From an uncultured Gemmatimonadales bacterium (lineage in GTDB: Bacteria; Gemmatimonadota; Gemmatimonadetes; Gemmatimonadales; Gemmatimonadaceae): a stretch of 64,000 nt of DNA. The notes under the pieces are model-generated. The model worked only from the letters and a program-made list of their open reading frames with translations. It did not search any database and was not told the DNA's origin. Positions within the stretch are counted from its first letter, which is position 1, and every line of letters begins with the position of its first letter. The DNA is taken from the NCBI GenBank assembly GCA_963851265.1, contig CAWKNZ010000006.1, forward strand, positions 128,001-192,000. The letters run 5' to 3'. Below, piece by piece: positions 1-64,000 of the stretch. The translations under genes were made by a program, and so were the position numbers.

Positions 1-942
1 GAGGCCGTCCACCACCTTGGGGCCCGTCCACCCCTTGGGTGTGACCAGCACGATCATCGGCCACCGCGGGCGCTCGGTCACGCCGTCCTCGCGGGCGCGC
101 CGCTGGATGTCGCGCACCTCGCCGACCACCGCGTCTAACGCCGCCGCCAGCTGCTGATGCACGAGCACGGGGTCATCCCCCTCGACCACGCGCGGCGCGT
201 AGCCGTAGCCGTGCAGCAGCTCGAGCAATTCGGCGCGTGGGATCCGCGCGAGCACGGTGGGGCCCGCGATCTTGTAGCCGTTGAGGTGCAGGATGGGCAG
301 CACCGCGCCGTCGCGCGCGGGGTCGAGGAACTTGTTCGAGTGCCAGCTCGCGGCGAGCGGCCCGGTCTCGGCCTCGCCGTCGCCGATCACGCAGCAGACG
401 AACAGGTCGGGGTTGTCGAACGCGGCTCCGGTCGCGTGCACGAGCGCGTAGCCGAGCTCCCCCCCCTCGTGGATCGACCCGGGCGTCTCGGGCGCGACGT
501 GGCTCGGGATGCCGCCGGGGAAGGAGAACTGCTTGAACAGCCGCTGCATGCCCGCGGCGTCGCGCGAGACGTGGGGGTACACCTCGCTGTACGTGCCCTC
601 GAGGTAGACGTTGGCGACCACGCCCGGGCCGCCGTGCCCCGGTCCGGCGATGTAGATCGCGTCGAGCCCGTGCCGCCGGATCGCGCGGTTCATGTGCGCG
701 TAGACGAGGTTGAGCCCGGGCGTCGTGCCCCAGTGACCGAGCAGCCGCGGCTTGACGTGCGCGAGCGTGAGCGGCTCCCGCAGGAGCGGGTTGTCGAGCA
801 GGTAGATCTGCCCGACGGACAGGTAGTTGGCCGCGCGCCAGTAGGCGTCGATCAGATGCAGCTCGTCCTCCCCGAGCGGAGCCGGCTGGGGCGGGGCAGC
901 GGGCGTGCCGTCGGGCTCGGTGGGGTGGAGAACGGACGTCAT
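1..942 (-). CDS. xfp: Phosphoketolase (XFP family), 5' part; runs off the window start
   Basis: Not in the ORF track. Manual translation from ATG at 942 (GGAG upstream) gives MTSVLHP...[24 protein letters not shown]...[15 protein letters not shown]...GPGHGGP...[10 protein letters not shown]...GDGEAETG, typical of phosphoketolases. Confidence 0.93.
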
Positions 943-1060
943 GACACTCCGGGTAGGGGGAACGCCGCAGGCCCGCCGCAGCGTGCGTGCCACCTGCACC
1001 CGTCGTGTACCTTCTGCCGCGGCCGATCGCGCGTCGTCTCCTCCTTCCGCTCTCTCGCCG

Positions 1061-2374
1061 ATGCTCGGATTTCGTCGCTTGCGTGTGTTTGTAACGATCG
1101 TGCTCGCGGCACCGTCGCCGCTCCTGGCCCAGCCCGCGACCACGGGCGGCTTCAGCGCGGCGCGGCTGGCGCGGATCGACAGCGTCTTCCAGGGCGCGGT
1201 CGATCGCGGCGAGATGGCCGGTGCGGTCGCGCTCGTTCTCCGCGACGGGCAACCGGTGTACGAGCGGGCAATCGGATGGGCCGACCGCGACGCGGGGCGG
1301 CGCATGACACCGTCGACGCTCTTCCGCATCGCGTCGCAGACGAAGGCGCTGACGAGCGTCGCGGTCATGATGCTCGTCGAGGAAGGCAGGCTCGGGCTCT
1401 CGGACCCCGTGGCGCGCTACATCCCGGCGTTCGCGCACACGACGGTCGCGGAAGGTACGGACGCCGGCCGCGCCGCGGTGCCGGCCCGCCGCGCGATCAC
1501 CATCCGTGACCTGCTGACGCACACGTCGGGGATCTCGTACGGCACCGACAGCGTCGTCGCCCCGCTCTACGCGGCGCGCGGGCTGGGGCCCGCCGCCGGC
1601 TTCGGCTGGTATCTCGCCGACAAGCCCGCACCCATCTGCGCGACCGTCGACCAGATCGCGTCGCTCCCGTTCGTCGCCCAGCCCGGCGAGCGCTTCGTCT
1701 ACGGCTACAGCACGGACGTGCTCGGCTGCGTGGTCGAGCGCGTGTCGGGCACGCCGCTGGACGCGTTCTTCCGCGAGCGCATCACGGGCCCGCTCGGCAT
1801 GCGCGACACGCGCTTCTTCGTCCCGCCGGCCGAGCGGGCGCGGCTCGCGACCGTGTACGCGAGCGCCGGGCCGGCGCCCGGCGGGACGCGCGCGGCGCCG
1901 GTGCGGCCCGCGCCGGCCGGCGCGCGCGGGCAGGGCGACTACGTGGACGGCCCGCGCGTCAGCTTCTCCGGAGGCGCCGGGCTCACCTCGACCGCGCGCG
2001 ACTACGCGCGCTTCCTCGAGATGCTGCGCAACGGCGGGGCGCTCGGGGGCGTGCGCCTGCTCGGGCCCAAGACCGTCGCGCTGATGACGACGAACCAGAC
2101 CGGGACGCTGTTCTCCGCGGGCGGCGAGGGATTCGGGCTCGGGTTCCAGGTATTGGAGCGCGCCGGTGCGAACGGGCGAGCGGAGTCGGTGGGTACCTTC
2201 GGTTGGGGCGGCGCCTACGGCAGCACGTACGAGGTCGATCCGAAGGAAGGGATCGTGCTCGTCGTCCTCACCCAGCAGCTGCCGAACGCGAGCGACGCGC
2301 TCGGCCGGTTCCCGATGCTCGTCTACCAGGCGCTCGTCGAACCGCGGGGGGGCGCTGACGCGGGCCGGCGCTGA
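1061..2374 (+). CDS. Secreted serine hydrolase (beta-lactamase/AmpC-like superfamily)
   Basis: ORF 905..2374; likely start [10 protein letters not shown] with signal peptide; SxxK motif [30 protein letters not shown]. Confidence 0.88.
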
Positions 2375-2473
2375 CGCCGGCGGGCCCGCGCCCTTGCGTG
2401 CGGGCTACGTCGGGGCGCACTGTGCGATGGTCGTTCCGTGCCTGTTCGCGCTCACCCGCCCGAGGTTGCTCGC

Positions 2474-5400
2474 GTGACCGCTCTCCCGCCTTCCCGTGCC
2501 CCCCGGCGCGCCCTGTGGCGCGTCGCACCCGCCGCCGTGCCCGCCGCGGTCGCCGCCCTCCTCACCGTGCTCCCCCCCGCGCGATCGACGGCGCAGGCCG
2601 CGGCCGCGCCCGGGGCGCCGACCGCCGGCTCCGACACCAGCGCCTTCGGCGCGCTCACGTGGCGCGAGATCGGCCCCTACCGCGGCGGCCGCTCGGTGAC
2701 CGTGGCGGGGAGCGCCGCCCGGCCGCTCGAGTACTGGATGGGCACGACCGGTGGCGGCGTGTTCAAGACCGCCGACGGCGGAATGACGTGGGCGCCCACG
2801 AGCGACAAGGCGTTCGGCGGCACGGTCGGCTACATCGGCGTGAGCGCGAGCAACCCCGACGTGGTCTACGTCGGCACCGGCGAGTACGCCATCCGCGGCA
2901 ACGTCTCGCACGGCGAGGGGGTGTACAAGACCACCGACGGCGGCAAGACGTGGAGCTTCGTCGGGCTGAAGGCGACGCGCCAGATCAGCCGCGTGCGCGT
3001 GCACCCCACCAACCCGAACGTGGTGTGGGTGGCCGCCCAGGGGGCGTTCTGGGGGCCGAATAAGGAGCGCGGGGTCTACAAGACCACCGACGGCGGGGCG
3101 TCGTGGCGGCAGGTGCTGTTCCGCAACGATTCGACGGGCGCCTGTGACCTCGTCGTGGACCCGAGCAACCCGAACGTGCTCTACGCCGCGTTCTGGCAGT
3201 CGTACCGCAACGCGTACGCGCTGTCGTCGGGCGGGGCGGGCGGTGCGCTCTACAAGAGCACCGACGGCGGCGAGCACTGGGCCGAGCTCACGCACAACGC
3301 CGGGCTCCCCGGCGGCGTGTTAGGCAACATCGGGCTCGCCGTCTCGCCGGCCAACCCGCGGCGGCTCTGGGCGAGCATCGAGGCCGACTCGGGCGGCATC
3401 TACCGCAGCGACGACGCGGGCGCGACCTGGCGGCGCGTGAACGAGGACCGCAAGCTGCGGCAGCGCGCGTGGTACTACTCGCGCATCTTCGCCGACCCCA
3501 AGGACACCAACACCGTCTACGCGCTCAACGTCGGCTTCTACCGCTCCGTCGACGGCGGCCGGACCTTCAAGCAGCCGATCGCGGTGCCGCACGGCGACAA
3601 CCACGACCTGTGGATCGCGCCCAACGACCCGCAGCGGATGATCGAGGGCAACGACGGCGGCGCCACGGTGTCGATGAACGCCGGGAAGACGTGGACCGAG
3701 GAGAACTTCGCCACGGCGCAGTTCTACCACGTGACGGCGACCAACGAGTTCCCGTACCGGGTCTGCGGCGCGCAGCAGGACAACAGCACGCTCTGCGGGC
3801 CGAGCCGGTGGCCGGGCGGCATCGGGCGCGAGCTGTGGGTGGACGCGGGCGGGGGCGAGAGCGGCTACATCGCCGTCGACCCGCTGCACCCCGAGATCGC
3901 CTACGCGGGGAGCTACGGCGGGCTGCTCACGCGCAAGAACATGCGCACCGAGCAGGAGACGCAGGTGAACCCGTGGCCCGACAACCCGATGGGGCACTCG
4001 TCGGGCGACCTCGCGTACCGCTTCCAGTGGACGTACCCGATCGTGTTCTCGCCGCACGACCCGACGGTGCTCTACGCCGGCGGTAACCACGTCTTCCGCA
4101 CGGCCAACGGCGGGCAGAGTTGGGAGGTGATCTCGCCCGACCTCACGCGCCACGACCCGCGCACGATGGGCGCCTCGGGCGGGCCGATCACGAAGGACCA
4201 GACGGGCGTCGAGACGTACGCGACGATCTTCTCCATCGCCGAGTCGCCGCGCACGCGCGGCGTGATCTGGACGGGGAGCGACGACGGGCTGGTCTACCTC
4301 ACGCGCGACGGCGGCCGCGCGTGGCGGAACGTGACCCCGCCGGGGATGGGCGAGCTGCCGCGCATCTCGCTCGTCGAGGCGTCGCCGCACGACCCGGCGG
4401 TGGCCTACGTCGCCGCGAACCGGTACCAGTTCGGCGACCTGCGCCCGATGTTCTACAAGACGGCCGACTACGGCCGCACCTGGACGCCGATCGTCAACGG
4501 CCTCCCCGCCGAGGAGTTCGCGCGCGCGATCCGCGAGGACCCCGTGCGGCGCGGGCTGCTCTACGCGGCGACGGAGCGCGGCGTGTGGGTGTCGTTCGAC
4601 GACGGCGGCCGCTGGCAGAACCTGCGCCGCAACCTGCCGCCCGTGCCGGTGCACGACCTGCTCGTGAAGGAGGGCGACCTCGTCGCGGCGACGCACGGGC
4701 GCTCGTTCTACGTGATGGACGACCTCTCCGCGCTGCGGCAGATGACGCCGCAGACCGCGGCGTCCCCCGCGCACCTCTACGCGCCGCGCGACGCCTACCG
4801 CGTGAGCTGGGGCGGCGGGTTCGGCGAGGGGCGCCGCCAGGCCGGCAAGAACCCGCCGAGCGGCGCGTCCGTGTACTACTCGCTCGCCCGCCCCAACCAG
4901 GACGTGACGCTCGAGTTCCTCGACGCGCGCGGCCGGGTCATCCGCCAGTTCACGTCGCGGCTCGATTCGTTAGGCGTGGCCGACTCGGTGCGCGCCGACA
5001 GCGTGCGCCGCGCGCGCGCCGACTCGGTCGCGCGCGCCGGCGGGCTCCCGCGCACCCCCAACCCGCAGCTCGGCACCGCGGCCCTCCGCGCGGAGAGCGG
5101 CGTGGGAAGCCCGGGCGGCGAGCCCGAGGTCGACTTCGAGGAGCTCGCGCGTCGCGGGCCGCGCGCGCCGCGGGTGCCCAACAAGGCCGGGCTCAACACC
5201 TTCGCCTGGGACCTGCGCGAGCCGGACGCCGTGCGCTTCGACAACATGATCCTCTGGGCGGGATCGACCAGCGGCCCGATGGTGCCCCCGGGCACGTACG
5301 CGGTGCGGATGACCGTCGCGGGGCAGCCCGCGCAGACGCAGCGCCTCGTCGTGCGCGCCGACCCGCGCTCGAAGGCGACGCCCGCCGACGTGGAGGCCAC

Positions 5401-5923
5401 GGTCGCGCTGCAGCGCCACGTGCTCGACCGCCTGAGCGAGGCGAACCGCGCCGTGCGCACCGTGCGCAACGTGCGCGCCCAACTCGCCGCGCGCGCGGCG
5501 CAGGTGCCCGCGGGCGAGCGCGCCGCGTTCGACGCGCAGGCGCGCCCGCTGCTCGCCGCGCTCGCGGCCGCCGAGGAGGAGATCTACCAGGTGCGGAACC
5601 AGAGCTCGCAGGACCCGCTCAACTTTCCGATCCGCATCAACAACAAGCTCGCCGCGCTCGCCGGCGTCGTCGCCACCGCCGACCCGCGGCCGACGCGCCA
5701 GTCGTACGTCGTGTTCGACTCGCTCTCCAAGCAGCTGCAGACCCAGCTCGACGCCCTGCACCGCGCGACAGGTTCGCAGCTGACGGCGGTAAACGCGGCG
5801 CTCCAGCGCCTCGGCCTCAAGCCCGTCGTGCCCAGCGACGCGGAGATCCGCGCCGGCGGCACGCCGCAGATCACGGCGGAGGAGGACGAGGCGGCCGGCG
5901 AGGGCGAGCGCCGCCGGTGGTAG
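2474..5923 (+). CDS. Secreted VPS10/sortilin-like BNR (Asp-box) repeat beta-propeller protein
   Basis: ORF 2438..5923; signal peptide, WREIGPYRGGRS, many (S/T)xDGGxTW Asp-boxes, HGDNHDLWI, GAQQDN, helical C-terminus. Confidence 0.85.
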   Translation: MTALPPSRAPRRALWRVAPAAVPAAVAALLTVLPPARSTAQAAAAPGAPTAGSDTSAFGALTWREIGPYRGGRSVTVAGSAARPLEYWMGTTGGGVFKTADGGMTWAPTSDKAFGGTVGYIGVSASNPDVVYVGTGEYAIRGNVSHGEGVYKTTDGGKTWSFVGLKATRQISRVRVHPTNPNVVWVAAQGAFWGPNKERGVYKTTDGGASWRQVLFRNDSTGACDLVVDPSNPNVLYAAFWQSYRNAYALSSGGAGGALYKSTDGGEHWAELTHNAGLPGGVLGNIGLAVSPANPRRLWASIEADSGGIYRSDDAGATWRRVNEDRKLRQRAWYYSRIFADPKDTNTVYALNVGFYRSVDGGRTFKQPIAVPHGDNHDLWIAPNDPQRMIEGNDGGATVSMNAGKTWTEENFATAQFYHVTATNEFPYRVCGAQQDNSTLCGPSRWPGGIGRELWVDAGGGESGYIAVDPLHPEIAYAGSYGGLLTRKNMRTEQETQVNPWPDNPMGHSSGDLAYRFQWTYPIVFSPHDPTVLYAGGNHVFRTANGGQSWEVISPDLTRHDPRTMGASGGPITKDQTGVETYATIFSIAESPRTRGVIWTGSDDGLVYLTRDGGRAWRNVTPPGMGELPRISLVEASPHDPAVAYVAANRYQFGDLRPMFYKTADYGRTWTPIVNGLPAEEFARAIREDPVRRGLLYAATERGVWVSFDDGGRWQNLRRNLPPVPVHDLLVKEGDLVAATHGRSFYVMDDLSALRQMTPQTAASPAHLYAPRDAYRVSWGGGFGEGRRQAGKNPPSGASVYYSLARPNQDVTLEFLDARGRVIRQFTSRLDSLGVADSVRADSVRRARADSVARAGGLPRTPNPQLGTAALRAESGVGSPGGEPEVDFEELARRGPRAPRVPNKAGLNTFAWDLREPDAVRFDNMILWAGSTSGPMVPPGTYAVRMTVAGQPAQTQRLVVRADPRSKATPADVEATVALQRHVLDRLSEANRAVRTVRNVRAQLAARAAQVPAGERAAFDAQARPLLAALAAAEEEIYQVRNQSSQDPLNFPIRINNKLAALAGVVATADPRPTRQSYVVFDSLSKQLQTQLDALHRATGSQLTAVNAALQRLGLKPVVPSDAEIRAGGTPQITAEEDEAAGEGERRRW

Positions 5924-6357
5924 CCCCGTTCGTCCCGCCGGACCGCTTCCACGCGACCACGTCGACCGTCCTCGACGGCTACGACGTGGTCGAGGTCCTC
6001 GGCCTCGTCCGCGGCATCACCGTGCGGTCGCGTTCGGTGTTCGGGCGCATCGGCGCGGGCTTTCAGCAGCTCGTGGGCGGTGAGGTCACCATCCTCACCG
6101 AACTCTGCGAGCAGACCCGCGCCCGCGCGTTCGAGATCGCCGTCGAGCACGCGCGCACGCTCGGCGGCAACGCGCTCATCGCGCTTCGCTACGACGCCAC
6201 CGAGATCATGTCGGGCGTGTCGGAGGTGTTGTGCTACGGCACCGCCGTGCGCGTGGTCGCGCGCGGCGCGGCGCGCGACCACGCGCGCGATGCGGCGACC
6301 GTCGAGATGGGCAGCGTCGCGATCGGGTCCGCCGCGGCGGTGTCGCGCCGAGTCTGA
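5917..6357 (+). CDS. YbjQ (UPF0145) family putative heavy-metal-binding protein
   Basis: 3' end of ORF 4120..6357; GTG overlaps the upstream TAG; TTSTVLDGYDVVEVLGLVRGITVRSR...LVGGE...GGNALIALRYD...EVLCYGTAV. Confidence 0.85.
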   Translation: MVAPFVPPDRFHATTSTVLDGYDVVEVLGLVRGITVRSRSVFGRIGAGFQQLVGGEVTILTELCEQTRARAFEIAVEHARTLGGNALIALRYDATEIMSGVSEVLCYGTAVRVVARGAARDHARDAATVEMGSVAIGSAAAVSRRV

Positions 6358-6491
6358 CGGCGTCGCCGGTCGCGACACGGCGGCCGGCACTCTTGACAGA
6401 ATGTGGCGCCGGCCGCCTTTTGGCGGCGGGGCGCGCGGTAGGTGCCGCGCCCTGTCCTCCCAGCCGTCTCCCCCCCGTCGTCCGCCGCGCC

Positions 6492-9299
6492 GTGCCCCGC
6501 CATCCCCTCCACGCGCGCCACGTGCGCCGCGCCGCCGCCCTCGCCGCGCTCTGCGCGGTCCCGCTCACCGCTCCCGCGCGCGCGCGGGCCCAGGCCGGGC
6601 GCGCCGTCCCCGCCTCCGCGCCCCCAGCGGCCGGCGCCCCGACCCGCGTGACCTCGGTCGAGGGCATCACGGAGTACCGCCTCGCCAACGGGCTGCGCGT
6701 GCTCCTCTTCCCCGACGCGTCCAAGCCCACCGCCACCGTCAACATCACCTACTTCGTCGGATCCGCGAAGGAGGGCTACGGCGAGACGGGGATGGCGCAC
6801 CTGCTCGAGCACATGGTGTTCAAGGGCTCGACGCACCACACGAACATCCCGCAGGAGCTGACGGCCCACGGCGCGCGGCCCAACGGTACCACCTGGCTCG
6901 AGCGGACCAACTACTTCGAGACGGTGCCCGCCGGCGACACGACGCTCGCCTGGGCGCTCGACCTCGAGGCCGACCGGATGGTGAACTCGTTCATCGCCGA
7001 CAAGGACCTGCGGAGCGAGTTCTCGGTGGTGCGCAACGAGTTCGAGATGGGCGAGAACAGCCCCTTCAACGTGACGATGGAGCGCGCGATGTCGGCCGCG
7101 TTCCTCTGGCACGGGTACGGGCGGTCGACGATCGGCAACCGGTCCGATATCGAGAACGTGCCGATTCCGCGGCTGCAGGCGTTCTACCGCAAGTACTACC
7201 AGCCCGACAACGCGATGCTCGTCGTCGCGGGCAAGTTCGATCCCGACCGCACGCTCGCCGTCGTGCAGGAGAAGTTCGGCCGGATCCCGCGCCCCGCGCG
7301 CACGCTCGACCCCTCGTACACCGTCGAGCCGGTGCAGGACGGCGAGCGCGGCGTCACGGTCCGCCGCGTCGGCGACGTGCAGCTCGCCTTCGCGCTCTAC
7401 CACATTCCCTCCGGCGCGCACGCGGACTTCCCCGCGGTCGACGTGCTCACCGAGGTGCTCGGCAGCGAGCCGTCGGGGCGCCTGTACCAGGCGCTCGTCG
7501 TGCCGAAGCGCGCGGCGTCCGCCGGCGCGTTCAGCTTCGAGACGCACGATCCGGGCGTGCTCATCACCTTCGCCCAGGTGCGGAAGGAGGACTCGCTCGC
7601 GGTGACGCAGCGGGTCCTGATGGCGACCCTCGACTCGGCTTCGCGCGCGGCGCCGACGGCGGCTGAGGTCGACCGCGCCAAGACGGCGCTGCTCACGCAG
7701 TGGGACCTCACGTTCAACGATTCGGAGCGCGCCGCGCTCGTGCTCTCCGAATCGGCGGCCGCGGGTGACTGGCGCCTGTTCTTCCTGCAGCGCGACCGCA
7801 TCAAGCAGGTGACGCCCGCCGACGTGCAGCGCGTCGCGGCCGCGTACCTCAAGCCGTCCAACCGGACGACCGCGCTGTTCGTCCCGACGGCCGCGCCCGA
7901 CCGCGCCGAGATGCCGCCGACGCCTAACGTCGACGCGCTGGTGGCGGGCTACAAGGGGAACGCCGCGCTCGCCGCCGGCGAGGTGTTCGACCCGTCGCCG
8001 ACCACGGTCGACGCGCGCACCGCGCGCACGCGCCTCGCGAGCGGCCTGCAGCTCGCCCTGCTGCCCAAGAAGACGCGGGGCGGCACCGTCACCGCCGCGT
8101 TCACGCTGCGCACGGGCGACGAGGCCTCGTTGCAGGGGCGCGCGACCGCGGCGGCGATGACGGCGCAGATGATCCTCCGCGGCACGAAGGCGCTCACGCG
8201 CCAGCAGGTCAAGGACTCGCTCGACAAGCTCAAGGCGAACGTGTCGGTGTACGGCGGCCCGACGCAGGTGAGCGGGCAGATCGAGACGACGCGCGCGAAC
8301 CTGCCGGCCGCGCTCCGGCTCGTCGGCCAGTCGCTCCGCGAGCCGGCGCTCGACGCGAAGGAGTTCGAGCTGCTCCGCTCCGACCAGCTCGCGCAGCTCG
8401 ACGACCAGCGCAGCGAGCCGACCGCACTCGGGTCGATCGCCTACCAGCGACTGCTCAACCCGCACGCGAAGGGACACCCGCTCTACATCCAGACCATCGA
8501 CGAGCAGGGGGCGGAGCTGCGCGCGCTCACGGCGGACGACGTGCGCCGCTTCCACCGCGACTTCTACGGCGCCAGCGCCGGCGAGCTGGCCGTGGTCGGC
8601 GACTTCGACCGCGCCGCGATCGCCGCCCTCGCCGACTCGCTGTTCGGCGGCTGGAAGAGCGCGACCGCATACCACCGCGTGCCCGTGCCCTACACGGCCC
8701 TCGCCGCCGGCACGCAGTCGATCCTCACCCCGGACAAGGCGAACGCGTTCTTCCTGGGCGGCACCAACGTCCGCCTCCGCGACGACGACCCGGACTACCC
8801 GGCCCTGCTCCTCGCGAACTACATGTTGGGCGGGGGATTCCTCAACTCGCGCCTCGCGACGCGCATCCGCCAGAAGGAAGGAATCAGCTACGGCGTGGGC
8901 TCGCAGTTCCAGGCGAGCGCGCTCGATTCGGTGGGCAGCTTCACGACGTACGCCATCTACGCCCCGCAGAACGTCGACCGGCTGGAGCGGGCCTTCCGCG
9001 AGGAGCTCGCCCGTGCGGGCAAGGACGGCTTCACGGCCGACGAGGTCGCGCAGGCCAAGGCCGGGTGGCTGCAGAACCGGCAGACGAACCGCGCCGAGGA
9101 CGCGGGGCTCGCCCGCGCGTTGGGCACCCAGCTCTACCTCGGCCGCACGACGGCGTGGGACGCCGGCGTCGAGGCGCGCGTGGCGGCGCTCACGCCCGAC
9201 CAGGTGCGCGCTGCATTCGCCCGCGCGGTGGACCCGTCGCACGTGGTGATCGTGAAGGCCGGCGACTGGAGCAAGAAGGCGCAGGGCGCGGTGCCCTGA
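6492..9299 (+). CDS. Secreted M16 family zinc peptidase (pitrilysin/PqqL-like)
   Basis: ORF 6231..9299; signal peptide, EYRLANGLRVLL, inverted zincin motif HLLEH, NGTTWLERTNY, C-terminal SRLATRIRQKEGISYG. Confidence 0.92.
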   Translation: MPRHPLHARHVRRAAALAALCAVPLTAPARARAQAGRAVPASAPPAAGAPTRVTSVEGITEYRLANGLRVLLFPDASKPTATVNITYFVGSAKEGYGETGMAHLLEHMVFKGSTHHTNIPQELTAHGARPNGTTWLERTNYFETVPAGDTTLAWALDLEADRMVNSFIADKDLRSEFSVVRNEFEMGENSPFNVTMERAMSAAFLWHGYGRSTIGNRSDIENVPIPRLQAFYRKYYQPDNAMLVVAGKFDPDRTLAVVQEKFGRIPRPARTLDPSYTVEPVQDGERGVTVRRVGDVQLAFALYHIPSGAHADFPAVDVLTEVLGSEPSGRLYQALVVPKRAASAGAFSFETHDPGVLITFAQVRKEDSLAVTQRVLMATLDSASRAAPTAAEVDRAKTALLTQWDLTFNDSERAALVLSESAAAGDWRLFFLQRDRIKQVTPADVQRVAAAYLKPSNRTTALFVPTAAPDRAEMPPTPNVDALVAGYKGNAALAAGEVFDPSPTTVDARTARTRLASGLQLALLPKKTRGGTVTAAFTLRTGDEASLQGRATAAAMTAQMILRGTKALTRQQVKDSLDKLKANVSVYGGPTQVSGQIETTRANLPAALRLVGQSLREPALDAKEFELLRSDQLAQLDDQRSEPTALGSIAYQRLLNPHAKGHPLYIQTIDEQGAELRALTADDVRRFHRDFYGASAGELAVVGDFDRAAIAALADSLFGGWKSATAYHRVPVPYTALAAGTQSILTPDKANAFFLGGTNVRLRDDDPDYPALLLANYMLGGGFLNSRLATRIRQKEGISYGVGSQFQASALDSVGSFTTYAIYAPQNVDRLERAFREELARAGKDGFTADEVAQAKAGWLQNRQTNRAEDAGLARALGTQLYLGRTTAWDAGVEARVAALTPDQVRAAFARAVDPSHVVIVKAGDWSKKAQGAVP

Positions 9300-9369
9300 G
9301 TCCGACGCCGCGCGAGGCGTGCCCGTTAGGCAGCTGCGCGGTCGTCGGCGCGCGCGTGCGCCAGACGGA

Positions 9370-9817
9370 GCGCCTAGCTGGGCGGCGCAGGTCGGCGGCG
9401 GGAACGCCGGTGGTCTGCTCGACGCGATCGGGCGTGTTGGGGCCACGGCGCCGGTCGAGCACGCGCATGCGGATGATCGTGTTCTGCGACGCGATGTTGT
9501 GCCCGCAGTGCAGGACCGCGTCGGTGGTGTCGAGGTCGCGTAGCCGGCCAGCTGTCCGTCGGAGCCGAACGACTTCTTTATCGCTTCGGCGGAGGTCGCC
9601 GTGCAGAGCCGCGTGTTGCCGTCCGTGTGCGGTGTGCCGAGCCCGGCGTTTTCCATCACGGCGAGCGTGTGGTAATCCTCGATGATCAACTGCCCGGCGT
9701 TGTAGAGGCCGACTCCATCGCCTCGTCCCAGCGCGCCTCTTCGAGTCTCGCGCGCCTGCCGCCGCGGTGCGGCGTGCGGGCTCCCCAGATGTCGGCGATC
9801 GAATCACGGGTCTGCAT
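9370..9817 (-). pseudogene. Degraded remnant of a molybdopterin oxidoreductase (assimilatory nitrate reductase-like)
   Basis: Colinear fragments with frame changes between them: MQTRDSIADIWGARTP / RLEEARWDEAM / GLYNAGQLIIEDYHTLA...GTPHTDGNTRLCTATSAEAIKKSFGSDG / DAVLHCGHNIASQNT..RVLDR / TPDRVEQTTGVPAADLR. Only about 450 bp remain of a normally >2 kb gene. Confidence 0.75.
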
Positions 9818-10060
9818 CGGCGTGCGGCGGCCTGGGCCGCCGAGCCGGGTGGTGTGAAGCGGACATCACGGATCCGGTCGCGCCGCGGGCGAGGACCGTG
9901 ACACGGAGACCAGACGATCGAATTGCAGTCGACCGGCGTTGCGACGCGCCGCCCGGGCGAGTCTGTTTCATACGTCGCACGCGTCGCTTGATCGGTTCGC
10001 GCCCGCGACGCGCGTCCGGCGCCGTCGTGCAGGGCCGCATTCCCCTCCAGGCCGCCCCGC

Positions 10061-12376
<2,316 letters not shown>

Positions 12377-12377
12377 T

Positions 12378-14090
12378 TCAGGCCACGACGGCGGCGTCGC
12401 GGAGCAGCGCCTCGACGAGCACCGCGCGCGCCGCGTGGTCGCCGTCGCCGATCGCCGGCGGGTCGATCAGCTCGGCGTAGCAGCGCGCCGCCGCCGCGGG
12501 CGCGGGATCACCCGCCGCGGCACCGCGCGCCGCATCCTCGGCGAGCAGCACGAGCGCGAGGCTCTGCGCCAGCCGGTGCAGCAGGCGGCGCGCGTACACC
12601 GGACCGGCGTCGGGCGACGCGGTGGTCGCGGCGTAGGCGCGCCGGTCCCCGTCGAGGCGGCCCGCGAGCGCCGCGCGCAGCCCGCCGGGTTCGTCAGGCA
12701 GCACGGCGAGCGCCCCGCCCGCGCGGCGCTCGTACGCGGCGAACCCGCCGTAGCGCGGGTGGAGCAGGCGCATGAGTTCGAGCGCCTGGATGTTGGCGGG
12801 CCCTTCCCACACGGTGAGCACCTGCGCGTCGCGCAGGAGACGCTCGACCGGGTAATCGCGCGTGTAGCCGTTCCCGCCGAGCAGTTCGAGCGCGGCGCGG
12901 CTCGCGGCCACCGCGTCGTCGGCGGTCAGGTACTTCGCGAGGGCGGTGGTCAGGCGCAGCCACGCCCGGCGCGCGGGGTCGCGAAGCGCGTCGTCGACCG
13001 CGCCCGCGGCCTCGAAGGCGAGGAGGGTGCCCGCGCGCCACCGCACCGCCAGCTCGGCGAGCGTCTCCTGCACCATCGGGTAGTCGGCGATCGCGCGGCC
13101 GAACGCGCGCCGCCGCGTCGCCCACGCGAGCGCTTCCGCGAGCGCCCGGCGCTGCACGCCGGCCGCGCCGACGGCGTTGTGCACGCGGCTGTAAGTGAGC
13201 GCCTCGAGCATCAGGCGCAACCCGTCCGGCGGCGCCGCGACCTCCACGGCTTCGGCGCCTAACAGCTCGATCTCGCCGGTCGGCAGGCCGCGCGTGCCGA
13301 GCTTCTCCTTGAGGCGGCGGATGAGGTAGTGGTTGACGCGCCCGTCGTCGAGGTGGCTCGGGACCAGGTAGAGGCCGAGCCCGGCGGAGCCCGGCGGGGC
13401 GCCCGCCGGGCGGGCGGTGGCGAGCGCGAGGCCGCCGTTGGCGTTGCTGGCGAACCACTTGAGGCCGTGGAGCGCGTGCGTCGCGGTCCAGCGACCCGCG
13501 ACATCCGGCTGAGCCGCGACCGGACGCGCCTCGGTGGTCGTCGCGCCCACGTCGCTGCCGCCGTGCATCTCGGTCGCCCAGGTGCCGCCGGTCTTGGCGC
13601 GCCCGTCCGTCCGGGTGAGGTCGGGCAGGAACCGTTCGCGCAGCGCGGGCGAGGCGAAGTGGCCGAGCACGTACGCGACCGCGCCGGTGAGGGTGACCGG
13701 GCAGTGCAGGCTGATGTCGGCCTGCGACAGCAGGTACCCCATCGTGAAGCTCAGCAGATGCGGCGCGCCGTCGTGGTACGGACGGCCGACGATGCCGCGC
13801 GCGTAGACCTCGTCGTGCTGGGCGGCGTAGGCGGCGTTGAGCACGATCCGGTTGACCACGCGCCCGTCGCGGTCGTACGTCTCGAGCCGCGGCGGCGCGT
13901 CGCGGTCCGTCGTTGCCGCCTGCGCGTCGACCTCGGTCCGCACCCAGCGGTGGAAGTCGCCGAGCTCCGCGCGGTACCGGTCGAAGCCGGGCACGCGCGC
14001 TTCGAGTCGCGGGGCGAGGTACGCGTCGTACGCGTCGTCGGCGTGACGCGCGGGCGCGGCACGCGGCGGGGCGTTGCGGTCGGTCGTCAC
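12378..14090 (-). CDS. Acyl-CoA dehydrogenase, AidB-like
   Basis: CPVTLT, TWATEMHGGSDVG, GLKWFAS, RRLKEKLGTRGLPTGE, RRAFG, LGGNGY, VWEGPANIQAL. Confidence 0.85.
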   Translation of the reverse strand: MTTDRNAPPRAAPARHADDAYDAYLAPRLEARVPGFDRYRAELGDFHRWVRTEVDAQAATTDRDAPPRLETYDRDGRVVNRIVLNAAYAAQHDEVYARGIVGRPYHDGAPHLLSFTMGYLLSQADISLHCPVTLTGAVAYVLGHFASPALRERFLPDLTRTDGRAKTGGTWATEMHGGSDVGATTTEARPVAAQPDVAGRWTATHALHGLKWFASNANGGLALATARPAGAPPGSAGLGLYLVPSHLDDGRVNHYLIRRLKEKLGTRGLPTGEIELLGAEAVEVAAPPDGLRLMLEALTYSRVHNAVGAAGVQRRALAEALAWATRRRAFGRAIADYPMVQETLAELAVRWRAGTLLAFEAAGAVDDALRDPARRAWLRLTTALAKYLTADDAVAASRAALELLGGNGYTRDYPVERLLRDAQVLTVWEGPANIQALELMRLLHPRYGGFAAYERRAGGALAVLPDEPGGLRAALAGRLDGDRRAYAATTASPDAGPVYARRLLHRLAQSLALVLLAEDAARGAAAGDPAPAAAARCYAELIDPPAIGDGDHAARAVLVEALLRDAAVVA

Positions 14091-14205
14091 GACGCGAATC
14101 CTACGGCGCGGTCCGCTGCGGCGTTATGGTTGCCGTGACGCGCGGCGTATGCCGCGCGGGGAAGCGCACCTGCGCGCGCGACCGAACGGTCAACGGAGGA
14201 TGGGC

Positions 14206-16239
14206 ATGGCGGGCCTACGGGGTCGAACCACGGCGGCAATCGGGCACGCGGCGCCCACGGCGCGGTTCGGCGGGCCCGCGGCGCTGGCCGCGCGGGTCGG
14301 CGCCGTACTCATGGCGGTCACGGCGCTCGCCCCGGCGCTCGCCCCGGCGCGCGCGCCGGCGCAGCCTGCGGCCGCGCGAGCCGCGGCCGCGCCGGGTGCC
14401 CCGACGGAGGGTCTCTACCTTCCGCGCGCGGTCAAGCGCGCATTCTCCCGGGGCACGCGCTCGCTCGACGGGCGACCTGGCCCGCGCTACTGGCAAAACC
14501 GCGCGCGCTACACGATCACGCTCACCACGCTGCCTCCCGACCGCGCGGTGCGCGGGACGGAGCAGATCGTCTACGCGAACAACAGCCCCGACACGCTGCG
14601 GACGCTCGTGTTCAAGCTGTTCGCCAACATCCACAAGCCGGGTGCACCGCGCGAGGCGCCGGCGAGCCCCGATTATCTCACGTCGGGCGTGCAGGTCGAC
14701 GCGTTCACGGTCGACGGCCGCGAGGCGCGCTGGGGCGACGACGCGCGCACCTTCACGGTGCACGAGGTGCCGCTCGCCACGCCGCTCCTGCCGCACGACT
14801 CGGTCCGCCTCGCGATCAGCTGGCACTACGACCTGTCGCGCGAGGCCGGCCGCGAGGGGATGCTCGACTCGACGACGTCGTACCTCGCGTACTTCTACCC
14901 GCGCGTGGCCGTCTACGACGACTACAACGGGTGGGACCGGATGACGTTCACCGACGCGCAGGAGTTCTACAGCGACTTCAACGACTACGACGTCACGCTG
15001 CGCGTGCCGGCCAACGACGTCGTCTGGGGCACGGGCACGCTGACCAACGCCGCGGCCGTGTTGCGCCCCGAGCCGCTCCGGCGCTTTCGGGCGTCGCTGA
15101 CGTCGGACACCACGATCCACGTCGCCACGCGCGCGGAGTTGGCCGCGCACAGCGTCACCGTCCCCGCGGCGGCCGCCGGCGCGCCGGTCGCGTGGCACTT
15201 CGCCGCGACCAACGTGCCCGACGTGACCTTCGCCGTGAGCGACCACTACGTGTGGGATGCCGCGAGCGTCGTGGTCGACACGGCAACGGGCCGGCGCGCG
15301 GGCGTGCAGGCCGCGTACAACGACACGGCCGTCGACTTCCGCTCCATGGTGCAGTTCGGCCGCCACTCGCTCGACTGGCTGTCGCGCCACTGGCCGGGCG
15401 TGCCCTACCCGTACGAGAAGACGACGGTGGTGCAGGGCAGCGCCGACATGGAGTACCCGATGATGGTCAACGACGGCAGCACGCGCGACACCACGTTCTC
15501 GCGCTTCGTCGTCGAGCACGAGATCGCGCACACGTGGTTCCCGTTCTACATGGGGATCAACGAGACGCGCTACGGCTTCATGGACGAGGGCTGGGCGACG
15601 ACGTTCGAGTACCTCATCGGGCTCGCCGACCTCGGCGCCGCGCGCGAGACGGCCTTCTACCAGCAGTTCCGCGTCGCGCGCTGGATCCGCGATCCGTCGC
15701 CGGTCGAGGACCTCCCGATCGTCACCCCGGGCGACGTACTCTCCGGCGCGGGACTCGGCAACAACGAGTACGGCAAGGCGTCGCTCGGCTACCTGGCCGT
15801 GAAGGATCTGTTAGGCGACGCCGTGTTCCGCCGGTCGCTGCACGCGTTCATGGACCGGTGGCACGGGAGGCACCCGATCCCGTGGGACTTCTTCGACACC
15901 TTCGACGACGTGTCCGGGCAGAACCTCGACTGGTTCTGGCGCGCCTGGTTCTTCTCCAACGCGTACATCGACCTCGCGGTCGACGGCGTGCGGGGGACGC
16001 CCGGCGGCTACGCCGTCTCGCTCCGCAACGTCGGCGGCATGCCGGCGCCCGTGAACCTCGTGCTGACCTACGCCGACGGCAGCACCGAGACCGTGCACGA
16101 GACGCCGGCGATCTGGGCGTCCGACCAGCAGCGCGCGACGGTCACCCTCCGCACGGGCAAGGCGCTCCGCTCGCTCGCGCTGGAGGGCGGCATCTTCATG
16201 GACGCGGACCGCTCGAACGACCGCTGGCAGGCGCCGTAG
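14206..16239 (+). CDS. Secreted M1 family metallo-aminopeptidase
   Basis: GGAGG 6 nt before ATG 14206; DGRPGPRYWQN, ADMEYPM, HEIAH...MDEG zinc motif, LDWFWRAWF. Confidence 0.88.
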   Translation: MAGLRGRTTAAIGHAAPTARFGGPAALAARVGAVLMAVTALAPALAPARAPAQPAAARAAAAPGAPTEGLYLPRAVKRAFSRGTRSLDGRPGPRYWQNRARYTITLTTLPPDRAVRGTEQIVYANNSPDTLRTLVFKLFANIHKPGAPREAPASPDYLTSGVQVDAFTVDGREARWGDDARTFTVHEVPLATPLLPHDSVRLAISWHYDLSREAGREGMLDSTTSYLAYFYPRVAVYDDYNGWDRMTFTDAQEFYSDFNDYDVTLRVPANDVVWGTGTLTNAAAVLRPEPLRRFRASLTSDTTIHVATRAELAAHSVTVPAAAAGAPVAWHFAATNVPDVTFAVSDHYVWDAASVVVDTATGRRAGVQAAYNDTAVDFRSMVQFGRHSLDWLSRHWPGVPYPYEKTTVVQGSADMEYPMMVNDGSTRDTTFSRFVVEHEIAHTWFPFYMGINETRYGFMDEGWATTFEYLIGLADLGAARETAFYQQFRVARWIRDPSPVEDLPIVTPGDVLSGAGLGNNEYGKASLGYLAVKDLLGDAVFRRSLHAFMDRWHGRHPIPWDFFDTFDDVSGQNLDWFWRAWFFSNAYIDLAVDGVRGTPGGYAVSLRNVGGMPAPVNLVLTYADGSTETVHETPAIWASDQQRATVTLRTGKALRSLALEGGIFMDADRSNDRWQAP

Positions 16240-18037
16240 CGACGCCGCCCGCCTTCACCCGCGTGGTCCACTCGCGCACGCGCTGCTCGAGCACGTCCAT
16301 GGGCAGCGCGCCGGCGCCGAGCACCTCGTCGTGGAAGGCGCGCACGTCGAAGCGTGGGCCTAACGTCTGGCGGGCCTCGTCGCGGAGGCGCAGGATCGTC
16401 AGCTGCCCGACCTTGTACGCGAGCGCCTGACCCGGCCACGCGATGTAGCGGTCGGTCTCCGATTGCACCTCCGCGTCGGCCGCGCTCGAGTGCGCCCGAA
16501 AGAACGCCACGGCCTGCTCGCGCGTCCACCGCCGGTCGTGGATGCCGGTGTCGAGCACGAGGCGGATCGCGCGGAGCATCTCGTCGTCCAGGCGCCCGTA
16601 GTCGCTGTACGGGTTCTGGTAAAACCCGACCTCCTTGCCGAGCCGCTCGGCGTACAGCGCCCACCCCTCGACGTACGCGGTGTAGCCCGCCTGCTGGCGG
16701 AACGGCGGGAGCGACGGCAGCTCCTGCGCGATCGAGACCTGCATGTGGTGCCCCGGCACCCCCTCGTGGTACGCCGTCGACTCGTTGTTGATGGTGAGCT
16801 GGTGCGCGAAGTCGTAGGTGTTGACGAACACGTGCCCGGGGCGCGACCCGTCGGGCGTGCCCTGGTTGTACGCGGTCGACGCCTCCTTCTCGCGGAACGG
16901 CTCGACCGGCAGGATCTCCAGCTTCGCCTTCGGCAGCCGGCCGAAGAGCGTGGGGAGCTTCGCCCACATCTGCGCCGTGTAGCGGCGGTACTCGTCGAGG
17001 ATCTGCTCGCGCGAGGTCGGGTGCAGGGCCGGGATCTTCACGATCGAGTCGCGGAACGTGCGGACGTCGGCGAAGCCGAGCCGGCGCGCGATGGCGAGCT
17101 GCTCGCCCTCGATGCGCGCGACCTCCCGCAGCCCGAGCGCGTGGATCTCGTCGGGCGTCATGCGCGTGGTCGTCGTGCGGCGCACGGCGAGCGCGTACCG
17201 CGCCGCGCCGTTAGGCAACGCCCGCGTGCCGATGTCGGCGCGCCCGCGCGGCGCGTACTCGTCGCGGACGAAGGCGGTGAAGCGCAGGTACGCGGGCAGC
17301 ACGCTGTCGCGCACGGCGGCGAGCACGGCGGCGCGCAGCCGCGCCCGGTCGGCGTCGGAGAACTCCTTCGGCATCTGCGCGAGCGGCACCGCGAACGGCG
17401 TCGAGTCGGGCGCCTGGCCCGCGATGCCGCCCGCCTGCGTCGCCACCTGGGTGAGCAGGATCTTCGGCGGCATGAGCCCCTCCGCCATCCCCTCCCGCAT
17501 CACGGCGGTCACCTGCGCGAAGGCCCGCGGCACCGCGCGGAGTCGTGCGACGTAGTCGTCGTAGTCCTTGACGGTCGCGAACGAGAGCGAGGTGACGAGC
17601 TGTGGCAGGTCGATGTGCAGCCCCGACATCTGCGTGACCGGCATCTCCCACTCGCGGAAGGGCGCGGCCTCCAGCGCGGTGCGCAGGTTGAGCAGCATCA
17701 GGTCGCGGTTGAGCCGCTCCTGCTCGGGGAAGCCCGCCGTGTCGATAGCCGCGAAGCGCGCTTCGAACCGCCGTGCCGCGGCGACGTCGCGCTCGGCGGC
17801 GGCCGCCGACATGTCGCTGAGCTGGTCGTTGTAGCGCTTGTCGCCGAGCACCGACGCGAATTCGGGCGTCGTCCGCAGCGTGTACTCCCACTGCTCGTCG
17901 AGCAGGGCGTGGAGCGCGCGGACGCGGTCCTGAACGGCGGGGGAGAGCGTCACGGGCGGCGGAGCCACCTGTGCGCCCGCGCGGGCGCTGGCACAGGCGA
18001 GAACGAGCGCGGCGAGCAGCCGGGGAGTGCGCGGCAT
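16196..18037 (-). CDS. DUF885 family secreted protein (putative metallopeptidase)
   Basis: 3' part of ORF 16196..19186, start MPRTPRLLAAL; HEGVPGHHMQ, AYVEGWALYAE, RLVLDTGIH, PGQALAYKVG, FDVRAFHD. Confidence 0.9.
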   Translation of the reverse strand: MPRTPRLLAALVLACASARAGAQVAPPPVTLSPAVQDRVRALHALLDEQWEYTLRTTPEFASVLGDKRYNDQLSDMSAAAAERDVAAARRFEARFAAIDTAGFPEQERLNRDLMLLNLRTALEAAPFREWEMPVTQMSGLHIDLPQLVTSLSFATVKDYDDYVARLRAVPRAFAQVTAVMREGMAEGLMPPKILLTQVATQAGGIAGQAPDSTPFAVPLAQMPKEFSDADRARLRAAVLAAVRDSVLPAYLRFTAFVRDEYAPRGRADIGTRALPNGAARYALAVRRTTTTRMTPDEIHALGLREVARIEGEQLAIARRLGFADVRTFRDSIVKIPALHPTSREQILDEYRRYTAQMWAKLPTLFGRLPKAKLEILPVEPFREKEASTAYNQGTPDGSRPGHVFVNTYDFAHQLTINNESTAYHEGVPGHHMQVSIAQELPSLPPFRQQAGYTAYVEGWALYAERLGKEVGFYQNPYSDYGRLDDEMLRAIRLVLDTGIHDRRWTREQAVAFFRAHSSAADAEVQSETDRYIAWPGQALAYKVGQLTILRLRDEARQTLGPRFDVRAFHDEVLGAGALPMDVLEQRVREWTTRVKAGGVATAPASGRSSGPRP

Positions 18038-18196
18038 GACGGGAACGCAAGAGTGGGGCGTGAGGCGGCTCGCCGGGGCGGCCCGCCGTGCGGCGGAGGT
18101 GCGAAGGACGTGCTGAGCGGAATATGCGTCACGTCGCCAGCTTTCCACCGCGCCGCGCGTGTTCGACGTGCGGCACGCCTCCCCGCACGGCTTCTC

Positions 18197-19540
18197 GTGA
18201 CCACGCTCAACGCGCTCCGCGTCCTCGCCCGCGGCGCCTGTCTGGCCGCCCTCTGCGCGACGCACCTCGCCGCGCAGGCGCCGGTGGATTCCGCGCTCGC
18301 GGCGTACATCGCCGGCGTGCGCGCGATCGACGCGCACGCCCATCCCATGCGCCCCGTCGCGCCGGGCGCGCCCGCGGACTCGGAGTACGACGCGCTGCCG
18401 CTCGACGGCATCCCGCCCGCCCCCCTGCCCGCGCGCTTCCGGCCCGGGCACCCGTCGTGGCGCGCGGCGCAGCGCGCGCTCTACGGCGTCACGCCGGCCG
18501 ACACGACGGCCGCCGCCGCCGCGCCGCTCGCGGCCGCCGTCGCGCGCGTGCAGGCGGCACGCGGCGCGGCGTTCCCGGCCTGGGCGCTGGACCAGGCGGG
18601 CGTGGAGGTGATGCTCGCCAACCGCGTGGCGATGGGCCCGGGACTCGACGCGCCCCGCTTTCGTTGGATCTCGTTCGTCGACGCGCTGATGCTGCCGTTG
18701 GACGTCCGCGGCGAGGCGGCGCGCACGCCAGACGTGCGGTCGCTCTATCCGCGGGAGGCGACGCTCCTGCAGCGCTACCTCCGCGACCTGGGGCTGCGGG
18801 CGGTCCCGCCGACCCTCGACGCCTACGTGCGCCAGGTGGTCGCGCCGACGCTCGACCGGCAGCAACGCGCCGGCGCGGTCGGCGTGAAGTTCGAGGCGGC
18901 GTACCTGCGCCCGCTCGACTTCGACGACCCGGATCCGGCGCTCGCGCGCCGAGTCTACGCGCGGTACGTGGCGGGCGGCACGCCGACGCACGCCGAGTAC
19001 AAGGCCCTGCAGGACTACCTGTTTCGCGAGATCGCGCGGGCGGCGGGGCGGCGCGGGCTCGCCGTGCAGATCCACGTGCTCGAGCAGTTCGGCGGCTTCT
19101 ACTCCGCGCGCGGCAGCGCGCCGCACCTGCTCGAGCCGGCGTTCAACGATTCGACGCTTCGGGGCACGAACTTCGTCCTCGTGCACGGCGGCTGGCCGCT
19201 CGTCGGCGAGACGCAGGCGCTGCTCGCGAAGCCGAACGTCTACGCCGACGTCTCGATGATGGACCTGCTCGTGGAGCCGCCCGTCCTCGCAGGCGTGCTG
19301 CGGCCGTGGCTCGACGAGTGGCCGGAGAAGGTGCTCTACGGCAGCGACGCGTTCGACAACGGGCCCGCGCAGGGGTGGGAGCAGGCCGCCTGGGTCGCGT
19401 CCGCCAACGCGCGGCGTGCGTTAGGCATCACGCTCTCCGCGATGCTCGGCGACGGCGAGGTCGACCGGGCGGGCGCCGAGCGGCTCGCGCGGATGGTGTT
19501 GCGCGAGAACGCGCGCGCGGCCTACCCGCGGCTGCGCTGA
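18197..19540 (+). CDS. Secreted amidohydrolase-superfamily protein
   Basis: 3' part of ORF 16463..19540; signal peptide, IDAHAH metal motif, VKFEAAY, QIH, FVLVHGGWP, KVLYGSD. Confidence 0.8.
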   Translation: MTTLNALRVLARGACLAALCATHLAAQAPVDSALAAYIAGVRAIDAHAHPMRPVAPGAPADSEYDALPLDGIPPAPLPARFRPGHPSWRAAQRALYGVTPADTTAAAAAPLAAAVARVQAARGAAFPAWALDQAGVEVMLANRVAMGPGLDAPRFRWISFVDALMLPLDVRGEAARTPDVRSLYPREATLLQRYLRDLGLRAVPPTLDAYVRQVVAPTLDRQQRAGAVGVKFEAAYLRPLDFDDPDPALARRVYARYVAGGTPTHAEYKALQDYLFREIARAAGRRGLAVQIHVLEQFGGFYSARGSAPHLLEPAFNDSTLRGTNFVLVHGGWPLVGETQALLAKPNVYADVSMMDLLVEPPVLAGVLRPWLDEWPEKVLYGSDAFDNGPAQGWEQAAWVASANARRALGITLSAMLGDGEVDRAGAERLARMVLRENARAAYPRLR

Positions 19541-19586
19541 GCGCGTCGCCCGCGACGGCGGGGTCCACCCGGCGGCGGCGCGTCAC

Positions 19587-21200
19587 TCAGCGGAGCGGCG
19601 GCGTGCTCGCCGGCGGCCGGCGGTGCCCGGTGGCCTGCTCGTACGCGTACGCGAGGCGGAAGAGGGTCGCCTCGCTCCACGCGCGTCCGAAGAGGGTGAG
19701 CCCCGCCGGCAGATTGCCCCGCGTGTAGCCCATCGGCACCTGCACGGCGGGCCAGCCGGTGGTCGGCGAGAAGATCTGGCTGTTGTCGCCCGCCGGCGTG
19801 TTCAGGTCGCCGATCAGCCGCGGCGGGTTGCTCCACGTCGGGTACACGAGCGCGTCGACCTTGAGTCGGTCCATCGCGGCGAGCACGGCCGCGCGCACGC
19901 CCGTGCGGAGCCGCTCCGTGGCGGCGCAGCCGGGGCTCGCCTCGGGCGCGACCGTCGCGCGCTGGGCGTACGTGAGGCGCGGCTCGATGGACGGGTGAAA
20001 CCGCCGCGAGCGGACGATCTCGTCGAGGGTGTGCACCGGCGTCCGCCCGCCCGTGCTCGCGAGCCACCGCTCGAGGTCGTACTTGAAGCGGTTACACTCG
20101 CCGGTCTCCGTGCGGAGCAGGGAATCGAGCCCCGCGATCGGCACGCTGTCGAGCACCGTCGCGCCGGCGCGCCGCAGGTCGGCCACCGCGCGGTCGAACA
20201 CGGCGAGCACCTCCGGGTCGGCCGACGGCCGCACGTACGCCTGGCGGAGAATCGCGAGCCGCGCCCCGTGGAGCCCGTCCCGCACGAGCGCGTCGGCGTA
20301 GTGCGGCATCGGGTGGGCGCGCGCTGCGTTCGTCGTCGAGTCGGCCGGGTCGTAGCCCGCGACGACCTGGAACACCGCGACCGCGTCGGCCACGGTGCGC
20401 GCCATCGGGCCGGCGATGTCGTAGCCGAGGTTGAGGGGGACGACGCCGGCGCGACTCGTGAGGCCCATCGTCGAGCGGATGCCCACGAGGGCGAGGTGCG
20501 ACGACGGGCCGCGGATCGAGTTCCCCGTGTCGGTGCCGAGTCCCACCTCGCCGAGGTTGGCGGCCACCGCGGCGGCCGTGCCCCCACTCGAGCCCGCGGT
20601 CACGCGGTCGAGGGCGTAGGGGTTCTTCGTGTAGCCGGGCAGAATGGAGCTGACGGTCTCGTACGGCGTGAACGCGAACTCCGCCATGTTCGACTTGGCG
20701 AGGACGATCGCGCCCGCGGCGCGCACGCGTTCCACCATCGTCGCGTCGCGCACGGGCACGTAGCCCGCAAGCGAGAGCGAGCCCGCCGTGGTGGCGAGGC
20801 CGGCCGTCTCGAAATTGTCCTTCACGATCACCGGTACGCAGTGGAGCGGCCCCACCGGCCCGGCCGCGCGGAAGCGCGCGTCGAGCGAGTCGGCCGTGCG
20901 CAGCGCGTCGGGATTCTGCACGATAAGCGCATTGACGGCCGGCCCGTTCTTGTCGTACGCGGCGGTCCGCTGCAGGTAGCGCGCGACGAGGTCGTGGCAG
21001 GTGAGCGTGCCCGCGCGCATCGCGGCGTGCACGTCGGCAATCGTCGTCTCCTCGAGGCGAAAGGGCGACGGGGCGACGGCCTGCGGCGCCTGCGCGGTCG
21101 CGACGCGCGCGCTCACGAGGGCGGGTCCACTCGCGAGCGCGGCGTGGAGGAGGGCGCGCCCCGATCGGGCACGTCGCACGGCAACACGGGATGTCGACAT
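19587..21200 (-). CDS. Secreted amidase (amidase-signature family)
   Basis: GPLHCVPVIVKDN, GSSGGT, GTDTGNSIRGPS (Ser-cisSer-Lys triad), C-terminal LFRLAYAYEQ. Confidence 0.92.
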   Translation of the reverse strand: MSTSRVAVRRARSGRALLHAALASGPALVSARVATAQAPQAVAPSPFRLEETTIADVHAAMRAGTLTCHDLVARYLQRTAAYDKNGPAVNALIVQNPDALRTADSLDARFRAAGPVGPLHCVPVIVKDNFETAGLATTAGSLSLAGYVPVRDATMVERVRAAGAIVLAKSNMAEFAFTPYETVSSILPGYTKNPYALDRVTAGSSGGTAAAVAANLGEVGLGTDTGNSIRGPSSHLALVGIRSTMGLTSRAGVVPLNLGYDIAGPMARTVADAVAVFQVVAGYDPADSTTNAARAHPMPHYADALVRDGLHGARLAILRQAYVRPSADPEVLAVFDRAVADLRRAGATVLDSVPIAGLDSLLRTETGECNRFKYDLERWLASTGGRTPVHTLDEIVRSRRFHPSIEPRLTYAQRATVAPEASPGCAATERLRTGVRAAVLAAMDRLKVDALVYPTWSNPPRLIGDLNTPAGDNSQIFSPTTGWPAVQVPMGYTRGNLPAGLTLFGRAWSEATLFRLAYAYEQATGHRRPPASTPPLR

Positions 21201-21302
21201 TCGGGCGAGCGTACGCAGTCGGCCCCGCTCGCGCAACGGAGGCGCGGGCGGGGCCGAAGCGAACACGTGAGTGGAACCGCGGCGGGAACCCCGCCCGCGC
21301 GA

Positions 21303-22085
21303 TTACGCCGCGCGCGACCCGCGACGGCGTGCCACGAGGGCGATCCCCGCGAGGCTCGCGCCGAGCATCACGACCGCGGTCGGCTCGGGGGTCGCGGTCA
21401 CCGGGGTCTCGGTGATCAGCTCCTGGTACCCGTGGTAGTCGTCGAGTCCGAGGCCGACGCTATTCACGTCGGTGAGCACCGTGAACCGGCTCCAGTCATA
21501 GGCGGCGAACGCCGCCGTCCCGGCGAACGCGTCGGCCGCGGCCTCCCACGACGCGACCGCCCTGGCCTCGCTCGGCATCGCGTAATCGTATGGCGCGAGT
21601 GTCGGCGCGAACTGTAGCCACATCGCGCCCTGAATCCCGGCGGTGTCGGTGAGCGTGTTGACCGTCGAATACTGGTCGACCAGCCACGCCGCCTTGCGGT
21701 AGCGCGTGAGCGCGTCCGAGACCACGCCGCCCTCGCGGGTGTGCGCGACCGACGTGTCGGCGAGATTGTTCAGGTAGACGTTCCAGCCCGACGGGTTGAA
21801 GGTGACGTCGTGAAGCAGGTCGACGCAGAACGCGTCGATGGCTTGGTTGGTCGAGGGGGCGCCGGGTAGCGAGAGGAAGGTCGCCTTGAGGCGGCCGACG
21901 TCGGGCGGCCCGTACTGCGACGTGAAGGCGAGCATGCCCGCCTCGTCGAACCGGATCGTCGCCGTGCCGGGCGCCGTCTGGGCGTGAGCCGACGGTGCGG
22001 CGGTGAGAACGGCCACGCAGGCGGTCGCGGCGATCGTGGCGAAGCGGCGGACGCGGGAGGCGATGGGGAGAGAGAGCAGGCGCAT
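21303..22085 (-). CDS. PEP-CTERM sorting-domain exported protein
   Basis: Signal peptide ending AHA-Q; FCVD and QGAMW segments; C-terminal TATPEP, hydrophobic helix, then RRRG. Confidence 0.85.
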   Translation of the reverse strand: MRLLSLPIASRVRRFATIAATACVAVLTAAPSAHAQTAPGTATIRFDEAGMLAFTSQYGPPDVGRLKATFLSLPGAPSTNQAIDAFCVDLLHDVTFNPSGWNVYLNNLADTSVAHTREGGVVSDALTRYRKAAWLVDQYSTVNTLTDTAGIQGAMWLQFAPTLAPYDYAMPSEARAVASWEAAADAFAGTAAFAAYDWSRFTVLTDVNSVGLGLDDYHGYQELITETPVTATPEPTAVVMLGASLAGIALVARRRGSRAA

Positions 22086-22459
22086 GACGAGTGGTTGGGC
22101 GGCGCGGACGTGGGAAACGTGTTTCGCCGACGACGTCGGCTCCGCGTCCTTTCCGAGGCAGACCGCATTCCGGCCACGTGCATCGGTCGCCCTCGAGTAT
22201 CGGCCTCCAGGCGCTGGCGCGTCCCGGCGTTGTAGCACGTTGCTGGACAACGCGTTACGTCAACGACGTCCAACCGGCGCCGCCGCGCGTGCCCCGCGGC
22301 GTGCGGCATCCGCGCCCGCGGCGCTGTGGCGGGACTGCTACGACTGCGTGGCGGCGCGGCCTCACTCGAGCGCGGCACGCCGCGGGGCGACGCGCCGCGG
22401 CGGGTCGTGCGGACCCGATGCGGCGGGTCCGCGCGGGGCGGCCGAGTGCCGGCGCCGCC

Positions 22460-23698
22460 TTACGCCGTGACGATCGCGCGCGGGGCGTTGAGCCCGGTCG
22501 GCTGACCGCGCCTGCCCTGCTTCAGGAGCACGCGCGGCGCGGGCGCGAAGAACTCGTTGATCGGGAGCGTGGCGACGCCGAGTGCGGCGGCGTCGGCGCC
22601 CGCCGTCGAGGGAAGGAGCGACGGGCCGGTGACCTTCCCGCCCATGCGCCGCGCGGGCAACTCCGTCGCGACGCGTTCGAAGAGTCCGGCGAGCATACGT
22701 TCGGGCAGCCGGCCGCCGATGACGATCGCCTCCGGGTCGAACAGGTACTCGACCGCGAGGAGGAGATACGTGAGGTGCGCCGCGCCGGTGTCCATCCACG
22801 CGAGCAGCTCGGAATCGCCGGCGTCGAACAACGCCGCGAGATCGGCGGAGGTGCGCGCGTCGGTCCCGCGTGCGCGCAATCGCTCGTACAGGCGGGGGAT
22901 GTTGAAGTGCACGCCCACGTGCTCGTCGGCGTGCGGGCCCGTGCCGACGCCCGAGAGCAGGTACCCCAGTTCGCCGGCGTTCCCGGTGGCGCCCGTGTAG
23001 GGCCGGCCGTCGATGATGAGCCCGCCGCCGAGGCCGCTGCCCACGAATACGTAGAAGAACGTGTCGATGTCGCGCCCCGCGCCGTACCAGCGTTCGCCGA
23101 CCGCGGCGGCGGTGGCATTGTTCTCCAACAGCACGGGCAGGTCGAGCGTTCGGCCGAGCCGCGACGCGAGCGGCACGTCGTGCCAGTCGGGGAACGCGGT
23201 CGGCGTGACGACGTAGCCCGTGCCGCGTGGCGACGGGTGCATGAGGCCCGGCACGCCCACCCCCACGCCGCACACGCGCTCGCGCGCGGCGCCCTGTCGC
23301 GCGATGAGCGACTCGGCCATCGTGGCCATCATCTCGAGGGCCTCGTCGGGCGTGGGCAGGTTGATCTCGATGTGGGCGCGCTGGCGCACCGTGCCTGCGA
23401 GGTCGACGAGGACGCCGGTGAGGTGGTCGCGGTTGAAGTCGAGTCCGATCGAGAACGCGCCGTCCGGATTGATGGTCAGGTCGGTCGACGGCGCGCCGCG
23501 CGCTTCGGAGCGGCGGGGGGTCTCGATCACGAGGCCCAGGTCGATGAGTTCGCGGACGAGGTTGGAGACCGTCTGCCCGGTGAGGGCGGTGTGCCGCGAG
23601 ACGTCGGCGCGTGAGAGCGGGCCACGCAGCCGGACCGTCTCGTGGACGATCCGGAGGTTGAACTGCTTGGTGTGGAGCAGGTTCGAACCGGTGAGCAT
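22460..23698 (-). CDS. ROK family transcriptional regulator (XylR/NagC-like)
   Basis: N-terminal HTH SRADVSRHTALTGQTVSNLV; GVGVGVPG; LENNATAAAVGE; GSGLGGG; GNAGELG. Divergent from the mannan locus. Confidence 0.9.
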   Translation of the reverse strand: MLTGSNLLHTKQFNLRIVHETVRLRGPLSRADVSRHTALTGQTVSNLVRELIDLGLVIETPRRSEARGAPSTDLTINPDGAFSIGLDFNRDHLTGVLVDLAGTVRQRAHIEINLPTPDEALEMMATMAESLIARQGAARERVCGVGVGVPGLMHPSPRGTGYVVTPTAFPDWHDVPLASRLGRTLDLPVLLENNATAAAVGERWYGAGRDIDTFFYVFVGSGLGGGLIIDGRPYTGATGNAGELGYLLSGVGTGPHADEHVGVHFNIPRLYERLRARGTDARTSADLAALFDAGDSELLAWMDTGAAHLTYLLLAVEYLFDPEAIVIGGRLPERMLAGLFERVATELPARRMGGKVTGPSLLPSTAGADAAALGVATLPINEFFAPAPRVLLKQGRRGQPTGLNAPRAIVTA

Positions 23699-23790
23699 GG
23701 CGCGGTCGACGAGGGGGCCGCGGGAGCGATTTAGGCGGTCCCGTGCGGAAGTGGCTGCTTCCAACGCGGGGGTATGCTGCACACAAGGGA

Positions 23791-23811
23791 TTACAAAATC
23801 AACTTGACTAA
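23791..23811. promoter_or_regulatory. AT-rich imperfect palindrome, candidate ROK operator overlapping a -35-like TTGACT
   Basis: TTACAAAATCAACTTGACTAA (TTA-N3-AA-N5-TT-N3-TAA), a conspicuously AT-rich patch between the ROK gene and the PUL. Confidence 0.45.
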
Positions 23812-23852
23812 TGGAGCGTGTCGTTCCAGCATTGTGACATCCCGAGCACGAT

Positions 23853-23884
23853 TGAACCGGTTCACGCCGTGTGAGACCGGTTCA
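23853..23884. promoter_or_regulatory. Tandem LacI-type operator candidates
   Basis: Perfect palindrome TGAACCGGTTCA (23853-23864) followed by near-copy TGAGACCGGTTCA (23872-23884). Confidence 0.5.
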
Positions 23885-24069
23885 TCGCGGGCCGCACTGC
23901 CCGTCACACCTCCCGCCTGCCACACCCGCGCGTCGGCGCGCGAGCCGTCCCCTGTCGTCCCCGCCAGCCGTGCTCTTCCCCCCCGCGCGCCGTGCCCCGC
24001 AGCGCGCAGCCGTATCGCGCGTGCCGCTCGCTGCCGGCGCGCCGCCGGTCGCGCGTTCGCGCTGACGCC

Positions 24070-25572
24070 GTGCGACGGCTCGTTCTCGCCCTGGCGTCCG
24101 CCCTGCCGCTCGCGTCGGCCGCGACCGGCGCGCAGCCGCACGCGTCGTTACAACTGTCGCGGATCATCGGCGACGGCATGGTGATGCAGCGCGACGCGCA
24201 CGTGCCGGTGTGGGGCTCGGCGGCGCCGCACGCGCGCGTCGTGGTGGCGTTCGACGGGCGCGACTACGCGGCGACCGCCGACGCGGCCGGCCGCTGGGTG
24301 GCGACGCTGCCCGCCATGCCGGCGGGCGGCCCGCACGCGATGACCGTGGCCGCGGACGGCGAGCGCGTCGAGGTGCGCGACATCCTCGTCGGCGACGTGT
24401 GGGTCTGCTCGGGGCAGTCGAACATGGAGTTCGTGGTGCGCGACGCGGTGAACGGCGCGGCCGAGGCAGCCGCGGCGCACGACCCGCAGCTCCGGCACTT
24501 CAAAGTGCCGACCTCGTACGCGTGGTCGCCGAGCGACTCGCTGGTCGGCGGGGCGTGGGCGCCGGCCGACCCGCAGCACGCCGGGCAGTTCACCGCGGTC
24601 GGGTACTTCTTCGCGCGCGAGTTGCGCAAGTCGGTCGGCGTTCCGATCGGCCTGCTGCACACCTCGTGGGGCGGCAGCCGGATCGAGGCGTGGACGAGCG
24701 CCGAGGGGCTCGGGCTCGACGAGCGCGCCATCGCGCGCCTCGAGGCCGACGAGCGCGCGTACGAGGCGCGCACGCTCGACTCGTTGCGCGGCCGGGGGGG
24801 CGCGGTCACGGCCGGCGTGCCCGACGGGCAGCACATCAACAAGATTCCGACGCTGCTCTACAACCAGATGGTCCACCCCCTGCTGCCGTTCCCGGTCAAG
24901 GGCGTGCTCTGGTACCAGGGCGAGTCGAACGCCGACCGGTACGAGGATGCGGTCGCGTACCGCGCCCTGTTCGCCGGGATGATCCGCGACTGGCGCCGGC
25001 GCTGGGCGCTCGGCGACGTGCCGTTCCTCTGGGCGCAGCTGCCCAACTACATGCCGCCCGATACCGCGCCGGCGCTGCACAGCAACTGGGCGACGCTGCG
25101 CGAGTCGCAGGCGGCCGCGCTCGCCCTGCCCAACACCGGACAGGCCGTGACCGTCGACGTCGGCGAGACCGACAACATCCACCCGCGCGACAAGCAGGAC
25201 GTCGGCGCGCGGCTCGCGCTCGTGGCCCGCCGGCTGGTCTACGGCCAGGCGGTCGAGGCGTCGGGGCCGGTGCTGCGGTCGAGCCGGTTCGACGGCGGGC
25301 AGGTGGTGCTCGGCTTCGATCACGCCGAGGGGCTCACGGTGCGGCCGCGCGACCACGCGCCCGCGGTGCTCGGCGGGTTCGCCGTCGCGGGCGAGGACCG
25401 GAAGTTCGTGTGGGCGGGCGCGCGCGTCGAGGGCGGTCGCGTGGTCGTGTCGAGCGACCGCGTGCCGCACCCGGTCGCCGTCCGCTACGCGTGGGGCGAC
25501 AACCCCGACCGCGCCAACCTCTCCAACGCGGCGGGGCTGCCCGCGGCGCCCTTCCGCACGGACCGGTGGTAG
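24070..25572 (+). CDS. Secreted SASA/SGNH-type O-acetylesterase (probable mannan deacetylase)
   Basis: ORF 23992..25572; signal peptide; GDVWVCSGQSNM, WGGSRIEAW, WYQGESN, DNIHP, VAVRYAW, PAAPFRTD. Confidence 0.88.
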   Translation: MRRLVLALASALPLASAATGAQPHASLQLSRIIGDGMVMQRDAHVPVWGSAAPHARVVVAFDGRDYAATADAAGRWVATLPAMPAGGPHAMTVAADGERVEVRDILVGDVWVCSGQSNMEFVVRDAVNGAAEAAAAHDPQLRHFKVPTSYAWSPSDSLVGGAWAPADPQHAGQFTAVGYFFARELRKSVGVPIGLLHTSWGGSRIEAWTSAEGLGLDERAIARLEADERAYEARTLDSLRGRGGAVTAGVPDGQHINKIPTLLYNQMVHPLLPFPVKGVLWYQGESNADRYEDAVAYRALFAGMIRDWRRRWALGDVPFLWAQLPNYMPPDTAPALHSNWATLRESQAAALALPNTGQAVTVDVGETDNIHPRDKQDVGARLALVARRLVYGQAVEASGPVLRSSRFDGGQVVLGFDHAEGLTVRPRDHAPAVLGGFAVAGEDRKFVWAGARVEGGRVVVSSDRVPHPVAVRYAWGDNPDRANLSNAAGLPAAPFRTDRW

Positions 25573-25734
25573 GCCGCCGGGCACCATGTTAGGCACGACC
25601 CGCACGACCCGTAATCTCCCCGCGCGCGTCCTCGCACGCGCGCACGCACGCCCCGAGTTCCTCCCCACCGCCGTGCCGCTCCGCGCCACGACACGAGTGG
25701 TTGCCGCTCACTTCACCTGTTGGAGACGTACGTC

Positions 25735-28700
25735 ATGAAGTTCCGTAGGGAAGCAATCGTCTCGTCGGCGGTGGTCGCCGCGTGCATGGGTGCGACCGGG
25801 CTGCACGCCCAGGCGCCGACCGGCGTCGTGTCGGGGCGCGTCGTCGCGAGTTCGTCGCCGGCGGCCTCGCAGGCCGCGGCGGCCGCGTCGTCGAAGATCG
25901 CGTCGCAGGGTGCCCCTGTCTCGCAGGGCAACGCCAGCCAGTCGCCGCTCGCCGGCGCGCGCGTGTCGGTGGTCGGCACCTCGATCCAGACGATCGTGCG
26001 CGAGGACGGACGCTACGTGCTGCCGCGGGTGCCCGCGGGCCCGCAGCGAATCCGCGTCAACCTCGTCGGCTTCGCGCCGCAGGAGCAGGCCGTGACGGTC
26101 GTCGCCGGGCAGCCGGCGACGGTCAACTTCGGGCTGCAGGCGACCGCCGTCGCGCTCAGCAACGTCGTCGTCATCGGCTACGGCACGCAGCGCCGCGAGG
26201 ACCTCACGGGGTCCATCGCGTCGGTCAACTCGCAGGACATCCAGAAGACCGCGGTCAACACGCTCGAGCAGGGCCTGCAGGGGCGCGTGCCGGGCGTGCA
26301 GGTCACGCAGGGCGACGCGGCCCCGGGCGGCGGGATCCGCGTGCAGATCCGCGGTACGAACTCGATGAACCCGGGCAGCGCGCAGCCGCTCTACGTCATC
26401 GACGGCGTGCCGGTGGGCAGCAGCGGCACGAAGGACGCCGGCAGCACGAGCGACCCGAGCCTCGTCTCGCTCACCCAGACCAACCCGCTCGCCGAGATCG
26501 CGCCCGAGGACATCGAGTCGATCGACATTCTCAAGGACGCGTCGGCGACGGCGATCTACGGCAGCCGCGGCGCCAACGGCGTCGTGATGATCACGACGAA
26601 GCGCGGGCGCCGGAACAGCGGCGGGCAGTACACGCTCAACGTCTCGCAGGGCGTCGCGAGCACCGTGCGCGAGGTCCCGGTGCTCAGCGCGCCGCAGTAC
26701 GCGACGTACGTCAACCAGGCCTTCATCAACGCGTACGGCCCGGCGACGCAGTACCCGTACGGCGGCCGCCCGGGCTCGCTGACCCCGGACAGCATCCAGA
26801 AGGTGATGGGCTCCGGCACCGACTGGCAGAGCCTGATCTACCGCAACGCGCCGCTGAGCGACGCGAACATCGGCGCCTCGGGCGGCGACGACCGCGGCAG
26901 CTACGCGGTCAGCGGCAACCTGCTGCAGCAGCAGGGCGTGATCAACGGCTCGGAGTTCAAGCGCGGCGGCCTGCGCTTCAACCTCGACCGCAACGTCACC
27001 GAGCGGTTCCGCCTCTCGACGAACGTCACGCTCACGCGCTCCGTGAACAACATGGTGCGCACCTCGACGATCAACGGCTACAACGCGATCGGCGTCGTGC
27101 GCGACGCGATCACCTACACGCCGATCTGGCGCACCGACAGCACCAAGACCGACCCGCGCGCGGAGGACCCGACGACGCTGGCGAACTTCGGGTCGAACCC
27201 GCTGCGCTACACCGACGAGGTGAGCGAGAACGACCAGGTCACGCGCGGCCTCGGCGGCGTCCGCGGCACGGTGACGCTCGGCAAGGGCTTCTCGTTCGAC
27301 CAGAACATCGGCGCGAACTACGAGTCGCGGAACTACGGCGTCTACTACCCGAGCACGGTCAACGAGGGGCGCACGTCGGGGGGCGACGCGATCCAGGCGC
27401 CCTCGCTGTACAACAACATCCTGAGCGAGAGCTGGCTGCGCTACGCGGGCGGGCTCGGCGCGAACCAGCGCGTCGACGCGATCGCCGGCTACACGTTCCA
27501 GAACGACCGCAGCACCTGGAACCAGCAGGAGGTCCAGGGCTTCCCGAACGACATCCTCGGCGGGAACGTCCTCCAGAACGGCACCGTGCCGCTGACGCCG
27601 CAGAGCGGGATCTCGACGTCGCAGCTCGCGTCGTGGCTCGCGCGCGTGAACTACCAGCTCCTCGACCGCTACCTGCTCACCGGGACCGTGCGCGCCGACG
27701 GTTCGTCGCGGTTCGCGGCGAACAACAAGTGGGCGACGTTCCCCGCGGTGGCGTTCGCGTGGCGCGCGTCGGAGGAGCCGTTCCTCCGCGGCCAGCGGCT
27801 GTTCAGCGACCTCAAGGTGCGCCTCAGCTACGGCAAGTCGGGCAACCAGGCGATCAACCCGTATCAGTCGCTGCCGGCGATCGGCGGCATCACGGGCGTG
27901 ACGCAGAACGAGACGACGGTGCCGGCGTACGCGATCACGCAGCTCGGCAACCCGAACCTCAAGTGGGAGACCACCAACCAGTTCGACGGCGGCCTCGACC
28001 TCGGCGCGTTCAACAACCGCCTGACCGGCACGTTCGACTACTACCACAAGAACACCTACGACCTGCTGCAGCAGATCACGCTCGCGCAGAACACGGGCTT
28101 CGGGAACACGTGGATCAACTCGGGCAACGTGACCAACCGCGGCATCGAGTTCCTGGTGGGCTACGACGTGCTGCGCAGCGCGCGCAAGGGCGGCCTCACG
28201 TGGAACACGAGCATCAACGCGTCGCACAACGTGAACCGCATCGTGAGCCTCGGGAACGGCATCCAGCAGCAGTTCGCCACCCGGCTCGGCGCGGGCGGTA
28301 ACCTCGAGGCCACGCCGTTCATCCAGAAGGTCGGGCTGCCGATCGGCGCGATGTGGGGCTACACGACGGCCGGCATCGTACAGAACGCCGCCGACTCGGC
28401 CGCGTACGCGAAGGTCCTCGGCGCGGCGGCGCACATCGGCGACCTGAAGTACGCCGACATCAACGGCGACGGGAAGGTCGACGCCAATGACCAGCACGTG
28501 ATCGGCGACGCCAACCCGAAGTGGACGTGGGGGTGGAACAACACGTTCCGGATCGGGAAGTTCGACGCGAGCGCGCTCGTCATCGCGGTGAAGGGCAACA
28601 GCATCATCAACGCCGAGCGCATGCGGTACATCACGATGAACGGCAGCATCAACATCCCGACGTACTACCTGCAGAACGCGTTCGACCCGAAGACCAACCC

Positions 28701-29001
28701 GAACGGCACGTTCCCGATGATCCTCCAGAGCCGGCAGGCGGACACGCGGTTCTCGGACATCTACATCGAGGACGGCTCGTTCGTCCGCCTGAAGAACGTC
28801 CAGCTCGGCTACAACGTCAGCCTGCCGCGCGTGCACAGCGCGCGCGTGTACGTGAACGGCATCAACCTGCTCACGCACACGCGCTACACGGGCTACGACC
28901 CCGAGGTCAGCGCCTTCGGCGACCCGGCCCACCCCGGGGTGGACCTCGGCAGCTACCCGCAGCAGCGCACGTTCACGTTCGGCGTCAACACCTCCTTCTG
29001 A
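25735..29001 (+). CDS. SusC/RagA TonB-dependent outer-membrane transporter (mannan locus)
   Basis: VVVIGYGTQ, PLYVIDG, DIESIDILKDASATAIYGSRGANGVVMITTK, RADGSSRF, NPNLKWETT, C-terminal Phe; GGAG upstream. Confidence 0.95.
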   Translation: MKFRREAIVSSAVVAACMGATGLHAQAPTGVVSGRVVASSSPAASQAAAAASSKIASQGAPVSQGNASQSPLAGARVSVVGTSIQTIVREDGRYVLPRVPAGPQRIRVNLVGFAPQEQAVTVVAGQPATVNFGLQATAVALSNVVVIGYGTQRREDLTGSIASVNSQDIQKTAVNTLEQGLQGRVPGVQVTQGDAAPGGGIRVQIRGTNSMNPGSAQPLYVIDGVPVGSSGTKDAGSTSDPSLVSLTQTNPLAEIAPEDIESIDILKDASATAIYGSRGANGVVMITTKRGRRNSGGQYTLNVSQGVASTVREVPVLSAPQYATYVNQAFINAYGPATQYPYGGRPGSLTPDSIQKVMGSGTDWQSLIYRNAPLSDANIGASGGDDRGSYAVSGNLLQQQGVINGSEFKRGGLRFNLDRNVTERFRLSTNVTLTRSVNNMVRTSTINGYNAIGVVRDAITYTPIWRTDSTKTDPRAEDPTTLANFGSNPLRYTDEVSENDQVTRGLGGVRGTVTLGKGFSFDQNIGANYESRNYGVYYPSTVNEGRTSGGDAIQAPSLYNNILSESWLRYAGGLGANQRVDAIAGYTFQNDRSTWNQQEVQGFPNDILGGNVLQNGTVPLTPQSGISTSQLASWLARVNYQLLDRYLLTGTVRADGSSRFAANNKWATFPAVAFAWRASEEPFLRGQRLFSDLKVRLSYGKSGNQAINPYQSLPAIGGITGVTQNETTVPAYAITQLGNPNLKWETTNQFDGGLDLGAFNNRLTGTFDYYHKNTYDLLQQITLAQNTGFGNTWINSGNVTNRGIEFLVGYDVLRSARKGGLTWNTSINASHNVNRIVSLGNGIQQQFATRLGAGGNLEATPFIQKVGLPIGAMWGYTTAGIVQNAADSAAYAKVLGAAAHIGDLKYADINGDGKVDANDQHVIGDANPKWTWGWNNTFRIGKFDASALVIAVKGNSIINAERMRYITMNGSINIPTYYLQNAFDPKTNPNGTFPMILQSRQADTRFSDIYIEDGSFVRLKNVQLGYNVSLPRVHSARVYVNGINLLTHTRYTGYDPEVSAFGDPAHPGVDLGSYPQQRTFTFGVNTSF

Positions 29002-29015
29002 GCAGCACCCGACCC

Positions 29016-30719
29016 ATGACTTTCTATCGGACAGTGACGCGGACCGCGGCGGTCCTCGCGGCCGCCGCCCTCGGGCTCGCGGGCTGCAAGGACGCCACGA
29101 GCCTTCCGGAAACGGCGCAGACCTTCGTCTCGCCCGACCGGTACTACCAGAACGACGCGCAGGCGGCGGCGGCCGTGAACGGCGCGTACGCGCCGATCAT
29201 GGGCTGGAACGGGTGGAAGTCGCCCGCCCAGTACTCCGTGATGTGCGACGACAACGAGATGACCTGCTGGAACTGGATGGCGGGCGGCTGGGCCGGGCAG
29301 CAGGGCGGCCAGTGGTACATGCAGGACAACAGCCTCTACATCGGCGACTACCAGATCATCGAGCGGGCGAACGAGATCCTGGCGAACGTGCCGAAGAGCA
29401 CGGGGATCACGGACGCGATGAAGAAGACGGCCACCGGCCAGGCGTACTTCGCCCGGGGGTACGCCTACTTCGACCTCGTCCGGCGCTACGGCGGCGTCCC
29501 GATCCGCACGGCGCAGTACACGCCCGACCCCCAGAACGGGGCGATGGCGCGGGCCGAGCCCGGGGCGGTGTGGAAGCAGGCCGCGAGCGACCTGCGCCAG
29601 TCGACGGCGCTGCTGCCGGCCACGTACACCACGCCTAACGGCCAGGGACTGCCGCGCCTCGCGACGGCGTGGGGGCTCCTCGCCAAGGTCTACCTGCACA
29701 TGGCCGGCGCCGAGGCGGTCGGCACGTCGCTCGCGTCGGCGAAATCGGCGTACATCGACTCGGCGCGCGCGGCGGCGCAGCTCGAAATGGCCGACGCGTC
29801 GGTCACGCTCGAGCCGGACTACATGGCGCTGTACGACATCAACAAGCAGAACACGAGCCCCGAGATCCTCTTCGCGGCGCAGGGCGCCGCGGTGAACAAC
29901 GGCGGCTCGCAGATCCCGGCGTTCCTCACCCCGCAGGGCGACTGCACGCTGATCGGCGGCTGCGGGATGGGGTTCCTCAGCATCCGCGAGGACTTCTACC
30001 GCGGCTTCGAGGCGGGCGACGCGCGCGTCGCGCCGAACAAGGCGGTCGCGATGTCGTGGGAGTACACGCGGAGCGCCGCCGGGAAGATCCGCGTCCTGCA
30101 GACCGACTCGCTCGCGAAGCTCAAGGCCTCGGGGCTGGTCGTCAGCGACAAGACGTTCAACTACGGCGCGTGGACGGAGGCGTGCGCGGCGTTCGGGACC
30201 AACCTCGACTCGCTCACCGTGCAGAACCCGTCCACCGGCGCGACGACCACCTCGGTGATCGGCGTGTCGCGGCCGCTCTACAGCCTCAAGTACATCGACC
30301 CGCAGCACCTCACGTCCGACCAGGCGGCGGCGAACAACTTCATCCTGCTGCGCCACGCCGACGTGCTGCTCGTGTTCGCCGAAGCGGAGAACGAGAAGAA
30401 CGGCCCGACGGCTGCCGCCTACAGCGCGATCAACAAGGTGCGCGCCCGCGCGGCCCTGAAGCCGCTCGCCGGGCTGAGCCAGGACCAGTTCCGCCAGGCG
30501 GTGTGGACGGAGCGCGAGCACGAGCTCTACGCGGAGTTCCAGGCGCGCTTCGACCTCGTCCGCGAGGGGCGCTGGCTCGCCCTGATGAACGCGCCGTCGA
30601 CCGTGTCGGACCTCGCGACCGGCCCGTGCCGCCCGCGGCAGTCGTTCCAGGTGCTGCAGAACATCCCGGGCCGCGAGCTGTCGGCCAACCCGCTGATGAC
30701 GCAGAACCCGGGCTACTGA
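29016..30719 (+). CDS. SusD/RagB glycan-binding lipoprotein (mannan locus)
   Basis: Lipobox LGLAGC; ARGYAYFDLVRRYGGVPI; LLAKVYL; LRHADVLLVFAEA; EREHEL..E..RFDLVR; QNPGY end. Confidence 0.93.
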   Translation: MTFYRTVTRTAAVLAAAALGLAGCKDATSLPETAQTFVSPDRYYQNDAQAAAAVNGAYAPIMGWNGWKSPAQYSVMCDDNEMTCWNWMAGGWAGQQGGQWYMQDNSLYIGDYQIIERANEILANVPKSTGITDAMKKTATGQAYFARGYAYFDLVRRYGGVPIRTAQYTPDPQNGAMARAEPGAVWKQAASDLRQSTALLPATYTTPNGQGLPRLATAWGLLAKVYLHMAGAEAVGTSLASAKSAYIDSARAAAQLEMADASVTLEPDYMALYDINKQNTSPEILFAAQGAAVNNGGSQIPAFLTPQGDCTLIGGCGMGFLSIREDFYRGFEAGDARVAPNKAVAMSWEYTRSAAGKIRVLQTDSLAKLKASGLVVSDKTFNYGAWTEACAAFGTNLDSLTVQNPSTGATTTSVIGVSRPLYSLKYIDPQHLTSDQAAANNFILLRHADVLLVFAEAENEKNGPTAAAYSAINKVRARAALKPLAGLSQDQFRQAVWTEREHELYAEFQARFDLVREGRWLALMNAPSTVSDLATGPCRPRQSFQVLQNIPGRELSANPLMTQNPGY

Positions 30720-30739
30720 GCGGGCCGCCGCTGGACGAC

Positions 30740-30801
30740 GGACCCCCGCTTCCGCGGGGGTGACACCCCTCGTGCAGTCGCCCCCGCGCAGGCGGGGGTC
30801 C
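30740..30801. repeat. Inverted pair of 25-bp REP-like palindromic units
   Basis: GGACCCCCGCTTCCGCGGGGGTGAC (30740-30764) and inverted near-copy GTCGCCCCCGCGCAGGCGGGGGTCC (30777-30801). Confidence 0.75.
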
Positions 30802-30837
30802 ACCTCTCCCTCGCGACCGCGGTAGCCACAACGCCCC

Positions 30838-32775
30838 GTGAACCTTCATCCGGTCGACCTGCTCATCATCGGCGCGTACCTCGCGTCGACCGTCGCCGTC
30901 GGCTTCTGGATCTCGAAGCGCGCGTCGCGCAACCTGAAGAGCTACTTCCTCGGCGGCAACGAGATCTCGTGGTGGATGCTGGGCGTGTCGAACGCCTCCG
31001 GGATGTTCGACATCAGCGGGACGATGTGGCTGGTGTACCTGCTGTTCGTGTACGGGTTGAAGAGCGTCTGGATCCCGTGGCTCTGGCCGATCTTCAACCA
31101 GATCTTCCTGATGATCTTCCTCTCGGTCTGGCTCCGGCGGTCCGGAGTCATGACCGGGGCGGAGTGGATCACGTTCCGCTTCGGGCGCGGGCGCGGGGCG
31201 AACCTCGCGCACCTCAGCGTGGTGGCGTTCGCGCTCATCAACGTGATCGGCTTTCTGGCCTACGCGTTCATCGGCGTGGGCAAGTTCGCGGCGACGTTCC
31301 TCCCGTACCACCTCTCGGCCGACCCGGCGACTAACGTCAACCTGTGGGGGCTGCTGATCACCGCGCTCACGACGGTCTACGTGGTGAAGGGCGGGATGTT
31401 CTCGGTGGTGTTCACCGAGGTGTTGCAGGCGGTGCTCAAGACGATCGCTTGCGTCTGGATCGGGGTCATCGCCATGCAGCGCGTGAGTCCGGCGATGCTG
31501 CGCGCGGCGGTGCCGGCCGGGTGGTACTCGCCGGCGTTCGGGTGGAAGCTCGACCTCGACTGGTCGCGCCTGATGCCGGCCGCGAACGCACGGATCGCGC
31601 AGGACGGGTGGACGCTGTTCGGCGCGTTCTTCATGATGGTGGTGTTCAAGGGCGTGCTGCTGAGCCTCGCCGGCCCCGCGCCCAACTACGACATGCAGCG
31701 CGTGCTCTCGACGCGCACGCCGCGCGACGCGGCGAAGATGAGCGGGCTCGTGAGCCTCGTGCTCATGCCGTTCCGCTACATGCTCATCACCGCGCTCGCG
31801 GTGCTCGCGCTCGCGTTCTACAGCCCGCAGCTGCGCGCGATGGGCGACAAGGTGGACTTCGAGCTCATCCTCCCGTTCACGATGCGCAACTTCGTGCCGA
31901 CGGGGCTCCTCGGGCTGCTGATCGCCGCGCTGCTCGCCGCGTTCATGGCGACCTACTCCGCGACCGTGAACGCCGCGCCGGCGTACATCGTCAACGACAT
32001 CTACCGACGGTACGTCCGGCCGGACGCCGACCAGCGGACGCTCGTGCGGATGAGCTACGTGACGTCGGTGCTCGTCGTGGTGATCGGGACCGGGATCGGG
32101 TTCTTCGTCACGTCGCTCAACGACATCGTGCAGTGGATCGTCTCGGCGCTCTACGGCGGGTACGTCGCGGCCAACGTGCTGAAGTGGTACTGGTGGCGCT
32201 TCAACAGCTACGGGTACTTCTGGGGCATGGGCGGCGGGATCCTCGCGTCGCTCGTCGTGCCCAAGCTCATGCCCGACGTCTCCGCGATCTACGCGTTCCC
32301 GGTGATCCTCGCCGCGTCGGTGATCGGCTGCATCGCCGGCACGCTCGCGACGCCGCCGGACGACGAGGAGGTGTTGAAGCAGTTCTACCTCAAGACGCGG
32401 CCGTGGGGCTTCTGGGGCCCGATCCACGCGAAGCTCGCCCAAGAGCACCCGGGCCTCGAGCGTAACACGGGGTTCATGCGCGACGCGACCAACGTGCTCG
32501 TGGGCGTCCTCTGGCAGACCGCGCTCGTCGCGACGGGGATCTTCCTCGTGCTGCAGGAGTTCACCGCGTTCGCGGCGGCGATGACGACGGTGCTCGTGAC
32601 GTCCGCGGTGCTCAAATTCAACTGGTTCGACAAGCTGGAGGACTACCCCGCCGACCTCGCCGTGACCACGGCCGGGCGGCCGGCGGACGATCCGCCCGGG
32701 CGACTCGCCGCGGCCCGCGACGCGACGCGCCCGGCCGCCGGCGCACCGGCCGCGGCGCCGGTGGCCGGCGACTAA
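30838..32775 (+). CDS. Sodium:solute symporter (probable mannobiose importer)
   Basis: Many TM segments; [33 protein letters not shown]; lies directly upstream of GH130. Confidence 0.9.
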
Positions 32776-32845
32776 CGACCGCCGTACGCGTTCCGCCGCA
32801 CCGCGCTACCGCACACACCACCCGACGCACTCCCGCAGCCGCCGC

Positions 32846-34102
32846 ATGCAGACCACCGATCTCGCGTCCGACGCGATCTTCGCGGCACGTCGCCGCGCCC
32901 TCGAGACCGCCCACGAAGCGCTCGTCTCGCGCGTCAACGAGCGGATCACGGACGACCGCGGCGTGGTCGACCGCTACCGCCGGCCGGCGCTGACGGCCGC
33001 GCACACGCCGCCGGCCTGGCGCTACGACTTCGACCCCGCGACGAACCCGCGGCTGCTCGAGCGCATGGGGATCAACGCGGTGTTCAACCCCGGGGCCATC
33101 AAGCACGACGGGCGCTACCTGATGGTCGCGCGCGTGGAGGGGGTCGACCGCAAGTCGTTCTTCGCGGTGGCCGAGAGCCCGAACGGCGTGGACGGCTGGC
33201 GCTTCTGGGACTACCCGGTGCGGATGCCCGAAACGGACGAGCCGGACGTGAACGTGTACGACATGCGCCTGACCGCGCACGAGGACGGCTGGGTGTACGG
33301 CGTGTTCTGCACCGAGCGCAAGGACCCGCGCGCGCCGCACGACCCGTCGGCGGCGGTCGCGCAGGCAGGCATCGCGCGCACGCGCGACCTGGTCACGTGG
33401 GAGCGGCTGCCCGACCTCGTGACGCGCTCGGAGCAGCAGCGGAACGTGGTGCTGCACCCCGAGTTCGTGGCCGGCACGTACGCGTTCTATACACGCCCGC
33501 AGGACAGCTTCATCGAGGCGGGTTCGGGCGGCGGGATCGGGTGGGGGCTGTGTGACGACATCACCCGGCCCGTGGTGCGCGACGCAGGGATCGTGGACGG
33601 GCGCGTGTACCACACGATCAAGGAGGCCAAGAACGGGCAGGGGCCGCCGCCGATCCGCACGCCCGCGGGGTGGCTGCACCTCGCGCACGGGGTGCGCAAC
33701 ACGGCCGCGGGGCTGCGCTACGTCCTGTACCTGTTCGTGACCGACCTCGCCGAGCCGTGGCGCGTGACGCACGCGCCCGCGGGGTACCTCATCGCGCCCG
33801 AGCACGACGAGCGCGTGGGCGACGTGTCCAACGTCGTGTTCGCGAACGGGTGGATCGCCGACGACGACGGGACGGTGTTCATCTACTACGCGTCGAGCGA
33901 CACGCGCGTGCACGTCGCGACGAGCGACGTCGAACGGCTCGTCGACTACGCGCTGCACACGCCACCCGACCCGCTGCGCTCCGCCGCGTGCGTGGAGCAG
34001 CGGTACGCGCTCATCGCGCGCAACCTCGGCCACGCGTCGGGCGGCGGTGCCGGCATGGCGGTCGCAGGCGCGGTGGCGAACGGCACCGGGTCGGACGCAT
34101 GA
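32846..34102 (+). CDS. GH130 4-O-beta-D-mannosyl-D-glucose phosphorylase
   Basis: [77 protein letters not shown]. Confidence 0.92.
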
Positions 34103-35427
34103 GCGCGGGCACGGCGCCCGTGGCGCCCGCGGTGCGCCGCGACGACGCGCCGGGAAGCGCCGCCGCCCTAGGCGCGTTGCGCGCGGCGATGGCGCGCGAG
34201 CTGCGCGACGGGATCCTCCCCTACTGGACGGCGCACGCGATGGACGAGCGCCACGGCGGGTTCGTCGGGTACGTCGACGGCGACGACGTGCCGGACCCGA
34301 ACGCGCCCAAGGGCGCGATCCTCAACGCACGGATTCTCTGGACCTTCTCGGCCGCCCACCGGGCGTCAGGCGGCGACGCGGAGCGCGCCGTCGCGGGTCG
34401 CGCCGCGCGCTTCGTGCGCGAGCGGCTGACCGACCCCGTCCACGGCGGCGTGTACTGGATGGTGGAAGCGGACGGGTCGCCGCGCGACGCGCGCAAGCAC
34501 GTGTACGCGCAGGCGTTCGCGATCTACGCGCTGAGCGAGCACCACCGCGCAACGGGTGACGAGGAGAGCCTGCGCGAGGCCATCACGCTGTTCCGGCTCG
34601 TCGAGCGGCACGCACACGACCCGGTGTACGGCGGGTACGAGGAGGCATTCACGCGCGAGTGGGCGCGGCTGGACGACGTGCGGCTGAGCGACGAGGACGC
34701 GGACGAGCGCAAGAGCATGAACACGCACCTGCACGTGCTCGAGGCGTACGCGGGGCTGTACCGCGTCTGGCCCGACGCGCTGCTGCGCGAGCGGCTGGGC
34801 GAGGTGGTCGACCTGTTCGCCACGCGCATCGTCGACCCGCGCGCGCCGCACCTGCGGCTGTTCTTCGACGCGGACTGGACGCCGAAGTCGGACGTGGTGT
34901 CGTACGGGCACGACGTCGAGGCGAGCTGGCTCCTCCGCGAGGCGGCGGAGGTGCACGGCGACGCGGCGCTCCGCGCGCGCGTGCAGCCGGCCTGCATGGC
35001 GCTCGCGACCGCCGTGCGCGACGAGGCGTTCGACGCCGAGTTCGGCGGGATCTTCTACGAGGCGCGGCCGGGACGGCCGCCCGAGACCTACAAGGAGTGG
35101 TGGGTGCAAGCTGAGGCGATCGTCGGGTTCGTCGACGCGTGGCGCGAGACGGGCGATGCGGCGTTTCTGCGCGCCGCGCACGAAACGTGGGGGTTCACGG
35201 ACCGGCACCTCGTCGACCACGCACACGGGGAGTGGTACCGCCGCACCGCGCGCGACGGTGCGCGTCTGCGCGGCTTCGAGAAGATCGGGCCGTGGAAGTG
35301 CTGCTACCACAACGCGCGCGCGTGCCTCGAGGTGATCGCGCGCGCCGACGCCACGCTGCCGGGCGTGGTGCCGGGCGTGGTGCCGGGCGCGACGTCGGCG
35401 GCCGGGCGCGAGGCGGTGCCGGCATGA
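34099..35427 (+). CDS. Cellobiose/mannobiose 2-epimerase (AGE family)
   Basis: ATGA overlap with GH130; [62 protein letters not shown]. Confidence 0.92.
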
Positions 35428-36632
35428 GGCGGCGGGCATCGGGCTTGTTGCTCGCGGGCGCGCTGGCCGCGGGCGGGTTCGCGGCGGGCGCGTGTGCCGG
35501 CCGGGGACGGCCGGCGGCCGCGGCTCCGACTAACGACGTCGTCGCGGGCGCGACGGCGCGCGCGGCCCGCACGGTCGACCCGCGCGCGACGGCCGAGACG
35601 CGCGCGCTGTTCGCCAACCTGCGCGGACTCGCCGGCCGGCGCATCCTGTTCGGACACCACGACGACCTCGCGTACGGCCACACGTGGGTCGACCAACCGG
35701 GGCGGTCGGACGTCAAGGAGGCCGGCGGCGCGTACCCGGCCCTGTACGAGTGGGACCTCTCGAACGTCGAGCGCGACCTGGCGGTCAACATCGACCACAT
35801 CCCGTTCGCGCGCGTGCGCGGGTGGATCGTCGAGCGGTACGGGCGCGGGGACGTGAACGTGCTGAGCTGGCACGTGAACAATCCCGTGTCGGGCGGGAAC
35901 GCGTGGGACACGACCGCCGCGGTGGCCGACGTGCTTCCCGGCGGCGCGCGGCACGCGCAGTACGCGCGGTGGCTGGACGGCGTCGCGACGTTCGTGACGA
36001 GCTTGCGCGCGCCCGGCGCCGGCGGGACGTTAGTCCCGGTCGTGTTCCGCCCGTTTCACGAGATGAGCGGGGGCTGGTTCTGGTGGGGCGCCCGCCACGC
36101 GACGCCCGAGCAGTACAAGCAGCTCTGGGCGTTCACGGTCACGTACCTGCGCGACGTGAAGGGCGTGCACAACGTGCTCTACGCGTACTCGCCGGACGTC
36201 TTCGACTCGCCCGACGCCTACCTCGCGCGCTACCCGGGCGACGCGTACGTCGACGTGCTGGGGTACGACGACTACCAGAGCGTGCGCTCGCCCGCGACGC
36301 GCGCGACCATGACCGAGCGCATGCGGACGGTCGTGCGGCTCGCGGCCGAGCGCGGCAAGGTCGCCGCGCTCACCGAAACCGGCGTCGAGGGCGTGCCCGA
36401 CTCGCTGTGGTGGACCGGCACGCTCCTCCCCGCGCTCGCGCAGGACTCGCTCACGCGACGCCTCGCGTGGGTGTCGGTGTGGCGCAACGCGCCGACCTCG
36501 CCCGAGCACCCGCACCACTTTTACGCGCCGTACGCCGGGCAGGCGAGCGCGCCCGATTTCGCGCGCTTCCGGCGGGACCCCCTGATGGCGTTCGAGGGAG
36601 ACGTGCCCGACCTCTACCGCGCGCCGCGATGA
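35424..36632 (+). CDS. GH26 beta-mannanase / mannobiohydrolase, probable lipoprotein
   Basis: ATGA overlap; FGHHDDLAYG, SWH, FRPFHEMSGGWFWWG (acid/base), YPGDAYVD, ALTETG (nucleophile), VWRN. Confidence 0.92.
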   Translation: MRRRASGLLLAGALAAGGFAAGACAGRGRPAAAAPTNDVVAGATARAARTVDPRATAETRALFANLRGLAGRRILFGHHDDLAYGHTWVDQPGRSDVKEAGGAYPALYEWDLSNVERDLAVNIDHIPFARVRGWIVERYGRGDVNVLSWHVNNPVSGGNAWDTTAAVADVLPGGARHAQYARWLDGVATFVTSLRAPGAGGTLVPVVFRPFHEMSGGWFWWGARHATPEQYKQLWAFTVTYLRDVKGVHNVLYAYSPDVFDSPDAYLARYPGDAYVDVLGYDDYQSVRSPATRATMTERMRTVVRLAAERGKVAALTETGVEGVPDSLWWTGTLLPALAQDSLTRRLAWVSVWRNAPTSPEHPHHFYAPYAGQASAPDFARFRRDPLMAFEGDVPDLYRAPR

Positions 36633-36742
36633 TCGGTCGCGGGTCGTTACTGGCCCCGTCCTCCGGACTGGCCGGCGGCGTGATCGACGGCGTGACCCGG
36701 TAGAGCCCGACTCGCGCACCCCTCTTCAACCCGCCCCCGATC

Positions 36743-39025
36743 GTGTCCGCCACTGCAGTCGCCCCCACCCCGGAACGCCCCGTCCCACTCCGCGATGATG
36801 GGCGCGAGGCCGGCGCGTCGCGCGCGCGGGTCGACGCCCTCCTCGCACGCATGACGCTCGAGGAGAAGGTGGGGCAGATGACGCAGATCAACCTCGGCGT
36901 GATTGCCGCCCCCGCCGCCGACCAGCGCCCCGGGCGCGTGACGCTCGACCGGCGCAAGCTCCGCGAGGCGCTCGTCACGCGGAACGTCGGCTCGATCATC
37001 AACGTGCTCGACGCGGCCCTGCCCGCCGAGGGGTGGCACGCCCTCGTCCGCGAGGTGCAGGACGTGGCGCTGCACGAGACGCGCCTCGGGGTGCCGGTGC
37101 TCTACGGCATCGATTTCGTGCACGGCGCGAATTACACGCAGGGCGGGACCATATTTCCGCACAACGTCGCGATGGGTGCGACGTTCGACGTGGCCCTCGC
37201 GCGCCGCGCGGGTGAAGTCACCGGGGCGGAGGCGCGGGCGTCGGGGCTGCCGTGGAACTTCGCGCCCGTGCTGGACGTGGGGCGCCAGCCGCTGTGGCCG
37301 CGCTTCTACGAAACGTTCGGCGAGGACCCGCTCGTGGCCGCGCGGCTCGGCTCGGCGTTCCTCGCCGGATCGCAGGCGGCGGGCGTCGCCGGCACCATGA
37401 AGCACTACCTCGGCTACGGCGCGCCGCGCTCGGGGCGCGACCGCACGCCGCCCGCGCTCACCGAGCGCGAGGTGCGCGAGGTGATCCTGCCTCCGTTCCG
37501 CGCGGCGGTGGCCGCGGGGGCGCGGACCGTGATGGTCAACTCGGGCGAGATCGATGGCGAGCCCGTGCACGCGAGCCGCCACTGGCTGATCGACGTCCTG
37601 CGCGGCGAACTCGGGTTCGACGGCGTCGTCGTCACCGATTGGGAAGACATCATCTTCCTCCACACCCGGCACCGCGTCGCGGCCACGACGAAGGACGCCG
37701 TGCGCATGGCGATCGAGGCGGGGATCGACATGAGCATGACACCCCACGAGTTCGGCTTCGTGGACGACCTGATCGCCCTCGTACACGAGGGCGCGGTCCC
37801 CGAGCGGCGCGTGGACGAGAGCGTGAGGCGAATCCTCCTGCTGAAGGCCGACGTCGGGCTGCTCGACCGGCCGTACCCGGACGCATCACTCGCCGCGCAG
37901 ATCGGGACGCCCGAGGCCCGCGCGGTCGCGCGCCACGCCGCGCGCGACGCGATCACCCTGCTCAAGAACGACGGCGTCGCAGCCGGTGCGGCTCCGGTGC
38001 TGCCGCTCGCGCCCGGCGCGCGCGTGCTCGTCACCGGGCCGGCGGCGCACTCGCTCGCCGCGCTCAACGGCGGGTGGACGTACACGTGGCAGGGCACCGA
38101 GCCGTGGCGGTTCCCGGCGGGGGTGCCGTCGCTGCTCGACGCCATCCGCTACCACACCGACGCCGTGCGCTTCGTCGGCAACGCCGACGCGCGCGCCGCG
38201 TTCGCCGACCCGACCGACGTCGAGATTGCCGCCGCGGTGGCCGCCGCCCGCGACGTCGACGTCGCGATCGTCGCGCTCGGCGAGTCCGGGTACGCCGAGT
38301 GGGTCGGCGACATCAGCGACCTCACCCTGTCGCCCGCGCAGCTCCGTCTCGCCCAGGCGGTCCAGGCGACCGGCGTCCCTACGGTGCTCGTGCTGCTCGA
38401 AGGACGCCCTCGCCTGGTGCGCGACGTCGTGCCGGGGGCGGCGGCGGTCGTGATCGGCTACTGGCCCGGCATGGACGGCGCCGAAGCCGTCGCCGACGTG
38501 CTGTTCGGCGCCGTGAACCCGAGTGGGCGGCTGCCCTTCACGTACCCGAAGTGGCCCAACGCCCTCGCCACCTACGACCACAAGTTCACCGAGACGCTGG
38601 ACATTGGCCTGACGCGTGCGTCGGGCGGGTTCGACCCGCAGTTCGAATTCGGGCACGGGCTGAGCTACACCACGTTCGGCTACGAGCAGCTGACGCTCGA
38701 CCGCGACGCGATCGGCCGTGAGGAGCTGGTGCGGGGGGCGCGGGTGGCGGTCTCGGTGACCGTGACCAATACTGGGGGGCGCGCGGGCAAGGAGAGCGTC
38801 TTGCTCTTCATGCGCCAGCGCTACGCCACGATCACGCCGCCGGTGCGTCGGCTGCGCGGGTTCGAGAAGGTCGAGCTCGCGCCCGGCGCTTCACGCACCG
38901 TCCACGTCGCGCTCGCGGTTGACGACTTCTCGTACGTCGGCCGCGACGGCCGCGACGTGCTCGAAGCCGGCGCGTTCGACGTGATGGTCGGCGGCCTCAC
39001 GCACAGCATCGAGGTGACACGATGA
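36743..39025 (+). CDS. GH3 beta-glucosidase
   Basis: MTLEEKVGQM, GIDFVHG, RFYETFGEDP, MKHY, VVVTDW nucleophile, NPSGRLP, FGHGLSYTTF, C-terminal Fn3-like domain; no clear signal peptide. Confidence 0.93.
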   Translation: MSATAVAPTPERPVPLRDDGREAGASRARVDALLARMTLEEKVGQMTQINLGVIAAPAADQRPGRVTLDRRKLREALVTRNVGSIINVLDAALPAEGWHALVREVQDVALHETRLGVPVLYGIDFVHGANYTQGGTIFPHNVAMGATFDVALARRAGEVTGAEARASGLPWNFAPVLDVGRQPLWPRFYETFGEDPLVAARLGSAFLAGSQAAGVAGTMKHYLGYGAPRSGRDRTPPALTEREVREVILPPFRAAVAAGARTVMVNSGEIDGEPVHASRHWLIDVLRGELGFDGVVVTDWEDIIFLHTRHRVAATTKDAVRMAIEAGIDMSMTPHEFGFVDDLIALVHEGAVPERRVDESVRRILLLKADVGLLDRPYPDASLAAQIGTPEARAVARHAARDAITLLKNDGVAAGAAPVLPLAPGARVLVTGPAAHSLAALNGGWTYTWQGTEPWRFPAGVPSLLDAIRYHTDAVRFVGNADARAAFADPTDVEIAAAVAAARDVDVAIVALGESGYAEWVGDISDLTLSPAQLRLAQAVQATGVPTVLVLLEGRPRLVRDVVPGAAAVVIGYWPGMDGAEAVADVLFGAVNPSGRLPFTYPKWPNALATYDHKFTETLDIGLTRASGGFDPQFEFGHGLSYTTFGYEQLTLDRDAIGREELVRGARVAVSVTVTNTGGRAGKESVLLFMRQRYATITPPVRRLRGFEKVELAPGASRTVHVALAVDDFSYVGRDGRDVLEAGAFDVMVGGLTHSIEVTR

Positions 39026-40305
39026 ACCGCATGGTTGTCCAACGCTCGCGGGTGGGGCGCGTCGTACGCCTGACCGCCGCCTTCCTCGCGGTCGTCCTCG
39101 TGGCGCTCGCCGGACCGCTCGCGGGCGCGGCCGGGGCGCAGAAGTTCGAGCACCTCGCGCAGACCCCGCCCATGGGGTGGAACAGCTGGAACAAGTTCGC
39201 CTGCAACGTGAGCGAGCAGCTGATCCGCGAGACGGCGGACGCGATGGTCACGTCGGGGATGCGCGACGCCGGCTACCAGTACGTCAACATCGACGACTGC
39301 TGGCACGGCGCGCGCGACAGCGCGGGCTTCATCCAGGTCGACGCCGCTCGGTTCCCGTCGGGAATGAAGGCGCTCGCCGACTACGTCCACGCGAAGGGCC
39401 TCAAGCTCGGCATCTATTCGGACGCGGGGTGGAAGACGTGCGGGGGACGGCCGGGAAGCCGCGGGCACGAGTACCAGGACGCGCTCACGTACGCACGCTG
39501 GGGCGTGGACTACCTCAAGTACGACTGGTGCAATACCGACTCGCTCAAGGCGCAGGGCGCGTACATCACGATGCGCGAGGCGCTCCGCGCGGCCGGGCGG
39601 CCGATCGTCTTCAGCCTGTGCGAGTGGGGCACCGCGCAGCCGTGGACGTGGGCCGCGTCGGTGGGCCACCTCTGGCGCACGACCACCGACATCACCAACT
39701 GCTTCGACTGCGTTCGCAACTACGGGGCGTGGGCGCCGGCGAGCGTGCTCACGATCCTCGACAAGCAGAAGGAGCTGCGGCAGTACGCGGGCCCGGACCA
39801 CTGGAACGACCCCGACATGCTGGAAGTCGGGAACGGGATGACGGCTGGCGAGGACCGCGCGCACTTCGCGATGTGGGCCATGCTCGCGGCGCCGCTCATC
39901 ACCGGAACCGACCTGCGCAGCATGCCGGCCGAGACGCGCGCGCTGCTCACCAACCGCGGGCTGATCGCGGTGGACCAGGACTCGTTAGGCGTTCAGGGCT
40001 TCGCGTCGCGCTCCACGCCGGACGGCGTCGAGGTGTGGCTCAAGCCGCTCGCGGGTGGGGACTGGGCGGTCGCGGTGCTCAACCGCTCGCTCGAGCCGCG
40101 CCGCGTGACGTACGACTGGCGCCGCGACGGCGTGGCCGATGGCCTCACGCACCACTCGGCGGACTTCGCGGCCCACACGTACCGCGTGCGCGACCTGATC
40201 GCGGGGCGCGACCGGGGGACGACGGCCACCGCGCTCGTCGCGGACGTCCCCGCCCACGACGTGCTGGTGCTGCGCCTCAGCGCGCGGGAGACCGCGTCGC
40301 GCTGA
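39022..40305 (+). CDS. GH27 alpha-galactosidase, secreted
   Basis: ATGA overlap; TPPMGWNSWN, NIDDCW, DYLKYDWC, SLCEWG, WRTTTDI, WNDPDML. Confidence 0.95.
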   Translation: MNRMVVQRSRVGRVVRLTAAFLAVVLVALAGPLAGAAGAQKFEHLAQTPPMGWNSWNKFACNVSEQLIRETADAMVTSGMRDAGYQYVNIDDCWHGARDSAGFIQVDAARFPSGMKALADYVHAKGLKLGIYSDAGWKTCGGRPGSRGHEYQDALTYARWGVDYLKYDWCNTDSLKAQGAYITMREALRAAGRPIVFSLCEWGTAQPWTWAASVGHLWRTTTDITNCFDCVRNYGAWAPASVLTILDKQKELRQYAGPDHWNDPDMLEVGNGMTAGEDRAHFAMWAMLAAPLITGTDLRSMPAETRALLTNRGLIAVDQDSLGVQGFASRSTPDGVEVWLKPLAGGDWAVAVLNRSLEPRRVTYDWRRDGVADGLTHHSADFAAHTYRVRDLIAGRDRGTTATALVADVPAHDVLVLRLSARETASR

Positions 40306-41626
40306 CGTGGTCGAAGATGTACCGGTCGAGAAACGCGTTGCGGAACTTGCCCTCGGGGTCGTGCGCCGCGAGCAGCGCGCGGAAGTCGGGGAGCCGGTCG
40401 TAGAGCGCGGCGATCCGGGACGGCGGTACGGTGAACAGCTTGCCCCAGTGCGGACGTGCGTCGAACGGTTCGAGGGCCGCCTCGATCGCGGGCAGCAGCG
40501 CACGCACCGCGGGCCAGTCGGGCGCCCACGTGAAGTGGATGCTGATGCAGTCGCGCCCGCGGCAGGGGCTCATCCACAGGTCGTCCGCCGCCACGGTGCG
40601 CAACTCGGAGACGAGCACGAGCGGCGCGATGCGCGCGCGCAGCGCGTCGACGGCCCGCAGCGCGTCGCGCGCGTGTTCGCGCGGCACCAGATAGTCGGTC
40701 TGCAGCTCGGCGCCGTTGCTCGGCGCGTAGTCCATGCGGAAGTGCGGCAGCCGGTCGTGCCACGGGCCGGGAAGGCCGAGCTGCTCGGTGCAGTTGGCGG
40801 GCGAGACGCCGAAGATGGGGTGGCGGTGGCCGGTGGCGGGCGTCGCCGCGCGCAGGGCCCGGGGGAGCGGGTGCGCGCCGTGCTCAGGGCGCCGCTTGAG
40901 CCACACCTGGTCAACGCGCGGACCTCGCCAGCGGGTGAACACGCTCACGCTGTAGGCGCTGCCCAGCACGTCGTCGAGCCCGGCCTCGAGTTCGGCGAGC
41001 GGAACGTCCTCGTACACGTGTTGCACGAGGTCGTACGCGGGGCGCACGTCCAGCGTGAGGCGTGTGACGACGCCGAGCCCGCCGAGTCCGACCACCGCGC
41101 CGCGGAACGCGTCGCCGTCGTGCTCGCGCGAGAGCGTGACCACGTCGCCCGTCGCGGTGACGAACTCCATTGCGGCCACGGCGGTGGCGAGGTTTGCGTT
41201 CTCGTCACCCGACCCATGCGTCGCGGTCGCGCACGCCCCCGCGACGGAGATGTGGGGCAGCGACGCGAGGTTGTGCAGCGCGTACCCCGCCTCGCTCAGC
41301 GCGCGCGCGAGCGTCCCGTAGCGGATGCCGCCCTCGACGGTCACGGTGCGCTGCGCCGGGTCGAGCGCCAGCACGCGATTCATGCGTTCGAGCGAGATCA
41401 AATCGCCGGTGGTGTCGGCGACGGCGTTGAAGGAGTGGCGTGAGCCGAGCACCTTGACGCGGGTCGCGCCGGCGACGATCGCCTGCACCTCGTCGACCGT
41501 TCGGGGGTGGTGCAGGCGGGCCGCCTGGTACGTATAGTTGCCGGCCCAATTCGTCAGTGTCCCGTCAACCGCCTCCGCCGTCGCGCCTGTCACGATCGCC
41601 TGCTCCCCGGGGTTCGCGTCGTTCAT
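40277..41626 (-). CDS. FAD-linked alditol/xylitol oxidase (AldO-like)
   Basis: 3' part of ORF 40277..43609; NWAGN, GSRHSFN (flavinylated His), NLASLPHISVAGA.ATATHGSG, RLPHF, RPHWGKLF. Confidence 0.88.
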   Translation of the reverse strand: MNDANPGEQAIVTGATAEAVDGTLTNWAGNYTYQAARLHHPRTVDEVQAIVAGATRVKVLGSRHSFNAVADTTGDLISLERMNRVLALDPAQRTVTVEGGIRYGTLARALSEAGYALHNLASLPHISVAGACATATHGSGDENANLATAVAAMEFVTATGDVVTLSREHDGDAFRGAVVGLGGLGVVTRLTLDVRPAYDLVQHVYEDVPLAELEAGLDDVLGSAYSVSVFTRWRGPRVDQVWLKRRPEHGAHPLPRALRAATPATGHRHPIFGVSPANCTEQLGLPGPWHDRLPHFRMDYAPSNGAELQTDYLVPREHARDALRAVDALRARIAPLVLVSELRTVAADDLWMSPCRGRDCISIHFTWAPDWPAVRALLPAIEAALEPFDARPHWGKLFTVPPSRIAALYDRLPDFRALLAAHDPEGKFRNAFLDRYIFDHVSATRSPAR

Positions 41627-41725
41627 GTCCGACCGTGCACCCGCCGACGCGCGGCACACCGCGGTACATCCATGAAGATTAGCCGAGCCGTTCGCGCGGT
41701 GGTGACGCCGGCACCGTGTTCCCTG

Positions 41726-42970
41726 ATGCCGAGGCGGACCGTGGTGTTCGCGATCGGTCTCGCCGTCGCGGCCGCGTTCGGCGCGGCGAGCCGTGCGCGC
41801 GCCCAACTCACGATCCGGCTCGCGGCGCTCCCGGCGCGAACGCCGGCGGGCGCCGTCGTGCACGTCGCCGGGACGTTCAACGGCTGGAACCCGGTGGCGA
41901 GCGACGCCGTACTCGCGCCGCAGGCGGATGGCGCGTACGCGATCACGCTGCCGGCCGCGGTGCGCGGCCCGGTCGCATTCAAGTTCACGCTCGGCTCGTG
42001 GCGGAGCGTCGAGACGACCGTCGACGGGCGCGACGTGCCCAACCGGACGGTGGTGGTCCCCGCGTCCGGCGCCGCCACGTACGACGCGACGGTCGCCGGC
42101 TGGCGCGACAGCACCTCGACCGCTCCGCCGCCTGCGTCCACCGCATCGCCGTCGGTCTCGATCCTGAGCGACAGCTTTCCGATGCCGCAACTCGGGCGCC
42201 GGCGTCGCGTGTGGCTTTACCTGCCGCCGGACTACGCAACGTCGCGGGCGCGCTACCCGGTGCTCTACATGCAGGATGGGCAGAACGTGTTCGATGCGGC
42301 GACGAGTTTCGCGGGCGAGTGGGGCGTCGACGAGACGCTCGATTCGCTGCAGGCGACCGGCGGGCGCGGCGCGATCGTCGTCGCGGTGGACAACGACGGC
42401 GCGCACCGGCTCGACGAGTACGACCCGTGGCGGAACGCGGACCCCGCGCTCGGTGGAGGCGAGGGCGACGCGTACGTCGACTTCCTCGCGCGCTCGCTCA
42501 AGCCCTACGTCGACGCGCACTACCGCACCCGCGCCGACCGGCTGCACACGGGCGTGGTCGGGTCGAGCCTCGGCGGGCTGATCGCGTTGTATGCGGCGCT
42601 CAAGTATCCGGGCGTGTTCGGGCGCGCGGGCGTGCTGTCGTGCGCGTGCTGGATCGCGAAGCCGCAGTTGCTCGCCTATGCGCGCAAGGCACGGCCGGCG
42701 CGACCGTACGCGCGGCTCTATTTCGTCGTCGGCGCTCGCGAGACCGCGGACGGGCAGCCCGCGCGCGACCAGCAGGCGGTCGTCGACACGCTCGTGGCCG
42801 CGGGATTCCCGGTCGGCGTGGCCGACACCTCGGTCGTGCGCGCGGACGGGCAGCACGCGGAGTGGTTCTGGCGGCGCGAATTCCCCGCGGCGTACGCGTG
42901 GCTGTTCGGCGCGGCGCCCGCGGCTACCATACGTGCGCGGCGCCTCGTCCCGACTCCTCCACGTCACTGA
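41726..42970 (+). CDS. Secreted alpha/beta-fold esterase with N-terminal CBM20-like beta-sandwich
   Basis: ORF 41507..42970 (alternative start 41672); VHVAGTFNGW, FKFTLGSW; VWLYLPPDY, YPVLYMQDGQN, GSSLGG, GQHAE. Confidence 0.8.
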   Translation: MPRRTVVFAIGLAVAAAFGAASRARAQLTIRLAALPARTPAGAVVHVAGTFNGWNPVASDAVLAPQADGAYAITLPAAVRGPVAFKFTLGSWRSVETTVDGRDVPNRTVVVPASGAATYDATVAGWRDSTSTAPPPASTASPSVSILSDSFPMPQLGRRRRVWLYLPPDYATSRARYPVLYMQDGQNVFDAATSFAGEWGVDETLDSLQATGGRGAIVVAVDNDGAHRLDEYDPWRNADPALGGGEGDAYVDFLARSLKPYVDAHYRTRADRLHTGVVGSSLGGLIALYAALKYPGVFGRAGVLSCACWIAKPQLLAYARKARPARPYARLYFVVGARETADGQPARDQQAVVDTLVAAGFPVGVADTSVVRADGQHAEWFWRREFPAAYAWLFGAAPAATIRARRLVPTPPRH

Positions 42971-42973
42971 CCG

Positions 42974-43756
42974 ATGCATCGTCGTCACGCCATCCTCACT
43001 CCGCTCGCGGCGTCGCTCGCCGCGGCGGCCCTGCTCGCCGCCGCCGCGGCCGGCGCGCAGACGCCAGCGGCCGCGCCCGCAGCCGCGCCCGCTGCCACCT
43101 CCGCCGAACAGCGCTTGCACGACGACTGGGCCTATCTCGGGCGCTACCGCGGCGCGAACGCCGCGCTCTCCGCCCCCACATCGGGGGAGAACCGCGTGGT
43201 CTTCCTCGGCAACTCGATCACCGAGGCGTGGGCGCCGCTCTTCGCGCGGCAGTTCGCGGGCAAGCCGTACATCGGCCGTGGGATCAGCGGGCAGACCACG
43301 CCGCAGCTGCTCGTGCGGTTCCGACAGGACGTGCTCGACCTGCACCCGCGCGCGGTCGTGATCCTCGCGGGGACCAACGACATCGCGGGCAACACCGGGT
43401 CCAGCACGCTCGAGATGATCGAGGCGAACATCGCGTCGATGGTCGACCTCGCGCGGGCGAACGACGTGCGCGTGGTGCTGTGTTCGGTGCTGCCCGTGTA
43501 CGACTACCCCTGGCGGCCGGGGCTCACGCCGGCGCCGAAGATCATCGCGCTGAACGCGTGGCTGCGCGACTACGCGCACCGGCGCGGGCTGGTGTACGCC
43601 GACTTCCACACGCCGATGGCCGATGCGCGCGGCGGGCTACCGGACAGCCTCGCCGCGGACGGCGTGCACCCCACCGCGGCGGGGTACGCGGTGATGGCGC
43701 CGATCGTCGAGCGGGCGATCGCCGAGGCACTCGGGCCGGCGGGCGCGGCACGCTGA
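42974..43756 (+). CDS. Secreted SGNH/GDSL hydrolase
   Basis: FLGNSIT, GISGQTT, LAGTND, DGVHP. Confidence 0.9.
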   Translation: MHRRHAILTPLAASLAAAALLAAAAAGAQTPAAAPAAAPAATSAEQRLHDDWAYLGRYRGANAALSAPTSGENRVVFLGNSITEAWAPLFARQFAGKPYIGRGISGQTTPQLLVRFRQDVLDLHPRAVVILAGTNDIAGNTGSSTLEMIEANIASMVDLARANDVRVVLCSVLPVYDYPWRPGLTPAPKIIALNAWLRDYAHRRGLVYADFHTPMADARGGLPDSLAADGVHPTAAGYAVMAPIVERAIAEALGPAGAAR

Positions 43757-43792
43757 CGCGCCGCGCTGACGCGCCGCGCGGGGCGGCGCGTC
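43751..43792. terminator. Hairpin between convergent genes with a 13-bp tandem duplication
   Basis: (CGCTGACGCGCCG)x2 at 43751-43776; stem GACGCGCCGC/GCGGCGCGTC at 43768-43792; no U tract. Confidence 0.45.
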
Positions 43793-43795
43793 GCG

Positions 43796-45661
43796 TCAGA
43801 ACACGCACCCCGCGCGCGCCGGGATCGAGACCACGACCGCGCCGGCGTCGCGCCGCGGGGCCGGGCAGATGCCTAACGCGTCGGCGGCGGAGGCGCCGAG
43901 CGCCGCGGCGGGGAGCCGCACCTGCGTCGCGGCGGTGTCGTTGTTGAGCGCCACGACCGTGCGCCCGCGGCGGTAGACGTACGCCTGGTCGCCGACGTAC
44001 AGGTTCTCGGTGGCGGCGCGCGCGAGATCGGGACGCGCGGCGCGCAGTCGGAGGAGGGCCTGCACGTGCGCCCACACGGCCTGTTCGGCGGCCGACCGCC
44101 CGGACGCTTGGAAGGCGTCGTGGGCGTCGCCGGGCCACCCGCCCGGGAAGTCGCGCCGGTTGTCGGGGTCGTTGCCCCCCGCCATCCCGATCTCGTCGCC
44201 GTAGTAGAGCATCGGCGTGCCGCGCGCGGTGAAGAGGAAGGTGAACGCCAGGCGGAGTCCGTCGGTCGTGGCGCCGCGCTCGCTCATGAAGCGCCCCATG
44301 TCGTGCAGCCCCGCGAAGGTGACTAACGCATCGGGGTTGGGGTACAGCCGGTCGTGGGCGAGCACCTGCGCCACCTCGCGCACGGAGCGGCCGCGGGCGA
44401 ACGCGTCGCGCACGGCGTAGTGCAGCGGAAAGTCGAACAGCGCGTCGACGCGGTCGTCGATGCGGTCGCCGGCGCCGTCGGGCTCGGCGCGGCCGCCCTG
44501 GAAGAAGGACACGAGCACCGGGTCGCCCTCGGAGACCTCGCCGACGACGCGCAGCGCGGGGTACTGCGCCTTGATCGCGCCCATCCAATCGCGCCAGAAT
44601 CGACGCGGCACGTACGGCCAGGTGTCCTGCCGGATGCCGTCCATCCCGCTCATGCCCACCCACCAGAGCGTGTTCTGGATGAGGTAGCGCGCGACGTCCG
44701 GGTCGTCCTGGTTGAGGTCCGGGAGGAGGTTGACGAACCACCCGTCGAGCGTCGCGGCGCGCACCGCCGGCGGGGAGTGCGGGTCCGTCACGGTCCACAC
44801 CTGGAAGGTGTTGACGAGGTGGTTGGCCTCGGTGCCGTGGAACCACGTGGGGGTCGGCGGGTTGGTCACCCACGGGTGGTACGCGCTCGTGTGGTTCTCC
44901 ACCATGTCGAGGATGATCTTGATCCCCTGCCGGTGCGCGTCGTCGACGAGCGCGCGGAAGTCGGCGAGCGTGCCGAAGTGCTCTTCCAGCCCGTAGTAGT
45001 CGACCGCGTGGTAGCCGTGGTAGGGCGTGGTCGGGTGGCCCGCGACGAGCTCCTTGCGGTCGATCTCGTTCGTGTTGTCGTACAGCGGGTTGATCCAGAG
45101 CGCCGTGACGCCTAACGACTTGAGGTAGGGCAGGCGCGCGCGGATGCCCGCGAGGTCGCCGCCGTGGTAGAAGTGCGAGTCGTTCCGGTCGAACATGCCC
45201 TTCGACGCCGCCGGGTCGTCGTTGGCCGGGTCGCCGTTCGCGAAGCGGTCGGGCATTATCAGGTAGATCACGTCGGACGGGCCGAAGCCCTGGAACCGCC
45301 CCGCCGCGGCGAGCGGCGCCGCGAGCACGAACGGCACCGGCGCCACCCCACCCGCCGTGCGGATCGCGAGCGGATACGATCCCGGGCGCGCCCCGCCCGG
45401 GATCGTCACGTCGGCGAACACGTAGGTGCCGGCCGCGTTGACCCGCACGCCGCCGCAACTCAGGCGTGGGCAGTCGAGGCGCGCGCCGGCGAGGTTCCGC
45501 CCGCGGATCAGCACGCGGACGGGGTTGATGGTGTGGCCGGTCCACCAGTTCGGCGGGTCGACCTTCTCGACCACGGGCGCGGCGGCCTGCGCGGCTGCAG
45601 CCGCGAACGGCGTGCCGAGCGACGCGAGCAGGATGACGACTCGGCGGATCAGACGGAGCAT
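43796..45661 (-). CDS. GH13 cyclomaltodextrinase/neopullulanase-like enzyme (SusA-like), secreted
   Basis: 3' part of ORF 43796..46774; VDPPNWW, YLIMPDRFANGD, YHGY, DMVENH, GIRQDT, VGEV, LHD, YYGDEIG. Confidence 0.9.
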   Translation of the reverse strand: MLRLIRRVVILLASLGTPFAAAAAQAAAPVVEKVDPPNWWTGHTINPVRVLIRGRNLAGARLDCPRLSCGGVRVNAAGTYVFADVTIPGGARPGSYPLAIRTAGGVAPVPFVLAAPLAAAGRFQGFGPSDVIYLIMPDRFANGDPANDDPAASKGMFDRNDSHFYHGGDLAGIRARLPYLKSLGVTALWINPLYDNTNEIDRKELVAGHPTTPYHGYHAVDYYGLEEHFGTLADFRALVDDAHRQGIKIILDMVENHTSAYHPWVTNPPTPTWFHGTEANHLVNTFQVWTVTDPHSPPAVRAATLDGWFVNLLPDLNQDDPDVARYLIQNTLWWVGMSGMDGIRQDTWPYVPRRFWRDWMGAIKAQYPALRVVGEVSEGDPVLVSFFQGGRAEPDGAGDRIDDRVDALFDFPLHYAVRDAFARGRSVREVAQVLAHDRLYPNPDALVTFAGLHDMGRFMSERGATTDGLRLAFTFLFTARGTPMLYYGDEIGMAGGNDPDNRRDFPGGWPGDAHDAFQASGRSAAEQAVWAHVQALLRLRAARPDLARAATENLYVGDQAYVYRRGRTVVALNNDTAATQVRLPAAALGASAADALGICPAPRRDAGAVVVSIPARAGCVF

Positions 45662-45720
45662 GCGAGAGGGGCGCGAACGGTGAATGGCGCGAAGCTGATG
45701 CGAGACAAGATGGCGGCCGC

Positions 45721-47322
45721 TCACGGCTGCACCCCCGCCTGCAGCACGACGGCGGTCGACGCGGACACCGCGAGATCCACCGCGCCCCCCGCAGCGACGG
45801 TCACCCGCGTCCCGGCGCACCCGCCGGCCGCGGCGCGGCCGCCGGCGAGCACGTCGCAGTAGTCGCCGGGGGCGAGCGCCGAGGTGGCAACCACGTGCGC
45901 GGCCGCCGCGCCGCGGTTGATGGCGACGAATCCCTTCGCGCCTCGCGAGAAGGCGACCGCGTTCTGCCCGTCGTCCCAGTTCCACGTGAGGTCGGTGCCG
46001 GCGACCGCGCGCCGGAAGCCCACCATCGCGCGCAGCGTCGGGTCGCGGTGTTCGCACACCCACTGGCCGACCGCGGCGGTCTCGAGCGACCCGGCGCAGG
46101 CGACGGCGTTCGTGTTGCCGGCGCCGTCCGACGGCGGCCCGGCGTCGCGCCCGGCCTGCGAGCCGCGGTCGAACGCGTAGCTCGACATCACGGACGGGTA
46201 GCCGTAGGACTGGCCTAACAGGTACACCATGCCGAGGCGGTACGTCTGCCCGTTGCGGTAGCCGAGGCCCGGGTTCGTCGCGTCGCGCTGCGTGTCGTGA
46301 TTCTCGAGGAACACCACGGCCTTGTCGCTCGGGAGGATGCCCCAGTTGGCGACGGAGAAGGTCTTGAGGTCGGCCACGCGCTGCGCGCCGGTGTTGAGGA
46401 ACTTGTCGCTCACGCCGCGCACCTTGAACTCGGTGATGTCCGACGCGCCGCCGCTCGCGTAGCCGAGGCCGAGGTAGTCGGTCGCGTGCACGGCCTCGCC
46501 GCCGTAGTCGATCACCTCGGAGAAGTAGTACGGCAGCGGGCGCCCTTCGGCCGCGAGCGTGCGGTTCGCGAGGCTGACGACGCTGTCGAGTTCCACGGGC
46601 TGCATGTGCTTGGCCGCGTCGAGGCGGAATCCCGCCACGCCGAGCCGCGCGAGCCCGACGAGGTAGTTGGCGAGCGTCTGCCGAACGCTCGACGCGCCGG
46701 TGTTCAGGTCGGCGAGCCCGGTCAGCTCGCAGTCCTGCACGTTCGCCGCGTCCTGGTAGTTGCTCACCGCGCACGGCGCGTGGAAGTCACCCTGCTGCCA
46801 CGTCCCCGGGTAGCCGTACTTCGTGTAGACCGTGCCGTTGCTCCCCGTGCCGGCGCCGGCGGTCATGTGGTTGAGCACCGCGTCGACGTAGATGTCGACC
46901 CCCGCCGCCTTGCAGCGGCCCACCATGCTCGCGAACTCGGCCCCGGTCCCCGAGCGGCTGCGTGCGATGCTGTAGCTGACCGGCTGGTACCGCTGCCACC
47001 ACGGGAAGCCCGCGATCACGGCAGCCTCCTGCGGCGGCGAGACCTGCACGGCCTTGTAGCCGGCGGGTCCGAGCACGGCCTCGCATTCCGAGGCGACGTC
47101 GGTCCACTTCCACTCGAACAGGTGGACGAAGACGTCGCCCGCGGCGGCGTGGCCGCTCGGGCGGTAGGTGGCGCCCAACGACGGGCGCCCTACGGGCGCG
47201 ACGGCCGTGGGCGGCGCGGTGGTCGCGGTGGAGCCGCCACCGCCACCACATGCCGGAAGTGCGGCGAGTATGACGCACGCGAGTGCGCCGGCGGGGTGCG
47301 TGGCACGGATCAACGACGGCAT
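45721..47322 (-). CDS. GH13 alpha-amylase (animal/actinobacterial type), probable lipoprotein
   Basis: Lipobox-like ALPAC plus G/T/P linker; VHLFEW, QVSPP, WWQRYQPVSY, DAVLNH, FRLDAAKH, SEVID, ENHD, WVCEHR. Confidence 0.92.
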   Translation of the reverse strand: MPSLIRATHPAGALACVILAALPACGGGGGSTATTAPPTAVAPVGRPSLGATYRPSGHAAAGDVFVHLFEWKWTDVASECEAVLGPAGYKAVQVSPPQEAAVIAGFPWWQRYQPVSYSIARSRSGTGAEFASMVGRCKAAGVDIYVDAVLNHMTAGAGTGSNGTVYTKYGYPGTWQQGDFHAPCAVSNYQDAANVQDCELTGLADLNTGASSVRQTLANYLVGLARLGVAGFRLDAAKHMQPVELDSVVSLANRTLAAEGRPLPYYFSEVIDYGGEAVHATDYLGLGYASGGASDITEFKVRGVSDKFLNTGAQRVADLKTFSVANWGILPSDKAVVFLENHDTQRDATNPGLGYRNGQTYRLGMVYLLGQSYGYPSVMSSYAFDRGSQAGRDAGPPSDGAGNTNAVACAGSLETAAVGQWVCEHRDPTLRAMVGFRRAVAGTDLTWNWDDGQNAVAFSRGAKGFVAINRGAAAAHVVATSALAPGDYCDVLAGGRAAAGGCAGTRVTVAAGGAVDLAVSASTAVVLQAGVQP

Positions 47323-47380
47323 CTGCGGCGGGAACGACGGAGTGAGCGGAGGGGGCGGCGGTCGGTGTGGGCGTGCAACG

Positions 47381-47437
47381 GCGAGGGTCCTACCGTCCGG
47401 GAAAGGGCAACGTTTCCCCGGACGGTAGGACCCTCGC
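47381..47437. repeat. Perfect 21-bp inverted repeat with 15-nt loop
   Basis: GCGAGGGTCCTACCGTCCGGG (47381-47401) / CCCGGACGGTAGGACCCTCGC (47417-47437). Confidence 0.85.
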
Positions 47438-47460
47438 GGCGCTCGGGCCGAGGGGGCGTG

Positions 47461-47492
47461 CGTCAGGCGGGCATCGCGCCCCCCGCCTGACG
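47461..47492 (-). terminator. 11-bp stem-loop immediately after susD
   Basis: CGTCAGGCGGG / CCCGCCTGACG, 9 nt past the susD stop; no U tract. Confidence 0.5.
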
Positions 47493-47501
47493 TGCCCGGC
47501 G

Positions 47502-49109
47502 TCAGTACCCCGGGTTCTGCTTGAGCGTCGGGTTCGCCGAGAGCTCGTTGGCCGGGAGCGGGTAGATGTCGCGCGTGGCCGGCGTCGCGGCCCCGGCGGG
47601 CACGCCGCCCTTGAACGCCCAGACCTTCGTGGCGCCGGTGAAGCGGCCGTACCGGACGAGGTCCGTCCGGCGGTGTCCTTCCCAGAACAGCTCGCGCGCG
47701 CGCTCGTCGAGCACGAAGTCGAGCGTGAGCTGGCCGGCCGCGATCGGCGACGCACCGGCGCGCGCCCGCAACGCGTTGACGTACGAGAGCGCGGTCGCCT
47801 GGTCGCCGCCGCCGCCGCGCAGGAACAGCTCCGCGTACATCAGGTAGGCATCGCCCAGGCGGAACATCGGGTAGTCGGTGTCGGCGAAGTTCTGGTCCGC
47901 GCCCGCCAGCCCCGTCGACGTGACGTTGCGGTACTTGCGGACGAGATACCCCTGCCCGAAGTCGGTGAGGCTGTTGATCGCCAGCGACTGGCCGTTGGCG
48001 TAGAGCATGGCCCCGCGCTGGTCGGTCGTGGTGCTCGGGTTGCCGGTGCTCGTGAACAGCGTGACGAACTCGGGCTTGGCGCGCAGGCCGTACCACCCGC
48101 CGTTGATCCCGAAGTTCGACGTCGCGCTGTCGTTCAGCGTGCCGCCGATCGGCGCGTGCACGAGGAACGTCGTCCCGCCGTAGCTCTGCGTGTGCACCCC
48201 GTCCTGCGGCACGACGAAGATCAGCTCGGGCGAGGTGTTGTTGTCGGCCATGAACATGCGCCGGTAGTTCGGGTCGAGCTGGTACGCGCCCGAGCCGATG
48301 ACGCGCTGCACGGCGGCCATCGCGCTCGCGTACTGCGGCGCGCCGGTGTAGACGCCGGCATTCATGTACAGCTTGGCGAGCAGCATGTCCGCCGCCGCCG
48401 GGGTGGCGCGCCCGTAGGTGGCGGCGCTCTTGGCGGGTAGCTGGTCGCGGATGGCCGTCAGCTCGCTGACGACGAACGTGTACAGGTCATTGCGCGACGT
48501 CTGCGCGGGCGGGGCGCCGCCAATCGGCGTGGCCTCGGTCACGAGCGGCACGCTCCCGAAGATGTCGAGCGCGTGCCAGTACGAGAGCGCGCGCAGGAAG
48601 CGCGCCTCGGCGCGGTACGTCTGGATCTGCGTCTTGAGGGTCGCGCTCACGTTGCGGCCGGCGAGCTGCGCGTCGGTCGTCTGCCGCAGGAACTCCGCCG
48701 CGAACGTCGCCTGCTGCTGGATGCGCGAGTACATCGTGCTGGAAAAGCCGTTGGACGACGTCCAGCCCTGCGTGTTCAGGTCCTGCAGCCCCGACCCGTC
48801 GGTCCAGGCGATGACCGCCTCGTCGGTGGGCAGCTCCTCCATCTGCCAGAGCAGCCGGAGGTACTGCGAGAACCCGGCGTCGAGTCCCTGGATGTCGCTG
48901 GTGCCCGGGCCGGTGGGTCCGCTCAGGGCGAGCACGCCGTAGAGCTTGGCGAGCGACGCCTGGTAGGCGCTGGGGTCGCTGAAGACGTTGCTGCTGCCGA
49001 TGGCGCTCGGGTTGGTGACGTCGACGTTCGTGCAGCCCGCCAGGCCGCCGGCGCCGGCGAGCACGAGGCCGGCCAGGGCCGCGGCGCGATAGGACGATGT
49101 GTTAGGCAT
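47502..49109 (-). CDS. SusD/RagB lipoprotein (starch-type)
   Basis: Lipobox GLAGC; ELPTDEA, AEARFLRALSYW, LAKLYMNA, FADTDYPMFRL, ERARELFWEGHRRTDL, QNPGY. Confidence 0.93.
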   Translation of the reverse strand: MPNTSSYRAAALAGLVLAGAGGLAGCTNVDVTNPSAIGSSNVFSDPSAYQASLAKLYGVLALSGPTGPGTSDIQGLDAGFSQYLRLLWQMEELPTDEAVIAWTDGSGLQDLNTQGWTSSNGFSSTMYSRIQQQATFAAEFLRQTTDAQLAGRNVSATLKTQIQTYRAEARFLRALSYWHALDIFGSVPLVTEATPIGGAPPAQTSRNDLYTFVVSELTAIRDQLPAKSAATYGRATPAAADMLLAKLYMNAGVYTGAPQYASAMAAVQRVIGSGAYQLDPNYRRMFMADNNTSPELIFVVPQDGVHTQSYGGTTFLVHAPIGGTLNDSATSNFGINGGWYGLRAKPEFVTLFTSTGNPSTTTDQRGAMLYANGQSLAINSLTDFGQGYLVRKYRNVTSTGLAGADQNFADTDYPMFRLGDAYLMYAELFLRGGGGDQATALSYVNALRARAGASPIAAGQLTLDFVLDERARELFWEGHRRTDLVRYGRFTGATKVWAFKGGVPAGAATPATRDIYPLPANELSANPTLKQNPGY

Positions 49110-49123
49110 GGGTCAGGCGAACC

Positions 49124-52100
49124 TCAGAATCCGACGTTGAGACCGAACGTGAAAATGCGCGACAGCGGGTACGTGTTGAGGTCGAGGCCGACCCCCGTGG
49201 CGCCGCTCGACCCGTTGCCGATCGGGGGGAGCGGGTCGACGCCGCTGTACTTGGTCGCCGTGAACACGTTCTGGACGGTCGCGAACACGCGCGTGCTGCG
49301 CAGCGCCCGGTACGTCGGGAGCGTGTAGCCGAGCGTGATGTTGTCCATGCGCAGGAAGTTCGCGTTCTCGACGTAGAGATCCGAATTGTACTGCGGCGTC
49401 ACGAAATTGTACTTGAGGACCGCCGAATTGAGGGCGCGCGGCGCGCCGCCCTGCTGCACCACCGAGTAGCTGCCCTGCGTGGCCGCGACCGCGTTGTACA
49501 CGTAGTAGCCGAGGTACGAGCGCAGCGTGAAGCTGAAGTCCGCCCGCCCGAGACCGAAATTCGACGTGTGCCCGAGGATCCAGCGCGGCTGCGGGCTGTG
49601 GAAGGGAACCAGGTCGCTCTGGTTGATCTGCCCGTCGCCGTTCTGGTCGACGTAGTACTTGGTCGCGGTGGCCCCGCTCGTCGTCGTGTTCGGCCCGACG
49701 ACGGGGTTGCCGCTCGCGTCGGTCTGGTGGCGAAACACGTAGAACGTCCCGAGGGGCAGCCCCGGCTGGATGACCTGCACGTTCTGGAAGCCGATGTTGC
49801 CCGTCGGAATCTGCGACGCGCCGCCGGCCCCGCTGATCGAGAGCACGCGGTTGCGGTTGGTGGCCGCCGAGAAGTTCGCGTCGTAGCGCAGCCGGCCGAG
49901 CGCGCCGTCGCCGCGGCCGCGCAGCACGCTCACGTTCAGCCCCGCCTCGAACCCGGCGTTGCGCAGCGACCCGATGTTCTCGAGCACGTAGTTGCTGAAG
50001 TTGGAGCCGCCGGCCACCGGCACGTTGAACAGCAGGTCGGTCGTCTTCTTGTTGTAGTAGTCGAACGTGCCGCTCACGCGCCCCTGGAACAGCGCGTAGT
50101 CGAGGCCGACGTCGTTCGTGCGCGACTGCTCCCACTTGAGGTTCGGGTTGGCCGCCGACGGCTGGACCGTCGGGATGAAGCCGGTGCCGAACTGCACGTA
50201 CGACTGCGGCACGGAGTAGCTGTACGTCGACTGCGCCGTGTACAGGCCGCTCGGCTGGTTGCCGTTGAGGCCGAGCGAGTAGCGCAGCTTGAGGTCGGAC
50301 ACCCCCGGCAGGCGGTCCTTGAGGAAGCTCTCCTCCGACAGGCGCCAGCCGACGCTGAAGGCCGGGAAGGTGCCCCAGTGATTGTTGGCGCCGAACCGCG
50401 ACGAGCCGTCCGCGCGCACCGAGAGGCCGAGGAGGTACTTGTCGGCGATCGTCGCGTTCGCGCGGCCGAAGAACGACGCGAGGCGGCTCTCGTCAACGCT
50501 CACGTTCGGCTGCAGGATCCGGTTCGCCGCCGGGATGCCGCCGGCGCCGAGCGCGTTCGAGCTCAGGCCGAGCGCGGTGAAGTTGGCGTAGTTGCCGCGG
50601 AACGTCTCGTACGAGTAGCCCGCGGTGAGGTCGAGGTCGGCCTTGTAGGCGTCGAGCCGGTGCACGTAGTTGCCGTACGCGTCCAGCACGAGCGTCGTCT
50701 GGTCGGGCAGATTCTGGTAGTACGAGCCCTTCAGCGTGTCGGCCGTGAAGCGCTGCGTCGGGTCGCTGGTCGGGACGAACGTCGTCTGCCGCGTGCGCGC
50801 CGCGTCGAAGCTGCCGCGCAGCGTGGCCGAGAGCCCGGTGAGGAAGGGCGCGTTGGCGCGCAGCTGCACGTTGCCGATGCCGCGGTCCGTCTGCCCCGTG
50901 TTGTTGGTCAGGGCGAGCCGCGCGAGCGGGTTGTTGGGCGCGTTCACGTTGTTGAACTCGTAGAACGTGCCGTCGGTGTTGTAGATCGGCTGCGTGGGCG
51001 CGAAGCCGTACAGGTCGCCGAGGTAGCTGCCGAGGCCGAAACTGTCGTGCGTCCGCACCGCGCGCAGCGTGGCCTGCACGTCGAAGACGTTGTGGAACAG
51101 CCGGTCCGCGTAGTTGAACTGGCCCGAGACGCGCTTCGTGTTGTCTCCCTTGAGAACGCCGTTGTCGGTCAGATAGTTCAGCGACAGGCGGTACTGCAGG
51201 TCCTGGCGGGTGCCGCCGACGGCGAAGTTCTGCTCGGTGCCGCCGCCGGTCTGCTTCGCGGCGTCGATCCAGTTGGTGGTGGCCGTGCCGAGGAGCGACA
51301 CGTTGCCGGGCGCGTACTGCTGCACGGCCGCGCGGTAGGCGGTGGCGTCGAGGTAGCTCGGCGTCCGGGCGACCTGGCGGTCGCTGTAGTTCGCGCCGTA
51401 GGTGACCTGCGGGCCGCCCTGGCTGCCGTTCTTCGTCGTGATGAGGACCACGCCGTTGGCGCCGCGCGAGCCGTAGATCGCGGTGGCCTGCGCGTCCTTC
51501 AGCACGGTGATGTTCGCGACGTCCTGCGGGTTCAGGAAGTTCAGCGGGTTGCGACCGCCGGACAGCCCGCCGCCGATCGGGAGCGGGATGCCGTCGACGA
51601 CGAACAGCGGGTCGGTGACGCCGTTGACCGACGCCTGGCCGCGCACGCGCACCGAGATCCCGCCGCCCGGCGAGTTGTCGGTGAGCACCTGCACGCCCGG
51701 CACCTTGGCCTGGATCAGCTCTTCGGGGCTGTTCACGCGCCCCTTGTTGAACAGCGTGCTGTCGACCGCGGTCACGGAGCCGGTGACGTTGCGCCGGTCC
51801 TGCCCGCCGCCGCCGCTGTACGCCTGCGCGACGACCACCTCGCTCAGGCGCGCGACGAGCGCGCCCAGCGCGAAGTTGAGCGTCGTCGTCCCGCCGTTGG
51901 TCACCTGCACGGTGCGCGACTGCGCCGCGAAGCCGATGCGCGCGACGCGCACGGTCTGCGCGCCCGTGGGCACGCGCGCGAGCGTGAAGCTGCCGTCGGG
52001 ACGCGTCTGCGTGCCGATCGTCGTCCCGGCCAGGGTCACGTTCACGCTCGGCACGCCCTGCTGCGAGACGGAGTCGACGACGCGGCCGGAGACGGTCCCG

Positions 52101-52183
52101 GTCTGGGCCTGCGCCACGACCGGGATCGCGGCGGTGAGGAGCGCGGCGGCGGACGCGCGGACGTGCTTCGGAACGGATCTCAT
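49124..52183 (-). CDS. SusC/RagA TonB-dependent transporter (starch locus)
   Basis: PLFVVDG, NPLNFLNP, VLKDAQATAIYGSRGANGVVLITTK, RADGSSRF, NPNLKWE, C-terminal Phe; GAAGGAG... lies on the opposite strand so no RBS claimed. Confidence 0.95.
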   Translation of the reverse strand: MRSVPKHVRASAAALLTAAIPVVAQAQTGTVSGRVVDSVSQQGVPSVNVTLAGTTIGTQTRPDGSFTLARVPTGAQTVRVARIGFAAQSRTVQVTNGGTTTLNFALGALVARLSEVVVAQAYSGGGGQDRRNVTGSVTAVDSTLFNKGRVNSPEELIQAKVPGVQVLTDNSPGGGISVRVRGQASVNGVTDPLFVVDGIPLPIGGGLSGGRNPLNFLNPQDVANITVLKDAQATAIYGSRGANGVVLITTKNGSQGGPQVTYGANYSDRQVARTPSYLDATAYRAAVQQYAPGNVSLLGTATTNWIDAAKQTGGGTEQNFAVGGTRQDLQYRLSLNYLTDNGVLKGDNTKRVSGQFNYADRLFHNVFDVQATLRAVRTHDSFGLGSYLGDLYGFAPTQPIYNTDGTFYEFNNVNAPNNPLARLALTNNTGQTDRGIGNVQLRANAPFLTGLSATLRGSFDAARTRQTTFVPTSDPTQRFTADTLKGSYYQNLPDQTTLVLDAYGNYVHRLDAYKADLDLTAGYSYETFRGNYANFTALGLSSNALGAGGIPAANRILQPNVSVDESRLASFFGRANATIADKYLLGLSVRADGSSRFGANNHWGTFPAFSVGWRLSEESFLKDRLPGVSDLKLRYSLGLNGNQPSGLYTAQSTYSYSVPQSYVQFGTGFIPTVQPSAANPNLKWEQSRTNDVGLDYALFQGRVSGTFDYYNKKTTDLLFNVPVAGGSNFSNYVLENIGSLRNAGFEAGLNVSVLRGRGDGALGRLRYDANFSAATNRNRVLSISGAGGASQIPTGNIGFQNVQVIQPGLPLGTFYVFRHQTDASGNPVVGPNTTTSGATATKYYVDQNGDGQINQSDLVPFHSPQPRWILGHTSNFGLGRADFSFTLRSYLGYYVYNAVAATQGSYSVVQQGGAPRALNSAVLKYNFVTPQYNSDLYVENANFLRMDNITLGYTLPTYRALRSTRVFATVQNVFTATKYSGVDPLPPIGNGSSGATGVGLDLNTYPLSRIFTFGLNVGF

Positions 52184-52277
52184 GTCTGCTGTTGTTCGGA
52201 AGGAGCGGTAGGGGACCGGACGGCGCGAACGTACGCCGGCGGTGGGTGCTACGGGCCGAGCGGGGCGCGAAACATCG

Positions 52278-54785
52278 TTAGGCGCTCGGCCGCGCGGGCG
52301 CGCGGCGGCAGGCGATGGTGACCGCGCCCGCGGCGAGGTGCGGCGACGTCGCCTCGACGCGCAGCGCGCCCGGTTCGCGCGCCGCCTGGACGATCGCCGT
52401 CCCGAGCCCGTTGAAGGCGCGGCGCGTGGGGCCTCGGTCGCTCTCGTGGCTGCTCGGGTCGCCGTTGCCGACGCCGAGCAGCCGGCCGGCGCCCGAGGTG
52501 CGAAACTCGATCGCGTCGTTCGCGGTGGGCACCGTGCGCCCCGCGGCGTCGACGACGCGCGCCGTCACCACGGCCACGTCCGCGCCGTCGGCCGCGAGCT
52601 CGCCGCGGTCGGCGTCGAGCACGATGCGCGCGGCCGGCCCGGTCGTCTCGCGGCGCGCGACCAGCGCCTGCGCGCCGCCGCGGAAGCCGCGCGCCTCGAT
52701 CGCGCCCGGCGCGTACGGCACCTTCCACGCGGCGTGGCCGTAGCGCGGCACGTCGCGCGCGCCTAACGAGCGGCCGTTCAGGAACAGCTCGACGCGTTCG
52801 AGGTTGGTGTGGCACCAGACCTCGACGTCCTGCCCCTCCTTCCCGGCCCAGTTCCAGTGCGGGAAGAGGTGCAGGACCGGGCGGTCGGTCCACTGCGCCT
52901 GGTAGTAGTAGAAGAGGTCCTTCGGATTGCCGCACGTGTCGAGCACGCCGAAGTGCGAACTGATGCACGGCCACGTGTACGGCGTGGGCTCGCCGCGGTA
53001 GTCGAAGCCGGTCCAGATGAACCCGCCCGCGAGCCACGGCCGCACCGCGAACCGCGAGTACCAGGCCTCGGCGGTCGAGGCCCACCACGGCGCGTTGACG
53101 TCGTACGCGCTCACGTAGCCGCGCTCCGGGTCGTTGGCGTAGATGCCGCGCGTGGTGACCGTGCTCCCCTGTTCGGTGCCCCAGATCGGCAGGGCGGGGT
53201 GGGACTGGTGGAACGCGTCGGTCTGCGGCGCGCGGTAGTTGAAGCCGACCACGTCGAGCGCGGCGGTGATCCCCGTACCCCACCCCTGGTCCATCGCCGC
53301 GGTGATGGGCCGGGTCGGGTCGAGGCGGCGGACCACGCGTTTCATCGACTCGGCCACGCGCAGGCCGAGCGCGGTGCCCTGCGCGGGCTCCTCGTTGGCG
53401 ATCGACCACGCGATCACGCACGGCCGGTTGCGATCGCGGCGCAGCATCCGTTCGAGCTGGCTCTCGCCCTCCTCGCCCGACGAGAAGAGGCGCGTCTCGT
53501 CGACGACGAGCATCCCGGAGCGGTCGCACGCGTCGAGCAGCTCGGGCGCGGGCGGGTTGTGCGCGGTGCGGTAGGCGTTGACGCCCATCTCCTTGAGCCG
53601 CTCGACGCGGAAGCGGTGCAGCCGGTCGGGAAGCGCCGCGCCGACCCCGGCGTGGTCCTGATGGTTACACGTGCCCTTGATCTCGACGCGACGGCCGTTG
53701 AGGAAGAACCCCTGTGCCGCGTCGAAGCGGATCGTGCGGACGCCGAACGTCGTGTCGTAGCGGTCGACCGTCGTGCCGTCGACCTCGATCGTGGTGACCA
53801 GGGTGTAGAGGTGGGGCACGTCGGGCGACCAGAGCGCGGGCGACGCGACGCGCAGGCGCTGCTCCCGGTCGGCCCGATCCCACGCGGGTACTGGCACCGC
53901 GTCGAGGGCCGAGCTGGCGACGGTGCGCCCGGCCGCGTCGAGCACGGTCGAGACGACGCGGCACGTGGCGGGCGCGTCGGCCTCGTTCGCCACCTCGGTC
54001 ACGACGCGCACGACCGCGTCGCCGCCCGCGAGTTCGCTCGTGACGTAGGTGCCCCACTGCGGCACGTGTAGCGGCGCGGTCTTCACGAGCCACACGTGGC
54101 GGTAGATGCCCGCGCCCTCGTAGAACCACCCTTCGTGCTCGCTCGCGTCGACGCGCACGACGAGGACGTTGCTACCGCCGACGTTCGCGACGTCGGTGAC
54201 GTCGTAGCGGAAGGGTGCGTAGCCGCTGAGGTTGCGGCCGAGCAGGTGCCCGTTGAGCACGACCGTGGCGTCGCGGAACACGCCGTCGAATTCGAGCGAG
54301 AGTCGGCGTCCGGCGTCGGCCGCCGGGAGCGCGAACACCTTGCGGTACCACCCGATGCTCGTGTCGGGGTACTCGCGGTAGAGCGGCTTGAACCCCCAGT
54401 TGACGAGGCGCGGGTCGTCGACGAACGGAAGATCGACGGCCCAGTCGTGGGGGAGGTCCACGGCACGCCAGGCGGCATCGTCGAACTGGGCGCTCGACGG
54501 GGCGAACAGCGTGCCCGCCTTCGCGAACCCCGGGTCGGTGGCTGCGCCGAAGCCCATGGCGGGGTCGGCCCCACGGCCGAGCGAAAAGCGCCAGCCGGCG
54601 TCGAGGCACAGGCGCTCGCGCGGCGCGCCTGGCGGTGCCAGCGACGCAACGTCGGCGGGCGCGACGTCGGCCAACGCCCCGTCGGTGGGCGCAGCCAGCG
54701 CCTGCAGCATCGCGGGCCGGAGCGCGGTCGCGCCGGCGGCCGCGATCCCGCTCGTCAACACTTCCCGCCGCGTCCAGTTGCGCAT
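52278..54785 (-). CDS. GH2 beta-galactosidase, Tat-exported
   Basis: Twin-arginine leader TRREVL; LPHDW, LEFDGV, WFYEGAGIYRHV, NHQDHAGVG, RTAHNP, WSIANEE, GTE, WTGFDYRGEP. Confidence 0.92.
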   Translation of the reverse strand: MRNWTRREVLTSGIAAAGATALRPAMLQALAAPTDGALADVAPADVASLAPPGAPRERLCLDAGWRFSLGRGADPAMGFGAATDPGFAKAGTLFAPSSAQFDDAAWRAVDLPHDWAVDLPFVDDPRLVNWGFKPLYREYPDTSIGWYRKVFALPAADAGRRLSLEFDGVFRDATVVLNGHLLGRNLSGYAPFRYDVTDVANVGGSNVLVVRVDASEHEGWFYEGAGIYRHVWLVKTAPLHVPQWGTYVTSELAGGDAVVRVVTEVANEADAPATCRVVSTVLDAAGRTVASSALDAVPVPAWDRADREQRLRVASPALWSPDVPHLYTLVTTIEVDGTTVDRYDTTFGVRTIRFDAAQGFFLNGRRVEIKGTCNHQDHAGVGAALPDRLHRFRVERLKEMGVNAYRTAHNPPAPELLDACDRSGMLVVDETRLFSSGEEGESQLERMLRRDRNRPCVIAWSIANEEPAQGTALGLRVAESMKRVVRRLDPTRPITAAMDQGWGTGITAALDVVGFNYRAPQTDAFHQSHPALPIWGTEQGSTVTTRGIYANDPERGYVSAYDVNAPWWASTAEAWYSRFAVRPWLAGGFIWTGFDYRGEPTPYTWPCISSHFGVLDTCGNPKDLFYYYQAQWTDRPVLHLFPHWNWAGKEGQDVEVWCHTNLERVELFLNGRSLGARDVPRYGHAAWKVPYAPGAIEARGFRGGAQALVARRETTGPAARIVLDADRGELAADGADVAVVTARVVDAAGRTVPTANDAIEFRTSGAGRLLGVGNGDPSSHESDRGPTRRAFNGLGTAIVQAAREPGALRVEATSPHLAAGAVTIACRRAPARPSA

Positions 54786-55021
54786 CAGATGCTGTGAGTG
54801 CACCAAAGAATCGCCACCGTTCGCGATGCGCCGGACGACGGTGGCAGGCCCGAATGCACGTGCGGCGCGAACCGGCTGAACGCCGCCGAACGCTACCGAA
54901 CGGTTTCGGAACCAGGTAATTGTGGTACCAATCGTGCCGCGCCGCGACTGACGTGTCAAGTCGGAATCCGGCGAATCCGCCCGTCGGCGCGCTTAGAATC
55001 CACTCAATGCTCAAACCTGAC

Positions 55022-57682
55022 ATGCGCGCTCTACAGGTAGGGCTCGCCGCGATCCTGGGCTGTAGTGCGCTCGCGGGCGCGGGGGCGCAACCGGCGAACG
55101 TGCGCGGCGCCGCCGCGCGTGCGGACGCTCCGGGGGCGGCAACTCGCGCCGCGTACGTCGACGCCGCCGGCGTGATCCGCTGGCGCGACACGCGCGACGA
55201 GGTCGCCCTCTTCGGCGCGAACTACACGCTGCCGTCGGCCTCCGACTACCGCGCCGCGGGCTACCTCGGACTGGACCGTAAGCGCCAGATCGACGCCGAC
55301 CTCGGGCAGTTCGCGCGCATGGGGTGGGACGCGATCCGCCTGTCGTTCTGGGGCGACTGGGAAAACTCGGACTCCGCCGGCAACCTCGTCGCCAACGATC
55401 ACCTCGACCTGCAGGACTACCTGATCGCGAAGGCGCACGAGCGCGGCATCTACATGCTCCTGAGCCCGATCGTGACGTACGAGGCCACGTGGCCGGACGC
55501 GCTCGCCGACACGCGGCGGCAGCCGGGGTTCAGCAACCACTTCGCGAAGTGCGAGTTAGGCACGAGCCCCGCCGCGATCGCCGCGCAGGCCAACTACCTG
55601 CGGCAGGTGCTGAACCACGTCAACCCGTACACCGGCGTGGCGCTCAAGGACGAGCCGGCGATCCCGTTCGTCGAGATGATCAACGAGCCCTGCCACCACG
55701 CGGACGACCCCGCGCGCTCGGTGCGCTACATCGACGCGCTCGTCGCGGCGGTGCGCGGCACGGGTTCGAAGCAGATCCTCTTCCACAACGTCAGCCAGGA
55801 CTTCGCGATCGCCGAGCCGATCCGGCGGTCGGCCGTGCAGGGCGCGACGTTCGGCTGGTACCCCACGGGGCTCAACTCGGGGCACGAGTTGCAGGGCCAG
55901 TACCTGCGCACCGTCGACGACTACGGGCCGATGCGCACGCCCGCGCTGGCCGGCCGGCCGCGCATCGTCTACGAGTTCGACTCGCCCGACCTGCGCACCG
56001 GCTACATGTATCCCGCGATGGCGCGGACCTTCCGCTCGGTGGGCGCGCAGTTCGCGGCGATGTTCGCCTACGACATGCTGGGGACGGCGTCGCGCAACCT
56101 CGGCTGGCAGACGCACTACCTCAACCTCGTCTACACGCCGCGCAAGGCGATGAGCGCGGTGGTCGCGGCCGAAGTCATGCGGCGGCTGCCGCGCGGCCAG
56201 CGTTACGGCGCGTACCCGGCCAACACGCGCTTCGGCGATTTCCGCGTCAGCGCCGACGAGAACCTCGGCGAGCTCGTCGCGCCCGACGCGTTCATCTACG
56301 CGGGGTCGACGCGCAGCGTCCCGCCGCGGCCGGCCGCGCTGCGGCGCGTGGCGGGTTACGGTTCGTCGCCGGTCGTCACTTATGAGGGCGAGGGGGTCTA
56401 CTTCCTCGACAAGGTGCGCGACGGTCTGTGGCGGCTCGAGGTGTACCCCGACGCGGTGCCCGTGCGCGACCCGTTCGAGCTGCCGAGTCGCGACAAGGTG
56501 GTCACGCGGGCACTGGACGCGGCACGGCCGATGACGGTCGCGCTCCCCGACCTCGGGCCGGCCTTCACGGTCCAGTCGGTTCCCGACGGGGCGGCGCCGG
56601 GGTCGTCGGCGACCGCCGCGGCGGGCCGGTTCGACGTGAGGCCCGGCGTCTACGTACTGAGCGCCCGCGGGCCCGTCACCCGTGCCGCGCTGCCGGCGAC
56701 GCTCGGGCGCCTGCGGTTCGACGAGTACCACGCCCCTCCGCGCGACACCGTCCCGCTCCGCGTGACGATGCTCACCGCGGGCGACCACGTCGCGGGCCGC
56801 CCGGCGACGGTGGTCGCCGGCGTCGTGGACACCGCCGCGCCCGGCCGCGTCGTGCTCTGGATGCGCCGGGCCGCGTCCGGCGGGTTCCGCCCATTCCCGA
56901 TGGCGCCGTCGCGCCCGTACGAGTACGCCGCGCGCCTGCCGCCCGACGCGCTACGCGAGGGCGCGTACGAGTACGTCGTCAGCGTCACGCGCGGCGACTC
57001 GGTCACCACGTTCCCCGAGGGGCTGCACCGTCAGCCCGGGGACTACGACTTCGACGGCCAGCAGTTCTGGACGACCACCGTCGTCGCGCCTAACACCCCG
57101 CTGCGGTTGTTCGAGCCCGCGGGCGACGCCGGGCGCCTGGCGTTCACGCGCGTCGGCGACGGCGGGCGCGAGGGGCTCTTCCGCGTCGTGCCGTCGTCGG
57201 CCACCGGCGCACCCGCGTTCCACCTCGAGCTGCCGGTCGTGCGCGGGCGCGGCCTCGACGACTACACCGCGTCGCTCGTCGTGCAGGACCGGATCACGCC
57301 GCGCGCGGACGACCTCGCGCGGGCCGACCGCCTCACGCTGCGCGCGCGCGGGCTCGTACCGGCGCAGCTGGTGCACGTCACCCTCGTCGAGCACGACGGC
57401 ACGAGTTGGGGCGCCGCCGTTCGGCTCGACACGGCGTGGGGTGAGCACACCGTGCGGATCGCGGACCTCGCGCCGGTGCGCAGCGCGATGCTGCCCGAAG
57501 CCTTCCCGGGCGAGTGGAGCTACTGGGTGGGCCCGGCGGCCGGCCGAGGCGTGACCGGTGACCGCCCCCGACTCGCGAACGTCGAGCGGCTGCAGCTCTC
57601 GTTGCGCGGAGCGGACGCGCTCTCGCCCGTTTCAGGCGCGGCGGGCGTCGAAGTTGAATCGGTGACACTCACCTTCCCGTGA
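55022..57682 (+). CDS. Secreted clan GH-A glycoside hydrolase (GH5-like, possibly GH147) with long C-terminal extension
   Basis: Signal peptide; FGANY, LNHVNPYTG, EMINEP (acid/base), IVYEFD (candidate nucleophile), MFAYD, HYLNLVYTP. Family number is from memory and unverified. Confidence 0.7.
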   Translation: MRALQVGLAAILGCSALAGAGAQPANVRGAAARADAPGAATRAAYVDAAGVIRWRDTRDEVALFGANYTLPSASDYRAAGYLGLDRKRQIDADLGQFARMGWDAIRLSFWGDWENSDSAGNLVANDHLDLQDYLIAKAHERGIYMLLSPIVTYEATWPDALADTRRQPGFSNHFAKCELGTSPAAIAAQANYLRQVLNHVNPYTGVALKDEPAIPFVEMINEPCHHADDPARSVRYIDALVAAVRGTGSKQILFHNVSQDFAIAEPIRRSAVQGATFGWYPTGLNSGHELQGQYLRTVDDYGPMRTPALAGRPRIVYEFDSPDLRTGYMYPAMARTFRSVGAQFAAMFAYDMLGTASRNLGWQTHYLNLVYTPRKAMSAVVAAEVMRRLPRGQRYGAYPANTRFGDFRVSADENLGELVAPDAFIYAGSTRSVPPRPAALRRVAGYGSSPVVTYEGEGVYFLDKVRDGLWRLEVYPDAVPVRDPFELPSRDKVVTRALDAARPMTVALPDLGPAFTVQSVPDGAAPGSSATAAAGRFDVRPGVYVLSARGPVTRAALPATLGRLRFDEYHAPPRDTVPLRVTMLTAGDHVAGRPATVVAGVVDTAAPGRVVLWMRRAASGGFRPFPMAPSRPYEYAARLPPDALREGAYEYVVSVTRGDSVTTFPEGLHRQPGDYDFDGQQFWTTTVVAPNTPLRLFEPAGDAGRLAFTRVGDGGREGLFRVVPSSATGAPAFHLELPVVRGRGLDDYTASLVVQDRITPRADDLARADRLTLRARGLVPAQLVHVTLVEHDGTSWGAAVRLDTAWGEHTVRIADLAPVRSAMLPEAFPGEWSYWVGPAAGRGVTGDRPRLANVERLQLSLRGADALSPVSGAAGVEVESVTLTFP

Positions 57683-58674
57683 CCTCCATCCGACCCATGC
57701 CCGCGTCCGACCGCTACGACCAGATTCCCTACCGCCGCTGCGGCCGCAGCGGCCTCCTGCTGCCGGCCATCTCGCTCGGCCTGTGGCACAACTTCGGAAC
57801 CGTCGACGTCTACGAAACGGGGCGGGCGATCATCCTCCGCGCGTTCGACCTCGGCGTCACGCACTTCGACCTCGCCAACAACTACGGGCCGGTCCCCGGC
57901 TCGGCGGAGGAGACGTTCGGGCGCGTACTGTCGCGCGACCTCGCGGGCTACCGCGACGAGCTGATCATCTCGTCGAAGGCCGGCTACCGCATGTGGCCGG
58001 GCCCGTACGGCGAATGGGGGTCGCGCAAGTACCTGCTCGCGAGTCTCGACCAGAGTCTCGCGCGCATGGGGCTCGACTACGTCGACATCTTCTACTCGCA
58101 CCGCCCCGACCCCGACACGCCGGTCGAGGAGACGATCCTCGCGCTCGACCAGGCCGTGCGGCAGGGGAAGGCGCTCTACGCGGGGCTCTCCAACTACAGC
58201 GCCGAGCAGACGCGCGCCGCGGTCGCGGTCGCGCGCGAGGTGCGACTCCCGCTCGTCATCCACCAGCCGAAGTACAGCATGTTCGAGCGCACGCCCGAGC
58301 AGGGGCTACTCGACGTGCTGACCGAGGAGGGGATCGGGGCGATCGCGTTCTCGCCGCTCGCGCAGGGGCTGCTGACGGACCGCTATCTCCGCGACATCCC
58401 GGCCGACTCGCGTGCGGCCAAGGATCACGGGTTCCTGCAGGCCGCCGCGATCACGGACGAGCGGCGGGCGCAGATCCGGGCGCTCGGCGAGATCGCAGCG
58501 GGGCGGGGGCAGACGCTCGCGCAACTGGCGCTCGCCTGGGTGCTCCGGAAGCCGGCCGTGACGTCGGCGCTGATCGGGGCGAGCCGGGTGGAGCAGCTGG
58601 AGCAGAATCTTGCGGCGTTGCGGAATCTGACGTTAGGCGACGACGAGCAGGCGGCGATCGAGCGGCTGCTCTGA
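57679..58674 (+). CDS. mgrA: Aldo/keto reductase, MgrA/YghZ (L-glyceraldehyde-3-phosphate reductase) type
   Basis: GTGA overlap (alternative ATG 57697); SLGLWHNFG, HFDLANNYGP, SSKAGY.MWPGPYGEWGSRKY, YVDIFYSHRPD, FSPLAQG. Confidence 0.88.
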   Translation: MTSIRPMPASDRYDQIPYRRCGRSGLLLPAISLGLWHNFGTVDVYETGRAIILRAFDLGVTHFDLANNYGPVPGSAEETFGRVLSRDLAGYRDELIISSKAGYRMWPGPYGEWGSRKYLLASLDQSLARMGLDYVDIFYSHRPDPDTPVEETILALDQAVRQGKALYAGLSNYSAEQTRAAVAVAREVRLPLVIHQPKYSMFERTPEQGLLDVLTEEGIGAIAFSPLAQGLLTDRYLRDIPADSRAAKDHGFLQAAAITDERRAQIRALGEIAAGRGQTLAQLALAWVLRKPAVTSALIGASRVEQLEQNLAALRNLTLGDDEQAAIERLL

Positions 58675-58679
58675 TGAAA

Positions 58680-58721
58680 GGGCGGCGGGGTGGGCCGGCG
58701 CGCCGGCCCACCCCGCCGCCC
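58680..58721. terminator. Perfect 42-bp palindrome between convergent genes; probable bidirectional terminator
   Basis: GGGCGGCGGGGTGGGCCGGCG|CGCCGGCCCACCCCGCCGCCC; preceded by AAA (a short U tract on the minus strand). Confidence 0.7.
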
Positions 58722-58727
58722 CCACGC

Positions 58728-59504
58728 TCACCGCGTCCGCCGAATCCCCCTCGACGGCCACTGCTCCACGTGATGCTTGATCTGCTTCCCCTCGGCGAGA
58801 TACACCGCATCCTCGCCGATATTGGTCGCCAGATCCGCCACGCGCTCCAGATTGCGGCTCACGAGCAGGTGCTCGAGTGACGCGTTGATGGTGCGCGGGT
58901 CGCTCATCATGTGCGTGATGAGGATGCGGAACACCGACTCGTGCAGCGAGTCGACCTGGTCGTCGCGCCCGCAGACGTCGCGGCCGAGCGCGCCGTCGCC
59001 GCGCGTGAACGCGGTGATCGAGTCGCTCAGCATCTCGCGCGCGCGCTCCGCCATGTCCGAGATCTCGGGCGTCGGCAGGAGACCGGAGCGGTTCGCGGTG
59101 AGGCGGAGCGTGGACTGCGCGATGTTGACGGCGTGATCGCCCACGCGCTCGAGGTCGCTCGACACCTTGATGGCACCGATGACGAAGCGCAGGTCGCGCG
59201 CGAGCGGCTGCTGCAGCGCGAGGAGCGAGATGGCGAGCTGCTCGACGACGAGTTCGAGCTGGTCGAGCTCGTCGTCGTTGGCGATCACGGCCTGCGCGAG
59301 GCCCTCGTCCTCCTGGAGCAGCGCGTTGACGCTCAACTCCACGAGGGCCTCGGCTTTATGCGCCATCTCGAGCAGCCGCTGCTTCAGCGTCTCGAGATCT
59401 TCGTGAAAGTGCCGGTACCCCGAGGCCGACGCGGCCGACGTGGGGGCGGCCGGCCGTGCGGGGGTCGGCTCCCCGTCGGTGGGGGCGACGATCGGTGCGG
59501 TCAT
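58728..59504 (-). CDS. phoU: Phosphate signalling protein PhoU
   Basis: ATGA overlap with pst[38 protein letters not shown]. Confidence 0.95.
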
Positions 59505-60331
59505 CCGAACCTCCCGGTGATGTACGCTTCCGTGCGGTCCTCGCGCGGACTCGTGAAGATGCGATCCGTCTCGCCGACTTCGACGAGGCGGCCGAGGTAG
59601 AAGAACGCCGTGTGATCCGAAATGCGCGCCGCCTGCTGCAGGTTGTGCGTGACGATGACGACGGTCAACTCGCGCTTCAGCTCGTACAGCAGTTCCTCGA
59701 TCTTCTGCGTCGCGATCGGGTCGAGCGCCGAGGCCGGCTCGTCGAGCAGGAGCACCTCGGGTTCGTTGGCCAGCGCGCGCGCGATGCAGAGGCGCTGCTG
59801 CTGGCCTCCGGAGAGACTCAACGCGCTCGAGTCGAGGCGGTCCTTGACCTCGTCCCACAGCGCGGCGCGGCGGAGCGAGCTCTCGACGATTCCGTCGAGC
59901 GCACGGCGCTGGCGCGTGCCGTTGACGCGCGGGCCGTACGCGACGTTGTCGTAGATCGAGCGCGGGAAGGGGTTCCAGCGCTGGAACACCATCCCCACGC
60001 GCTGCCGGAGCGCCGTGAGGTCGTAATTGCGGTCGTAGACGTCGGTCCCGTCGAGTTCGAGCGCTCCCGTGTGCCGCACGCCCGGCAGCAGCGCGTTGAG
60101 CCGGTTGATGGAGCGCAGGAACGTCGACTTGCCGCACCCGGACGGCCCGATGAACGCCGTGACCGCGTGGGCCGGAATGCCGAGGTCGATGTCGAACAGG
60201 GCCTGCTTGGGGCCGTACCAGAACGAGAACTTGCGCGCGGTGATCGTTCCGTGGCCGGTCGCGTCGCCAGCCGACGGCGCGCCGGTCGTCGGCACCGCGG
60301 CCCGAGCCGGCGGCTGCGGCGCGACCGTCAC
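59501..60331 (-). CDS. pstB: Phosphate ABC transporter ATPase PstB (distal copy)
   Basis: [57 protein letters not shown] overlap. Confidence 0.95.
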
Positions 60332-61281
60332 CCGAACCGCCCGGTGATGTACGCTTCCGTGCGGTGGTCGGCCGGCGTGGTGAACAGGGTGCGGGTGTCC
60401 GACACCTCGACCAGTTGGCCCGCGAGCATGAACGCGGTACGGTCCGAGACGCGTGCCGCCTGCTGCATGCTGTGTGTGACGATGGCGACCGTGATCTCGC
60501 GCTTCAGCTCGTGCACCAGCTCCTCGACGCGCTGCGTGCTGATCGGGTCGAGCGACGCGGTGGGCTCGTCGAGCAGGAGCACCTCGGGTTCGTTGGCGAG
60601 CGCGCGCGCGATGCAGAGGCGCTGCTGCTGCCCGCCCGAGAGGCCGACCGCGCTCGCGCCGAGGCGGTCCTTGACCTCGTCCCACAGTGCGGCGCGGCGC
60701 AGCGCGCGCTCGACGATTGCGCCGTGTTCGGCGCGCTTCGGCTGGTCGCTCCCCATCGTGCGCAGCCCGGCGAGCACGTTCTCGCGGATCGACATCGTAG
60801 GGAACGGCGTCGGGCGCTGGAACACCATGCCGACGAGGCGGCGTACCGAGACCGGGTTCGCACCGCGCGCGTAGATGTCGTGGCCGTCGAGGCGCACCGA
60901 CCCGCCGACGCGCGCGCCGGGCGCGGTCTCGTGCATCCGGTTGAAGCAGCGCAGGAGCGTCGACTTGCCGCACCCGGACGGCCCGATGATCGCGGTCACC
61001 TCGTGCTCGGTGAACTCGAGCGACACCTGCTTCACGGCGTGCGTCGCGCCGAAGTACGCGTCGAGGCGGTCGGCGGCGAGCCGCGTGCGCCGCGGCGGCG
61101 CGGCCTGCCGCGCGGCGACGGCCGCCTCGTCCTGTTCGGGGAGCGCGACCGCTGCGCCGAGCGAGCGGTCCGCGCGCGCGGCCGTGGTCGGAATCGGGCG
61201 CTCCTGGTCGGTGAGGGTCGTGCCGGGCGCCGTCGCCGGCGCGCGGGGAACCGTGACGGGCACTTCGATGGCCGGGGTCAT
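60328..61281 (-). CDS. pstB: Phosphate ABC transporter ATPase PstB (proximal copy)
   Basis: [48 protein letters not shown]. Confidence 0.95.
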
Positions 61282-61286
61282 GGAGG

Positions 61287-62201
61287 TCAGTCGCCGCCAG
61301 CGCCGTAGCGCGTGCGCGTCGCGTAGCGGGCCGCGACACTGAGAACGAAGATCAGGAGCAGCAGCACGAGCGCGCCCGCCCACGCCTGCGCGTGCCATTC
61401 GTCGTACGGACTGATGGCGTAGTTGAAGATCTGCAGCGGCATGGCCGCGATCGGCTGCGTGGGCGAGAACGACCAGAACTGGTTGCCGAGCGCGGTGAAG
61501 AGTAGCGGCGCGGTCTCGCCCGCGATGCGCGCGACGGCGACCAGGGCGCCCGTCGCGATGCCGGGGAGCGCGGTGCGCAGCACGATGGTCAGCGACGTGC
61601 GCCACCGCGGGTACCCGAGCGCCAGCGCGGCCTCGCGCAGGGCGTTGGGCACGGTGCGGATCAGCTCCTCGGTGGTGCGGGTGAGGAGCGGGATCATCAT
61701 CACGCCCAACGCAACGCCGCCGGCGAGCGCCGAGAAGTGGTGCACGGGCCGGACGAGCAGGGCCCAGGCGAAGATGCCGATCACGATCGACGGCATGCCG
61801 TTGAGCACGTCCGACAGGAAGCGGACGGCCGTGGCGAGCGGGCCGCCGCGGAACTCGGCCAGGTAGATGCCCGCGCCGATGCCGACGGGGAGGCCGATCA
61901 CGCACGCCATCCCGACCAGCACGAGCGTGCCGACGATGGCGTTCCCCATCCCGCCGCCGGCGTCGCCCACGGGGGCGGGGCCGTGCGTGAAGAAGTTCAG
62001 GTTGATGGAGCTGAACCCGACCTTGAACAGGTAGAACAGGATGAACAGCAGCGGCAGCACGGCCACCACCGCGGCGGCGCCGAGCAGGCCCAGCATGATC
62101 GCGTTGACGACCGTGCGGCGGTGCTTGAGGGCCGCACTCCCGCGCGCGCGCGGCGGGACGGGGCGCGGGGCCGACGGGACGGGCAGGGCGGCCGTCGTCA
62201 C
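61287..62201 (-). CDS. pstA: Phosphate ABC transporter permease PstA
   Basis: [39 protein letters not shown]. Confidence 0.95.
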
Positions 62202-63301
62202 GCGGCGCTCCCCGGGCTGCGCGAGACGCGCCAGACGAGCCACCGCGCGATCGCGTTGACGAGGAGCGTGATCGCGAAGAGCACCACGCCGACGGCCATG
62301 AGGGCGGAGAGGTGGATGTCGCTCGACGCCTCGGAGAACTCGTTCGCGATGAGCGAGGCCATGGTATAGCCGGGCTTGAAGAGCGACGCCGCGATGTCCT
62401 GCCGGTTGCCGATCACCATCGTCACGGCCATCGTCTCGCCGAGCGCGCGACCGAGGCCGAGGATGATGCCGCCGATGATGCCCGACTTGGCGTACGGGAT
62501 GACTGCGCCGCGGATGGTCTCCCACCGCGTCGCGCCCAACGCGAGCGCGGCCTCGCGCTGCGAGCGCGGCACGACGAGCAGCACCTCGCGCGAGACCGAC
62601 GAGATGTAGGGCAGCACCATGATCGCGAGGATCACCCCCGCGGCGAAGACGCTCGGGCCGTACGGCGCGCCGCTGAAGAGCGGGAAACTGCCGAGGTGCA
62701 GGTCGCGTTGAATGAAGGGCATGACGTGCTCGCGGAGCAGCGGAATGAGCACGAACACGCCCCAGAGCCCGTACACGACGCTCGGCACCGCGGCGAGCAG
62801 GTCGACGAGGAAGCCGAGCGGCGCGCGCAGCCAGCCGGGCGCGAGCTCCGAGATGAACACCGCGACGCCCAGGGCGAGGGGCGTCGCGAGCAGGAGCGCG
62901 AGGATGGAGGTGACGATCGTGCCGAAGATCGCCGGCCCGGCGCCGAACTGCCCCTGCACCGGGTCCCAGTCGGTCGAGACGAGGAAGTGCGGGCCGAACT
63001 GCCGCAGCGCCGGCCACCCCGCCGACACCACCTCGATCGCGAGCAGGAGCAGCAGGACGGGGATGCAGGCGGCGAAGAAGGTCACCGTCCAGCGGTAGAT
63101 CGAGTCGCCGACTGCGCGGCCGGCCAACTGCTCGGCGGCGACCGGCTCGGCGGGACCGTCGGCGACCGGCGGAACGCTCGGCGGCGGCGCCCCGGCCGGA
63201 GGCGGAGCCGGCGGGGGCAACGGGGCCCGAACCGGGGCCGTACTCACAGACGTCGCCAGGGTCGCCGCAGCCGCGTCGGACGGGAGGGTCAGGTCAGACA
63301 T
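62198..63301 (-). CDS. pstC: Phosphate ABC transporter permease PstC
   Basis: [52 protein letters not shown]. Confidence 0.95.
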
Positions 63302-63404
63302 AGGAGGCGGGCGGAAACCTAGGCGTGCCGGTCAAGAGGGGAGAGGCGAGCCGACCGGGGCGTTGTAACGACGTGGTCACAGGCCCCGGGGCTGCGCGTC
63401 CCGG

Positions 63405-64000
63405 TTACGGCAGGTAGTAACGGAACGAGCTGTAGACCATGTTGTCGGTCGCGAGCGGTTGGACCCGCCCGCCGCCCGTCGCCGCGGTCGCCGTCGCGTT
63501 CGACGACCAGGTGGCGCGCTCGGTGTGCGAGTACTGCATGCCGAACTGGACCGTGCCGCGGGTACCGCGGTAGAAGCGGTACCAGAACCCGCCGGCGCCC
63601 TGCGCGACGAAGCGCGTGTCCGCGCTGCACGCACCGGCGGTCGGGGCGGTGACGCTCGTGGGGAGCAGTTCGGCGTCGCACCCCGTGTTGTTGAGGAGAG
63701 GCGACCCGTAGCCGACGCCCTTCCCGGCGGCGTTCGCATCGGCCGTGCGGTACGCGTACTCGCCGCCGCCATAGGCGTAGATGTCGAGCGCGGGCGTGGC
63801 GTGGATGTCGAGGGTGGCCAAGCCGTGCGCGGCGCGGATCGGCACGATCTGGCCCTGCGCGTTCGTCGTGGCGTCGGCGATCTGCGACGACCCGTACCGG
63901 CCGATCCCGCGCCCGTACAGGGCGTTGAGGCCGATGTCGACCTTCTTCTGGATCGGCAGGAAGAGGCTCGCCCCAACGCCGCCGGCGGTGGTCGTGTAGT
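63405..64000 (-). CDS. C-terminal part of a probable outer-membrane beta-barrel porin (start outside window)
   Basis: Frame of ORF 63405..63845 stays open to the window end: YTTTAGGVGASLFLPI..VDIGLNALYGRGIGRYG...GFWYRFY..VQFGMQYSH...MVYSSFRYYLP, with amphipathic strands and an aromatic C-terminus. Confidence 0.6.
   Translation of the reverse strand, partial: YTTTAGGVGASLFLPIQKKVDIGLNALYGRGIGRYGSSQIADATTNAQGQIVPIRAAHGLATLDIHATPALDIYAYGGGEYAYRTADANAAGKGVGYGSPLLNNTGCDAELLPTSVTAPTAGACSADTRFVAQGAGGFWYRFYRGTRGTVQFGMQYSHTERATWSSNATATAATGGGRVQPLATDNMVYSSFRYYLP

What the first reader, a model, noticed from the sequence alone, without database searches (positions are those of the whole stretch)
3319..58638. 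Dispersed heptamer GTTAGGC/GCCTAAC written into genes against codon bias
Seen: 22 exact copies by eye. GTTAGGC at 3319, 4969, 9325, 12358, 15810, 17210, 19420, 25588, 39984, 49101, 52277, 55555, 58632; GCCTAAC at 7922, 13257, 16358, 29633, 43871, 45110, 46213, 52761, 57088. A zero-order estimate at about 73% GC gives only about 5-6. Fourteen copies encode Leu-Gly through TTA-GGC, five encode Pro-Asn through CCT-AAC, one supplies a TAA stop and two are outside intact genes. TTA looks scarce elsewhere in these genes. Established: TTA is strongly avoided in high-GC bacteria, and cyanobacterial HIP1 and the uptake sequences of Neisseria/Pasteurellaceae are short motifs maintained in this way. Inference: because it occurs in sense, antisense and intergenic contexts with a 13:9 strand split, it acts at the DNA level and is not polarised like Chi or KOPS. 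It may be a lineage-specific highly iterated motif: a methyltransferase target, an uptake/recombination signal or a nucleoid-protein site.
Basis: partly seen in the sequence, partly recalled or inferred. Interest (0 to 1): 0.85.

Follow-up and report, generated by a model that had tools for sequence, protein, structure and literature searches.

The report
Genome-wide DNA word CGTTAGGC in genes
This soil bacterium and some of its relatives have written one exact 7-8 letter DNA word into ordinary genes thousands of times against their own codon habits; the word matches the recombination core of their gene-capture elements (integrons), some protein must read it on the DNA, and it most likely marks "self" DNA for exchange between cells.

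Summary
Confirmed. Genome-wide there are 1762 copies in 4.6 Mb, and 734 of 999 TTA codons lie in G-TTA-GGC. Synonymous-codon shuffles give 63±6 copies against 1002 observed. The full word is CGTTAGGC(G). Sense (Leu-Gly) and antisense (Pro-Asn) sites are filled to a similar degree, and strand bias follows gene orientation only, so the word acts on DNA and is not polarised.

The word is identical, flanks included, to the R-box core of the local integron attC sites. Integron integrase is neither necessary nor sufficient for enrichment. Enrichment is patchy, confined to one order, and turns over within the genus.

A methyltransferase target is now unlikely. The cultured, word-rich Gemmatirosa kalamazoonensis methylates only three other motifs (PMC3974934), and word-rich genomes lack C5-methyltransferase and Vsr. 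RecC, an extra FtsK gamma domain and VirB4 do not track enrichment either.

The best remaining reading is an uptake-sequence-like self-tag. The reader protein is unknown.

The scan has already reported this word from other windows of this genome.

The parts
3319..3325 (+). word copy, sense, GTG-TTA-GGC (Leu-Gly) in BNR/sortilin-like gene 2375-5923(+)
   Evidence: shared by G003, G004 and G001; word-poor G006 has CTG-CTG-GGC
4969..4975 (+). word copy, sense, TCG-TTA-GGC (Leu-Gly), same gene
   Evidence: G004 shares it, G001 has GATCGGC
7922..7928 (-). word copy, antisense to M16 peptidase gene 6084-9299(+), read there as ACG-CCT-AAC (Pro-Asn)
   Evidence: G003 has CCC-AAC and G004 has CCG-AAC, so this is a synonymous rewrite private to G000
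9325..9331 (+). word copy 26 bp past the M16 gene stop, outside any confident gene
   Evidence: the only overlapping ORFs have GC3 0.56-0.72
12358..12364 (+). word copy, sense, GCG-TTA-GGC (Leu-Gly) near the C-terminus of PAS histidine kinase gene 9992-12376(+)
   Evidence: shared with G003
13257..13263 (-). word copy, sense, CTG-TTA-GGC (Leu-Gly) in acyl-CoA dehydrogenase gene 12378-14123(-)
   Evidence: G004 has TCG-GGC (Ser-Gly) here, an amino-acid difference
15810..15816 (+). word copy, sense, CTG-TTA-GGC (Leu-Gly) in M1-peptidase-like gene 14047-16239(+)
   Evidence: G004 has CTC-GGC, G001 and G006 have CTG-GGC: a substitution, not an insertion
16358..16364 (-). word copy, sense, ACG-TTA-GGC (Leu-Gly) in DUF885 gene 16196-19420(-)
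   Evidence: shared by all four genus members
17210..17216 (+). word copy, antisense to the DUF885 gene, read there as TTG-CCT-AAC (Pro-Asn)
   Evidence: relatives encode Pro-Asp here, so an amino-acid change came with the word
19420..19426 (+). word copy at the upstream edge of the DUF885 ORF, probably intergenic
   Evidence: shared with G003
25588..25594 (+). word copy between the SASA esterase gene (ends 25572) and the TonB-dependent receptor gene; ATG-TTA-GGC in a short ORF
29633..29639 (-). word copy, antisense to SusD-like gene 28491-30719(+), read there as ACG-CCT-AAC (Pro-Asn)
39984..39990 (+). word copy, sense, TCG-TTA-GGC (Leu-Gly) in alpha-galactosidase gene 38923-40305(+)
   Evidence: shared with G003
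43871..43877 (-). word copy, sense, GCG-TTA-GGC (Leu-Gly) in alpha-amylase-family gene 43796-46774(-)
   Evidence: present in G001 and G304 but not in G003 or G004, a pattern that conflicts with a single tree
45110..45116 (-). word copy, sense, TCG-TTA-GGC (Leu-Gly), same gene
   Evidence: shared by all four genus members
46213..46219 (-). word copy where two long (-) ORFs overlap: CTG-TTA-GGC (Leu-Gly) in ORF 45721-48096, or GTT-AGG (Val-Arg) in ORF 43796-46774
   Evidence: the amylase Pfam domains start only at residue 404 of the second ORF, which favours the Leu-Gly frame
49101..49107 (+). word copy overlapping the start of SusD-like gene 47502-49109(-): ATG-CCT-AAC (Met-Pro-Asn)
52277..52283 (+). 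word copy supplying the stop codon GCC-TAA-C of GH2 gene 52278-54992(-)
   Evidence: genome-wide 87 of 323 TAA stops lie in this context; G003 has GTCAGGC here
52761..52767 (-). word copy, sense, TCG-TTA-GGC (Leu-Gly) in the GH2 gene
   Evidence: shared with G003
55555..55561 (+). word copy, sense, GAG-TTA-GGC (Leu-Gly) in gene 54920-57682(+), which has no Pfam family
57088..57094 (-). word copy, antisense to the same gene, read there as GCG-CCT-AAC (Pro-Asn)
58632..58638 (+). word copy, sense, ACG-TTA-GGC (Leu-Gly) in aldo/keto reductase gene 57658-58674(+)
   Evidence: G004 has GCTCGCC

Best explanation
CGTTAGGC(G) is a hyper-abundant word read on double-stranded DNA by a sequence-specific protein. 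It is kept at about one copy per 2.6 kb on both strands of every replicon by a continuing directional force, not by the position-specific function of individual copies.

The most likely force is a molecular drive of the uptake-sequence type. Cells preferentially take in, or recombine, DNA fragments that carry the word. Alleles that acquire it by mutation therefore spread, and they settle where they cost least: synonymous Leu-Gly and Pro-Asn codon pairs, stop codons and spacers.

The word was probably not invented anew. It is the R-box core of the attC sites of the integron cassette arrays that are common in this order, so word-rich DNA already existed when the specificity arose.

Shown: the enrichment; its DNA-level and strand-symmetric nature; its placement at low-cost sites; its turnover; its patchy distribution; its identity with the attC core; and the absence of several alternative reader systems.

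Inferred: that uptake or recombination bias is the force, and that the attC core seeded it. The reader protein is unknown.
For: 1. Specificity.
- 1762 copies, against 8-75 for most single-base variants at the outer and central positions. Examples: ATTAGGC 14, CTTAGGC 10, TTTAGGC 8, GTTAGG[A/G/T] 36/23/27.
- It is the only outlier word at k=6-9 by contrast with its neighbours.

2. It overrides coding habit.
- 734 of 999 TTA codons lie in the word.
- 1002 copies in called CDS, against 63 +/- 6 after codon shuffling.

3. DNA-level symmetry.
- 18% of eligible Pro-Asn sites are filled (antisense) against 12.5% of Leu-Gly sites (sense).
- Strand bias is explained by gene orientation.

4. Placement at cheap sites.
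- 87 of 323 TAA stops and 48 of 832 TAG stops lie in the word.

5. Copies are rewrites, not insertions. Examples: CTC/CTG-GGC to TTA-GGC, and CCG/CCC-AAC to CCT-AAC.

6. Ongoing turnover.
- 22 of 36 aligned G000 sites are shared with one or other same-genus genome, against a baseline of 0.34-0.38 for any 7-mer.
- 27 sites are private to the relatives.
- Only 3 sites are shared by all four genomes, and five presence patterns conflict with a single tree.

7. Spacing is more even than random. 133 gaps are under 400 bp against 250 expected.

8. Patchy and graded distribution, as expected of an acquired specificity.
- 13 of 41 relatives are word-rich.
- By the criterion of more than 2x the reversed-word control: 13 of 95 genomes in the family, 3 of 166 in a second family, 0 of 135 in nine other families.
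- One genus has three rich members and one poor one.

9. The same word occurs in a 62%-GC genus at 1.45 copies per kb.

10. DNA-import parts are present in G000: ComEC, DprA, ComEA-like proteins, PilM and seven pilin-like ORFs.

11. The rival readers tested do not track the word (PMC3974934).

12. For HIP1, the other hyper-abundant octamer, a 2026 study reports correlation with pilus and competence genes and proposes an uptake role (PMC13756078, abstract and section 13 read).
Against: - No uptake or transformation experiment exists for any Gemmatimonadota in what I searched.
- ComEC (40 of 41), PilM (40 of 41) and ComEA-like proteins (40 of 41) are just as present in word-poor genomes. They do not explain who is word-rich.
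- Three G000 minor pilins, tested in 3 rich and 2 poor genomes, gave no rich/poor pattern.
- Word-poor relative G006 has no alternative word in a 400 kb sample, unlike the dialects of Neisseriaceae.
- Only 6 close inverted pairs (30 bp apart or less) look like the terminator hairpins typical of Neisseria DUS.
- The longest word-free stretch (45 kb) holds housekeeping genes, not an obvious island.
- Cassette DNA in G000's own integron array is not clearly depleted: 10 copies against 10.7 expected, most of them in IS copies or divergent attC sites.
- Identity with the integron core could point to a different, integron-linked mechanism.
Confidence: 0.4

Rival explanations
1. Integron-linked reading. 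The dispersed words are lone R boxes read by the integron integrase or a Xer/IntI-like paralogue. They might serve as secondary recombination sites, as decoys that titrate the integrase, or as boundaries from which chromosomal genes can be turned into cassettes.
For: - The word equals the R''/R' core of attC sites in arrays of G027, G025 and G029 and of G000 itself.
- The flanks agree too. In G000's attC sites, position -1 is C in 15 of 16 and position +7 is G in 14 of 16. In dispersed copies these are C 79% and G 54%.
- The chance that a genome's single outlier 7-mer equals one given word is about 1 in 8192 (inference).
- Integron integrase is common in the order: 25 of 41 genomes score over the curated cut-off.
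Against: - Integrase is over the cut-off in 8 of 13 word-rich and 17 of 28 other genomes, so there is no association.
- It is broken or not found in word-rich G001 (stop codon), G012 (frameshifted pieces), G002, G008, G018 and G401. It is split by a roughly 2 kb serine-recombinase insert in G000.
- It is intact in many word-poor genomes, including G293.
- Dispersed copies have no L box and no conserved flank beyond one base on each side.
- nhmmer with attC half-site profiles finds attC only in one array and one small cluster, so there is no sign of cassettes landing at dispersed words.
- Known strand exchange by this enzyme leaves no scar that would write the word (recalled mechanism).
Confidence: 0.12
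2. Binding site of a chromosome-organising or other DNA-transaction protein, such as a nucleoid-associated protein or a loader. Selection would keep the sites because even coverage of the replicons is useful.
For: - Spacing is more even than random, with copies on all replicons. Two megaplasmids of Gemmatirosa kalamazoonensis carry 25-39 copies per 50 kb.
- Recognition of 8 bp is strict.
- Aligned sites are shared more often than the 7-mer baseline: 22 of 36 against about 0.36.
Against: - Most close relatives do without the word altogether, and one word-poor genome sits inside a word-rich genus. This is hard to square with a core architectural role.
- Individual sites turn over quickly, and only 3 are shared by all four genus members.
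- A 45 kb stretch of housekeeping genes has no copies in G000, while the same genes are dense with copies in G012.
- No candidate protein was identified.
Confidence: 0.2
3. Donor-side transfer signal. The word would be a nick or loading site (like oriT or clt) for a conjugation-like chromosome transfer system, so that word-rich DNA is exported more often.
For: - The patchy distribution fits a mobile reader.
- 8-mers read by FtsK-like translocases exist, for example Streptomyces TraB (recalled, not checked here).
Against: - A VirB4-type ATPase was found in 2 of 41 genomes, one word-rich and one word-poor.
- Each genome has exactly one FtsK gamma domain and no extra copy in word-rich genomes.
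- PLSDB types the Gemmatirosa megaplasmids as non-mobilizable.
Confidence: 0.05
4. Methyltransferase target maintained by short-patch repair, the model proposed for HIP1.
For: - HIP1 contains the targets of two orphan methyltransferases (PMC4390886, abstract start seen).
- An asymmetric 6-8 bp site with a central A is typical of type IIG, type III and BREX enzymes (recalled).
Against: - The SMRT methylome of Gemmatirosa kalamazoonensis reports only RGATCY, ATGCAC and CCAGN7TCA (PMC3974934, whole text read). Its megaplasmids carry 101 copies of the word in the 150 kb sampled.
- C5-MTase (PF00145) was found in 4 of 41 genomes: three word-poor ones, plus a weak partial hit in G018.
- Vsr was found in 4 of 41 genomes, all word-poor.
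- T:G-to-C:G repair cannot write TTA.
Confidence: 0.04
5. Chi- or KOPS-like polar signal for recombinational repair or chromosome segregation.
For: - It is an asymmetric 8-mer, over-represented about once per 3 kb.
- Probable intergenic copies lean slightly to the inferred leading strand, for example 93 against 70.
Against: - The genome total is 885 against 877.
- No significant strand effect remains beyond gene orientation: OR 1.2-1.8, p 0.06-0.6.
- RecC was found in 1 of 41 genomes.
- AddAB was not tested.
- Replichores had to be inferred from gene orientation, because the assembly is in 12 contigs.
Confidence: 0.04
6. Translation-level device: rare TTA codons used for regulation, as with bldA in Streptomyces.
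For: - 73% of TTA codons lie in the word.
- A tRNA-Leu(UAA) gene is present.
Against: - The word is equally enriched in antisense (Pro-Asn), at stop codons and outside genes.
- All seven or eight bases are fixed, not only the codon.
Confidence: 0.02

Closest known systems
DNA uptake sequences: DUS of Neisseriaceae (read by the minor pilin ComP) and USS of Pasteurellaceae (minor pilin ComN predicted as receptor, preprint 10.1101/2025.06.16.659825, listing only)
   Same: - A short exact asymmetric word, thousands of copies, on both strands.
- It sits inside genes at tolerated codon positions and in spacers.
- It is lineage-restricted.
- Import machinery is present.
   Different: - A different phylum (Gemmatimonadota), and no uptake experiment.
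- It is patchy even within a family and within a genus, rather than family-wide.
- The word-poor relative examined has no alternative dialect.
- Few terminator-type inverted pairs.
- The word uses a very rare codon in a 73%-GC genome.
- The word coincides with the integron attC core.
HIP1 (GCGATCGC) of cyanobacteria
   Same: - A hyper-abundant octamer written into genes, more evenly spaced than random, with an unresolved function.
- It has recently been tied to natural transformation (PMC13756078, abstract and section 13; 10.1101/2024.09.10.611283, abstract start).
   Different: - HIP1 is a palindrome and contains methyltransferase targets.
- This word is asymmetric and is not among the methylated motifs of a word-rich relative (PMC3974934).
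- HIP1 is nearly phylum-wide; this word is patchy within one order.
Integron attC/attI core site (R box, GTTRRRY / RYYYAAC; consensus recalled)
   Same: Letter-for-letter identity, including the preferred flanking C and G, with the R' and R'' boxes of attC sites in this genome and in related genomes.
   Different: - Dispersed copies stand alone: no L box, no palindromic partner, no cassette and no integrase nearby.
- Enrichment does not follow the integrase.
Chi sites and FtsK/SpoIIIE orienting 8-mers (KOPS, SRS)
   Same: Asymmetric words of about 8 bp, over-represented, read on DNA by a motor-associated protein.
   Different: - Those signals are strongly oriented with replication; this word is not.
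- RecC is essentially absent, and there is no extra FtsK gamma domain.

Membership tests
DNA uptake sequences (DUS/USS) | Exact short word, hundreds to thousands of copies, on both strands, far above codon-aware expectation | tested here: met
   1762 copies. 1002 in called CDS against 63 +/- 6 in shuffles. 885 against 877 by strand.
DNA uptake sequences (DUS/USS) | Competent cells take up word-bearing DNA preferentially | not testable with these tools
   Needs uptake assays. No transformation report for the phylum appeared in the searches.
DNA uptake sequences (DUS/USS) | A cognate surface receptor (minor pilin) that co-occurs with the word | tested here: inconclusive
   Seven pilin-like ORFs in G000. 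Three were tested in 3 rich and 2 poor genomes, with no rich/poor pattern. Four were not tested.
DNA uptake sequences (DUS/USS) | DNA import machinery present | tested here: met
   ComEC, PilM, DprA and ComEA-like proteins are present in G000. They are equally present in word-poor relatives.
DNA uptake sequences (DUS/USS) | Related lineages carry dialects of the word | tested here: not met
   G006 has no outlier word in 400 kb. G012 has the same word with a slightly shifted core, CGTTAGG(C/T). Only two genomes were sampled.
DNA uptake sequences (DUS/USS) | Frequent inverted pairs forming terminators (Neisseria type) | tested here: not met
   6 inverted pairs 30 bp apart or less, among 1750 spacings.
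HIP1-type iterated palindrome | Palindromic octamer containing orphan methyltransferase targets | tested here: not met
   The word is asymmetric. The published methylome of a word-rich relative lists other motifs only (PMC3974934). C5-MTase was found in 1 of 13 word-rich genomes, as a weak hit.
Integron attC recombination site | R-box core GTTRRRY | tested here: met
   Identical to the attC R'/R'' boxes.
Integron attC recombination site | Imperfect palindrome R''-L''...L'-R' bounding a cassette | tested here: not met
   No conservation beyond positions -1 and +7. attC half-site profiles hit only C10:186-215 kb, C6:1-2.3 kb and C8:127-129 kb.
Integron attC recombination site | Dependence on an integron integrase | tested here: not met
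   8 of 13 word-rich against 17 of 28 other genomes over the cut-off. Genus g48 shows no pattern.
Chi / KOPS polar signals | Orientation bias with replication | tested here: not met
   OR 1.2-1.8, p 0.06-0.6 once gene orientation is allowed for. Replichores were inferred, not known.
Chi / KOPS polar signals | Cognate RecBCD enzyme | tested here: not met
   RecC found in 1 of 41 genomes. AddAB was not tested.
Restriction-modification / methylation motif | The site is methylated | tested here: not met
   This rests on a published methylome of a relative, not on G000 (PMC3974934). m5C is poorly seen by that method. C5-MTase genes were not found in G000-G004, G008 or G012.

The most novel reading that the evidence does not exclude
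The integron core seeded a self-recognition system. In several Gemmatimonadales lineages a DNA-exchange receptor came to read the attC R box. At first this favoured import of cassette arrays, the densest natural source of the word. The same bias then wrote the word through every resident replicon.

A bolder variant: with an R box every 1-3 kb, any chromosomal gene lies next to a potential integrase site. These lineages would then be places where new gene cassettes are made, and the origin of cassettes is a long-standing open question.
Probability: 0.12. Interest if true: 0.95.

Novelty: new variant of a known kind. Interest (0 to 1): 0.8.

Why it matters
Only two bacterial families are known to carry proven uptake words, and cyanobacteria carry one further hyper-abundant octamer, HIP1.

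A third, independent case would matter for three reasons:
- It lies in an abundant but little-studied soil phylum.
- It has clear on/off contrasts between close relatives. One genus has three word-rich members and one word-poor member, and another genus shows a gradient.
- The cultured Gemmatirosa kalamazoonensis KBS708 carries the word densely on its megaplasmids, so experiments are possible.

The identity with the integron recombination core links two fields that have not been connected: self-DNA tags and gene-cassette exchange.

In practice, the word also marks resident DNA against newly arrived DNA. It distorts codon statistics in these genomes, where most TTA codons and a quarter of TAA stops are by-products of the word.

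Tried and rejected
- **Six-base insertion footprints (TTAGGC).** Rejected. Orthologues align without gaps and show codon substitutions.
- **Maximal-order Markov null.** Uninformative. The word is not in the top 25 because its own 6-mers occur almost only inside it: 1794 and 1848 copies against 1762.
- **Conserved word-free zone near gidA/mnmE.** The 45 kb desert is shared with G003 (0 copies in 10.7 kb) but not with G012 (10 copies in 8 kb). It is lineage-specific. dnaA lies 170 kb away.
- **Dispersed solo attC sites or cassettes.** None found.
- **Families that do not track the word.** Vsr, C5-MTase, RecC, extra FtsK gamma domain, VirB4, ComEC, PilM, ComEA-like proteins and integron integrase.
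- **Minor pilins.** Three tested, no pattern. A comparison of pilus loci in G000, G012, G006, G240 and G293 was begun with crude gene calls and not carried through.
- **Depletion inside integron cassettes.** Inconclusive.
- **Read-level evidence for modification or nicking.** Only assembled contigs of one study were on offer, holding 0.17 of the sampled words, so no reads were laid.
- **Small replicon of a word-rich genome as a test of newly arrived DNA.** The 21 kb contig of G304 is as word-rich as its chromosome but duplicates the start of contig C1, so it is not an independent test.
- **Literature.** No paper on this word in Gemmatimonadota appeared in the searches, of which only the listed top hits were looked at.

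Full report
**Observation.** The window is G000:C6:128001-192000, from a 4.60 Mb, 73% GC assembly in 12 contigs. One search finds GTTAGGC or its complement at exactly the 22 listed positions, 13 on the plus strand and 9 on the minus strand. Dinucleotide-preserving shuffles give a mean of 2.76 and a maximum of 7.

Coding contexts were checked by script on ORFs (ambiguous sites):
- 13 sites are xxG-TTA-GGC (Leu-Gly).
- 5 sites are G-CCT-AAC (Pro-Asn), one of them ATG-CCT-AAC at a gene start.
- 1 site is the GCC-TAA-C stop of a GH2 gene.
- 3 sites lie outside confident genes. One of these is ATG-TTA-GGC in a short ORF.

The genes are ordinary: peptidases, a histidine kinase, glycoside hydrolases, SusC/SusD pairs and an aldo/keto reductase.

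**Genome-wide picture.** There are 885 + 877 = 1762 copies, one per 2.6 kb. Recognition is sharp. Changing the first base leaves 8-14 copies and changing the last leaves 23-36. Position -1 is C in 79% of copies (T in 14%) and position +7 is G in 54%, so the word is CGTTAGGC(G). By a neighbour-contrast statistic it is the only outlier word at k=6 to 9.

In 2808 crude GC3-called ORFs, 734 of 999 TTA codons lie in G-TTA-GGC. A maximal-order Markov model does not flag the word, but that null is blind here because the word's 6-mers hardly exist outside it. The appropriate null is to shuffle synonymous codons within each gene. That gives 63 +/- 5.6 copies (max 74 in 20 shuffles) against 1002 observed, and 0.85 +/- 0.86 (max 3 in 200 shuffles) against 16 for the window's genes.

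**The word acts on DNA and is not polarised.**
- Of 5859 Leu-Gly pairs preceded by a codon ending in G, 734 (12.5%) use the word.
- Of 1023 such Pro-Asn pairs, which carry the word on the other strand, 187 (18%) do.
- Of 2775 Val-Arg pairs followed by C, 29 do.
- 87 of 323 TAA stops and 48 of 832 TAG stops lie in the word.

The excess of sense copies therefore reflects only how common Leu-Gly is. Local strand bias follows gene orientation. When the leading strand is inferred from gene orientation, no significant extra effect remains: OR 1.2-1.8, p 0.06-0.6. A tRNA-Leu(UAA) is present.

Spacing is more even than random, with 133 gaps under 400 bp against 250 expected.

**Copies are rewrites with fast turnover.** Orthologous DNA from three same-genus genomes (83-85% identity), two other genera and a word-poor genus was aligned to 40 kb of the window. 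Copies align without gaps to CTC/CTG-GGC or CCG/CCC-AAC, and sometimes to different amino acids (Ser, Phe or Asp).

| Genome | G000 sites aligned | Shared | Only in the other genome | 7-mer baseline |
|---|---|---|---|---|
| G003 | 17 | 12 | 11 | 0.38 |
| G004 | 11 | 5 | 8 | 0.35 |
| G001 | 8 | 5 | 8 | 0.34 |
| G304 | 6 | 1 | 5 | 0.205 |
| G006 (word-poor) | 4 | 0 | 0 | 0.14 |

Only three sites are shared by all four genus members, and five presence patterns conflict with a single tree. Copies are thus somewhat protected but are continually gained at different places in each lineage.

**Distribution among genomes.** "Word-rich" here means more than twice the count of the reversed-word control.
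- Of 41 relatives, 13 are rich, up to 6360 copies in G012. Most others hold fewer copies than the control.
- In 401 genomes of the phylum, rich genomes number 13 of 95 in the family, 3 of 166 in a second family (all in one genus with a gradient), 0 of 5 in a third family (three of whose members were rich), and 0 of 135 in nine other families.
- One genus holds three genomes with 3500-4100 copies and one with 66.
- A 260 kb sample of G012 (62% GC) shows the same word, with core CGTTAGG(C/T), at 1.45 copies per kb. A 400 kb sample of word-poor G006 shows no outlier word at all.

The nearest named records are Gemmatimonadaceae MAGs. These tallies include unpublished genomes (G011; and G085, G203, G124), all as word-poor rows. 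No conclusion depends on them.

**Integron link.** Small contigs of word-poor genomes carry the word every 500-600 bp on one strand. These are integron cassette arrays. Each attC site runs from GCCTAAC to GTTAGGC.

G000 has its own array at C10:186-215 kb and C6:1-2.3 kb, with 28 paired attC sites by nhmmer, plus a small cluster on C8. Its attC R' boxes read C-GTTAGGC-G in 15 of 16 (position -1) and 14 of 16 (position +7) cases, the same extended word as the dispersed copies.

The integrase, however, does not explain the enrichment:
- It scores over the curated cut-off in 8 of 13 rich and 17 of 28 other genomes.
- It is broken or not found in several rich genomes.
- In G000 it is split by a large serine-recombinase insert.
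- In the contrast genus it is present in two of the three word-rich members and in the word-poor one.
- No attC-like site lies outside the arrays.

**Other readers tested.**

| Candidate | Result |
|---|---|
| Vsr | 4 of 41, all word-poor |
| C5-methyltransferase | 4 of 41: three word-poor, one weak partial hit |
| RecC | 1 of 41 |
| FtsK gamma domain | exactly one in each of the 38 genomes with a match (none found in 3) |
| VirB4 | 2 of 41 |

The published SMRT methylome of Gemmatirosa kalamazoonensis KBS708 lists only RGATCY, ATGCAC and CCAGN7TCA (PMC3974934, whole text read). Three 50 kb samples of its two megaplasmids carry 39, 25 and 37 copies of the word and none of six one-base variants. 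A methylation-based explanation is therefore unlikely. m5C is not fully excluded by that method.

Import machinery is present in nearly all genomes, word-rich or word-poor: ComEC 40 of 41, PilM 40 of 41 and ComEA-like proteins 40 of 41, with DprA in G000. Three of G000's seven pilin-like ORFs showed no rich/poor pattern in five test genomes.

**Interpretation.** A protein reads eight base pairs on duplex DNA, and a continuing directional force installs the word wherever it costs little. Among known mechanisms, only biased uptake or exchange followed by recombination writes such words this way. The recent proposal that HIP1 is an uptake signal points the same way (PMC13756078, abstract and section 13 read).

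I put this reading at 0.4. The evidence against it is set out in the Against line. An architectural binding site (0.2) and an integron-linked role (0.12) remain open. The identity with the attC core is too exact to be chance, but what it means is unresolved.

**Earlier work.** This scan has already reported the same word from at least eight other windows of this genome, with the same uptake-like reading, and three of those reports noted the integron core. New here:
- the codon-shuffle null;
- the site-saturation argument;
- the within-genus gain and loss table;
- the survey contrasts;
- the negative tests of integrase, Vsr, C5-MTase, RecC, FtsK gamma, VirB4 and pilins;
- the methylome argument from a cultured word-rich species.

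Noticed in passing
L085 (G000:C6:1-12000), about 122 kb upstream of the window on the same contig: The integron integrase gene of G000 is in two pieces, residues 2-265 at C6:5244-6044(-) and 260-313 at C6:3005-3166(-). They are separated by a roughly 2 kb insert that encodes a large serine recombinase (Resolvase + Recombinase + zinc ribbon).
   Followed up: partly
L086, L087 (G000:C10:183001-215025) and L085:1-2300: A cassette array with about 28 paired attC sites runs to the end of contig C10 and resumes at the start of C6, so the two contigs probably abut. It contains repeated IS copies. A further small attC cluster without an integrase lies at C8:126.9-128.9 kb.
   Followed up: partly
L081-L083 (G000:C1:182876-227962): A 45 kb stretch with no copy of the word (about 17 expected) holds housekeeping genes: gidA/mnmG, mnmE, phosphoglucomutase and an ABC transporter. 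The closest relative G003 also has none in 10.7 kb aligned, while G012 has 10 in 8 kb. Identity to G001 and G004 is lower here (78-79%) than in the window (81-89%), which might mean an imported segment.
   Followed up: partly
window 25615-30719 and 47502-52564: Two SusC/SusD-type outer-membrane pairs are flanked by glycoside hydrolases (GH130, GH26, GH3, GH27-like, GH13, GH2) and esterases. These look like polysaccharide-utilisation loci. Their SusD parts coincide with the two lowest-GC stretches of the window (0.68-0.69).
   Followed up: no
G240, G297, G401 versus G293: Within one genus, three genomes carry 3500-4100 copies of the 8-mer and one carries 66. In another genus the counts range from 0.4x to 4x the control.
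   Followed up: partly
G000:C2:116117, C2:11210, C7:601245, C7:567606, C8:177680: A few perfect or near-perfect hairpins carry the word in both arms. Two share the extension GCTACGTTAGGC. They may be terminators. There are only six such pairs in the genome.
   Followed up: no
L216, L220 (G304:C4 and G304:C1:1-20000): The 20,952-bp contig of G304 shows the same spacing of word copies as the first 20 kb of its largest contig, offset by 6440 bp. It is therefore a duplicate of that region, not an independent replicon.
   Followed up: no
G000:C3:101258-101431: A small extra HHH_3 (ComEA-type) protein of about 130 residues is found in G000, G001, G003 and G004, but not in word-rich genomes of other genera. 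It is specific to the genus, not to the word.
   Followed up: partly
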